Of a stretch of 64,000 nt of DNA, positions 1-64,000 are shown piece by piece. The stretch comes from Cyanophora paradoxa CCMP329. Lineage: Eukaryota > Plantae > Glaucophyta. The notes beneath the pieces are model-generated. The model did no database searches and was not told the DNA's origin. It saw only the letters and a list, made by a program, of their open reading frames with translations. How positions within the stretch are numbered: the first letter of the stretch is position 1; the number at the start of each line of letters is the position of its first letter. The stretch covers positions 292,457-356,456 of the forward strand of contig QPMI01000104.1 in assembly GCA_004431415.1 (NCBI GenBank). The letters run 5' to 3'. The position numbers were made by a program, and so were the translations under genes.

Positions 1-369
1 GCTTCAAGGCGCTACGCGCCTACTCTGTTCCCAACTGTCTAAAGCAATTGCAAGTGCTTTGGGGCGAGTTCCGAAAGTTCAAGCCAGTTGTGGGGGAGGC
101 CGGGGTGGTTGATGCTCAGAAGGGGTACGGGATATCGCGATCGATGGCGTCAGCTCCCTTGGGCTCCGTCGGATTGAAGAGCACAGGAGCGCAGGAGAGC
201 AGGAAGATGAACTAAGCAGGACTTTCCTGACCTGGGTGCACGGAATATGTAACTTTCGCGCGCGAGAATATGAAATTTTCGCGAGCCTACCCCCCCTAGA
301 AATTTTATTTGTATGGTACCGGGCGTTGTATGGCGGTGGGCCAGATTTTCCACCCGGTCGGTCGGTGGG

Positions 370-640
370 AGGCCGCCACTGCCACCGGCCGCCACCGGCC
401 CAGCCCTACGGGCCCCAACCTGGCCGGGCGCCGCGGCCGGCTGGCCCCAGCCCGGCCGCCCCACGCCGTCGACGTCCACGCCGTGACGCCGTGACGGTGA
501 CGGGCCACGGGCCACCGGCCAGTACTAGCCCAGTAGTAGCTAGGGTTACCGTCTGACGGTAATGTCGGTCCCCCAGGCTCCGACATCGACAATGTCGAAT
601 GTCAGGTGGATTTCGGTGCGATCCGACAGAGGGGGGGGGT
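370..640. mobile_element. Possible DNA-transposon terminal/subterminal sequence (two candidate ends back to back near 528/541)
   Basis: Non-coding. Short repeats GCCACCGGCC and CCGTGACG at 380-520. TAGGGTTACC at 541 is followed by the palindrome TTACCGTC-T-GACGGTAA and repeated TGTCG/CCGACA motifs, resembling hAT-type ends. No partner end or TSD found. Confidence 0.25.
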
Positions 641-707
641 AGGGGTCGTCTCCGCCGGCAGAATGCGCCATAAATTATAAATTAAGGCTTCTGGTGCTCC
701 AGGAAGT

Positions 708-1122
708 CCCTCCTCAGATCGGCGGGGCAAGGAGGGAGAGGGGGTCCAAAAGGGGGGTACCGGCGAGGGAATCGACCCCTGGCCGGGGTACGCCGGAGTT
801 GTCGGGTCCCGGGGCCGCGACCGGGGCCCGGTACGAGCCCATCAGCTGCGGATCGGTTCAGAGGGGGAAAGAGGAAAGGCGGGGCGGGCGGCTTGCGCGC
901 CTGGTCCAGGGATACGTCGGCGTCGATGCTCTCTGTACCCACCGCCGCCCCCGCCCCCCCCGCGGCCCCGCCCGCTCGCTCGAACAGCGCGTCCGCCTCC
1001 TCCGCCCTCCCCAGCGAGTACAGGACTGCCGGCGACCGAGTCAGCGGAAGGGGGCGGAGCCTCTGAGCGGCTCGGGCCGGCGCCGGGGCGGACCGCGGGC
1101 GAGGGACTCAGCGACGGGCGCG
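708..1122 (-). pseudogene. Displaced fragment of the TPR region of the Kelch-TPR-RING gene (exons plus introns)
   Basis: Reverse complement aligns by eye to 25839-26257 (shared YREHRRRRI peptide, GATGGGCTCGTACC, GATCTGAGGAGGG). No start or stop of its own. Confidence 0.85.
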
Positions 1123-1251
1123 ACCCCCGCGGCCCCCGCGGCCCCGCCCGCCCGGGCCGCCCGCTCGAACGAGGCGCAGTCGGCGCAGCGGTTCGGACCG
1201 GCGCAGAGCAGGTCGCTTCGGGGTGGTTCTCGAAGCCGAAGCCGATCAGGT

Positions 1252-2881
1252 CGAGAGCGCGAAGCCGAAGACGTCGCTGCCGGGGGAAGGAGTCGGGGGG
1301 GGGGAGGGAGGGGAGGGGGGGGGGGGGGGGGGGGGGGGGCGGGACGCGCACAGATTCTCGGCGACGCGGACGGGGCGGTAGGACTTGGGCACAACGGAGA
1401 CGTGCGGCGAGCGCTACAGGTTCCACCGCAGTGGAACCTGCGAAAGGGGGGTACCCGGGGTGTCAGGCGGGTACGGGAGGCCGGGGCAGAATGCATGGAT
1501 TAGAAAGGAAAAGTACTCGCCAGCGCGGGGCTCTTCCCGATCCGCTTTGCGATGTCCCCGATCTGTTTTTGGGGCAGCGTAAGGGGGGTACGGGTAGGAG
1601 GTAGGCGGGCGGGCGGGTAGGAGGGGGGTACGGCGCACGACGGGGTCGTCGGGCGGCTCGACGGCGTTCGGGTTGTCGGGTTGGGCGTCCAGGGGGAAGT
1701 ACGCGGTGAGCTGAGGAGGGGGTACAGTCTCAGCGTGGAGGGCGAGCAGGGGGAGGGGTACGCCGCGGACGTGGATGCCGTGCTTGGTGCAGAAGTCCAG
1801 TAGCTTCGGCTGGGCGAGGTACGGGTGCAGCTCGACCTGGGCGAGGGGTACGAGGTGAGGGAGGGGGGTACGGGATTGATCGCGGCTCGGCCCCGGCACC
1901 TGGTTCACGGCCGGATTGATGCGGGCATACGAGAGGAGCTCCTCCAGGTCCCTTATCTTAAAGTTCGACACCCCGATCGTCTGCGGGGGGTACGCTCGCG
2001 CCTCAGGAAAGGGGGCTCGGGTCTCTCCGGAGGGGGTACGCGCGCCCTGACGAGGCCGGCGTCAAAGAGGGCCTCCATCGCCTCCCACGTCTCGCGGACG
2101 GGTACGGACGCCTTCCGCATGCGGTCGTTGCCGTCCTTGGGGAACAGTCCCTCGCCCGCCGCGAACGCGATGGGCCTGCGCGGCGCGGCGGGGCGGGGCG
2201 CGCGCGTGGTCGGCCTGCGCGGCGGGGCGGGGCGGGCGGGCGGGCGAGCGAGCGGGCACCAGTGCATGAGCTACAGGTCGATGTACTTCAAGCCGAGCTC
2301 CTGCGCCGCGGTCGCTCGAGGCGCGGGACGTCCCGGCGGTCGGCCCCGGCCCCGATCGCACCTTGAGCGACCGCTCGCACGCGGGCCGCACCAGCGCGCG
2401 CTCGTGATCCGTGTTCCAGAGCTGCGCTCCGGGACCGGGCGTGAGCAACGCGCGAGAGGGAGCGCCGCCGCGGGCCGCGGGCGCGCCTTCGTGGTCACAA
2501 AGAGCTCCTCGCGCTTGATCGTCCCCTTCGGCTCGAGGGCCTCCGCCAGCACCTCGCCGACGTACGCTTCGGTCTGGTCTGCGCTCGCCCGCGCGCGGCC
2601 GGCGGGTCTCATTCAGCTCTCGCCAAGTGCGATCGGCGGAGCGGGAGGCGCACAGACTGCGGCCGTGTCGATGTGCTAACAGCACGCATCGAGCGCGGCG
2701 CGGACTGCGCTCTTCGTCAGCTCCTTCACATCCGGGCCCGCCCAAGTCCTAATGCGCAGGGTCAAAGATGCAGCGCGGGGGGCGGCGCGCGCGACGGGGA
2801 GCCAGGCTCAGCCAGCACCCGAGGCCGATGCGGGGGATGCTGGCGCCGACGCCGCTGGATAGCTTCGCACGGCTCGCACAT
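1252..2881 (-). pseudogene. Aldo-keto reductase pseudogene (inverted copy of 37923-39593)
   Basis: Same exon/intron layout as the intact copy. 2-nt deletion just after the ATG, TAG at 2676-2678 (Arg in the intact copy), TAG at 2271-2273 (Tyr of YIDLYLMHW), and last exon truncated after FGFALS. Confidence 0.9.
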
Positions 2882-3586
2882 CGCTTGCTTTCGCTTAAAT
2901 ACCTGTACCCCACTGCCGCGTGTCCCCCGGGTTCGTGCTGAGCTTCATGTGGTTCGGCCAGCTGTGACGCGCCGGTGCCTTCGACCATAGAGCTCTAGAC
3001 GTACTCCAGGTGCGCTCATAGCCACCCGCCCGTGTTCGTTACGGCCGCCCGTCCAGCTGATCGCATCATTCGGTTTCGCTCGCGAGCAGTTTGGGGTTTC
3101 AGCGTGCTTGTAGTTGCGTTCAAAGAGCCCAGCTAACTCGGCGGCGCATTCCGTGTCCGGCGAGTCGTCATCGGCGCGGCGCCCCTGCAGCGGCCGCGGC
3201 TCGCGATCGGCCGGCACTGGGCGGGCTGCGCAGCCTCTCGGAAACTCAATCCGAACGCTCTTGGAGGACATTTGGCTCGCCGCCCCGTCGACCGTGGGTC
3301 AGCAGCAGCGTGCAGGTCCGTGTCTGCATTCCGGCTTCAGGCGAGCAGGGTGCTTGGGTGGCTCTCTGTCTTTCGGATTAGCTACCAAAGATGCAGTCTA
3401 GCGATCGCTATCGTGTTCTCTAACGGGCGACTGACGCTGGACGTCGACGGTCTGTCTTCGTGCAAGTGCAGGCCTAGGGCTTGACTAGCTAGCTGCAGCC
3501 GCACCTGTGCCTAGCGTTCGAACCTCCTCTCAGCCTCACTGACGCACTCGCGGCCGTCCGATCGCAGCTGAAGAGCGCGGGAAGGC

Positions 3587-6500
3587 ATGGAGCTCGATCC
3601 CGCCCTTCCGGCGGCTGCTGTCGGCCTGGTCCTCGACCCCGCCAGCAACTCCGCCCCTTGGAGCAAGCTATACGCTCTGGACCAGCCTGTCCGTCTCTGT
3701 GTCAAGTGCGTCACTGCGCTGCGCTAACGCTAGCCGTTAGCGTCACTCCCGACCCGTTGCTGCTCTAGTACCGGTACCCCCGTTGCGCGCCTACTTTCCT
3801 GTGTCACCACGATCGTCCACGAACCCCCCCCCCCCCCCTCAACAACCCCCAACACCCGCCATATCATCCATTACACTACCTCAGACCCCCCCCCCCCCCC
3901 CCCCCTGCCACTCGCTTTCCTGTTCAGTGCACCTGATACCCCTACACCGGCCTGGCCCTCCCTCGCCATCCCTCCCCCCCCCTTGTCGCCCCTCCCCCAG
4001 CAAACTTCCATCCCCCCCCCTCCCCCCCCCCCCCCACCCGTCCTTTTCCCATCCCACCCACCCTCGTGCTTCCCCCGTCCCTTCTCCCCTTTCCCGCCCC
4101 CCCCTCCCCCCCCCCCCTGCCACTCGCTTTCCTGTTCAGTGCACCTGATACCCCTACACCGGCCTGGCCCTCCCTCGCCATCCCCCCCCTCCTCGCCCCT
4201 CCCTCCAGCAAACTTCCATCCCCCTGCCCCTCCCCCCGTCCTTTTCCCATCCCACCCACCCTCGTGCTTCCCCGTCCCTTCTCCCCTTTCCCGCCCCTGC
4301 GCCCCCCCCCCCCCCCCCCCCCAAGACACCCCCCCCACTCCGCCCCACCCCACTTCTTCCCCGCCTTGTCCAACCCCACCTCCTCCTCAGTGCAACTCGA
4401 TTAGTGCTTTTCTCAAGTACCCCGGGATTTTGCGGCTCATGATCATCAAGATGCCGTTGCCATACCGCTGCTGCTCCTTTGGCCCTTTCTCCGCATCCCC
4501 CCTCCCCCCCTTCCCCCCACTCCCTCCCGGAGTCGACGTCCCTGCTATTCCTTCAATTTGCCCCTCCCCCTCTCCCCTCCCCCTATCAACGCCTCACCCC
4601 CCCCCCCCGCCCCCCAGGTGCAATCATCCGCATGTGGGGTACGACACCGTTGAGGATCTTTTCAGCGAGAGGATCTGTGGGCATAGCGACGTGCCCGAAT
4701 ACGTGCAGTCGGGGCCGCAGCTTCAGCAGTTGCTCGCCCAGAGGCGCGCGGGGGCCGGGTGGAAGCTGAGGTACGGCTGCGATGGCCTGCTGGTCCTGCG
4801 CAACGTCGGCACCCCGGGCGCGAGCGTCGGCGAGAGCGGCAGCCAGCACACCAGCGCTCCTAGCAGCGAGAGGCAGTATGTCCTCCTGGAGAAACTCGGC
4901 GACGGGTGCTCGGGCAGCGTCTTCCTGGCGGCCTCCCGCGGTCCCTCGCCTCTGGGCCCGGCCTTCATGCAGCTCCGAAAGGTCGCCGTCAAGCAGATGT
5001 CGATCTCTTCGAGTTCAAATTCGACGTGCGTGCTTGACACCGTTGCTTTTCTTACCTTTCTTTAATATTTACTTTGCAGTACTTCCGAGGATCGCGTATT
5101 CGAGCAAGCAGTGCTCGAGCAGCTCCGCCGCATCCGCCTGTGGATGCTACCGACTTTTTGGGAAGAAATTGAGCCCGTCAGCCCCTCCCACCGGCTCTTT
5201 GCGATGACATACTTTGATGCCCCAAGGTGACGCTCTGAAATTAACTATCGATCGTTGATCTCGAACCGAGTATTGAGCATCGACTCGGCATCATTCAGCA
5301 TCGACGATCTCTTGACAGACAACCAAACCTTCCAACCCGAAGAGGTCACCTCGTTCCTCGAGCAGGTGAAGTTGTGCTGCTAAAGAGCATTTAAATTTGT
5401 CTATATACGTTTATTTATATAAATCTTTTGCTGCAGCTTGGACTGTTCACGCGCGCCCTAGATATGCATTATGTTCTAACCGCCCTAGATATGCATAACC
5501 TTAAAACCGTTCATCTGCTTCCTAAGCGTTTCATCGCCAGATGTGCATTCTCTTTTATCGGATCCACACGGAGTCGAACCTCATCCACTGCGACGTGTCG
5601 ACATCAAATGTACTCGTCTGGAGAGCGCCTGATGGGATCAAGCTTCCTCAGTTCGTTTGATTGTTCTTCCTCAGTGCGTTCCTCAACTGGGATCAATTTT
5701 GCTGAAAGCTGTTGTACCTGCACGCAGGTTCATGCTGGCCGACTCTGCCAACAGCGTCCAGCGCGATGACAGAGCGCAAGGAAAGAGACTCGCGCCTTTC
5801 GAGATTGTGCACCTGCGCCCTTCCAAGCTTAAGCTTGCGAAAGTACCCGCAATGCCAACTTTCATTTGCAGTTGCGCGGAAACTCTCAAACTGCTTCGGA
5901 CATGTACGGGGTCGGGACTGTGGCTCTCCAGATGCTGACCGGCGTGCCCTCGGATGCCGCAAGCGTCACCAGGCTGCTCACGTTGTTTGCCCAGTTCTGC
6001 GCTGGTTGCCTACGCAGCTGGCATCCTGATCCTGGAGACCGTCAAATTCTGGCGCGAATTGAGCAAATTCCGAAGCAGCTACGCCGCGTCTTGGCTGATC
6101 TTCTTCAGGTTCGCACTCATGGTTTTAAGCAGATGCATCGTTCGCTTACGTATACCTCATCGATATCTAGTAGCTCTCGTTAGCATTTTAATACAATCTA
6201 CTCTGATTTGAAATCATGTCGTAGGAGTCCGAGGTCCACCGGACCGCGTCGGCAGTGGCGCTGTGGAACAGTATGCATCGCGAAGATCTACGCGAGGATG
6301 GCCTCTGGAATGTTGGAGGTTGGCAGTTATGTATACTTGAGAATATTGAGATTTTATCTGTTTGATTGAAGGTTTCGGAATCAACGCCAGATTTCTTTGA
6401 TGACTCGGACTCAATCTGGGTTCGGCAGCAGGCTGAAGCCATCCGTGAGGCTCTTATCCGTGATGGCAGGCTCCAGGGCGCAATCGATGAGATTGAGCAC

Positions 6501-9500
6501 CTAAACTCCAGCTCCAGCGTCGCCCATGGCCAACCATTGGTGGGCATTCGAGTTGTTATCAGCAGTGGACACGACTACATTGATCGTCACCAAATCGTAG
6601 AGGCGATACGATGTATCGTTGGAGGGGTATGTGGTGAAACTGCATTCAATAATTCCTGAGTCATATTATTCGCAATGTTAAACTCCATATATTCAGGGAG
6701 CTTTTGGACCTGAATTCCCGTATCCGGAAGCGGAAGCATTGCCTGGCAGCACGATCGTCGATTTCAAGCTGCCCAAGACGCTTGCAGATGCACTCGCGCT
6801 GAAGTGCACCGAAAGCAGCATTAAAAAGGGCCTGCAATACTCTGGCTTCATACTGATAAAGATCCAGGGACATCCTGACATCCAAATCACCGAGAAGGGC
6901 ATCGGTCCGTGCTTCGTTTATTTAATTATGTACTGTCTGGTTTTCATTCGTTCTTGCATCGGTTGCCTGCAGACGTTCCTGCCGCGAAGAATCCGCTCGT
7001 GTTCTGGGGCTCCGCCTTTGTCCCCGCTGGCTTCCAGATGCGAATGCTCAGCGCGTTTGAGTTCTGGCAGCTGCAACCATCAGTGTGGACTGATTCGAGT
7101 GCCGCGCGGGCCGAGCCGCAGCGCATTAATGTATACTTCACGTATCTCTCGGGACTGCCCGTCAAACATCTCCGCCGATCTTTTGTGGTGCATTGATATT
7201 CCGAGCTTGAAAGCTTACTTGCAATTGCATTGAAGCCGATTCCTCGCATATGCATGCTCACAAGCGCTTCGATTGCAGGCTGTGCGAGCCGCGGATGAGA
7301 GTCAGAACTTCGATCCCGAATTTGATCCGTCCACTGCCTCTCGGGATGTTATCATGTCGCAACTGCGCGATGGGTACAAGAAAGCTGGCATGGATCCGAA
7401 TTCACGTGCGCCGATTCTCGGCTGGAAGATTCAATGATTGATGGCTACCGCTGAAACGCCTTGACCATGCCTCAGGCATCGACACGTTTCGTTTGCAGAC
7501 GCGAGACCAGTTGGCACAGTTGTACAAGCAGTGTGGAGGAGAAAGACTTACGAATTTCGGGAAAATCACAAAGCGAGATCTCACAAATCGCGTGATTGAC
7601 GTCTTGTTCGGCTCAAGATCTGGAACCATTGAGGTCTGAATCAATATCGCTGTGTACTTATACATCATGTTTTGAATCTCCCTGCAGCAGCCGCGTGCAG
7701 GAGATCTAGAGGCTTCTCCTAGCCCGAGGCCTTCTGGACTTCCGAACCGAGCGAAGTCGAAGTCAATGTTGAGCCAGCTTATCCGGAAAGCGTTGGTTCA
7801 GGTTGGAGACACGCTTGAGCTGCGAGGGTGCACGTGCATGGTAGGGCTCAGAATTCATTATAGCTGAGTCATACTTTCGCAGATTTGTCTAAATTTAACT
7901 TCCGCAGGTCCTCGAGCATGGGCGCGTCAAATTTGTGGATAAGGACGGTGCGACTCACACATCGACTGGAGCAGCTTGGGCCAAGTCGGTCCTCAAGGAA
8001 GCCGGCGCCAAAACCGTACCCCACACAGCCCTGAAGCAGGCGTTTGTGTACCCCGCCGCTGGAGGCGCGCCCATTTCTCTCGCTTCTCTGTACCAGGCGA
8101 CATCGGCTCAAGACAAGATGTTGGAGATCAGCGGCTCGAGCTCAGTTCCGGCAGCTATAGCCATGGACGCTGAGGGGTCTCTGCAGGAAGTTATTCGTCC
8201 AGCGCAGGGTGTGTGGTGTTTGTTTGCATCAATATTCATCCATCTGTTTGCACCTCAAAGGGGATGCAGCATTTGACGTCAAGGAGGAACGGATGGTTGT
8301 GAAAGAAGATACCGCAGCTGCAGCCGAGCCCAAGCCCGAGGAGTTTGAAACAGAGACGGATGATGATGAGGAGATCGATCTGAACAACCCTTTGGTGCGC
8401 GCGCTCATATGCTTGCGTCTATCTGTCGGTTCTCTTTACGTTCTCTTTTACATGTGTTAATATATAAAACCCTTCTTGACGACTGCATTTCGCAGAGTGC
8501 AGCAGTGCGCCTCATGATTCCGCTGGGAAAACTCGACAAGGAGGCTCGATTGCGCCTGCTTGAGCGGCTCAAGGGTGCATGCGGAAAACAGGTTTGCACG
8601 CTCGCCGACCTGTGCAATGAGGAGGCCTTGGGGGTCGCGTTCGACGAAATGGTGTCAGCCGGGTCGATGCTGAGCGTGCTCTCGCAGGCGGTCTGGTGCG
8701 AAATGACACATAATCGCAATTACTTATATATATATATAAATGCATGATAACCGATCGCTACGTTTCAGGGGCGGCTCGGTGAGCGAGGTGGCTCTAGAGG
8801 AAATCGTCCTATCTAAGCTAAGGATATGTGATGGAGACTTGGAGAAGCTCCTCATTGGATTTGGAGCCCAAGCAAAGCAGCTTATTGCAGAATTCGGGAT
8901 TTCAACTGGAAGTATGGGTGCCAAAACATCCGTGCGCCTCCTGTTGTTCTGGGGTGTTGGGTAGATTGCTTGTCATGAAGTCCGCACATAATCTCTCCTC
9001 GCTCACCGTTGCAGACAATGCGAGGCTATCTGTCTGAAGTCCTGAGAGCAATCTCTGACTCCGGCAAGAGACTTACAACCACTTTGTTTGATGACGTGGC
9101 GGCAACAATTCTGGCGCACACGCTGCAATTGGATATCCATGTATTCTCCCGGGTCCGTTCTCTTCTTACCCACTGTACATGTCTTGCTTTCCAACTTTTT
9201 CTGCTCTTAAAGACGGTCACAGAATGCAAATCGCGCAGTCTCCGTGAAGAGCTTTGAGACTGGAACAGAAGGATTGAAAATTCTCAGCAATCGTCATGTG
9301 GTCATCTTGGCACAGAAGAGGCTGAAAAACCGTCTCGAGTACGCTCTCTATCGGGCAAAGAATGTTTTCCAGGATGGTGCGCATGAAGTTTTTGTTTGAC
9401 TTGAATTCGACTTTTCAGAACTCAAAATGCATTCCACAGATGAGTTTGTTGATAGGGTCTCGATAAGCACTATGGAATCTCACGCGACCGCAGCGCATGT

Positions 9501-12500
9501 TCAGAAAGAAGACTTTAAATGGGGTGCGCTTGCACCTTCAAAATTTCCTCTAAATAGTCGACTGATCAGACACTCAGATGTAAAGCAAGGTCCGCGCCTG
9601 GATCACAGTAATCCAGATGATCCTGCAACGCTGGAGGTATGTAATCCTTGCAATCTTTGTCGTCCAACACGTTAGTGAATTGAAGAAATCCGACCGCTCA
9701 GACCCGTATCTCTGAAGATAGAACGCAATTTGTGCTGGTTCGCATAAGTAACCGAACGGGAGTGGAAGAGATCATTGGAACGCAGCCAGTTCTCCGTAAG
9801 CGGCAGAAAAAGATGACGACGGCTTTGGATGCTGCATGCATCCGGGACTACTTGCGTGAACTGCTCCAACTTGATTCTCAAAGCATTGGTGTGCAACGCC
9901 TATCAAAGCTTCATCTGCAATGCTAATCATTTGTTCAGGGCAAGAGAGAGTGTTTGACCTCGTCCAGAAGTTGAAGGACGAGGCGATGGATGTTTTCTCG
10001 TGTGGAAAAGGCACTGGTGCAGAGAATTACGTCGAAAACGCCGAGAATATTCGAGAGATTGTGCGTTCCCGTTTTGATGCAAGCGATCGTTGACATCGTG
10101 TATTGATGCGAGCGGCAGTTGACGAGCGGCATGGCAGGCCCCAACTCACCCATTGCCGAACTCATGCTGCTTCGCGTTTTCTTGGTGGGTTACACGAAGT
10201 CTGGTATGCTCTCGCGCTCAATGCTGTGAACTCTCGAATTATGCCTAGCGTGACTTTTACGAAGGCAAATCAACGTTGCTGTCGAGCCTTCTGTACAGCG
10301 GCATGCCTTCCGCGGAAAAGTATTCTCGCTTGATTGGCAGAGTCAAAGAAGTTTTGGGGGAACGCATCTGCTGGCACCCCGCCACATCTGACGTGCGCAT
10401 GCGCTTCAATCTAGATATAGAGATCGCAAGAGATGATACAACCGCAGTTTTATGGCTTCGTGAGTGGCGCGACGCTGCCGGATGACCATGAGCAGAAGAT
10501 GAGAGCGCTGGAGGAAGTCGGCTTCAAGGCAGCGGCTGCAGCGGCGGCAGCCAGTATATCTATTAGAAGTGCAGACGTTGATGGCGATTCCAGCTTCATG
10601 TGGCAGCTCATGCAGAAGCTCGAGGAGCGGGCCGGACCCGCATTGAAGGACAAGTTCGTCCGCGGCGTTCTTCTTCCCGCAATGGACGTGAACGCAACAA
10701 CAAGGTGGGGCACCTTGCGATCTCAACGTAATCGTTGATCGTGATCTGACTTCACTTAATTTGCTTGAACAGTGTGTCCGTCTTCGCCAAGCTGTCCCCC
10801 TTCCCGTACTGCATCGTCTCCTTCATCACCGAGGCCGAGCACGAGAGAATCAAGGTGGAGGCGTTGGAAGCGCTAGACAACATTCAGCAAAAGAAGAAGG
10901 CGAATACGAAAGGGCGCGGGAAGCGCTCCATGTACGACGCCGAAGATTTAGATGAAGCCGAGGGAGAGCCCGGATCTGCTGATCAACATGAGGAGAAAGT
11001 TCTGCATGCTCTCTCGATGGTGGGCAAGGAGGGTCTCGTCAACGCACAGGGCAAAGGCTACGACCAGATCACGTGAGTGGAACTTTCGCTACGTTATAGT
11101 ACATCTTCAGACCTTCCTCCTTACTGCTTGATAAGGCCTGCCGATCTGGAGTTCGACGAAGAGATCGCCGAGATGAAGCGCCTCTACGGACGCAACCTGA
11201 TCTATGTTCCAGGTGATTTGGTCGCTCCGTCTGGCACTGAACGACGGTGTCTGACGATGTCTGACTTTTTTTATTGTGCAGGGACCGAGAGTCGGGATGA
11301 CGCCCTGTTCAGCCTCCAGAAGACGCTCGGCCTCTTCACCACGAACGGGATTCGCAGCTGCTGGGGTCTCGTCAAGAGCGCCGAGTTTGGAGTGCCAAGC
11401 AAAGCATGCGACGGTTTTCTCTTCGTCAGTTCCACCCTTTGCCCGAAATTTCGGCCCCTCTGACGCAATTATGTTTTTCTCAGTGCGATTGCGTTGGCTC
11501 TAGCAGGATTGATACCGTCAGAAGGGCAGCTGCGGCGCATTCGGAGTCAGGCGGAGAGATCGACGTCCTGCTTCACGTTGTGGTCCATCAGAACACGCCG
11601 TCAGATGTCTTCCCCGATCTGAATGGCCCTATCCGCGCTCTCATCCTGAATCCTGAAGACCACGCGGTGAGGCTACATCGCAGCCCGCAACCCCTAATAT
11701 AACGTCCGTGCATGCACTGCGGCAGGTCGTGTTGGCCTACGATGCTCGCAACGGGAAATCGTCGAAGGGAGAGATCTCCGAAGAATACGCGAAGACGCTG
11801 GAGTCCGAGGTGGAGCAGCGCGTCATAAACACCGAGTGGCGACCGCGGGTCTCCGAAATGATTCCAGATGTTGAAGAAGGCGCCACAGACAAAGACGCCC
11901 CCCACATCGACGAGGAAGCAATGTGCGAGCCCCTATGATCACCTTAATTGGACATGCGAGCCTACGTATACGTAGTTTTAATGCAAATGGTTCCACAGAA
12001 TGAAACGTTTTTTCTTCGTCCCTTACTGCGCCGCACCATCATTCATGAAGGCGCAAGCAAAGGGCACTGGAGAGGATCCGGATGACAAATTGGAGAAGCC
12101 CAGGCTTGCTGCGCTCTGCCAGAAACTTCGAGATCTGCATGCCGACATCGCCCGGCGCCGCGTGCGCAAACGATTTCAAGACGAAATATAATCCAATGTC
12201 ATTCAGAGCTTTCGCCTCCTCTATCACGTGCGTTCTGAACATTCCATTGCATCTGCACCTTGCACATTTAATTAATTTGCGATCCATTTAACTTAAGAAG
12301 TTCACATGACACTGCAGAGCATCACACTGCAGACGCAGCCCTTCTCCGCAGAAGACCGCCGGCGAATCGATCAAGAACTCCAGCAGGCAGAGAGGCGGCT
12401 GCGCGAGACAGTGCAAGCGTTAAAGAATTTGGGCTTCCGGGAGCTCTACGACGCGATCGAGCTCTGCGAGGAGCGCATCCGTTCCCTCGTCCTCGGTGCC

Positions 12501-13849
12501 TACTCGCGGCTCGAGGTCTGCAATCGTGATTTTTTAAATAAGAGAAAGGTTTGCTTATCGCTATCTCCCTTTAAATTATCACTACCTTCTCTCTCAAACT
12601 CGGAACTTCTCTCACATGTCCATACGTGCCGAATGCAGAAACTTCTGGAGAAGTGCAGCGAAAAGAGCACCGGAGTGTTGGAGAGGATCTTCAAGGAGTG
12701 CAAGGAGCCGTACTTGTCCAAGGGCTCCCGCAGGCTGCTGCAGCTCCTCAAGGCTGAAGAGCCCGAGAACGCGCCCCTCTTCGCGTGCCTGTTCGGCGAT
12801 TTCCTGAGCAAGCTTCCGACTAGCCTCGTGAGCCAGCTGAAGGCACAGTACGCCAAGGTGCTGTCGAAGGGGACGGAGGCGGACCCACGGCCGGCCAGCA
12901 TCCAGGCCCTCCTGGAGAAGCGGCTGGCGCTTGACAAGCTTGAGTACCGGGGGCAGAAGGATGATTCGCCCCTCGTCAAGAAAATGGCATCGCGTATTCT
13001 GAAAGACACAAAGAAGTTCGCTCAATCCTTTTTCGTCTACTCTTCTTTGAGCTGATCTAATGGCTTTGCACCTTAGGACGCTGCAGGAGTCCATCAACCG
13101 GTACTTCGACATGGAGCTCCCGTCCAAGCTCGACAAGTTCATTGGCACGACACTGAAGGAGGCGTTCATTGGCACACTAAGGGCGGAGCTTGAGTACTAC
13201 CTTAAGAAAGCGATGGTAATTAAATATTGCAAACAATTACAACGACCAAGCTTCTTCTGGCTTTAATTTCCCTCGAGCTCGCTCTAATCATGATCCTCGC
13301 TGTGCAGAAGAAGAAGTTGAACTCGGAGCGATACAATGCGCTTCTGCAGGCCATGGCGGATCCCTGGCCGGGCAGCGAGAACACGAGCTACGAGAAGTCC
13401 ATCATCAACGTGTGCGACAAGGTCAGCGATGTTGTGTACGGTTGTGTACGGTCGCACGATGTCCGGTTAGAAGCTTAACTTGTCTCTACAGGTTGAAGGC
13501 GAGATCGCGAAGCAGTTCGGCAAGTTCAAAACCAGTATCCCTGAAGGATTCCGCGATATTGTTCTCGCTCGGGTTGAGGAGCTCGCGAACACGCGAAAGA
13601 ACCCCATCGCGGACGTGAACTCGGACATCGGCGCCAAGCGCAAGGTGATCATGGAGAGGCAGTGGCAGCACCTGATCAAGCTCCTTAATGTTGTTCTCGA
13701 GACTGCACAGAAGCATGATCTTGTGACGTACGTGAACATCGCTTTTTTGCATCCGATCGCGAGACGGCCGCAGTTGATTAATACGGCATCACAGGATCCA
13801 CGATCCTGTTTACGACGCCTTCCTCGACCTCCGAGCGCAGGGCACCTGA
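3587..13849 (+). CDS. Giant multidomain protein, copy 1 (kinase / TRADD-N-like / HeH / RAMA / pseudo-OTU / NUGGC-like dynamin GTPase); has an in-frame TAA at 12189-12191, so truncated or pseudogenised
   Basis: Spliced exons give LGDGCSGSVF, VAVK, IHCDVSTSN, LADSA, SDMYGVGTVALQMLTG (kinase); MLSQLIRKALVQVGDTLEL...TGAAWAKSVL (RAMA-like); VFLVGYTKSG|KSTLL, LLPAMDVNATT, WGLVKSAEFGVP, CDCVG (dynamin-like G1-G3). Ends ...DAFLDLRAQGT-TGA. Exon order matches copy 2. Confidence 0.8.
3895..4320 (+). repeat. Two tandem copies of a ~212-bp C-rich unit inside the long first intron of copy 1
   Basis: CTGCCACTCGCTTTCCTGTTCAGTGCACCTGATACCCC starts at 3905 and again at 4117, with poly-C tracts between. Confidence 0.9.
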
Positions 13850-14770
13850 TCATGAGCCCGATTCCTAACTCAACGTTTGACGTTTACTGGTCTAGCTAAG
13901 ATATCAATCTAGGATTCGAACAATTTTGACGATTATTTCGAGTCTCGGATGCGTCTCTACAAACTGTTTGCTTCTCTTGTATGTTTAACGCTTGGCTGCT
14001 TTCGGCTGCATCTCAGATATCGATGTAATTATAATATTGATATTTGATATTGCGATATCTAGATATTGAGTAGAAGAGATGTTTAGACCCCCTAATGTTT
14101 AGCTTGCCGAAGCGGATAATGTTTAGAAAACCACACGGCCCTGGGACGCGCGCGGGCCGCGGCCGGGCGCGTCACGGCGTATATACGTAGCGCCGTGGCG
14201 GGGCAGGGTCGTTACAGAGCCGGGGCTTATAATTATAGCTAGCATTATAGCTCAGCGGCTAGAGCGCAGTGAAGCGAAGAAGGATTTCGATTAAAATATT
14301 CGTCGAGCGTGATGCGAATTAGTGGGGAAGCGGGGGCGGGTCGCGGGGCGATGCTCCGGTATACGTAATCATGAGGGGCAGAGCGGATCGATATCATGCG
14401 AAGGGCGGGCTTCAAATTCGCACTCCGGTCCTTTTCAAGGCGTCTAGGGGCGGTGAAGGTCGACGAAATCACAGCCCCTCAGATTTTGGATACGTATACC
14501 GGACCGCGCCTAGGAGGAGGCCTAGCTTTATATATAGGCCTAGGAGCTGGGGGAGGCCTGAAAGGCCTAGGGTCGCAGGGGCTGATGCAGCACGTAATTG
14601 CAGCGGCCGAAGCTAATGAACACGCGGCAGCCTGGGGCGAACATGTACAGGCTCCAGATTCTAGCTAGAAGCGAATTCGAAGAAGCACATTCTACGAATC
14701 TATGAATCCATCGAAAATCTAGGAAAAGATCTATAGCTAGATATAATTGGCTGTCATCATGATCAGGACA

Positions 14771-17700
14771 CTACGCGGCCTCTTGACTCAGTGAAGCCGG
14801 ACGGCCGCGGGTGGGCGGCGGCGGCGGGGCGGCGGCGGCGCCAGGAGAAGCAGCGCTAGCAGGCTCCGCCCCCGCGGTGCCGGCGGCGACGACGCCCCCG
14901 CGCAGCAGCGAAGCGGAGGAGGAGGTCGTCGACCGGGAGGCGGAGCGCAGGGGCGGGGGCGGAGGCCGCGCGCGGGGCGACGCGGCGTCCGCCCCTCGCA
15001 GGGGCGGGGCTGAAGAGGCGAAGGCTGAGGGCAGGGGGTGGGGGCGGGCCCCGGGGCCGGCACCCGGGCCGGCCTCGAGGCTCGCCAGGGCGGCCTCGCG
15101 CTCCATGCGGTCCTTCGCCAGGCGCCTGGGGAGGAGGGCGGGGGCCGAAGCCGCGCAGAAGGTCAGGCACGTCCTCACTGATGAGAAGAGAAGGATGAGG
15201 CGGGGCGGGGCTGGGCAGAGAGCTAGCCCCGATGCCTCCGGTGTTCCAAGCTAGAGCACTGGAGCACTAAGAAGCGCTGGGGCTCCCCGGACGGGGCGCC
15301 GCTCACCTGACGTAGAGCTTGCCGCCGACGGCGAGGATGGCGAGCGCCGCCACCCCGCCCAGCGTCCCCAGGATCGCCGTCCTGCTCCAAGTCAGTTTGA
15401 TCGCAAACCGAGCGATCAGATCTAAAGTAAAGGAAGGGAGGAGGCTCGAGCTTGGGGGCGAGGGGGCGGGCGCGCCGCTGGATGGGGCCGGTGTCGGCAC
15501 GGGCGGCGGCCTCCTCGGCGGCCGCCCGCTCCCGCTGCGCCGCCGCCGCCTCCGCCCGCTTCCGCTCCGCGTACCTGCCGCCGAGCGCGAGGCTTAGGCT
15601 TGAGAGACACGCCGAGCAACATGAAGATTAACATCTAATTGAAGACTACTCGAAGCTTGAGTTCTGCGGAGGCGAGCGGAGCGAGGGGGCGGCGCACGGG
15701 TCGGGGAAATCGAACTGCGTCTCCCCCGGCTTCGGCAGCGGCGGCAGCTCTGCTCAGGCCTCATGATCAGTTGACGTAGGCTGACAGAGGGCTTGTTAGG
15801 GGTCTTAGTTAGGCAAGGCTGACAGAAAGTATGTTAAGCCTTATAGTTAGGGATCTTAGTCAAGGTCTCAGGCCCGCCCCGCCTCGCACCGCGGGGGAGG
15901 ACGTGGAGTCCGAGGGCGAGCGGGGCGGCCGCCCGCAGCGGCTCCTGCCCGTACAGCGCGTACACGTCGAACCTGGGCGGGCGAGCGATCGGCGAGCAGT
16001 GGTTAAGCAGCTGCAAGGAGCGCGCGCACGAGATGTAGCCGGGAAAGAGCGTAGAGTTCGCGACGTTGCTGCGGACGGAGGGGGGCGTCAGCGGGGGGTA
16101 TGCGGGGTGGGACATCGTAGCCTAGGGTTAGTGGAGGGGGAGGGGGGGAGGGGGGGTACGGGGCACCGGAAGCTCATGTCGACGCCGCCCTCGCTCAGCT
16201 GCGACTTCACCCCGTCCGCCACTGCGCCCGGCGGCATGAGCCTACGACAAGAGAGAGGGAAGCGAAGTCACGGGGAGCACCGTCGGAGGACCAGAGCTGG
16301 GGCTGGGCCTGCTTGTCCCCCACCCGGCCCCGCCGCCCCTGCGCGAACTGCGCACGTACCCCTGCCGATGAGACTGCTGCTGGACGGGCCGGCCGGGCCC
16401 CCCACCGGCCCTCACCGGGGCGCCCTCGCGGACGTAGATCGAGAGCTGGAGCCACTGTACCCCCGGGTCCAGCTGCACGGCCGGCACCAGGGGTCCACCG
16501 TCCGCCCACTCGCAGCGGAACGACTGCGCCGAAATGCCGACGAATCAGATGAATCAGATTGGGTCGGGAGGGGGGTACGCGGTTCGTGCACGTCGCAGTC
16601 CGCCGGGCGATCCGGGTCCACGACGGTCCTATGAGCAGTCAGGGTCGGGGTCGTTGAGGACAGATGGGGAGGGGGGTACGCACTTGCAGTGCGGGGGTAG
16701 CATGCCCAGGCAGACGCCGTCCTCATTGAGACCCGAAGTGAGCTCGTCCCTGGATCGCCGGCCTGCGGGGTGGGTCGGGTTAGGGGGGCACGCGTTCGGA
16801 TGGGATGAGGGGGGTACGGGGGTACGCGCCTCGGATGGAGAAGAGCGGCCCGCTGCGGAGGGAGAGTGAGCAGCCGGGCGTCGCCGCAATCCTTGGGGGA
16901 TGAGAAAGGAAGGGTACCGCGTTCGGTTCTGGGGGGCGCCGCTTTTGATGATGGCAAAGTAGTATCCCCCCGCCGACGGAACCCACTCGGGGACCTGAAG
17001 GCGCCGGGTTTGAGGCGGAGGATTGCTCGAAACAAGGGTATCCCCACCTTGTAATCGGGGTACAGCTCGTTGTCCGGCGCCTGCGCAGAATTCAAGCAGC
17101 CGAGAGAGGACGGACAGCTAAGATCTACAAACTACTATAACTGCGCGCCTCGACGGAGACCAGGTGGTACACTGCGAGCGCCTCTACCGTCAGAAAGAGA
17201 GGTGGGCGGTAAAGGGAAACGGGGTACCGTGGTCGGGCCAGTCGCTCTCCTCCCGCAGCAGGACAATCGTGACGAGCGCGCCGGGGATAGGCCCCTCCTG
17301 CGCGCGCCGCGCGCTGAGCCCGTCGCGTCCGATCGAACGGAGTCGCGGAGACAAGGCTCCCACCTTGTTCCGCCACGCGATGCGCTGCGGCGACTGCGAG
17401 CCGTACTCGAAGGTCCTGAGAACGCGCGGACGCCCGCGGCCGGCAGTTACTCGGACGCGGCAGGCGCAGGCGTTGCAGCTGCCCCGCAGAGACGCACGTA
17501 TCTGGACGCGGGAACTGTATGTACACTTCGTCTGCCGCGGGGATCAGCTCTAGCGGGCGGCAGTCACAAGGACGCGGGCCGGGGAGAGCCGGACCTTTGC
17601 AGTTCGCCATCTCGGCGATAGGAGCGCACTCCGCTGCACTGTCGTTCGCCGGCAAGCCTGCAGCCGGCGCGCAGGTACGGGAGCAGGGAGACCAGGCGCA

Positions 17701-17814
17701 TCCCGCGAAACTCCCCGCGCAGGAGGAGCAGGTCGAGTTGTGGAACGCAGCGCAGAACGCCGCGCCGTCTCCGAGGACCGCGGGCAGCAGCGCAAGCAGG
17801 AGAAGGACCCGCAT
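14771..17814 (-). CDS. Type I membrane protein: signal peptide, Cys-rich PSI-like domain, single TM helix, low-complexity tail
   Basis: MRVLLLLALLPAVLG signal peptide; CAAFHNSTCSSCAGSFAGCAWSPCSRTC fits the PSI pattern; TM AILGTLGGVAALAILAVGG followed by KLYVRRLAK. Exact 3' end uncertain. Confidence 0.7.
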
Positions 17815-18003
17815 TGTTCCGTGACGTGTACTCCCCCCGCGAGTCCTCCCCCCATCAAAGACTTCGTTTCGCAAGCAACTCGTCGTTCCCGGCTAGCACA
17901 GCGCTAGAGTGACACGGTGACACCGCGACCGTCGGACCCTCATGTGCACCGCGAGCGCACCAATTTGGCGCCCTTCGAAGTAAGCCCTGGCGGGGCCGGG
18001 GCC

Positions 18004-19230
18004 ATGGCGGCTCACGACGCCGCTCTCACAATCCAGGTCCGCACCGCCCAGCGCCTTCGGGGCCTTTGCCGCGTCCGGTTGACGCTTCTGAGCAATCGCG
18101 CACGCCGCAGATCGAAGGGGATACGCATCCACTCGGCGATGTCCCTGTCCGCGACGGTGACACGCTTGCTACTGTGAGAAAGGTCCGCCTGCTTTGCGCG
18201 GCCAGCGGTGCTCTCGAAAGATGTGCCAGCCGCGCACCGCCGCGGCGGCGCTCGCGGCCGCAGCGCCGAATCTAATCGCGCCTCCGCAGGCGGTATGGAC
18301 AGGATTCACGAAGCTCCCGGCTGGCTTCGACTTTCGGTTCTTGATTCGCATCTCTGGGCGTTTGACTGCGGTTGGCATCAAGGATGAGAAGCAGATCTCG
18401 GCGAAGCAGCTGCTGCCCGGGGTTCGCGGCCCTTCCGCAGGCCCTTCTCTCGACTAGGACCGACGAGCGCGGCACGCGCAGGTTCTCATTCGTCGGGCTG
18501 ACCTCTGCGCTGCGGGCCTCCAGGCTCATCCAGGTCCGCCCCCGCCCCGCGGAGGCTGCCGCCCGCTCGCGGCTGACCGCCCGCGCGCCAGCGCCGGCGC
18601 CGGTCGCGCACGCGCACGACGCCGCCGCAGCCGCCGCCGACGCGTCGGGCATGCCGCGCGTGTTCGTCACCTACGCGGCCGAGGACCTCGCCGCCGCCAC
18701 GCGCGTCTGCGAGTACCTCTCCACGGCGGGCTACACCTGCAAGTGCGCCCGCCGCCCTCCCGCCCCCTTCCTTCCGACCGCCTGATTTATCCTCGCAGGA
18801 TGACGGTGCCGAACGCGCGGTACCGCTTCGAGAAGGCGATGCGCGGCAGCGACCTGGTCGTCCTCTTCGCCTCGCCCTTCTCCGGCAAGTCCGAGCACGT
18901 CCTCGAGGAGGTCTTCTACGCCCGCGAGCTCCGCAAGGTCCGCACGCGCGCGGCTCCCGGGCTCCGGGGCCGGCGTCGACGGTACCCCTCCCTCAGATGG
19001 TCTTCACGGCGTTCCTGGCGCCCCAGAAGCAGTGCGGGCTCCACCCCGTCGTCCGCAAGGCCGTCAGCCCTATCTACAGGCGCGCCCCTCCCCTCCAGGA
19101 AGAGAGAAGGCCGAGCGGCTGACGCCCGGCGCGCAGCGTGGACTTCCCCGAGGGGCAGGAGCTGGAGGCGCCGCCCTTTCTGCTCGCCTGCAAGCGCCTC
19201 GCCAACGGCATGAAGCTCGCCCTCCGATGA
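18004..19230 (+). CDS. Small protein with an N-terminal ubiquitin-like-looking region and a C-terminal TIR (TIR_2-type) domain
   Basis: Spliced: MAAHDAALTIQIEGDTHPLGDVPVRDGDTLATVRKAVW...FDFRFL; then RVFVTYAAEDLAAATRVCEYLSTAGY...FEKAMRGSDLVVLFASPFSGKSEHVLEEVFYARELRK. TGA at 19228-19230. Confidence 0.8.
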
Positions 19231-19481
19231 GGGCCGCCCGCCGCCGCCGCCGCCGCGACGCCCGCTTAAAAACGCTGTGATTATAACTAGTTGTATCTGC
19301 GTCTTCTGCTTCTTCTTTGAAACCGAGGTGTATTCCCCCCCTTTCAATCATAGCCTAGTAGTGTACCCAGCAGCTGCTTTGTGCGCTTCGCGTGTACTTG
19401 CAAACGGCTGCATATTGAACGCTGACAAACCCCGCGGCCCTAACGCGCGGGGTACTACTGCGCTGCCAACGGGCCAAGCCA

Positions 19482-21817
19482 CTAGCCGTCGAACGAGGAG
19501 CGGCGGGAGGAGTCCGGTGCGGTTGCGGCGCCGGCGCCGGGGGCGCCGACGGACTGCTTGAAGAGGGAGGCCGCGAACTCGCGGCTGCGCGGGTCGTGCA
19601 GGTTGAGGGTCCCGCTCCAGAGGCGCGAGGCGTAGTCCCGCTTCTGCTCCTCCTCGGCGTCCTCGGGGGAGAGGGAGAGCGCCGAGAAGCGCTCGGCCGC
19701 CGAGTCGGCGCGGTAGGGGACGTACCCCCGCGGCGAGGCGCTGGCGGAGGAGGTGGCGGAGGGGGCGGAGGAGGCGGAGGAGGCGGGCGCCGCGATCGAG
19801 GGCGAGCGGCTCGGCGGCTGGCTTGAGGGCGGCGAGGAGGAGGGCGGGCGGGCGCCCCCCGGCGAGGGCGAGGGGGAGGGCGAGGGCCTCTGCTGCGGCG
19901 GCTGCGCCGCGGCGGCGGCGGCGGCGGCGCGGGCGCGCTGCTGCTGGGCCTGGGCCTGGGCCTGGCCGGCCTTCTGCGCGGCGGCGGCCTGCGCGGCGGC
20001 GCGCTTCTCCTCGCGCTTCTCCTCGGCCTTGTTGATCTCCTTGAGGACGTCGGGCGGGGGCGCCCAGAAGCGGCGGTCGACCTCGAGGGGGCGAGCCGGC
20101 CCCGTCCCCGTGTGCGGCAGCTCCACCGCCAGGCGCTCGAGGAAGGCGAGGATGGGCCGCCCCACCGCGTCCGGGTGGAAGTCGTTGTGGTCCGTCCCTG
20201 CCACATCCAAGTTAGTTAAAGGACGCTGGAGGCGTTAAGAGGTTTATGTTTGTTTGTTTGCTTGCTCGCCCTGGATGATCTTGAGCTCCTTGACCTTGGC
20301 CGGGCTCCGCTCGAAGAGCTTCTCCGAGTGCGAGGGGGGGATGAGCGAGTCCTTCGAGCCGTGGATGAACAGCGACGGGCACTTCACTTTCACGATCTGG
20401 ATGGACGGCCGCGCCGCGGGTCAGCGGGCGGGCCTTCCTTCCCGAGCCACAGGGGGGCGCGGGCGTGCCTTCTTCTTGTTCTCGAAGCGGTTGGGGAGCA
20501 TGTAGCCGAAGGCCGTCCCCAGCAGGTGCTTGATCACCGAGTTGATCGAGCTGCGGGGGGGGCCGCGGCGTCCGGCGTCAGGGAGGGAGGCGGCGCGGGC
20601 GGCGCGGGCGGCCGGCGCTCGCGCGGGGGCGCGCCTGTAAGGGGACATGAGGACGAGGCCGGCTGCGGGCCGCTTGGAGCAGATGCGCGTCGAGGGGCCT
20701 GTCCCGATCGAGCGCCCGAACCATATGATCTGAGGGGCGGGCGGGTCAGGCGGCGGGGCGGGGCGGGGCGGCTGGGGCGGCTCGCCTCTTCCTCTGCGAA
20801 ACCGAGCTCCTTCGTGATGAACTCGTGCACTGCGGGGCGCGGCTCGGGGCGCGGAGGGGCGGGGCGCGGTGGGCGGGCGCGGCGCGGCGGGGAGCGCGGA
20901 CCGTCCTCAATGGCCGCGTTCACGCTCTGCTCGAAGGGCTTCCCGGGGCTCACGCCTGCGGGGCGGCGACGCTCGGCTCGGCGCCGCGCGAGGGGCCAGA
21001 GGGACGACGGGGCGGAAGCGGCGCTGCGCACCGTATCCAGGGTATCTGAGTTTGCACCGCTTCGCGTCAGCGGCGGCGGCGGGGCGGCGGCAGGGCCGCT
21101 GGGCGCTCACTCGACGGCCATGATGTGAACTTTGACGATGCGCTGCACCATCTGGAGGAAGGGCCGCGAGTAGCCGATGTCCTCGGCGTTCTGGGGGCGG
21201 GCGGGCGCCGCTCGGCGTCAGCAACAGCGAGGAGCTCACAGCGGGTCGCCCCGGGCAGCGGCCTTCGCGCTCTCCCCCTTCCGATCGAGCGCTAGCGCAC
21301 GCACCGCGTGGCAGTAGACCTGCGCAAGAGTCAGTGCTCGCTCCGCTTGCGAGCAACGCATGGGCAGCGGGGTCGGACCATAACGTGCTTTGCGCCGTAC
21401 GGCCACGGCAGTACGAGGCATGCCGTGCTCCTGTTCTTCCAGAAACGCGAGGGAATCCATACGAGCTGCGCGAGCAGGCCCGATCGGGAGGGACGGGAGC
21501 GCGGGTAAGCGAACTCAGCGCGGGGCAGCTCGGCGGGCGGGCAGCGGACCTCGCCCTCCTTGTACTTCGTGAGGTTGTAGGATGGTGGGGGCGCTGGGAA
21601 CAGGAACCTGCGTGGCCGGGGGGTCGCTCGGGAGCCGCACTACGCGGCCGGGCGAGCAGACCAGTTCACTGGGCTGACGCTGTCGATGAGACCGCTCACG
21701 GTCGTCGTCGCGGAGCTCAGGCCCTTTAGCAGGACTGCGCGACTCTCGCGTCAGCCCAGAAGTCCGAGATCGCGGTCAGAAGGTTGCCTAGGTGTCGGCA
21801 ATGTGCGCACAGGCCAT
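19482..21817 (-). CDS. ABHD17/ABHD13-like alpha/beta hydrolase with a low-complexity C-terminal extension
   Basis: Spliced: FLFPAPPPSY, LVWIP, VYCH..EDIG, YPGYG, WFGRSIGTGPS (Ser nucleophile), LFIHGSKDSLIPPSHS (Asp), GTDHNDF (His). Confidence 0.88.
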
Positions 21818-22163
21818 CGTGCCTCCGCCTGGGCCTCCAACGCTCTCCTCAGACCCACACGGGGGGGTACTACCAGAGACGGCCCAAACCTCTGATCGGC
21901 CTCCCCGCACTAGCTACCAGCCCCGAGGCGCCTCAGGAGCGCCCGAACGCGTATCAGCGGCGAGCTTATGCCGCGGATGCAGTCTCCGAGTGGAACGCCA
22001 TCGAACTGGCTCTCGAGTTTCGTCTAGCTCAGCGACGCGAGGCGTAGCCATTCTCCAGAGGCTCTAGGCGCAGCCGATATTGACCGGCTGCGCCGCGCAG
22101 CAGCAGCGGCGGCAGCAGCAGCGGGCGGGAGCGCGCACGACACGCCCGGCATCTAGAGCCGAG

Positions 22164-25100
22164 ATGAAGACGGTTTCGATCGCGTTTCGGAGGACGTTCG
22201 CGAGGGACGCGTACCGCCCTCGACCCGCGCTACGCCTGAACGCGGCCATCGCCGGCTGCGCCAAGACGTCCTTGGGGCCCGCCTCGCTGGCGAACCTGGG
22301 CGGGGCGGGGCAAGGCGGGCGCGCGTGGATCGCCGTGTACGGCGGGACGGCGCTGGACGGGCGCGCCCTCGACGACCTCTGGCTCTTCGAGGTGGGCACG
22401 AGCGCCTGGCGCGGGATCGAGCGGCCGCGGGGCCCCGGCGGCGCAGCCCCCTGGCCCCCGCCCCTCCGCGACGCATCCATGGTACCCCGCGCCGCCGCGC
22501 GCCGCCCCCGCGCGCCCGTAGAGCCTCGCGCAGGTCTTTGCGGCCGGGGCGCTCTGGCTCTGGGGAGGGCCCCCGGCGGAGGCGGCCGCCGGCGGCGGAG
22601 GCGGGGGCGAGGCGGGTGGCTCCCTCTGGAGGTACGACAACCGGCGCCGCGCTCAGCGGCTTCGCCCCGCGCCGCGCGCCTCGACGAAAGCGGCCCCGCA
22701 GGCTCGAGGTGGGTACCTGGCGCTGGTCCCGGGTACAGGCCGACGGTCCCGAGCCACCCGCGCGCCCGGGGTCCCTCCTGCTTCACGACCACACGCGGTG
22801 CGGCGGTACCCTTCCTCGCTCCCGCCCCCCGCCGACGCGGCGGCGCGCAGGGGCCGCCTGCTTGTGTTTGGGGGCGCCGGCTCGGCTGACCTCTCCTTCT
22901 TCTCGCTGGAAGAGAGGCGCGCCCGTCCACGCTGCGCTCCCGCCGGCCGGACCGGACCCCGCTGAGGGGTGCAGCAGGTCCTGGCGCGCCGCCGCGGTCC
23001 GAGGGGACTGGCCCGAGCCAACCGCCAGCGCCGCCGGCTGGTGCGCGCACGTACCCCCCTCCCGCCCCGCACCCCCGAGCAACCCGCCCGCAGGGTCAGC
23101 CAGGACGGCTTTGCTATGGCGGTCTTCGGGGGGAACCGCGAGGGGGGTACGGCCCGCGAGCCGGGTACGTACACCGCCAAGGGGCGCGACTCGGCCCCGG
23201 GCCCCGCCGCTGAGGGGTACGGCAGTGCCGGTGGGGGATACGTGGCTTTACCTCTTCGAGGAGGTGCGCTGGGTACGGCTGCCGGCCCCCGCGATGGGCG
23301 GCCCCGGCGCCCTCGACGGCGCCGCCGCCGGTACCCTCGCCGGCGTCCACGTCCTCTTCGTGCGCCGTACCCCCTCCCCGATCTCTTCCCCCCGCCCCGC
23401 CGCTGACCCGGGTACAGGGCGGGCACGGCCCGAACGAGACGTATACGCCGCGGTGCCTGGCGTTCGACTTCGGCCCGGCGCTGGAGTACGCGAGGTCGGG
23501 GGCGGGGGGCGACGAGGCGCGCTGGTGGCAGGCGCTGCAGGCGCGGGGCGCGCCCTCGCGCCGCTCCCAGGCCGCGCTGGTCTCCCTCCCCGGATCCAAC
23601 CAGCACTTCGTCGTCGGGGGGCGGGCCTACCGGTGCGTCCCGGCGGGCCGCCCTGGCTCAGATCTCACCCCTCAGATCTCATTTGAGCGCGGGGGCGGGG
23701 GCGGGGGCGGGGGCGTCGCAGGCAGTCGCAGGCGATCTCCTTCATCGAGGAGGTCTACTCGGTAAGGCCGCCTGCGCGCTAGCTATACAGCCAGTTAACT
23801 GTAAAGGGTCGAAAGCTCACTGCTCTAGATCTGCTTTATATTCTTGCCGCCTCTGACTCCGCCTCCCCGCCAGGTGGGCCTCTCGGGCATCCCGCTGGCC
23901 CCCGCCAGCCGCGCCTCCTTCTCCGGCTCCCTCGCCGGCGCCGCCGGCCTCCTCCTCCCCAGCGCCCTCGCCCCCGCCCCCGCCCCCGCCCCCGCCCCCG
24001 GCCCCGCCCCCTCCACTTTCTCCTCCTCGGAGCCCCCCGAAGCGCCGATGTCGCCCCTCTCGCGGGTGCGCGCCGCGTCTTCGGGCGGCGGCGGGAGCAA
24101 GCCCGGGACCTGGGGCCGCCGCGCCGCCGGCGCCGCCGCCGCCTCGGCAGCCGGCGGCGCCGCTGCGGTTCCACCCGCGTCTCCCTCGAGGGCCGCTCCG
24201 CGCTCGGCTCCGGGGCGGGCCGGGCCGGGGCCGCGCCCCCGGGCTCCTCCGGCTCCGTACCCCCCGCCGCGCCGCTGGAGGCGCCCGGGGCCCCGCCCCG
24301 CGCTCCGGCGCGTCGTTCTCGGAGCAGGTGCGCTTGCGCACTCTGCGGAGCGCCTCGCAGCCTCCTCTGATTCCCGCCGCCGGGCAGCTGGCTAGCGCGC
24401 TGGAGGAGCTGGCGAGCCGCCCGGAGGGCCCCGCGCCGCTCCGAGGGGCGCGGGCGGCTTCGCCCCTCGAGGAGGCCGAGCAGCCGCAGGGGCGCGATCG
24501 CGAGGCGGCGCCCGTGGGACCCGAGGCCGCCCTCGCCGAGCTCGAGCGGGTCCGCGCGCCTCCGCCGGGCCGTTCGTCCACTCCGCCGTCTCGCTCAGCT
24601 TTCCGCCTTCACAACGCAGCGGGGCCAGGAGTGCATGCAGCGGGGCGACCTGGCGAGGGCCGAGGCCCTCTTCCGAGTGCGCCCTCTTACTCGCTCACCG
24701 CCTCACTGAAACTTAGCAGCGGCTCATGTCTTCCTCGCCTCCGGTCCGCAGCGTGCGCTGGCGGCGAGCGAGGCGGAGCTCGGGCCGCAGCACCCCCGCA
24801 CCGCCTTCAGGCGCGCCCCCTGCCCGCCATGTCCTTCCCCTTTCCACCCCTCTCACGCCCCCCCGCAGCCTGCAGAGACTGGCGGACGCGTGCGCCGGCC
24901 GCGGCCTCCACGACGAGGCGGAGGCCCTCCTCGAGGCGCGCCCTCTTGAGCATTCAAATTTGAAGACCTTTAGCATCTTCTTCTTATCATGATCCTGATC
25001 CTAAGATCTTTAGTTATGATTTTACGATCTTACGCACCCGCTTTCATTACCAAATCTCTGCTTAGATATTGCTTTAAAGCCCCTCTAAGAATACGATTAG

Positions 25101-27311
25101 ATCCTAAGATCTTGTGCATCCGCATCTTCAGCTTCTTACCTTGCGCTCACTCCGCAGCGGGCGCTGGCGGCCCAGGAGGCGGCCTTCGGGCTGAGCCCCC
25201 TCGCGATCGGGACCTGCTGCGCCCTCGCCGTCACCTACAGCCGCAGGGGCAACGACGGCGCCGCCGAGGCGCTCCTCAAGGCGAGGCCGCCGTACCCCCC
25301 TCCCCCTCCCTCCCGCCCCTCCGCTCACCCGCCCCGCAGCGCGCCCTGGCCGCCCTCGACGCGGCTGACGGGCCCGGGGCCTCCGAGGGGCGTCCCGAGG
25401 AGCTACGCGCCGCGCAGGTCCGTACCCCCCCTCCTTAACTCCCGCGGCACTCGCGCGCCCCTAACGAAAGGGTCCTCAGGTGAGCTGCGCCTGCGGCCTG
25501 GGCGAGGTCTACTTCCACCGGGGGGAATTAGCCGAGGCCGAGGCCCTCTTCAGGGTACCCCCGATCCTAACAAGCTTCCAGCGTGCCCCGCTCAGATAGT
25601 TCCGCAGAGGGCGCTGGAGGTGCTGGACGCGGGGTCGGCTCCCGAAGGGCCCCGATTGGTCTCGGCGCTGGCCGCCCTCGGAGCGACGCTCGCCGAGCAG
25701 GGGCGTGCGGCGGAGGCCGCGCCCTTGCTCCGGGTACGCCTTTCTCGCCCGCGCTCACCTGAGTCAGACGAGCTGAGTGGGTTTGTCAGCGGGCGCTGGG
25801 GATGCAGGAGTCGGCGGCGGGCGCCGATCACCCCTCCTGCGCGCCCGTCGCTGAGTCCCTTGCCCGCGGTCCGCCCCGGCGCCGCCCCGAACCGCTCAGA
25901 GTCTTCCGAATGTGCTGACGCGGTAGCCTGCAGTCCTGTACTCGCTGGGGCGGGCGGAGGAGGCGGACGCGCTGTTCGAGCGGGCGGCCCGGGCGCGCGG
26001 GGCGACGGGGGCCGCGGGGGGTACCGAGAGCATCGACGCCGACGTATCGCTGGACCAGGCCCGCACGCCGCCCGCCGCGCTCCTCCTCCTTCCCCCTCCG
26101 AACAGATCCGCAGCTGATGGGCTCGTACCCGGCCCCAGTCGCGGCCCCGGGGCCCGACCACTCCGGCGTACCCCGGACAGGGGACGATCCCCTCGCCGGT
26201 ACCCGCCCTCGTGTTCCCCCCCTCCTTCCATCCCCACCCCCGCTGATCTGAGGAGGGGTACAGGGGAGGAGCTGTCGCGGCTCCGGGCCGACCTCGAAGC
26301 GGTGCGGTACCCCTCTCACTCACTCCCCCTTCCCCCTCTCACTCACTCCCCCTTACCTGGCCGAGCCGGCGGGTGCGGGGTACAGGTGCGGTCGGAGGCG
26401 GCGCGGCTCTCGGCGGCCCTCCGCGCCTCCTCCGCCGCCCAGTCCCGCCTCGCCTCCGACGCCGAGGTACCCCCCTGCGCTTCATCCCCCCGCCCTTCCC
26501 GACGGGGTACAGGTGGCGCGGATCGAGTCGGAGAGCGCGGGGCGGGGGGCGCGGGAGGCGCGGGAGGAGGCGGCGCGCGCCCGCTCCGACCTCGCCGCCG
26601 TGCTCCGCTGCCGTCCCTCCGGCGCGCCGGCCTCTGACAGCGCCGCGCAGGCGGTGGCGGAGGCGGAGGGGATGCGGAAGCGGCTGGCGCAGGCGGAGAA
26701 GGCCGCCGAGGCCGCCCGGGCCGAGGTCCGCCAGGGGCCCGGCCTGGCGCCCCACTTTGTAGCTGGCTGACCGATCGGCTGCGCAGGCCGCCGCCGCCTC
26801 CTCCGATGCCCTCCACGCTCGCCGCGAGGCCGTCGCTGCCCGCGCCGCCGCCGCTGCCGCCGCCACCGCTGGTCCCGCCGGGCAGTCCGCAGGAGAAGCG
26901 GTCAGACCCCACCGCCCGCCCCCTCCTTTCTTCCTCCCCGCCCGACCGACGCGGACGGCCTCGCAGGGGGCGCTGCGGGCGCGGGTGGAGGCGCTGGAGG
27001 CGCGGCTGGCGGACAGCGCGCCCGTCGGCCCCGCAGCCCTCGCCGGCCTCTCAGCGGCGGAGCTGCGGCGGGCGCAGGAGCGGCTGGCGGCGGGGGCTGT
27101 GGCCGTCGCGTCGGCGCTGGCGGAGGCGAGCGCCGCCGAGGCGCGGGCGTGCCTCGCGTGCGGGGCGCGGCCGCGGGCGGTGCTGGCGCTGCCGTGCCGC
27201 CACCTCGCCCTCTGCGGCGAGTGCTTCGAGGGGCCCGGCGGGGCCCGCTGCCCCCTCTGCGGCCTCGCCCCCGACCCCGCCGCCTCCGTCAGGGGCGCCC
27301 TCCTGTCTTAG
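22164..27311 (+). CDS. Kelch repeats / TPR-like / coiled-coil / RING-HC protein (putative E3 ligase); could be two genes
   Basis: Kelch-like AVYGGTALDGRALDDLWLFEVGTSAWR and AVFGG...DTWLYLFEEVRW; TPR-like LGEVYFHRGELAEAEALF and LGATLAEQGRAAEAAPLL; C-terminal CLACGARPRAVLALPCRHLALCGECF...CPLC then TAG. No stop seen between modules, but the splicing was not fully traced. Confidence 0.65.
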
Positions 27312-27341
27312 AGATTCGGTAAGTTTTTAGCTCCAAGGTTC

Positions 27342-27427
27342 TTCAGCCTTTAGCTACCTAGCGCCAACGGTTCTTTAGCTTTCAGAGATCAGGTCCGACG
27401 GTTTTTCAGCCTTTAGCTACCTAGCGC
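27342..27427 (+). repeat. Short direct repeat (TTCAGCCTTTAGCTACCTAGCGC x2) in the 3' region between convergent genes
   Basis: Seen directly at ~27342 and ~27405. Confidence 0.8.
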
Positions 27428-27518
27428 AGCCTGGCTACACAATCGATCATGACGTGAAAAATCATATTTTAAACAAATACATGAATTTGTTTTTTGCACT
27501 TTTTCGGGGAGGCGATGG

Positions 27519-30500
27519 CTACAGGGTACACTCCGCACGGAACTCGAGGTAGGCATCGTGAACGGAATCGTCGATCCTGCGGAAGGCGTGCGAATCGCTT
27601 AAATTTACAAAACCGCAAATGCATATGGGCTGGGCTGTGCACGCACGTTACGAGCTTGTTCTGCTTGGCAGTGTTGAACACGTGGTCAAGAAGGTTAAGG
27701 AGGAGCTGCCATTGGATCTTGATGACGGCCTTCCGCTCGGCGCTGAAGCCCTTCAGATCCGTGATGGGGTTCGCGCGAGCGTTCGCCAGCTCTTCAACCC
27801 GAGAGAGAACGATCTCGCGGAAGCCCTGTGGAATGCTGGTTTTGAACTTGCCGAACTGCTTCGCAATTTCGCCTTCAACCTGCAGAAAGACAACAAGCAT
27901 GGATTGACTCTCAACCTCGCATTGAGAAACGAAAATCAGCACGTGCTAACCTTGTCACAGACGTTGAGGATTGACTGCTCATAGCATGTGTTTTCGGTAT
28001 CTTGCCAGGGGGCAGCCATGGTCTGCAGAAGCGCATCGAAGCGATCCGTGTTCTTCTTCTTTTTCTGTGCACACATGCAAAAAGCAGAAAGCATCAGCCA
28101 ATGAAAAGAACGACAAAGGAAAAATGGAAGCTTGCCATGGCTTTTCCGAGATAGTACTCTAGCTCGGAATTGATGGTGTCAATGAAGGCATCCTTGAGCG
28201 TGGTGCGGATGAATTCGTTCAACGCAGACGGGAGGTCGGAGTTGAAGAAACGAGCGATGGCTTCTTCCAGGGTCCTATGAGCAGTTTAGTGGCAAGATAC
28301 ACAAAGACAACGTGGCAGAAGAACAGACCGCTTTGTGCGCTTGAGTATGCCTGAGGCAATCTCCTTGACACGGGGTGTGTCGTCATCCTGTCCGCCGTAA
28401 GCAAGCTTGCCCAGCATCAGGCGCTCCTCCAGGTATCCCTTGATGCTGATCGGGTCCTTCTCGATGCCCTCTGTTAGAACCTTGGAGTACAGCGTCTGCA
28501 GCTGGTCCACGAGCGTCGTTGGCAGTCTCGTCAAGAAATTCCCAAACAAGTACTTGAAAACAGGCGCGTTTTCACGACTGGGCGAGTTGAGAAGCTGCCG
28601 AAGCCGGCGCGAGTTGCGTTCAACGTAAGGCTTCTTGTTCTCCATGTAGATTTTCTTGTGCTTTTTGTCGCTGGACTGCTCCAGCAGATCCTGTCAAACT
28701 AATGCATTAAAAACTGATGCGTTTTCAACAATCCAATGGTGAATAAGTGCACCTTCTGCCTTTCGAAGGAAGCGCGATTGCACACCTCAAGCCGCGAGTA
28801 CGCGCCTAGAACGTGAGATCGGATGCGCTCCTCGCACTGCTCGATTCTGTTGTACAGCTCACGGTAGCCCAGAGACTTCAGCGCCTGCAGCGTGTCCCGC
28901 AGGCGTCGCTCTGCGTTCTGAAGCTCCTCATCGATACGCTGACGTTCGGATGAAGAAAGCGGCTGCAGCTGCAAGGTGATGCTCTGCACAAACAGCGCGT
29001 GAGCATCTACCAAGGTGACTACCATATTTGTGCAAACAGTGGAACAAACGCACGTCGTAGAGAAGGCGAAGGCTGTGGAGAACGATGGTTTCTACTTCTT
29101 CTTGAAAGCGAGCTCGAAGGCGTTGCTGGGCGATGGAGTCACGCAGCTCCCGCAGCTTCTGGCAAAGCTGTTCAAGCTGCGGCTGCTTCAAGTTCGCTTC
29201 CTCGCCTGCTCCCCTCGCCTGCGCCTTGAAGTACGATGGCGCAGCGCAGAAAGGAACGAAAGAGAGCCGATCCATGCTGCGAATTGTTAGGGCATAAAGG
29301 GGATTTGCGCATTGCTTGCAAGTTGAAAAGGGCTCGCACATTGCGTTCTCGTCGATGCTGGTGGTCTCCATAGCCTCATTCTCGATTTCTGGAATCATGC
29401 TCAAGATCACTGGTCGCCACTCCGTGAATTTGACGCGCTGTTCGACCTCATCTTGCATCACCTTCACCCGTGCGTCCGTCATTTCTTCCTTGGTTTTGCC
29501 ATTGTGTGCGTCATAAGCCATGATGACCTGCCCTCTCGAATCAGCCATTTCGAATTCGCAGTACCAGTGCGAGAAACTCACAGCGTGATCCTTGGGCTTC
29601 AGAATGAGGGAGCGGATCGGCTCTGTAAGGTCCGAGAAGACATCGGATGGTGTGTTTTGGTGGCCCACGACGTGAAGCAGGACGTCGATCTGGCCGCCCA
29701 TTCCCGACTGCGCCGCAGCTGCCCTTCTGACCGTATCGATGCTGCTCGAGCCAACACAGTCGCACTGCGCAGCAATTGTTACAAGTGATCGACAGCCTTT
29801 TAGAGGGACCGACTGACAAAGACAAAGCCGTCACATGACTTGCTTGGCACACCGAACTCGGCCCACTTGACGAGACCCCAGCAGCTCCGGATCCCGTTTG
29901 CAGTGAAGAGACCAAGCATCTTCTGGATGCCAAACATAGCTTCTTCCCGATTCTCAGTTCCTGTGCAATAACAAATGTCACCCTTCGCTTCACTTTCGGT
30001 GCCAAACCTCATAAATCAAAGTGGCCATGACCCACCTGATACATACAACAAATTACGCCCGCGAAGAAGCTTCATCTCCGCAATCTCTTCATCGAACTCC
30101 AGATCCAATGGCCTATTGAGGAGTCAAATCAAACGGAGAGCTACGTTATCTATGACAAGAATCTTACGTTATTTCGTCGAGTCTCTTGCCTTGTGCATTT
30201 ACCAGGCCCTCCTTGCCCACCATGGAGAGAGCACGCAGGATTTTCTCCTCGTCCGAATCTCTGTCAAATCCGGTCTCGCCGTCGTACGGAGAACGCTCCC
30301 CGCGGCCCTTGGATTTGTCCCGCGCGAGTCGGTCGCGCGCTTCTAATGCCTCTTCCTTAGCCGTCTCATGTTCGTCTTCGGTGATGAATGAAGTCACACA
30401 GTAGGGAATGGGAGACAACTTGCCGAAAACAGAGACACTGCTCAAAACGTGAGATAAAAAAATGTGCATGTCTCAAAAAGAATGAAATTGACCTGGTTGT

Positions 30501-33500
30501 TGCATTTACATCCACTGCGGGCAAGATAATGCCAGGTTCAAACTTCACTTTCATCACTTCTGAACCAGCTCGCTCCTCGAGTTTCTCCATGAGTCGGAAC
30601 ATAAAGCTGGTGTCGCCGTCGTTACCCTTGCTGCCGCTCGCAGCCAGTGCAGCAACTGCAGTTTTGTGACCGACGTCCGCCAGTACTTTAAGCTTCTGGT
30701 CATGGTCATCCGGCAGGGTTGTGCCATTGATGAAGCCAAAGAACTGTTATTAACAATTAGCAAAGGGTTGCAGAACTTCGGAAGACAACTGCAATTGGCG
30801 TCGGGAAACGCACAGCACAAGTGACGGGATTCCAACGGACACGATCTCCCAACATGTGCTTCACCCTGCTGATTAAGCGGCGGAAATTCTCGACCGAGAG
30901 CATTCCCATGTACAGGAGGCTCGACAACAAAGTAGATTTGCCTGGAAATAATTTAACTTTAAACAAAGGTCATTTTGAATATACATCTGAAAACCCAATC
31001 GCACCGCAGTGCGTGAATCCCACAAGGAAGATCCTAAGAACCATTAGCCTTGAGATGGATATCGAATGGGATCCCGTCAAGCCGCTCTCCAACTGTCGCA
31101 TGGATAAGGCAACATAACTGGTGTAAAAACAATAGATGGATGCACGATTGTGCGGATGGTCTCAGAATTTTCGCCGTACATGTTGCTACCCGCGTCCTTT
31201 TTCGACACAATAACGCCCAGCGTCTCGTTTGCAAGCTTGCAAACGAGATCAAAGGTTTTCTCTTGCCCTGTGCGATATTTCAACATCGAAAACTAAACGG
31301 CCATCGCATTTGAAAGCATGCACCGGCAATGCACGAGTCAAGCTCAAGCAGTTCGTGCAAGTAGTCTCGAATGGACGCAGGAGCCGATGAATTGATGGTT
31401 CGCTGCCGCTTCCGAGGAACAGGCTGCGTCGCGATGACCTCCTCTGTCCCTGTTCTCACACTGGTGCGGACCCATTCGTACTTGGTTCCATCACTACTTA
31501 CACGTGTCTGCAGCGATAAATGAATCTTGGAAGCGATTCACACAGTGGCAGTATCACCAACCGTCAAAAGCGCAGGATCATCAGGGTTCCTGTTGTCCGG
31601 TCGCGCGTCTTCGTGAACATCTGTCGTAGACTTTGCAATTGAGGCGCAAAGAAGGCCTTCAGGCGGCATGCGCACGAACCCCACTGGAAGTCCATGCCGT
31701 GGACAGATTTTGGCTGCACTTGAGATTCGATGGTGCTCTCTGACACTGCATCGGCGCCCTCATCTATGCATATGCGTTCAGAAAGGGTTTGAATTGATGC
31801 TATTTGAATTGAAAGCGCGAACCAGTTGGGACAATGCTCTTGGCTCGCAGTGACCAATACTCGGTCCGGCCCTGTTTCTTGACTTGCCCAAGCATGACCA
31901 CATGATGACGGGCGCCACCAGTCTCGTCTTCCTGCCCCATCGAAGCTTCGTAGCTCTTCACTGCGAGCACACGATTCGAATCCTGCAGAGCTTGTTGGTC
32001 GAATATCTGCATAGAACTGATCATGCAACGAAACGCACCCGGAAGAACACGTGAATGTCAATCTGCAGTGTGTGTGCAAGAATGGTTGCCGCCACATCGT
32101 CGAACAGAGCGGCGTGCCCTCGCTTGCCCGAGGTCTCCCGCATAACGTCTGAAAGGTAGTCTCGGGTTGTCTGCAATAAACATTCAGCAACGATGGCCGA
32201 CTAAAATCTAATGATTGAAAATGCACCGATTGTTTTGGATGTGGGATCCCAAGATCAGTCACCAGCTTCTTGGCTTGAGGCATAAACATGTCGAGTCGTT
32301 CCGCCAAGTCACCCTCACTGGTCTTCAGCTTGGACAGGACAATGTCTTCGAGCGCTGCATTAGACACGGAGCCGCGCCTGCGCATCCGTGTCATTCCCCC
32401 CACAGAATTATCCGGATCAGACGCTCAGCCTACTCGCACCAGACAGCCTGCGAGAGAACTCCCAACATTGATCCAGCTAGCACCATCTCGTCGAAGGCAA
32501 CGCCCAGTGTTTCGTCCTCACACAAGTCGGGAAGTAAGCGGATCGATCTCCCACATGCGTTCTTGAGCCTTGCAAGCAGGCTGCTCCGTGCTTCCGCCTC
32601 GAGATGTCCAAGAGGGATCATAAAACGTGCTGCTGCATTCTGCGGGCGGCCAAGTGAACTCAGAATGGCGAAATCAAAGACAATGGATTGGTCTCTGCAA
32701 GATCGCACCAACGGATTGGCGAGATCAACCTCTGGTTGATCGTCCTCATCATGATCATGATCATCTTGTTCCATGGCTGCCTCGCTCCCAATCTCTTCCT
32801 GTACATCAAAGGCTGCATACCGTTCAGATTACTTGCAGTGCACTTGGCTGCCATATGCATCATTCAATTTGGCAAACTCGCGAACCTTTCGCAGGGGGAA
32901 CTGCGGCAGCGACATCGACATCGTCGACGTCCTGCGAGCCGAAGTCGAGAGCTGCTGGTCCTGAGATGTCCTTCTCTTGAGTAGACGCCGCCTGGTGCAG
33001 AGAAGCGAGAGAGACAGCTTTGCCTCCCGCCATGGGGTACACAAAGGCCTGCTTGAGAGCGGCATGGGGGACAGGCTTCACACCAACTGCTTTGAGAACG
33101 GCCTTCGCCCACGCAGAGCCAGTCAAAATGTGAGCAGATCCGTCCTTGTCCATGTACTGGATGAGCCCTTGTTCGAGAACCTGAAAGTGTTCGAAGTGTT
33201 AAATCAAAGTGTTTCACGTTGCTTTATCTATAATCTAGCTCTTAATTTCGGTTGCACCTTGCAGTTGTAGCCGCGAAGCTCAAGAATGTCCCCGATCTTG
33301 ACCATGTCCCTGATGACCAACTGGCCGAGCATGGACTTGGACTTCGCTCTTGCTTTGGATGCGGACGATGGGACTTCCAGCGGCGGATTCTGTTGATTGC
33401 AAGATCAGCGGCTCGGACTTGATGCGTGAACACGATTCAATAATTAAAATTGTACGCAAGCAGACCTCGTTCACGTCATTCGGGCCCAAGAAGAGTTCGA

Positions 33501-36500
33501 CGAGGAGCTCAATCAGATCCTTCTTCGTAGACCTCTTGAAGTTTGTAGGTCTCCGTCCCGTGCACTGCTCGTAGGACTTCGCCAGCTGTTCTCGAGTGCG
33601 GAGGCGGAAAAGGTCTGGAGAATTGCAGTTTCAGATGATCACGAGCTTTGTCTGAGAGGCTTAATCAGACCTGAATTCATGCCCACAGCCTTGTAGTACT
33701 TCCGCAGCAGCAATATGAAGTCAACTGGAGAAGCATTAGCAACATCACCAACAATTTCCACAGCTATTGCCGGATCAACAGCTTGCATGGCCTGCATGGC
33801 CTGAGTAAGGCCCTTAGCATGAGTTGCAATGCTCCAAAGAGCGAACCATGAAAGCTCGACGGAATGAGCTGCGTGGGAGCTTCGACAGGAGTCTGAAGTA
33901 TGCACGATTGCGCTGCAGCTCTGTTGTCGGATTCGACCACATGGATGGCCGCCAGAATTCAGAAGCAGTCAGCAAATGTCTCTGGAAGCCAGCTGGGATG
34001 AAGGCAGAGCCCCAGAACACGAGTGGATTCACCACGAGAGGTGGTTCTGCGGGTAACAATAATGAATAATTACGTAGACCCGAATTTTACTCATGCTATC
34101 GACGGAAAACAATTAAAAACTACGAACCATCCCCCTTCTTTACAAGAATGATGTGAGGGTGCCCCTCCATCTCCAAGCGAGTGAAACCCGAGTCCCGCAG
34201 GCCATCGATAATGTCAGGATCGGCACACTTCGACGCGAGTGTGTCCACCAGCTTCTTAGGTAACTGGAAATCTATGACGGTGCTTCCAGAAGACGATTTA
34301 GGTTCTGGCGCCTGGAAACTGGACCCCACTCCGTCCTAGGACGATGTCAGAGACGCAACTGTGTTGGTTTCCATCTGGAATGCTAATCAATGACTGACCG
34401 CTCCAATGATGCACCGGATTAATTCAAGTACTTGACGGGGGTCCGAGTATGTGTGGCTGATGCTGAGGATGGCGCGGATGTTTGCCAGCTGCTGCATCTC
34501 GGAGGATGAGCTCGATGCTCCACTTGAGACGGACGTGGCAGCTGTAGGTGCACTGGAGCTGGCGCTGGAGCTCGACGAGCTCGCTACCGACAACGCAGGA
34601 AGGGCCAAGTTGGAGGCTTCGCCGGACTGCATGTTGAGAAGTGCCGAACTGCGGCTCAAAGCCTCACGGACGGCTCGAACTTGCTGCCGAACACAAAAGG
34701 AGTCCGAATCATCGACGAAATCTGTTGCCAGACGAGCCGCTTGAGAAATTGGACGTACGCACATGTACATTGCAAAAATCACCATGTACGAACCGCGTTC
34801 ACGGATGTCGGGAAGAAAACCCTCACTGTGAAGAGACCCCCACAGTTCCACAGCTGACTTGATTCGAAGGATTTCCGCATCCTGCAGGCTATTTAGACAT
34901 CATGCAGATTGATACAACGTGCATGTCGAACCTGGAGAAGGCCAGATAAGACGCGGAGCAACCTCTCTGGAATCTGCATAATTCGCTCTAGAATCCAGCG
35001 ATCGCTGGGATGAAGAGGCGAGCCCTCGCCAGTACGAGCATGGATGAAAATAGAGTGGAGAGGAGAGTGGAGTGATGCTTCTGTGCCCGATTGTACACCA
35101 GTCAGCATTTGGAGAGCCACAGTTCCGATACTGTACTTGTCTGTACTGGTGAATGGTCTTCCACGCACCTAGAGACGGCATCATTTCGTTATTACATAGT
35201 AAAAGCTACGCAGAGACAGTGTTACGCACAAGATCTACAGCCCCGAGTCGTGGAATCGGCACTCCCAAACGATGCTCCCAAGATGGGATCCCCAAACTTG
35301 CGTCGCGCAAATCCTCACGATCACGGCGCAATGTCCCATTTGCGAAATCAAGCACCGCAAATCTGTGGTTGCGTTTTAGGAATTTAATCGAGCCGCGTAA
35401 ATGAGTGAACGCACTGCGGCAGCTTGCCCGTATCCGGTGCACGCCAGACGAGAATGTTCGATGTCGAGACGTCGCAGTGGATGAGGTTGGCCTCCTCATG
35501 AATTCGATAGAATAATATGCACATCTACGGAAACAATCGCATCTGATTCGATTGACACATAGAAGAAGTGATCACCTGTTCGAGGAAAGCGACGACCTCC
35601 TCAGGCGTGAAGGTTTGGGCGTGCTCCAGCAGGTCATCGATGCTGCGTAAATGTGCAAGTTAGGAAGTCGATGGATTGCATTGGGCTTGGCGGTTCAACC
35701 TTGGCGCTTCGAAGAAAGTCATAGCAAGGAGGCGATGCTCACAGCCGTCGACGTCGTGTGTGCCGACGGGCTCGAGCTCGTCCCACAGATTCGGGACCAT
35801 GAAGATGCGAAGGCGGCGGAGCTGCTCGAGGGCCCCGCGCTCGAATGTGTAATCATTGGTGCTGTGGGAAGTATGAAAATGAGATGAGGCGGCTGCGGGA
35901 AGGGGGGAGGACGAACATGAGATGGGGCGGATGAGACTGAGTGAGTGTGAACTGCTTGATGGCGACCTTCGAGAGCTGTAATGAGTTCGACCCTGCAGCT
36001 GCAGGAGACGGGCCGTGACAGGCCGCCAAGAAGACTTTGCCCGAGCGCCCCTCGCCGAGGACTTTAAGGCAGGTGTACCGTCTTAAGCTTCCGCCCCCAG
36101 ATTGGCCGCTGCTAGACTGGCTGAACTCGCCAAAATTTGTCCCTGGATCGCCACGCAGGACCAGGGGGCCATCGCAGACGTCGGAAGGATCGCGATCGCC
36201 CGCGGCCTGCATCGCTTTCTGTTCCGCCCGCCACTGCTGCAGCTGCTTACCATGCTGCACATACTCCGCTGGTGCGTCCGCTGCAGCTGGTGCGTCCACT
36301 GCATCGAGCTGCATGTGAGAAGGCTGGTCCGGCGAGCGAGGCCGCAAGCAGGTCCTTTCATCGATGAGGGCTCCTACAGTGTCTTGCACTTCATGCGAGC
36401 GCTGGCACCTGCAGAGTGGTGTCAGCTATTAGACACGAGTGCCTCGTGAGAGGGAGGAGCGGGGGTTGGGGGGGGGGGGGGTGGGAGGGGCGGGGAGCGG

Positions 36501-37251
36501 GGGGAGGAGGGGGGACGGCGGAGATGGGGGGATGGGGGGGGGGGGGGGGGGGGGGGCAATGGGCAATGGGAGGAAAGGGAGGAAGGGGGGGGCCGGGAAG
36601 TTCTGGCTTACAGCGGCGATGACTCCTTAGCGAGGGGTATAGCAATGACAGTACGAGGGATATAGGAGGGGAGTGCGGAGGGTGGTACAGCGGCGATGGC
36701 TCATTATCGACGAAGATACGAGGGGTATAGGAGGGCAGAGGGTGGGGGGGGGCGGGGGGGGGGGGGGCGGGGGGGGGGGGGAAGAGGGGGGGCCTACGAA
36801 GTTTAGTAGCGCGGTTCAAGTTCAAGGTGCGGTCAGGGCATACACTAATACGCCAGGGGAGCGGGGGATACAGCGGCAATGGCGACGACGGGGGGTACAG
36901 CGGCAATGGTAAGAGACGACGGTACGAGGGGTATAGAGGCGAGAAAGTGGGTATAGGAGGGGTATAGGGGTGTAGGAGTATATAGTTAGAGTGGGTAGTG
37001 GGTTGGCAGAAGGGGGGCACGAAATCAACCCGGGTACATGAAGGAGTTCGGAAGGATCGGGTGGACGAGCGAGTCGGGAGCGGGGGAGAACGGGACGCTT
37101 TGAAAGTCCACTAGCGTATCAGTAGTACGCACTTGACGCAGACGCAAGCCTGCTGGTCCGGATCGAAGTGCGCTTTCCAGGGGGCGGACTCGTTGGCGGG
37201 GTCGAGGACGAGGCCGATAGCAGCAACGGCAAGCGCCGGGTCGAGCTCCAT
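27519..37251 (-). CDS. Giant multidomain protein, copy 2 (same architecture as 3587-13849); no lesion seen in the exons checked
   Basis: LGEGRSGKVF, VAIK, IHCDVSTSN, VLDFA, TDKYSIGTVALQMLTG; TREQLAKSYEQCTGRRPTNFKRSTKKDLIELL; MLGQLVIRDMVKIGDILEL...TGSAWAKAVL; IFLVGFTHCG|KSTLL, ILPAVDVNATT, WGLVKWAEFGVP, CDCVG. Ends ...AYLEFRAECTL-TAG. Confidence 0.82.
36450..37020. repeat. G-rich degenerate minisatellite in the long first intron of copy 2
   Basis: Poly-G tracts with recurring TACAGCGGC(A/G)ATG and TACGAGGGGTATAG motifs. Confidence 0.75.
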
Positions 37252-37922
37252 CCCTTCTCTCTCCGGAAGCGCGTGTCCGTTAGCTGCGACCAGAGGAGCG
37301 AATCCCGTTAGGAGCTGTCTGCGATGATCATGAAGCGCGCGCGGCTCTATGCGCAAAGATTTAGGAGCGCGCCGCGGCGGCTTTGCGCTACGCTAGATTG
37401 CATCGCCATACGCTCATCGCGGCCGCTTTAACACTGCGGCCGCGCGGCTTAGCTAAGCGCGGCGGCTTTTGCGGACCTGCAGGCTGCAGCTGCAGCTGAC
37501 CAAGTGGACGACGGGGGACGAGCCCCCGAGTCTTCTTCGAGCAGTCCTACCTTCGATGCGAGCACGGCCGAGCGCGGCCCTCAAGCTCCGCCTCCTCGTC
37601 GACTCGCGGACGTCGTCGACGTTCGCGGAATCGCCGAGCACGGAATTCGCCGACTGCCTGACTGGCCTCTTCGACCGCAACGCCAAGCACACTGGCACCC
37701 AAAACTGCTCGCAATGCAAAACCGAATGATGCGATCAGCTGGACGGGAGGGCATAATGAACGCACGGCGCGCTGGGTAGTGAAAAGCGCACCTGGCCCAC
37801 GTGTAGAGCTCGACGATCGAAGGCACCGGCGCGTCACAGCGGGCCGAACCACCGGAAGCTGAGCACAAACCCGGGGGGCGTACGGCAGCGGGGTACAGTC
37901 GTTCAAGTAAGCCAAGCAAGCG

Positions 37923-39593
37923 ATGTGCGAGCCCGTTGCGAAGCTCTCCAGCGGCGCCAGCATCCCCCGCATCGGCCTCGGGTGCTCGCTCCCCGTCGCG
38001 CGCACGGCCCCCCGCGCTGCATCATTGACCCTGCGCATCAGGACTTGGGCTGGCCCGGATGCGAAGGAGCTGACGAAGAGCGCAGTCCGCGCCGCGCTCG
38101 ATGCGGGCTGCCGGCACATCGACACGGCCGCAGTCTGTGCGCCTCCCGCTCCGCCGATCGCACTTGCGGAGAGCTGAATGAGACCCGCCCGCCGCCCGCG
38201 GGCGAGCGCAGACCAGACCGAGGCGTACGTCGGCGAGGTGCTGGCTGAGGCCCTCGAGCCGAAGGGGAAGCTGCGGCGCGAGGAGCTCTTTGTGACTACG
38301 AAGGCGCGCAACGCGGCGGCGCTCCCTCGCGCCCGGCGCTCACGCCCGATCCCGGAGCGCAGCTCTGGAACACGGATCACGAGCGCGCGCTGGTGCGGCC
38401 CGCGTGCGAGCGGTCGCTCAAGGTGCGGCCGGGGCCGACCGCCGGGCCTCCCTGCGCCTCGAGCGACCGCGCCGCAGGAGCTCGGCTTGAAGTACGTCGA
38501 CCTGTACCTCATGCACTGGTGCCCGCTCGCTCGCCCGCCCGCCCGCCCCGCCCCGCCGCGCAGGCCGACCACGCGCGCCGCGCCGCGCCGCGCAGGCCGA
38601 TCGCGTTCGCGGCGGGCGAGGGACTGTTCCCCAAGGACGGCAACGACCGCATGCGGAAGGCGTCCGTACCCGTCCGCGAGACGTGGGAGGCGATGGAGGC
38701 CCTCGTCGACGCCGGCCTCGTCAGGGCGCGCGTACCCTCCGGAGAGACCCGTACCCCTTTCCTGACGCGCGAGCGTACCCCCCGCAGACGATCGGGGTGT
38801 CGAACTTTAAGATAAGGGACCTGGAGGAGCTCCTCTCGTACGCCCGCATCAAGCCGGCCGTGAACCAGGTGCCGGGGGCCAAGCCGCGAAGAATCCCGTA
38901 CCCCTCTCCCTCACCTCGTACCCCTCGCCCAGGTCGAGCTGCACCCGTACCTCGCCCAGCCGAAGCTACTGGACTTCTGCACCAAGCGCGGCATCCACGT
39001 CCGCGGCGTACCCCTCCGTCTTCTCGCCCCCATTGCTGAAGCTGTACCCCTTCCCCAGCTTACCGCGTACTCCCCCCTGGGCGCCCAACCCGACAACCCG
39101 AACGCCGTCAAGCTGCTCGACGACCCCGTCGTGCGCCGTACTTCCTCCGGCCCGCCCGCAGCGCACCGTACCCCCCTTACGCCGCCCCCAAAAACAGATT
39201 GGCGACATTGCGAAGCGGATCGGCCGGAGCCCCGCGCAGGCGAGCACCTTTCCTTTCTGATCCATGCATTCTGCCCCGGCCTCCCGTATCCCCCTGACCC
39301 CCGGTACCCCCCTTTCGCAGGTGGTGCTGCGGTGGAACCTGCAGCGCTCGCCACACGTCTCCGTCGTGCCCAAGTCCTACCGCCCCGCCCGCATCGCCGA
39401 GAACCTGTGCGCGTCCCGCCCCCCCCCCCCCTCCCCCCCTCCCCCCCCCCGACTCCTTCCCCCCTGCAGCGACGTCTTCGGCTTCGCGCTCTCGGAGGCG
39501 GACATGGCGGCGGTGTCGGCGCTGAACAAGGACCAGCGGACGTGCCGCCATGAGTGGACCAACTACTATGACGACAAAGAGTACGACGCGTAG
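37923..39593 (+). CDS. Aldo-keto reductase (AKR1/AKR4-like), 12 exons, intact
   Basis: IPRIGLGTW, HIDTAAVYQTE (catalytic Asp/Tyr), ELFVTTKLWN (Lys), YVDLYLMHWP (His), IGVSNF, PAVNQVELHPY, TAYSPLG, VVPKS. TAG at 39591-39593. Confidence 0.95.
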
Positions 39594-39699
39594 TCCATGC
39601 TTAAGCTTGTTGAAGGCTCTTCTTCTTGTTCTTTCAAAGAGGAATCAACTCAACTTCGAAAACAACTTTGAATTCTCAAGGGCCGTGTGGTCCCTGGAT

Positions 39700-39930
39700 A
39701 CTGTCAGCGAGAGTGCGAGGCGGCGGCCGCGGCCCCGTATGCTCTGCCCGCAGACTGGGTCGCCGGCGAGGGTCGACGTCGACGTTAGGTGGCGCAGGGC
39801 GGGGAGGCGGGCCACAAAGTGGAGCTCTTGCACGCGTGCGCCCGCCAGCGCCACGCGGTTCTGCGTCAGGTCGAGCAGCTCCGGCGCTGCAGCGCGCCGC
39901 CTCGAGATCGAGACCGTCCAGTACTAGTGC
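39700..39930 (-). pseudogene. Degenerate leucine-rich-repeat / LRRcap gene fragment
   Basis: Minus frame reads ELLDLTQNRVALAGARVQELHFVARLPALRHLT...LAGDPVC, close to the U2A'/SDS22-type LPxLxxLxLxGNPV pattern. No complete gene around it. Confidence 0.55.
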
Positions 39931-41738
39931 ACGTGGCCGCGGCCGAGGACCGGGGTGCGGCGGGCGCACCATGAGAGCGCGCGCCCGCGCTGACCGCCCA
40001 AGCCGCGTCAGCCGATCGATCACCTCGATCTAGATCTCTGCGGGCCAAGATAGATCTAGAGCTCGAGCGTTCTAGATATCGATCTGGGACGCGGCCGCCG
40101 CGGCGCTCCGCGGCCGCTAGCGTATGCGTGCGTTGAGGCGTATGCGTGCAGGTCGGCATGCGCATGATGAACTTCCGCGTGATCCGTATCGTTCGCCGCG
40201 GCGCTGAGGCGTACGCGTATACGTACGCGTGCAGGTCAGCATGGCATGGTGTGCATTGTTCGCATCGTCGAAAAGTCGAAGTTGCCCATGGTTGCAAACA
40301 GTCGGAGGTAGCGCGCGAATGGTGCCGGATCGGCGGATCGCACGTTTGGCACGGGTACGGCACGTTTGTAGGCTGCTCCTCCGCGATCCGGGCGGTGCTC
40401 GGCCCGTAAACTTTCAGCGTCAGGCCGATCGCGAGCGCAGCTCCAGGTTGGTGTGCTCAAGTGGGACATGGACGCCGCTCGCGGACTTGTTCGTCCTCCG
40501 CCGTTTGGTGAGCCGGCCGCGGCGCCGGCCTGCGCCGCGTCCTCCGCCGCCATCATCTCCAATCGACATTTCAGTGCGCCCATTGACTCTCCGACAGGGT
40601 TCTTCGATGCGCGGCCTTCTCTGCTTCATCAGAGGCTTCAGAGCGCCCCAGACGGCGTCTCGCGCCGGCGAAAGACGGTTCAAAGCATTTCTGACGACGT
40701 CCTCGAGCCTGCTGTCTCATACGCGTGCAGCTGTCTGGTGCTGCAGCCGCCCTTGATCCTGACCACATGTACAGTTTCGCCGAGCGTCGGTGCGCGAGGG
40801 TAAGCGAGCGTGTCGAGTAGCTAGCTTTGCGCTGAAACTGGTGGCAACACTGACCGTCGGACCGGTGCTTCTTGCGATCGGAGCAGCGTTTCACAGGAAC
40901 GAAGGTCTACGCGTCAGCTGGAACCCCGCGAGGGCGCGGCGCCGACGTGCGCTGGCGTGTACCGTGTCAATCTCTATTCGGGTTTTGACGCGCGCTCTCA
41001 GGACGTGGGCAGAGGCCAGCGCCGGACGCCGGCGCCACGCGAAGGCGAACTCGACCCCTTCGAGGAAGGCCGCAGAATAGGCCGCGAGGAAGGCTTCAAG
41101 GAAGCCCGCGAAGAGGGACGGGTGCTTGCCGCTCCCTCTCTCTGCCCGTTTCCCCGCGCCCGTGGCCATACCCGTAAGCTTCTAAGCAAGCGCTTCTCTC
41201 GTTTAGGCGCGCCGAGACTGGCTTGACAATGCTCTCGACGATACCGTGGATTTTATATTCAACTCCGCTGAATCTATCAAGCGCTTCATCAGGATTAGCG
41301 CGAAGGAAACACTGAACGCCTGGCGAACTCGTTGAGGGCGATGCAGGCAAAGTTCTACGTATATGTATATGAGCGCTAGCTGCTGGAGCCGGGGGGAGGG
41401 GCCCGGGGGGCGGGGGGAGGGGGGTGGGGGGGGGGGGGCGGCGGCGCGGGGACCGGATTCGCCGAGGCCCGGGTCGGAAGGGGGGGTAATTATATAAGGT
41501 CTCATGACATGATCAGGGACCCAGATAGCAGCGCGAAAATCCGGATACTAGTACCGTAGTACTCGCGATCGCGTGCCCTGCACGGTATATATATGCATGC
41601 GCTCAATGCATATGGTTGCTTCAAGGATAGGGATCGATTCTCGCTTATGAGGATGAGCTAGTCGTCGAGGCTCGCCTCTTCTTACGGCTCGCCTCTTCCC
41701 TCTCACACAGAAACAAAGGCCTAGGGCCCGGGCGAGGC

Positions 41739-44700
41739 CTAGGGGCCGGGCCTCTGGATGGCGTCGGCTAGGGCCCGGGCCTTGGCGAGGAAGGGCGGGA
41801 GGAGGGCGAGGACCGCCTCCCGGTCCGGCGGCGGCCCGCCCCGCAGCGCGGCCGAGAGCGCCTTCGACTGCAGCGTCACCTGCGCTTTCGAGTTCGAATT
41901 TTTGAATTTGAATTTTGGCGGGAACGGGAGGGGGGTACGCCGCGCGCCATGACGACGGAGCGGTGCTGGCGGGTGTCGCGGACGTCGGCCTCCGTCACGG
42001 CGACGGTCCAGTCGCCCTCCTCGTACACCGTCTTCCGCTGCGGCGAAAAAGAAAAGCTCAGGGCTCGAGCTGGCCTAGCCCGAGGCCAGCCCCAACCAAG
42101 CTCCAGCAAGCCGAAAGTATACGTAACAGAAGCCTCTACGTAACAGAAGCTCAGTGCCCGAGCCTCGGAGCTGGCTGGCCTGCGGCCTGCCCGAGGCGAG
42201 CCGAGAAACCCCTAGCCAAGCCCGGCAAGCTGAACGTGTACGTAACAGAAGCCTCTATGAGCTAGAATGGAGCCAGCTGCGTGCTATGGGCCGGGCGGGG
42301 CCGTGCTGCAAGCAGCTAAACGCACACGTAACAGAAGCTCATACATAACAGAACTAAACGCTAAACGGGCCCAAGGCGCACCTTGAGGCGCTTGGAGGCG
42401 ATGCGGAAGCGGCGGTCGTTGAAGGGCAGGTTGATGTTGTTCGACGAGAGGTGCTCGGGGCCTGCACAGGGGCCCGGGCGAGGATCGGGTGAGGAAGAGG
42501 GGGCGGGCTAGGCGGCTAGGGTAGCTGGGCGGGCGCGAGAAGCGCCAGCTGAAGCCCTAAAGAAGCTGAAGAGACCCTTAGAAGAGAGATGCTTTTTGAG
42601 AAGCCCTCTAGCAGCCCTCTTTCTCTATCCAAGCTAAGATCCAAGCAGATCTCTTCCTAAGAATCCTCACCGACGAAGGAGGCGGCGTTGGCGTAGGCGA
42701 GGGTCTCGTCGTCCGCCTCGAAGGCCGGCGTCGCCACCAGCGCCACCCGCACGTCCCCCGGCACCCTGCGCGGTGGCGCCGGCCCTGAGCGGGGAGGGAG
42801 GGGCGGGGCCCTAGAAGGCCCGGGGAGACTTGAGGGGCTCCTTAGGATCGGGGGCGGGGGTTGGGCCGGGCGGGCGGGCGGGGCGGGGATGGCGCTGAGT
42901 GGGAAGGGTGGGCGGGTGGGTCGTGGCGGGACCCTTAGAAGCGGGCCCTTAGAAGCCTTAGAGCCGGGGCGGGCCGGGTGGGGCGGGGGCCGGGGCGGGG
43001 ACGGGGGCGGGGGCCGGATCCTGGCCTTAAAACAGGGGGGGGGCGGGGGGGGGGGGCGGGGCGCACGCGGCGTCGTTGCGGACGTCCTTGGAGAAGGGCG
43101 CCGGGCGCACGAAGTCCGCCCTGCGCGCGAGCGAGGGCGGGGGCGAGCGCCGCGGTCGGCGAGGGGGCCGAGGGGCAGGCGAGACGGTGCGGGCCGTCGG
43201 CGAGGGCCGAGTGCCTTGATGTCTAGCGCTAGCAGCGACGGTGGAGAGATTGGGCACTGCGGCAGAAGAAAGCTAGCTGTCTATCTCGTCATTAAGGGGC
43301 GAGGGCGGGGGCGGGGGCGAGGGCATGCGCATCAGGGTGCCAGGGTTAGGGGGGGGGGGGGGGGGCGAGTTGGGGGGGGGGAAGCGGGGGAGAAAGGAAG
43401 GGGGTACGGAGCGCACACGAGCTTCTTGACCTTGTCGCCGGTGATGGCGAGGAGGACGCGGTCCTCCCCCCCGCCCCCACCCTCCCCGCCGGTCTCGACC
43501 TGCTAAGAAGCTAAGAAGGGGGGGGGGAAGGGGAGGGGGGTACGCGCGCGCCTCGTAGCGGAAGCGGAGGCGCCGGCGGGAGGCCGCGTCCTCGACGGAG
43601 ACCGCGTACCGGGCCCCGCCGCGCCCCGGGCCGCCCAGGCCCAGCCGCGCCAGCCAGCGCCGGTCCGGCGGGTTCGCGCCCGTCTCGAAGACGTGGCGGA
43701 GGCGCTTGGCTCGGGCGGCCTCCAGCAGGGCGGGCCCCGAGAGGCCCGAGGCGGCGCGGGCGAACTCGGAGGGGAGCGAGTGGAAGACGACGCGGCCGAC
43801 GCGGGCCTTGAGCGAGAGCTTCCCCTGCGCAAGAAGAAGAAGAAGAAGAAGAAGAGGAAGGGTCAGTGTGGTTTGGCTGATTAGAGCTTGCTACCAAAGC
43901 TTTGTTGAGGCTTAGTTAGTAAGAGCTCCGAGCACGAAGTAGCGAAGTAGCGCTTAGTTCGAGCCCCTGAGAAGGAGCTCCAAATCTTAGAATTCGCTAG
44001 GTCTAGCCCGGTCTAGCTGAGGCGCTCCCTAAAGGATCCCACCTTAAAGTCTAGGCTAGTCTAGGAGTCGCTTAGTCCAGCTCGGTTCGAGCTCGGTCTC
44101 CGCGCCGCGCGGCTAGAGCGCTTCCTTCTTCTTCCCCTCGCTCCAGCTTCCTCTTAGTTTCGATTGGAGTAGCTTGGATAAGCTTGTTTTAGCTTGGCTA
44201 GAGCTCCGCGCGGCTGGGGCGCTCCTCCCTCCCTTGGGAGGGGCCCGGGGGGTCCCACCTTGAAGTCCGGGGCGATCGAGGCCAGCGCCTCGGAGAGGGC
44301 CGCCCGCAGGCTCGACTCCGCCTCGTCCGCCGGGTTCACCTGAGAGGGAAAGGCGGGTAGGTTCACCTGAGGACGGGGGGGGGGAAGAAGGAGAGGGGTA
44401 CCGAGAGGCGCTCGAGGGCGGCCTCGGGTGCGGGGGCGGAGGCGGCGGGGCGGGCGGGGAGGGAGCGGAGGACGTGGGGGCCCCGGTCCTCGATGTGGCT
44501 GCGCGCCCGCCCGTCAGCCTAAGAGGGAAAGCGAAAGAGCGAGGAGCGGGGGTGGATCGATGGGGAGCTGGAGCCGAGCCGGCCGGAAGTGAAGTCTAGC
44601 TGGAAGCTGGGGAGGGATGCGCATGAGGGGCCCGCCCCCCGCCCGGGGCGCCCCCCGTTAGCGAGGAGAGGAGCGGGGCTGGATGGGGGATTCGAAGCCG

Positions 44701-47700
44701 AGCCGGCCGGGAGCCTATCTGGAAGCTGGGGAGGGATGCGCCTAAAGAAGACGCCTCGAAGCTAAAATCGGAGCTAGGATCTGAAAGCCATAGAAGCTAG
44801 AAGCCGGAGAGGCGGAATCCAGAAGCTAGCTAGGAGGGTCCTGAGAGCTCATGCGCGCCTGTAGGTGGGCCCCGAGAACGCCTCGAAGCGCAGGGAGTCG
44901 CCCTGCGGGGAGCGAGGCGAGCGTGAGCGGGCGGGGCCCCAACCAGGGCGGGGCGGGGCGCCTCCCCGTCCGTCCGGTCTGGTCTAGACTACTCGGCGGA
45001 TGCGGGGCGGGGCGGCGTGAGCGGGAAGGGGCCCCAGCCAGGACGGGGCCCCCTCCCCGTCCGTCGACCCGGCCTACTCTATCGGCGGCGGCGGGCCGTC
45101 TATTTTTAGGCTGGTCTAGCCTAGTCCGCCTCGACTCTTCTCGCGGGCGCGGGAGGGGCCGCGGGGAGGGGGCTCGCCTCGCGGAGGCCGTCGATGAAAA
45201 GGTCGCTGCGCTCCACGGGCCGGAACCGCACCAGGTGCTGCGCGCGCAACACAAGCTCAGCTAGGCGCGCGAGGCGTAGCTGGCCTGGTAGCGCGCGAGC
45301 TTAGGAGCTAGGCGAGCTTAGGCGAGCACCGGGTACTGCGCGCGCCGCTCGGCAGGCTCAGAAGGGGGCGCGAGGTTGGGAGAAGGAAGATAAGGAGGAG
45401 AGGAGGCTCTTATATGGAGGTTCTAGCAGGAGCGAAGGAGGAGGGAGAGGTGAGGTTCTCATTCGCTTACAGGCTCAGCTAAGCTCGCTTGGCCGAGCCA
45501 GGCCTAGCTCGGCCCGGCCGGACTAGCTGGATCTAGCTCGACCTAGCTCGGCCCGGCCTTATGGGAGGCCGAGCCGAGCCGGGTCTAGCCCGGCCCGGCC
45601 CGGCGTTCGGAGGAACTTGGAAGGAGAGGTTAGGTCCTTAAAAGCTTGCACGCTCAGCTGGGCCCGGCGGCCAAGGAGGTTCTCGGAGGCTAGGTTCTCG
45701 TAAGCTTACAAGCTCAGCCAGGCCAGCTTAGCCGAGGCAGGCCCAGTTCGGCTAAGTTAGGCTTGGCTTGGCTAAGGTTGGGCCTGGCCCGGCCCGGCCC
45801 GGCCCTCGGCGCGATGCGCGGCGACCAGCGCACCGCGGCGACCTTCTCCGCGATGAGCGCCTCGGCCTGGGACGGGGGGCGCGCGGGGTCAGGCGGAGGA
45901 GGCGAGCACAGGAGCGGCGAGTGAAGGAGGCCAGGCGGCTGCCGGAAGAGGAAGGGGGGGCCGTCTATTTTTAGGCTGGTCTAGCCCGCCTTCTTTCGGA
46001 AGCCGAGGGGGGGGGGGGGGGGGGGCCAACGAGGGCTCGGCTACCCCTAGATCCCTCGGAGGCTTACAGGACGGGGCGGACCTGCTCGCAGTGGGAGGGG
46101 AGGCCGATGGCGGCGACGGCGACCTCGGCGTCCGGCGAGCGGTCCTCCGAGCGCGCCACCAGCAGGTACACCCCCTACCCGACGTCAGGCGTCGAACTCC
46201 GAGGCTTGGCTCTGGGCCTCTAGTAAAGATAGCCCTCTGCTTTGAGCCCTAGAGGGCTTCGATGCCCGAGCGAGCGCCGGTGCGCCCCTCGCGCCCCCCG
46301 CCCGCTCCCCTCGGAGGAGAGGCGGGGCGGGCGCACGGCGCGGCCCCCGGCGTCTCAGGCCCCCGGCGCGGCCCTGGACCCCGGGGCGGCCGCCGCCCTC
46401 TCCCCCCCCGCCCCATCCCTGTACCCCCACGCACGGCGCGGCCCTCGACGTCGTGGAGCTCGCGGGCGGCGGCCACCCTCTCCCCCCCCCCGCCCCCCAA
46501 CCCCCTACCCCCCACGCACGGCGCGGCCCTCGACGTCGTGGAGCTCGCGGGCGCGCTGCCCGAGCAGCATCCCCATCGCCGCCCCCGGCACCACCACCTG
46601 CCAGAGGGTCGGAGGCCGCGTCAAGAGGGCCGGGAGGTGGGGGTGGAGAAGAGGCCTTCCGGGGCCGGAGGCCTGGGTGTGGAGGCGGGCGGGGCCGGCC
46701 CGGCGGGGGCCTCTAGAGGAGATCTCTATAGAAACAGAAGGGCGGGGAGGGGGCGGGGTGGGACGGGGTGGCGCAGGGGGCTTCCCTTCTCGGACCCCCT
46801 AGGATCCAGAGGACCAAGGGGGAGGAGGCGGAGGGGAAGGGAGGGGGGTACGCGGACCTGGCGGACGACGGGCCCGGCGCCGGCGCGGGTCTCCTCGAGG
46901 AAGTGCATCGCGCAGGCGACCAGCGCCAGCGCCTGGGATCAGGTGAGGGTGAGTCAGGTTCAGATTCAGGTGAGCCGAGAAGCTCAGGTGAGCCGGGGGC
47001 AGGTGAGTACCTTCTGGAGGTCGTAGCCGCGTCCCTCGAGGTCCACCGTCGTCTGCCGCACCTCCTAGGAGCGCAGGCGTTAGGGAGGGTAGAGGGGGGG
47101 AGAGAGGGGGGGGGTACCTGGCCGGGGTCCTCCGGCGAGGCGCCCAGCGTCGAGGCCGTCACGGTCGTCTTCACCTGAGATCAAATCAGGTGGGATCGAA
47201 TCAGGTCCGATCAGATCAGATCAGATGAATGGAAGGTACATCGTACCCGGTCCCCCGCGAGGCCGTTGCCCTCCAGGCAGGCCCGCAGCTCCTCCTCCCC
47301 CACCGTCGAATCCCCTGTGGGGGGGGTACGCCTCAGGTTGGGGGAGAAAATCGAATTGACGAAAGCGGCCCGGCGGGATTCGAACCCTGGATCGCGAACT
47401 TGACGGCACTCGCCTCCTCCCCGATGATGTGAAGGATCTCCATCACGGCCCGCTCCACACTACCCCCGGGGGCTTCAGGGAGAGGGGGGGGGGGAATGGA
47501 AGCTCGGGGGAGAGAAAGGGGGGTACCCCGATGGAGGCCCGATGACCTTCGTCATGCGCTCCTCGTACAGGGCGCCCTCCCTGTACCCGTCCTCCGTCGG
47601 GCACCGGATCTGTACCCCGGTCACGGGCGCGGCCGCGAGTCGACGATAAGCGCTGGGCGCTGACGCACGAGGGTGCGGGTTCGATCCTGGAGGGCGAGAA

Positions 47701-48633
47701 TGCGCTCGGAGCTCTTGCCCTTGACCAGCCCGATCTTGGTGCGGGAGACCAGAACGAAGGCGAAAATGTGCCCCTCCGGGATCGAACCGTCGGCGGGAGG
47801 GCGGCCCCCGCCCCTTCCGTAACCTGCGCGGCGGCGGCACCCTCGGATCGGGAGGCGGGGGGCCGGGGGGCCGGGGCGGGCCGCGCCGCGCACCGCCCCG
47901 GCCGCCCCGCCCGCGGAACTCGCCGCCCCGCCCGCGGTAGCCGCCTGCCAGCTTTTCAGCCCCTGCGGCGCGGACCGAGGCGCACGGGCGAGCCAAGCCC
48001 CGTCGCACCTCGTCCGCGGCCCCCGCCGTACTCTGCTGCGGGAGCGCGCGTGAGCGGCGGCGCGGAAGGGGGAGAGAGGGGGGTACACTCGCCTTCGCCC
48101 TCAGGCTGCCCGCGCCCCGCGCCGTAGCCCCCGCGGCCGCCGCGCCCCCTGTAGTACCCGTACCCGCCCTCCGGCGCGCCACCCTCTTCGCTTTCGGCGC
48201 CGCGGCCGCGGCCGCGGTACCCGCCGCGCCCGCGGAAGCCGCCGCGGTCCTGGTGCCCGCCTGCGTAGCCGTTGTGTCCTTCGCGCGAGTCATCGCCCTG
48301 GTGGTAGCCGCCTCGCCCGCGGTAGCCGTAGCCCCCGCGCCCACGGAAGCCGCCCCGTGTGCCGTAGCCAGGGCCGTGTGCGTCGCCGGTGGGATCGGCC
48401 GTTTCGGCCGGCGCGGACGCGTCCGCGTTGTCAACGCGGAAGCCTCCCCGTCCACGGCCCCGTCCGCGTCCGCGATAGGCGCCTCCGCCGCCGCGCGGAC
48501 CGTGCGCTTGACCGCCCGCGGCGTCCTCGCGGCGCCGCCAGTTCTGATCGCGATCGCTCCTCCCCGCATCGGGAGCCTGCTGCGCTCCGCCCCGGCCGCC
48601 ACCTCCGCCCGCGTTCTCCTCGCCGCCTTCCAT
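41739..48633 (-). CDS. RNA-binding protein: RGG/YGG-rich N-terminus, two divergent KH domains, C-terminal domain with CYTH/TTM-like strand motifs
   Basis: RGRGGYGYRGRGG repeats; KH1 LVSRTKIGLVKGKSSERILALQDRT...VERAVMEIL; KH2 VVVPGAAMGMLLGQRARELHDVE; C-terminal LSLKARVGRVVF, KRLKRKTVYEEGDWTVAVTE, VTLQSK. TAG at 41739-41741. Several introns are expanded. Confidence 0.7.
42120..42355 (+). repeat. Intronic short repeat ACGTAACAGAAGC, four copies plus one degenerate
   Basis: Copies near 42121, 42138, 42240 and 42327; degenerate ACATAACAGAAC near 42343. Confidence 0.85.
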
Positions 48634-48778
48634 TCGAGGCCTGCGGGCAAAGGACGCGAGGCAAAAGCATCGGTGGGACGTAAAAAGCCACCTGCCCGAC
48701 GCGTCGGGCGTCTCACCTGCTGCCGGACGAGACTCGCTTGCTGCTTCGGGTCTCTTCTTAGCGCTGTACCCGTGTCGC

Positions 48779-50414
48779 TTCGTTCGCAAACCTGCATGCT
48801 CCGCAATACTGACTTTCAGTGATGGCGCTGCAGCTGCGATCTTCCCGGCCTGCTGATCGTGATGTACAGCCTGCACACTAACGATCCATCCTGCTAGCGC
48901 TTGCGGCACAGGCGCCTGTATGGTGTACATAGCCCAGCTACAGAGCTACAGAGCGCTGCGGGCCACGCGGCCAACGCCCCACAGTCCCGGTCCCAAGCCG
49001 AGGAATACATCTCAAGCGAAGCTATCAGGCCCACCCGCCAAACCCGCCGCCCAGAGCTCGCTGCGGCGCGTATGTGTGCATTCTGTACACGACCCCAGCA
49101 TCACTTTTCGTTCGCAAACCTGCATGCTCCGCAATACTGACTTTCAGTGATGGCGCTGCAGCTGCGATCTTCCCGGCCTGCTGATCGTGATGTACAGCCT
49201 GCACACTAACGATCCATCCTGCTAGCGCTTGCGGCACAGGCGCCTGTATGGTGTACATAGCCCAGCTACAGAGCTACAGAGCGCTGCGGGCCACGCGGCC
49301 AACGCCCCACAGTCCGGTCCAAGCCGAGGAATACATCTCAAGCGAAGCTATCAGGCCCACCCGCCAAACCCGCCGCCCAGAGCTCGCTGCGGCGCGTATG
49401 TGTGCATTCTGTACACGACCCCAGCATCACTTTCGTTCGCAAACCTGCATGCTCCGCAATACTGACTTTCAGTGATGGCGCTGCAGCTGCGATCTTCCCG
49501 CCTGCTGATCGTGATGTACAGCCTGCACACTAACGATCCATCCTGCTAGCGCTTGCGGCACAGGCGCCTGTATGGTGTACATAGCCCAGCTACAGAGCTA
49601 CAGAGCGCTGCGGGCCACGCGGCCAACGCCCCACAGTCCCGGTCCCAAGCCGAGGAATACATCTCAAGCGAAGCTATCAGGCCCACCCGCCAAACCCGCC
49701 GCCCAGAGCTCGCTGCGGCGCGTATGTGTGCATTCTGTACACGACCCCAGCATCACTTTTCGTTCGCAAACCTGCATGCTCCGCAATACTGACTTTCAGT
49801 GATGGCGCTGCAGCTGCGATCTTCCCGGCCTGCTGATCGTGATGTACAGCCTGCACACTAACGATCCATCCTGCTAGCGCTTGCGGCACAGGCGCCTGTA
49901 TGGTGTACATAGCCCAGCTACAGAGCTACAGAGCGCTGCGGGCCACGCGGCCAACGCCCCACAGTCCCGGTCCCAAGCCGAGGAATACATCTCAAGCGAA
50001 GCTATCAGGCCCACCCGCCAAACCCGCCGCCCAGAGCTCGCTGCGGCGCGTATGTGTGCATTCTGTACACGACCCCAGCATCACTTTTCGTTCGCAAACC
50101 TGCATGCTCCGCAATACTGACTTTCAGTGATGGCGCTGCAGCTGCGATCTTCCCGGCCTGCTGATCGTGATGTACAGCCTGCACACTAACGATCCATCCT
50201 GCTAGCGCTTGCGGCACAGGCGCCTGTATGGTGTACATAGCCCAGCTACAGAGCTACAGAGCGCTGCGGGCCACGCGGCCAACGCCCCACAGTCCCGGTC
50301 CCAAGCCGAGGAATACATCTCAAGCGAAGCTATCAGGCCCACCCGCCAAACCCGCCGCCCAGAGCTCGCTGCGGCGCGTATGTGTGCATTCTGTACACGA
50401 CCCCAGCATCACTT
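48779..50414. repeat. Tandem array of five near-identical 328-bp units
   Basis: CTGCATGCTCCGCAATACTGAC starts at 48792, 49120, 49445, 49772 and 50100. The only differences seen are single-base deletions in copies 2-3. Confidence 0.97.
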
Positions 50415-51194
50415 GCTCGTGTTGATGGGCCCCTTCATGAGATTCTTTTGGAGCGCTTCTGCCTCGACGAACCGCGTGAACTCGTCTGCGCGGAGCGGCG
50501 GATCAGCGCGGCGCGGGGCGGGGAGGCGTGTGCGGGCGAGCGGGGCGGGGCGGGGCGGGGCGGAGCTCGCCTCTCCTGCGGAACGCCGACTTGTCAACGG
50601 GGTCCACGCGCGCGGTATCATACGCGTGATCCCGCTTCATTGTGCTCCCCATCTTCTTGTCCAGCCGCTGGCCAGTCGCCCCTGCGGCGCGTCGGCTCCC
50701 GCGATGCGGGCGGGCGGGCGGCGCGGGGCGAACGGCGCACCGGCACAGGACTGACTCCACAGATTCTGGCTGATCATGTCCCGCAGGCCGTCGCTGTCCA
50801 TCCCAGAGAAGAACCGCGCGGCCGACGGCGGGTTCGGAATGGGCTTAGGCATCTCCTTCTTCTCTTCCGTCTTGGGCGCCGGGGTCGCCGGGGGCGGTGC
50901 GTTCCAGAAATCTGCCGGCGGCACGTCAGACGTGCGGTGCTGTGGACTGCAGCTGGCTGCGGAGCTGGGAAGGCGCGTGCGCGAACCCGGATATGTCCTG
51001 GACATGAACTCGCCCTGCAGCGCCTTCTCTTTGTCGATGATCTGCGATGCAGGAGCTTTAGTCGATGGCGTGAGGCGTGAAGGGCAGCCGCCGCACCTGT
51101 TTCAGGAACTCGGCTGCAATTGCAAGGCAGCAACGGCACCGCGGTCAGCTACCGAGAGCGCGCCGCGGGCATGGTTGCAAAGCTCACCCTTCAT
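50409..51194 (-). CDS. Small hypothetical protein, ~6 exons
   Basis: Spliced: MKAEFLKQIIDKEKALQGEFMSRTYP...ARFFSGMDSDGLRDMISQN...STMKRDHAYD...AFRRRDEFTRFVEAEALQKNLMKGPINTSK-TGA, with canonical GT/GC-AG junctions. Confidence 0.7.
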
Positions 51195-51399
51195 GTTGTC
51201 GACCCACCGCAGCTCGCGGTCTGTGCCCGGGAGTCCCGCCATCGCTGCTGCTCGCTCCTCGCCCCGCGCACGAAAGCTTCTTGGTTTCCTGAAACGCCTA
51301 GATGCTGCTGTATGGAGCGCGCTCGGTTTGAGTCAGCTTGGCTGCCCTGGTTCTCGAGGTCTAAAACAAGCGGTTTCTGTGATTGTACCCCAACCTAGT

Positions 51400-52318
51400 G
51401 TGCGGGTTCGGTTTCGCTCAGGAGACTTTCCCGGCCGAGTTGGCTGGGACAGCCTGTAAAGCTGCAGGCACCTCCAGATCTGCTCAGGAGCACTATCTAG
51501 TGCGATCGATGAGCTCGGCGCAGCTGGAGCTTCCCGCGGGCTCCGCGCCGCTTCCGCCGCCGCACCCGCGGCTCGGCATTGGCACCGTGGGCACTGCGCT
51601 GAGGATCCTGCAGCCCAAGCGCGGTGCGCAGCAGAACGCAGCAGAGCAGCCCGCCCTTCCAGCGAACGCGCCCCTTGTCGCTGCGTTCCCCGCGGATGAG
51701 ACGGCAGCCGCGGAAGCCGCAGGCGCTGAGCCCGCGGATGCTGCCCCGGACTCTTCGCGGCCCGGGGCGGACGCTGTGAGACCCTCCGGCTTTGCCTTCG
51801 CCGCGAACGTCGTGACGCAGGCGGGAAGGGCCAAGAAGCGCGCCCAGCTGCAGGTGCGCGGCGGCGCTGCGGTGCCGGGCGCGCCTCGCGCTGATCTCCC
51901 GCGCCGTATCAGCTTCCGGTGCGGCCTGCGGCGGCCCAAGACGCACCGGCGCCCGCCCCGCAGCTCTCGCCTCCCGCCGCCCCCGGACCCGGCCTCGCCC
52001 CCTCCGCGCCCCCGCCCGACCCGGCGCGGCCGCCCCTCCCTCAGCAGCCATCCTTTCAGCTGCCGCAGGCCTCTCCCCATAGCTCCGTCCCCGGCGCCTC
52101 GCCGCACGCCCTCCTCTCCCCCAGCGCCCCCGCCCCTCCCCCGGCGTACCCCTCCGCCCAGCCCGCGCCCCCTCCCCCAGCCGCTCCCCAACATGCTCGA
52201 CCGACGGTACCCTCCCTCGGTCCGTCTGCCCCCGCCACAGCCCAGTACTTCTCCGGATACCCGCCAGAGGCCCCCGCCAACCCCCAGCCCTTCCCAGCGG
52301 ACCCGTCCCCGTACGGGC
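51400..52318 (+). pseudogene. Truncated direct duplicate of the 5' end (upstream region, exon 1, intron 1, part of exon 2) of the gene at 58833
   Basis: Aligns to 58724-59630 at offset 7324 (MSSAQLELPAGSAPLPPPHPRLGIGTVG...). Similarity ends abruptly after ...PQPFPADP. Confidence 0.88.
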
Positions 52319-53396
52319 CGTACGAAGTCTATCCACCAGCCACCAATCTACGCGGCACCCGACTTCCAAGATGCCGAATTCGAATTCCCAGGGTGCGCCC
52401 CCCCTCCTTCCCCCCCCTCCTTCCCCCCCTCCCCCCCCCCACCACCCCACCCCTCTCCGGATCCCCGAGGCGAACGGGGGCTGTGGGGCCGGAGAGGGCC
52501 CGGGGCGCCGGGGTCGGGGTCGGGGTCGGCGCCGGTGAATTCGAAGCGTTGCCGTAGGGCGTCTCAACCCCCTTTCCCCCCCCCCCCTCCCCTCCCCTCC
52601 CACACACACACTGTGTTTGACACCCCGGCCCCCGCCCCGGCCACACCTATGCCTGGTCTCAACCTCCCACTACGGCCCCCAAAATAGCTACTCTAGTTGT
52701 TCACTCGATATCGATGGCGAAGGATGTGAAATTATTCAATTGCAAGAAATGACCATGATGTCCATGATACGTTGAATGCAATGTTGCGACCAGCGCCGGC
52801 AGAATTTCGCTAGCGCTGTTTCTTCTTTTGGGGCCCGGGGGCTCGGGCCCCGGGGCATCATCATGATCATGACTCAGTGATCATGAGCCCATCATGCCAC
52901 CCTCCCCTAGACTCTGTAATTGCGGCCGAAAACTGCAGCTGGCTAGCGCTGTTAAATACGTAATTATGTAAAGTAAACGTAGAGGAAGCATGCGCATGCG
53001 CATGCGCACGTACATTCTATAGCTACGTATACAACGACAATGGTACACGTACACGTGTACTACGGTAATATGACAGCTGCTTATCATTTACTGATTCGCG
53101 AGGCCGACGAAAATTCAATGATTGAAGTGACTTAGATAAGATTCTAGTAAATCGGATTTTTTAGAGAAACTTAGCGCTAGCTTCAGATAGATACATAGAT
53201 AGAGTAAATGATAGAGTACTACTTACGGTAACTGAATTTCCACTACTTCAAGCGTTAACTGAATTTCCACCGGGCGCGATCGGAGTTGGCCGTGTACATA
53301 CATGCCCCGCGGCCCGGGCCTCGAGTTCGTGCTCAGATACCGATGGGGGGACGCTTCAACTTGTCGGCCTGTGGGCGGATCGAATCAGAATCATGA

Positions 53397-56300
53397 TCAG
53401 GCGTCGAGGCTCATGGAGGCTGCAGCTGGGCTATTTTCGGCTACCTCGAGGTCGAGCCCGCCGCTCTCGATAAGACCGGCGACGGTCCACTCCGGGCCCG
53501 CCACGCTCGAGCTCAGCGCGGCCTTCTTCTTCTTGCGCGCCGGCTTCTTGTGGGCGCCGGGGGCGGAGGCGGCCGCCGCGTCCGCCTCGATGATCGCCGC
53601 GCGGGCCTTCTCCGCGGCGAGGAGCCACTCGTCCTGAAGCCTGCGCGGCGGGCGCTTGGTCTCAGCCCACATCAAAGAGCCTAGTCTTCAATTGGGCTCC
53701 CGAGGGCGCGGCTCACTCGGGGTACCGCTGCTCGAGGTGCTCCAGGACCTCCTCCGTCGCGTCCTCCTCCTCGCCCGCCGCGGCCGCCGCGGCCGCGGGG
53801 CCGGCGATCGCGAGGGCGGGGAGGGCGGACTCGGGCTCGGCGGGCGGCGCCGGCGGAGGCTTCCCGAGCGCCGCGTCCAGGTCGGCGCTTGCGTCCCACA
53901 GGCCCCCGGCGCCCTGCGCACGCACGCACGGAAAACGTGGGCGAAGAGTCGAGATCTCCGCATCTTATCTAGAATCTAGACTCTCCGGCGCCCTCTACTT
54001 TTTCTAGATCTGGATCGAGGCTTGGTAGCGCCCAGATCCAGATCTAGAAAAGGTAGAGGGCGTCGGGCCGCAGTCGCGTGTGTGCGCACCATGAGGAGGA
54101 GGATGGTCTCCAGAGGCCGGCGCGCGAGGGCCGCCTCCTCCTCGGTGCTCGTGCTCGGCTTCGCCAGCCCCTGCAGCTGTTGGGGGCACCGTTCGTCCGG
54201 TCGGCGCGGGCCGAGTACGAGCGGGGGGTACGGGGGTACATGCTCGCCTCGATCCCCGCAACGTCAACGGGAGGCTCGTCGTCGTCGGTACCCGTAGCGG
54301 CGCCGTCGGTGGTTTCGGTCATGGTCCGCGGCCGCGACGTCGACACGCGATCGGTGGGTTCGGTGTTGGCCCGCGAGCGCGGCATCGGGCGCTGTGGGGG
54401 TACGTCACCGACTAATCAACCGGAGGGGGTGGGGTGGGTGTTCAGGGGGGGTACCGCGATGAGCGCGCCGAGGCCGCGGCAGCAGAGGCAGCTCCAGAAG
54501 GAGTTGGACTCGCTCTAGCGATTCGGGGCGCACGCGCAGATTGTAATTAGAGGGGGCGGGCGGATTCGTGTCCCCCCCGGGGGGGGGGGGGGGGGGGAAG
54601 ACGGGGGGAAGACGGGGAGGGGTACCTGGGTCGGGGACCGGCTGCTGCTGGGGCTAAAAGGGCGCTGTCCGGGGTCGGATCCCATGCTCGTGCGGTTTAC
54701 GCTCGAGCGCCCGGGGATGCTCATGCGGCGGGCCGACGGCGCCGCCGCGGGCCCCCCGCCGAGCGACTGGCGCGGGGGCCCGCCGATCGACTTGCGGACG
54801 GCGTCGAGGCTCGCTCGGAGCAGGGAGCCTCTCCTCACGTTCAGCCGCTTCGCCAGCTGCCCAGAAAGAGATCAGAGGCAGGAAGAGAGGTGCGCAGATC
54901 TAGAGGCGCGGAGGGGAGGGGCGGGGAGGGGCGCGGCGCGGCCCGGCCCGACGCACCCGGACCGCGCACGGGACGCTGAGGAGCACCCCCGCGGCGCCCT
55001 CGGCGCCGGGGCCGGAGATGACGGCGGTGTAGGGAACCCCGTGCCACGCCAGCCCGTGGCTGCGTCCACTGTCAGCTATAGGAAAAGAGAGCAGCTGCAG
55101 TTCTAGTCCGACGGTCTCTAGAAGGCCGCGGTATTTAATGGATGACTGCAGTTGGAGGACCTAAGATATATAGTCATATCATCGTTCTCTTTATCGTTGG
55201 AATCGCAGCGCAAGTTAAGCACCGGCGGGCGAGGTCCGCAAGCCGGGCGGCGTCGTGCGGGGACGCCTGCGCTGCGTACGCCGCGTCCGCCAGGGCCGCC
55301 CGGGCCGCGAGCTTTGAGACGGGCCCGCCCGCCCGCGCCGGGACCACCTTGAACGTGGGTGAGGGGGGGGAGGAAGAAGGGGGAGGAGGAGAGGGGGCCG
55401 ACCGGAGCGTTGAAGGCGAGGGGGGGATCGCGGTCGCGGGTGCCCGCGCGCCGCCCCCCGAGCGTCGCCTTGGCAGGGAGCGCGTGGCTCGCCTCCTGGG
55501 GCGCAGATTAATACTCAGGATCGGAGAGAATATTAATGGATCCGGAGCGTGAGGGGCGGACCGGGGATCCAAAGGCGAACGCGGTGAGGCGGTCGCCAGC
55601 GAAGAGGGCCGCCGGAAGCTCCCGCGGGGCCTGCGGGCGGTAGATATTTGAAAGAGACGGATCATAGATTTGCTAGGTCCGGTTCTAACGAGCTTCGTGG
55701 AAATCTAAAGAGATGCGACGGGATCGGAGCGGCGAACTGCAGCTTGAAGCTGGAATTCGGAGCCTTGAAGCTTAAGATCGGGAGGGACCCGGACCTGGAC
55801 GGCTGTGGGGGCTCCCCAGTCGAGCGAGAGGTGGAGGAGCGCGGGGGCCGCGCAGCGGCGCAGCTGCCGGAGGACAGGGCCCTCCAGCCGCCCCCCGTCT
55901 GCTCAGATCAGGTGAGATGTGATTCGGATCTCAGGTGATCTAATTATAGGCGCGTACCCGGTATGAACTCTGGGTAGCCCCCCCCGGCACGCGCGATGGC
56001 GGCGGCGAGCCGCTCGCAGGTTCCGATTGGGAAGACGCGGGCCTGCGAGGAGCTCGGATCAAATCGAGGGGGGGAGAGGGGGGCGGAGGGGGGGGAGGGG
56101 GAGGGGGGGGGAAGCTCGGATATCGATCAAATCGAGGGGAGGGGAAGGAGGGGAGGGGGAAGGTGGGGGGAGGGGAGGGGAGGGGAAAGGGTGGGGGAAG
56201 GGGGGGGGGGGGGGGGGGCGCGGAAGGGGAAAGAGAGGGTGGCAGGGGGGAGGAGGGGGGGGGGGGGGGGTAGCACGGACATCGTCGGCGCGGCTCTTGA

Positions 56301-58304
56301 TCAGGTTGATGACGTCGCCGGAGCCCGCTTTCTGCCCTCAGAAATCAGGTGAGCGAGCCCGAAAGATCTAGAGGGCCAAAGAGGGGCGGCCGCGGACCTT
56401 GCCGCCCGTGACGACGATGACCTGCCGCTGCCTGCTCGACGTCGACGTCAGATCACGGCACTCGCCGCCCCTTCCTAGGCTCGGAATTCGAAAGAGCTTG
56501 TGATCACCTGGGGTGCCCGGGGGCCGCCACCCCGTCCAGACAGGCCGCGACCCCCTTCCAGAGGTCCCCTCCCAGGAGGCACATCTCCGGGCGAATCTGA
56601 TCCACGAACTTGTCGACCTGCGCCGAATATACGTCGAAGGTTTTATGAGTGTCGAACGCAAACTGCAGCTGCAGCTGCAGCTGCAGCTGCTCGAAATCGC
56701 AGATTTTTGCACGTGGGAGAAGTTCTTCTCGGTAAGAGCCTGGGCCTTCCCAACAGGGAAGAGGCGGTCCGTATGACTCCCGAAAGCTGCCGCAGTGCGG
56801 CTCATGATTAGTCGTTCATAGTTAAGCAGCTCGATCGCGATCATCGGATCGTCGCCAAGGCGTAGGGCGCGCGCGCGCGCGGGCCAGGCACATGCACGCG
56901 CACCCACGACGTCGAAGCGGGTCCCGGAGGGCAGGGATCGGATCGCGGCGCGCACGGCGCTCTTGGCCTGCGCCAGCCTGCCCCGCGGCTGATACAGTAA
57001 GCCGGGCGGGGCCCGGCCGCCCGGGGCGGGCCGGGCGCTCGCGGGCGCTCGCGCGCCTGGCTTTGCCTATGGCCCGGTCGACCGCGAAGACGACCTCCAG
57101 CTCGTCCGGGGGCGTGCGCGCCCACGACGGCGCGGCGCTGAGCGCGAAGGCCGGCCCGCAGCCGCGGCTGTCGCCTTCGGCGCCGCCGTCGCCGTGGGCC
57201 GAGTCGGACCAGACGAGCGCGGCGGGGCCGTGGCCGTCCATGCACACGGGCGCCTCCACGACGAGGGAGGCACCGGTACCCCATCGCTTCAGGGTCTGCA
57301 TGCGGGGCGGCCGGCGCCTCGAAAGACGGAGAGCACGAAGACGGAGCTTAAGCTCACCACTGGCCCGATCTCGACGCGTGCGCATGCTCTCTCCCCGGCC
57401 TCCGATCGCGAGACGGCTGATCATGAATTCGAAGGCGCCGGCGGGTCAGACGGCGTATATGTGGGGGCCGCTGAATATTGCGACGTACCCAGGTTGGAGG
57501 CGTGGGTTGGGGAGCGGACGCTGCCAATGGAGAGCGGCGCCGGCGCCGCGAAGGACAGATCCACAGTCACCTCGACCGGCGCATCCTGCGCGAAGCGCGC
57601 AATCAGATCAGATCGAATTCGCATCCGCGCGTTCTTTTATGATTTAAAAGATGGTCCGCGGAACCAGCGAACCTTCAGCGTCTCGTCGGGAAGGAGCGCC
57701 GCGGGAGGGAGAACGAAGCGGACGGCTCCGTCACCGGCCGGCCGCAGTTCGTGGACGAGCGAGATGGTGAACGTCGCGTCCTCGCCCGGCGCGAGGGTGA
57801 TGGTGCCCGAGTCCAGGGTCAAGCACCAGTCGAGCCCGCCCCCGGCCCCGCCCCCGCCGCCTGTCACCGCCGCGGCCGCCGTCGCAGTCGCCGTCGCCGT
57901 CGCCTCCCTGCTCGCGTCGACGTCGCCCGCCCGCCCAGCGATCGTCGCCGCGCCGATGCGGGCCTCGAACGCCGACACCGAGGCGTCCACGGGCACTGGA
58001 AAGCGGTACTCGACGGCGACGGGCGCATCGCCATCGTGCCGGAAGGTCTGTCGGACTGTTCCCGCGGCGATCGCGAGTCAGCTGCAGGCAGCTGCAGGCC
58101 AGCTGCAGGCGCCAGACTAGTACTATGCGCGCGCAGAATTCAAAAGCACGAACGTGTGGTCTCGCAGCAGTAGCCATCGATAATGCAAGTAGCGTGGACG
58201 CTCCTCAGCGGCACGCGAAGCGCGTTGAGTATAACGCTCACGTTGTCCCGGCCGAAAAGGCCGACGTCGACAGCTGGCGACCTACTAGCTTGGGAGTTCA
58301 TCAT
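53397..58304 (-). CDS. VIT-VWA protein (VWA5A-like) with a degenerate MIDAS and a long low-complexity C-terminus
   Basis: VPLRSVHATCIIDG, GTVRQTFRHDGDAPVAVEYRFPVPVDASVSAFEARIG (VIT); VRSPTH; EVVFAVDRAIG, AKSAVRAAIRSLPSGTRFDVV, AFGSH, VIVVTGG, RVFPIG, IARAGGGYPEFI, LFAGDRLTAFAF (VWA and tail). Confidence 0.8.
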
Positions 58305-58832
58305 GATCACTGCCAGGCTGCTTCCCGCGCGCTCGATCGGGCGCGTACGCTTTGAATCGAAGCCAGCTGCAGCTGCCGGCCCGATCGCATGCGCAATTGC
58401 AAGCTTAAGGCGGCCCGGCCAGCCTGCTGCAACGTTAACTTGCAATTGGCAATTGCAAGCCCTTGCAACTATGTGTGTGGCGGGAATCCAGGCAAGGCTC
58501 CGCTCCAGCTACGTATACAGCAGCTGATGAGCAGCAGGCTTCCCGCTCGATCATCCAATGATCCAGGATCCGCTCGACCGGGCCGGGCGGGCCCGGTCGT
58601 CGTCGCCGGGCCGTCGCCGGCGTGCTTAGCAAGCAAGCTGGTAATGATGTGAAGTTCAGTTCAACGCACGAATTTTCATGCCGGGGGACTAGCGACAGTT
58701 CGAGCAGCGGTACCCCGCTTTCAGTGCGGGTTCGGCTTCGCGCAGGAGACATTTTCGGCCGTGTTAGCTGGGACAGCCTGGAAGCCGCACGCGACCTCCA
58801 GACCTGCTCAGGGGCGCACTGGAGTTCGAGCG

Positions 58833-61800
58833 ATGAGCTCTGCGCAGCTGGAGCTTCCAGCGGGCTCCGCGCCGCTTCCGCCGCCGCACCCGCGGCTCGG
58901 CATTGGCACCGTGGGCAGTGCGCTGAGGATCCTGCAGCCCAGGCACGGGGCGCAGCAGAACGCAGCAGAGCAGCCCGCCCTTCCCGCGGATGCGCCGCCT
59001 GCCGCCGCGCTCCCCGCGGATGAGCCGGCAGCCGCGGAAGCCGCAGGCGCTGAGCCCGCGGATGCTGCCCCGGACTCTTCGCGGCCCGGGGCGGCCGCTG
59101 TGAGGCCCTCCGGCTTTGCCTTCGCCGCGAACGTCGTGACGCAGGCGGGAAGGGCCAAGAAGCGCGCCCAGCTGCAGGTGCGCAGCGCCGCTGCGGTGCC
59201 GGGCGCGCCCTGCGCTGAACTCTCGCGCCGTATCAGCTTCCGGTGCGGCCTGTGGCCGCTGAGGACGCACCGGCGCCCGCCCCGCAGCTCTCGCCTCCCG
59301 CCGCCCCCGGACCCGGCCTCGCCCCCTCCGCGCCCCCGCCCGACCCGGCGCGGCCGCCCCTCCCTCAGCAGCCATCCTTCCAGCTGCCGCAGGCCTCTCC
59401 CCATAGCTCCGTCCCCGGCGCCTCGCCGCACGCCCTCCCCTCCCCCGGCGCCCCCGCCCCTCCCCCGGCGTACCCCTCCGCCCAGCCCGCGCCCCCTCCC
59501 CCAGCCGCTCCCCAACATGCTCGACCGTCGGTACCCCCTGTCGGTCCGGCTGCCCCCGCCGCAGCCCAGTACCCCTCCGGATACCCGCCAGAGGCCCCCG
59601 TCAACCCCCAGCCCTTCCCAGCGGACCCGTACGGCCAGGCGGGCCCGTACCCACCGATCCAGGGAGGGTACGCCGGCATGCCTCCCATCCAGTACCCCTC
59701 CCCGTACGGGGCCTATCCCCCAGCGTACCCGCCCTACAACCCCTACAACCCCTACGCTTCGCCCTACGGCTACGCTTCCCCATACCCCTACGCGCCGCCG
59801 CCCTTTCCTGCCCCACAGCCCCCGTCCGTTTCGGGGGGCGCATTTTCGGAAGTCTCCGGTGGGTCGACCCGCCCTCGCGCTCCCGCTCCGGCCCCGCTCG
59901 GATTCGAACCGGCGCAGCGATGCTCGAGCAGCAGCGGAGGCAACTGGAGGCCGCGCTGGCGAGGAAGGCAGAGCTGTCCAGGCGCCTGAAGGCGAGAGAA
60001 ACCCGGTACCCCCCCTCCTGGCTTCCTCCGCGCCGAGCCGGCCGCCCCGCAGGAGGTCCAGGCCGAGGAGGAGGCCGAGGCGAACGAGCGCCTCCTCGCC
60101 AAGGTCCCCGGCTCGAATCCGGGCGGGTCCCTTTCTTTTCTCTCTTCTCAGACCGCCGGCAGGCGGCGCTAACGGTCGACGCGGCGGCGCGGCGGGCCCA
60201 GGGGCCGGGGGGAGCCCCAGGACAGAACGGTGGGCAGAGTACCCCGTCTTTGCTTTGCCCGCCCCAGCCTCCAACGATTGATCTTCGACCAGGCGCGGTA
60301 CCCCCCATGGAGCTTTTGGTGGCGCAGAACATGCAGATGCAGAACATGCTCCTCCAGCAGGCGAGCGTACCCCCCGCGCTTCCTTACCCGTACCCCTCAT
60401 CTGGGTCGGGTCGGTGCTCGCAGATGATGGGAGGGGGCGCGGGGGGCGCCGCGGCGCCCCTCGCCGGCCGAGACGGGCGACGCTCGGTCGGCCTGCCGGG
60501 GGACGAGGACGAAGGGCGAGCTTGTACCCCCCCTTCACCCCTTCTGCACCCTTACCCCCGCGCTGACGCGTCGGGATGCAGGGACGAGAAGGGAAGCCAC
60601 GGGCGCTCCTCGTCCGCTCTGGGGCGCGCGCTGTACCCCACCTTTCCCTTCCTTGTACCCCAAAGCTCAACCTGATCGGCCCCGCAGACGTGGCCGCGGC
60701 CGAACGCAGTCGCGTGCGGGAAGGCTCTGGACGGATGCCGCACGGAAGGCCTACGACTCGGTACCCCGGCGTCTTTCCCCCCTTCCTTTTTGAACGCGAC
60801 CGACTTGGGGTACAGGTGCTCCTCGGGGACGACGACCTCGGGCTCGCGGACGACGTGCGCCCGTACCCCCCCCCCCTTGGGGCCCGGGGGGTACGGGGCT
60901 GCGTCCTCATTCTCGATACCCGCCCCAGATCGCCGCCGAGGAGGAGGAGAGGCGGGAAGAGCGCGAGCGCAGGGCGCGCGCACCCGTACCCCCCGCACGC
61001 CCCCCGCCCCCGCCCTAGCATTCTTATCACCCCCTACAGGAGAAGAAGGAAGCGGACGCTCGCATCAACGGCCCGGCGGCCAAGAAGCGTGCGCGCCCCC
61101 TCTGTCCCGCCCCGCCCCGCCCCGCCCCGCCCCGACCGCTCGGCGCTGCAGGGCGGAAGGCGCTGCGGCGGTTTCGGAAGGGCGCCCTCGCCGTCTTCTT
61201 CGCCTCCTCCCTCGTCCGCCTGATCGAAAGGGTGCGCCCGCCCGCCGCCCGCCGCTGAAAAGGACAACATTAAAAGGATACCCCCTGCCTCCTCGGCCTG
61301 GCCTAGCCTGGCCTCCCCCTCCCTAGCCTTCATGTTCTCCCCCCCCCTTCCCCACCCCCCCCCCTCCTCTCCGCTCTGATGAAGCGGGGGTACAGATCAA
61401 GGTGGCAGAGCGGGCCTTTGGCAAGGCCCGCACGGAGGCCCGCTCCTGGCTCCGCCGCAACGCCAAGGTGAGGGGGGAGGGGGCGGCGCAGGGTACGCTA
61501 GGGGAGGGCGTGCACCGCCTGGCGCCTGGGGAGGGGGGGAGGGAAGGCGCTAGCGCCGGCTCGTCCCCCCTGGGGCGCGCCCCGGGCTTTCTGAATCGCG
61601 TCTGTACCCCCGCCCCCCAGGTCCACGTGCTCCGCATACTCGCCGAGCAGAGCCTGGACCTCTCGGAGGTGCGCGTTCCCCCTTTCCGTTTCTCCACCTC
61701 CCTGCCCCGACGCGCCTTCGTTCGCAGTGCCAGGCCCCGAAGGAGAAGGCGGGGCTCCTGGGAGGCCTCCTCGGCCTCTCCCGGGCCCGCCAGGCGCGCT

Positions 61801-63533
61801 GCGCCCCGTACCCGCCGCGGGCTGCTTCCTGCCCGGACGAACGTTCGCCTTTCCCCGCAGGAGGCGGGGAACGAGGAGCGGCTGCTGAAGGCGAAGCTGT
61901 GGGTACGCGCCCTCCTCGACACAATCGATGTCGTGCGCCGTACCCCTCTGCGATTCCCCCCCCCCCCTCTTTTTTTTACCCGGAGCGGCAGTCCGCCGGC
62001 GGGGACCGCGAACTGCCCCCCGACCTCGCAAAGTTCATACGGGTACGCGCCCGCTGCCGCCGCCCCGTACCCCCTCTCCCTGCAAGCCCTGGCGCAGGTT
62101 CATCTCGCGGGCTCGCGGACGGTACCCCCCCGCAAGCTGCTGTACGCCTGCGAGCGCCGCGTCGTGTACGGGGACCCTACCCCCGAGATCAAGGCGCCCT
62201 CCCCGCTTCCCCCCCCCCCCTTGAATCCCGCTTCTCACTGTACCCCAGGCCCTCGCGAAGGCGGAGCTCGTCACCGTTTCGCCCCGGAGGAAGGTCAGCT
62301 CCCCCCCCCCCCCCCCCCCCCCCCCGCCCCCCGCCCCCCGCCTTTGCCCCGTCCATCCCTCAAGGAAAAACGCAGGGGAAGGAGGCCGCGAGGCCGCTGC
62401 CGCTGACGGCGGCGGGGGCGCTCGGGGGCCCGGGGGGCCCGCTGGCGGCCTCGCGGCGGCCCCTCGTCCTCACCGCCCACTTCCTCCTCACCAAGATCCT
62501 CGTCTCCGACGTGCGCGTACCCCGGCCCGGCATGGAATCCTAGCTTTCTAACAGTAACGGTCCGAAGTCCTAGCTTTCTAATAGTAATACCATATCATAG
62601 TTACTTAGCTTTCTAAGACCCTCGTCTCCGACGTGTGCGCCCTGATCCAGAGCTTGGACAATCTCGCGAGCTCTGAAGACCCGCGCGCAGCTGGTGCTGC
62701 GGCCGTGGGACAAGCTCTCGGGGATCGCCCCGGGGGGCGTACCCCCCGGAGACGCCGCCCCCGCAACAACCTCAAGGTCCCCCCTTCACCCCCCCCCCCC
62801 CCCCCCCCCCCCGCCCGCTTTCGCTGCTGCTCTTCCGTTCTTTCCGTCCGTCGTTTTCCGATTCCTTTTAATTTTGCCCCTCCTGCGTTCTTCTTTTTCA
62901 ACCTCCAGGTCGTCGCCGCCATCATATACCACGTGCGGCTTTTTACTTAAGCTTTATCATATGCATGCATACGCGCATACCCGCTTTGGGCTTTACATCC
63001 GCCGCCCCGGCGCGACCCAGTCCCCCCCGCCAACCCCGCCCCGCCCCGCCCCGCCCGACCCGCCCGAGACCAGATCGTGCGGCTGGCTCTCGGCGAGACC
63101 GATGTGCGCCCCCCACCCCTTTCGTTCGCAGGAGCCCTCATTCTTCGTTCGCAGGAGCCGGAGCCGTCGGTGGCGTCGGAGCTGCTGCCGGGGGATCGGA
63201 CGGGGCACCTCTTCGAGCGCCTCGAGAGCTGGCTCGCCGAGCAGCAGGTCAGTTAGTTTGTAAGGAGGAGGACAAGGGGGCGGGGCGGGGCGGGGGAGGC
63301 CTAGGGGGCTACCACGACCCTCTAGGATCCAGAGGACCGGGAGAGGGAGAGACTAGGAACACGATACGTCCCAACAATGACAGTGCCCGCGGCTTCATTC
63401 CCCTTGTGTGCCAGCGTCTGGACCTGATAAAGTAATAATAAAGTTAACACAAAGCCTCGCAACAATACCATACACAAAGCGCCAATGACACCACACGACA
63501 CCTGACACCACACGGTGTCCCAAACATCCCCCC

Positions 63534-63564
<31 letters not shown>

Positions 63565-64000
63565 ACACACACACACTTCTCCCTCTTTCCTCCGCCCGGC
63601 GTCCTCCCGACCTGCGCCCCGCCCCCGATTCTAATAACATACATATGTCTTCCGCCTCGGCCCGCTCCCTTCTCCCCACCCCCACTCCCCCTTCCCCTCC
63701 CCTCCCGCCCCCCTCCCCTGCACCCTGTGCCCCGGCCTCTTCGGATGCTGACCTGCCCCTGCTCCTGCAGAACTACCTGCGGTCGGCGCTGCAGGACCTG
63801 CTGAAGGCGGCGGGGCACGGGCCGGCGGGGCCGGCGGCCGCGCGGGGCGCGCGGCCTCCGTCAGCCCGCCGCCCCTCTAGCCCCGGAGGCCGCCCGGGCC
63901 CCGGCTCCCTTGCGATCGGGTTCCGTTTGTTTCAGCCTCTTCAGCCACTTCGGCTCGGCCCAGCTCCTTCGCCTGGGGCCAGTTCAGCCCTTCGCCTCCC
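58833..64000 (+). CDS. Pro/Tyr-rich N-terminus, coiled-coil and uncharacterised globular C-terminus; 3' end probably outside the window
   Basis: ATG at 58833; PYGAYPPAYPPYNPY tract; exons MELLVAQNMQMQNMLLQQ, ARTEARSWLRRNAK, AKLWVRALLDTID, AHFLLTKILVSD|LVLRPWDK, NNLK|VVAAIIYH. Confidence 0.65.
63527..63576 (+). repeat. Poly-C plus (CA)n microsatellite in an expanded intron
   Basis: Seen directly. Confidence 0.9.

What the first reader, a model, noticed from the sequence alone, without database searches (positions are those of the whole stretch)
3587..37251. Duplicated giant kinase / RAMA / pseudo-OTU / NUGGC-like dynamin fusion: candidate undescribed eukaryotic defence system
Seen: two paralogous ~10-kb genes (3587-13849 +, 27519-37251 -) with the same exon order. 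They join a full protein kinase, a HeH-like helix pair, a RAMA-like domain, an OTU-like domain and a P-loop GTPase. The G1 (GYTKSGKS / GFTHCGKS), LP...ATT, WGLVK and DCVG motifs follow the NUGGC/SLIP-GC dynamin-like pattern. Established: RAMA is a predicted modified-DNA reader linked to restriction-modification systems and found in MPND, and dynamin-like GTPases act as antiviral effectors (Mx, bacterial DLPs). Inference: one polypeptide that senses foreign or modified DNA or ubiquitin and signals or executes through the kinase and GTPase. I do not recognise this architecture from any described protein.
Basis: partly seen in the sequence, partly recalled or inferred. Interest (0 to 1): 0.9.

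Follow-up and report, generated by a model that had tools for sequence, protein, structure and literature searches.

The report
DNA-binding dynamin-like GTPase fused to kinase
The alga Cyanophora has two copies of an undescribed 2,200-residue protein that joins a protein kinase, two DNA-binding domains and a dynamin-like GTPase in one spliced message; it may be a nuclear sensor of invading DNA, but its job is untested.

Summary
The fusion is real. Two convergent 39-exon paralogs (A 3587-13849 +, B 27519-37251 -) share all 38 intron phases and 57% amino-acid identity. One 7,268-nt spliced RNA contig runs from A's kinase into its GTPase. The organism is Cyanophora paradoxa; the EukProt models split both genes and lack the kinase. 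Domain calls: kinase supported (three exons hit kinases in subdomain order); HeH and RAMA supported by structure (RAMA Z about 10 to MPND and CcrM); P-loop GTPase supported, dynamin-like by language-model features only (0.93), with a non-canonical G4; OTU a lead only, and dead if real. 'NUGGC-like' could not be tested. New here: two more paralogs elsewhere in the genome (RAMA-OTU-like-GTPase-stalk, no kinase in their models), no relatives outside Cyanophora, an in-frame TAA in A at 12189 that removes most of the stalk, and a TIR gene between the copies. Best reading (0.45): a soluble nuclear protein that polymerises on DNA and thereby switches on its kinase in genome defence. Nothing tests this, and both solved RAMA domains bind DNA without base specificity. 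The scan had not noted this architecture on other DNA.

The parts
3587..13849 (+). Gene A, 39 exons, 2213 codons, with an in-frame TAA at codon 1818; EukProt g570.t1 is a 527-aa fragment of it
27519..37251 (-). Gene B, 39 exons, open frame of 2239 aa, one GC-AG intron (donor 28135); EukProt g576.t1 equals residues 714-2239 exactly
3690..4690 (+). A: N-terminal C-x2-C-x3-H-x14-C motif across intron 1, conserved in B; possible zinc site (inference)
   Evidence: read from the exon translations
4880..6290 (+). A: protein kinase domain (Gly loop, VAVK, helix-C Glu, HCDxxxxN, DSA for DFG, subdomain IX Asp), exons 2-8
6391..7405 (+). A: unassigned alpha/beta region, 40-50% identical to B
   Evidence: searches blank (17, 86, 89)
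7476..7633 (+). A: HeH (SAP/LEM/Rho-N-like) helix pair, exon 13
   Evidence: B copy modelled at pLDDT 84-89; Z 6.2 to Rho N-terminus, several SAP/LEM rows
7760..8120 (+). A: RAMA domain, exons 14-15, followed by an acidic linker (8270-8394)
   Evidence: B copy Z 10.2 to MPND, 10.0 to CcrM; Atlas PF18755
8590..9376 (+). A: OTU-like region without catalytic Cys or His (lead only)
   Evidence: 0.88, on paralog P0003; motif pattern; blank in 39, 77, 114
10170..12050 (+). A: large P-loop GTPase domain. G1 10188-10272 (split by an intron), G2 Thr about 10700, G3 DCVG 11487-11498, degenerate G4 (LAYD) 11732-11743
12060..13849 (+). A: about 440-residue helical stalk, no membrane segment
   Evidence: helical nature beyond the first helix inferred from sequence
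12189..12191 (+). Premature TAA in A (GAA in B); would remove the last 395 residues
   Evidence: not covered by the reads laid
34830..36080 (-). B: protein kinase domain (VAIK, HCDxxxxN, DFA)
32970..33614 (-). B: HeH (33466-33614) and RAMA (32970-33330)
31823..32560 (-). B: OTU-like region, no catalytic Cys or His
27519..31040 (-). B: GTPase domain and complete helical stalk
18290..19230 (+). Small TIR-domain gene between the two copies (context; no link shown)
   Evidence: two successive exons match TIR_2 positions 1-27 and 43-77, E 0.003 and 0.008

Best explanation
A Cyanophora-specific family of soluble, probably nuclear, DNA-binding large GTPases of the dynamin superfamily, used in genome defence. 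Shown: the domain string, one spliced transcript for A, four divergent paralogs, no membrane segment. Inferred, step by step: (1) RAMA, helped in A and B by HeH, grips double-stranded DNA by its backbone; (2) a long exposed DNA, such as a giant-virus genome or an excised mobile element, lines up many copies, which oligomerise through the stalk and pair their GTPase domains as dynamin-family proteins do; (3) in A and B this brings the N-terminal kinases together so that they activate each other and signal arrest or death; (4) the dead OTU-like domain is a scaffold or a ubiquitin/chromatin contact, not an enzyme. The kinase-less paralogs would act by coating DNA alone or as partners. B is the intact copy; A is a recently truncated one.
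For: Single spliced contig joining kinase and GTPase exons. Two DNA-binding folds by structure. Ten of ten top language-model neighbours in the Dynamin_N clan. G1-G3 invariant in four paralogs only 24-37% identical between subgroups. No hydrophobic segment above 1.5; basic NLS-like clusters. Patterns typical of conflict genes (established knowledge): lineage-restricted expansion with no outside relative, domain gain, a pseudo-enzyme, and recent loss of function in one copy. RAMA comes from restriction-modification systems (PMC4738411). C. paradoxa carries endogenised giant-virus elements and no PF01555 adenine methyltransferase (PMC12344493). A TIR gene lies between the copies.
Against: No infection, localisation or biochemical data. 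Both matched RAMA structures are non-specific DNA binders. In eukaryotes RAMA is usually fused to deubiquitinase and chromatin domains, which fits ordinary chromatin work. A is transcribed in uninfected laboratory cultures of several studies, as far as coded run labels allow. dN/dS is 0.15-0.35 per domain, with no sign of positive selection at this depth. PADLOC gives nothing above noise. The other neighbours are ordinary genes. G4 is degenerate, so GTP specificity is unproven, and the GTPase could not be folded.
Confidence: 0.45

Rival explanations
1. A chromatin or genome-maintenance protein acting on the cell's own DNA: RAMA plus a deubiquitinase-type domain engage nucleosomes as in MPND/MYSM1, the GTPase organises nuclear foci as vertebrate SLIP-GC is reported to support genome stability, and the kinase relays a damage or replication signal.
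For: RAMA-deubiquitinase pairing is the usual eukaryotic theme. MPND RAMA is followed by an acidic tract that binds histones, and an acidic tract follows RAMA here. SLIP-GC is described as enhancing genome stability (PMC12107551). Expression without known infection; purifying selection.
Against: Core chromatin machinery is normally conserved across species, yet no relative was found outside Cyanophora. The paralogs are only about 25% identical between subgroups, and A has a premature stop.
Confidence: 0.3
2. A membrane-remodelling dynamin tethered to chromatin, for example shaping the nuclear envelope or dividing an organelle, with HeH acting like a LEM/SAP tether.
For: Membrane remodelling is the default job of dynamin-family GTPases. 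A nuclear-envelope dynamin exists in Tetrahymena (PMC7946437 abstract). Cyanophora lacks DRP5B, so its outer plastid division machinery is unexplained (PMC6704402).
Against: No transmembrane or strongly hydrophobic segment; no recognisable PH or GED domain; no obvious targeting peptide at the start; classical dynamins are noted elsewhere in the genome (s1-509633, unchecked).
Confidence: 0.12
3. A relic of a selfish element or offensive effector: a fast-evolving, AT-shifted module (FunK1-like kinase plus DNA-binding domains plus NTPase) that was domesticated and is now decaying, without a sensor role.
For: Introns of A and B are 44-45% GC against 69% around them. The catalytic-loop exon weakly matches Pkinase_fungal (E 0.03). 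A carries a stop and sits beside a pseudogene.
Against: 38 conserved introns, purifying selection in every domain including the part after the stop (dN/dS 0.24), and no viral or prokaryotic relative. No terminal repeats or transposase seen.
Confidence: 0.1
4. Not one protein: the kinase half and the GTPase half are separate neighbouring genes, as the public models split them.
For: EukProt models g576 and g570 lack the kinase.
Against: The joints across the boundary are GT..AG and keep one open frame in A. B has the same phases and an open frame throughout.
Confidence: 0.03

Closest known systems
Bacterial dynamin-like proteins and fungal Dynamin_N/DUF7605 GTPases (Pfam PF00350)
   Same: Nearest language-model neighbours of the GTPase region (0.91-0.93); G1, an LP..T G2 and a DxxG G3, followed by a long helical region.
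   Different: About 120 residues between G1 and G2; G4 reads hydrophobic-A-Y/F/C-D; no Dynamin_N profile hit; no membrane segment; four extra N-terminal domains.
NUGGC/SLIP-GC nuclear GTPase
   Same: Soluble large GTPase with a helical tail and a proposed nuclear role (PMC12107551; the motif resemblance is from memory).
   Different: No sequence or profile link could be shown; from memory, NUGGC has no RAMA, OTU or kinase domain.
MPND / MYSM1-type RAMA-deubiquitinase proteins
   Same: RAMA fold (Z 10.2, rmsd 2.0, 83 of 92 residues), followed by an acidic tract and a deubiquitinase-type domain.
   Different: Here the second domain looks like a dead OTU rather than JAB/MPN, and a GTPase, stalk and kinase are attached.
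CcrM C-terminal RAMA domain and RAMA-nuclease fusions of restriction systems
   Same: Same fold (Z 10.0; Atlas PF18755 rows).
   Different: No methyltransferase or nuclease domain found; no Pfam RAMA hit by sequence.
Mx, GBP and Eleos/DynA antiviral dynamin-family GTPases
   Same: Works-like model: a polymer-forming GTPase used against invaders.
   Different: None is known to me with DNA-binding or kinase domains; PADLOC LeoBC match is noise (E 0.03).
ROCO proteins (LRRK) and PKR-type kinases
   Same: Kinase controlled by a GTPase or by clustering on nucleic acid (analogy from established knowledge).
   Different: ROCO uses a Roc-COR GTPase ahead of the kinase; here the kinase is N-terminal and the GTPase is dynamin-like.

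Membership tests
Dynamin superfamily | G1 GxxxxGKS/T, G2 Thr and G3 DxxG in order | tested here: met
   conserved in all four paralogs; weak MMR_HSR1 hit on G1, E 0.001
Dynamin superfamily | Canonical G4 (N/T)KxD | tested here: not met
   only the Asp is kept: MAYD, LAYD, IAFD, IACD at the position I assign to G4 from strand order
Dynamin superfamily | Dynamin_N profile or fold match | tested here: inconclusive
   Pfam blank; ESM features 0.93, ten of ten in the clan; model pLDDT 43 gave no usable fold match
Dynamin superfamily | Long helical stalk after the GTPase domain | tested here: inconclusive
   about 440 conserved residues; first helix modelled, the rest not folded
Dynamin superfamily | Assembly-stimulated GTP hydrolysis | not testable with these tools
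   needs purified protein
NUGGC/SLIP-GC | Clusters with NUGGC by profile or tree | not testable with these tools
   no NUGGC sequence could be fetched; one Atlas row is the fungal DUF7605 group
RAMA domain | RAMA fold | tested here: met
   Z 10.2 MPND and 10.0 CcrM against 6.2 for the next row; Foldseek top hit CcrM; Atlas TM 0.66 to a RAMA protein
RAMA domain | Pfam PF18755 profile hit | tested here: not met
RAMA domain | Preference for methylated DNA | not testable with these tools
   disputed even for MPND (PMC9963953)
OTU deubiquitinase | OTU fold | tested here: inconclusive
   ESM 0.88 to a giant-virus cluster with PF02338; helix and strand order fits, but pLDDT is under 50; profile and fold searches blank
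OTU deubiquitinase | Catalytic Cys and His | tested here: not met
   by-eye alignment: Met or Leu at the Cys position (GSML, GPLL, GSLF); Glu, Thr or Val before the His-loop Tyr
Protein kinase-like | Gly loop, beta-3 Lys, helix-C Glu, catalytic Asp and Asn, metal-binding Asp, in order | tested here: met
   present in A and B; exon profiles hit kinases at E 0.002, 0.03 and 1.3 in the matching subdomains
Protein kinase-like | Canonical HRD and DFG; kinase family assignment | tested here: not met
   HCD, and DSA or DFA; weak RIO1 and Pkinase_fungal hits only
HeH (SAP/LEM/Rho-N) | Helix-extension-helix fold | tested here: met
   pLDDT 84-89; Z 6.2 Rho-N and many SAP/LEM rows; small helical fold, so moderate weight
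Defence system | Protects against or is induced by an invader | not testable with these tools
   no infection data; PADLOC blank

The most novel reading that the evidence does not exclude
A eukaryotic innate sensor of a new type: a dynamin-family GTPase that polymerises on foreign DNA rather than on membranes, tells giant-virus DNA from self through a RAMA domain taken from restriction systems (the host lacks PF01555 adenine methyltransferases), and signals through a fused kinase.
Probability: 0.15. Interest if true: 0.93.

Novelty: new variant of a known kind. Interest (0 to 1): 0.72.

Why it matters
Dynamin-family GTPases are known for working on membranes and viral capsids. A member with two structurally supported DNA-binding domains and its own kinase suggests they can also be scaffolded by DNA. 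Glaucophytes are an early branch of the plant lineage with giant-virus scars in their genome but, to my knowledge, no described antiviral sensor. The family also gives a new test of the open question whether RAMA domains read adenine methylation. Public gene models split these genes and drop the kinase, which is why the architecture was invisible.

Tried and rejected
Exon-by-exon Pfam of A and B gave only weak kinase hits. Pfam, NCBIfam and PADLOC on the EukProt records gave only weak P-loop hits. PDB sequence searches for the GTPase, OTU-like and middle regions were blank. AlphaFold of the GTPase from three sequences failed (pLDDT 43), so its fold searches mean nothing. Viral, metagenome, prokaryote-genome and plasmid scans found no relative; these scans are insensitive to intron-rich or distant genes. 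A TRADD-N/SEA-like reading of the GS-T-x-x-DF-x-LP motif at 6745-6790 comes from memory and was not supported. Recent viral or bacterial origin rejected: 38 conserved introns, no outside hit. Alternative genetic code for the TAA not supported: it occurs once in 4,450 codons. The two primary SLIP-GC papers were not held. No paper describing this protein was found. The genomic context of P0003 was not on record.

Full report
Observation. The window is about 69% GC, with two islands near 50% that coincide with the two genes. Gene A (+) and gene B (-) match exon by exon over their whole length. I built exon models locally. A has 39 exons from ATG 3587 to TGA 13849. B, found by spliced alignment, has 39 exons from ATG 37251 to TAG 27519, with an open frame of 2239 residues. 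All 38 intron phases agree, identity is 57%, and dN/dS is 0.24 overall (0.15 GTPase, 0.16 RAMA, 0.21 OTU-like, 0.32 kinase).

One transcript. RNA-type runs from several studies hold up to 0.59 of the words of A, the share expected for the complete spliced message (0.57). In run X3 a single 7268-nt contig covers 4800 to 10702, from the kinase to past G2, through GT..AG joints absent from the DNA run. Its offsets match my model at eight checkpoints, and its length fits the coding sequence plus 330 nt of 5' and about 290 nt of 3' untranslated sequence. The public model of B is identical to mine from residue 714 to the end.

A is interrupted. A has TAA at 12189-12191, codon 1818, where B has GAA. 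It would remove the last 395 residues, most of the stalk. The sequence after it is as conserved as the rest (dN/dS 0.24), so the change is recent or an assembly error. The DNA contig laid on 4800-10790 showed no difference in 5,991 bases, which makes error less likely, but the site itself was not covered.

Organism and family. A stop-free stretch of B retrieved three proteins from 1.8 billion. All are Cyanophora paradoxa (EukProt EP00741): g576 (B without its kinase), g570 (a GTPase fragment of A) and g7068 on another contig. A later search added g9056 on a third contig. These two share the RAMA, OTU-like, GTPase and stalk regions at 24-35% identity to B. Their models show no match to A's first 13 exons; since the model of B also lost its kinase, this may be annotation. 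No relative was found outside this species, with the caveat that these searches miss distant or intron-rich genes.

Domains. Kinase: Gly loop, beta-3 Lys, helix-C Glu, HCDxxxxN and a metal-binding Asp are in both copies, and three separate exon profiles hit kinases in the right subdomains (E 0.002, 0.03, 1.3). It looks catalytically competent but atypical (inference). HeH: confident model, matches Rho-N/SAP/LEM folds. RAMA: the two top matches among 48,161 chains are the two solved RAMA domains, MPND (Z 10.2, rmsd 2.0) and CcrM (Z 10.0), well above the next row at 6.2. Foldseek and the Atlas agree, though all three use the same model. OTU-like: language-model lead 0.88 and a helix/strand order that fits by eye, with no Cys or His where OTU needs them; direct searches were blank. 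Dead OTU domains are known and need not bind ubiquitin (PMC4654579). GTPase: G1, G2 and G3 are invariant in four paralogs; G4 keeps only the Asp. Language-model neighbours are all Dynamin_N (0.93), but the fold could not be modelled. 'Dynamin-like' is therefore probable and 'NUGGC-like' untested. There is no membrane segment.

How it most likely works. Shown: a soluble giant protein with two DNA-binding folds, a large GTPase, a long tail and a kinase. Inferred: it binds DNA backbone in the nucleus, oligomerises along it through stalk and GTPase contacts as dynamin-family proteins do on other scaffolds, and the clustering activates the kinase. For the purpose I favour defence (0.45) over upkeep of the cell's own chromatin (0.3), membrane work (0.12) or a domesticated relic (0.1). 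For defence: species-restricted expansion, fast divergence, domain gain, a pseudo-enzyme, recent breakage of one copy, the restriction-system ancestry of RAMA (PMC4738411), endogenised giant-virus elements and no PF01555 methyltransferase in this alga (PMC12344493), and a TIR gene between the copies. Against: RAMA in MPND and CcrM binds DNA non-specifically, and 6mA did not change MPND binding; RAMA plus a deubiquitinase domain is a chromatin theme; no defence profile matches; no functional data exist.

Novelty. Each identified domain is known; the string is not. I found no library family or paper with it. The scan's own notes hold it only on this window. I class it as a new variant of the dynamin-like large GTPases.

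Steps left out. I searched exon by exon by reference, and used the natural EukProt records where they existed. The joined models were used only locally, for frame checks, motif and hydropathy scans and the A-B alignment. So the kinase and the middle region (first 680-710 residues) were never folded or profile-searched whole.

Noticed in passing
window 18290-19230 (+): Small intron-containing TIR-domain gene with a Glu in the usual catalytic helix position; lies between the two giant genes.
   Followed up: partly
window 37930-39590 (+) and 1250-2880 (-): An aldo-keto reductase gene sits head-to-head with B, and a 90%-identical copy with three new TAG stops and a truncated end sits head-to-head with A. 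This duplication looks far younger than the A/B split (dS about 1.4), suggesting a later copying or conversion event.
   Followed up: partly
window 5000-13850 and 27520-35900: Introns of both genes are 44-45% GC while intron 1 (64-68%) and the rest of the window (69%) are GC-rich; the two unlinked paralogs have GC-rich amino-acid usage. Unexplained.
   Followed up: partly
window 7828-7882: Run X8 uses an alternative intron inside the RAMA exons that brings in a stop codon; it would give a kinase-plus-HeH product or a decay substrate.
   Followed up: partly
window 6391-7187 and 33847-34721: Conserved alpha/beta region between kinase and HeH with a GS-T-x-x-DF-x-LP motif that recalls TRADD-N/SEA-like adaptors from memory; searches blank.
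   Followed up: partly
window 48779-50414: Five copies of a 328-bp unit at 99% identity; no Rfam match. Recent amplification or assembly artefact.
   Followed up: no
window 51400-52306 and 58724-59630: 908-bp direct duplicate at 93% identity, proline/alanine-rich, no Pfam hit in the overlapping frames tested.
   Followed up: no
window 14770-27300: Other genes between the copies, read by eye: a secreted single-pass protein (about 14770-17780, -), an ABHD17-like hydrolase (about 19480-21850, -) and a Kelch/TPR protein (about 22250-27300, +); part of the last (25840-26257) is also copied at 708-1122.
   Followed up: no
EukProt g7068 (tig00001098) and g9056 (tig00000144): Two further paralogs; their upstream DNA should be checked for missed kinase exons.
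   Followed up: partly
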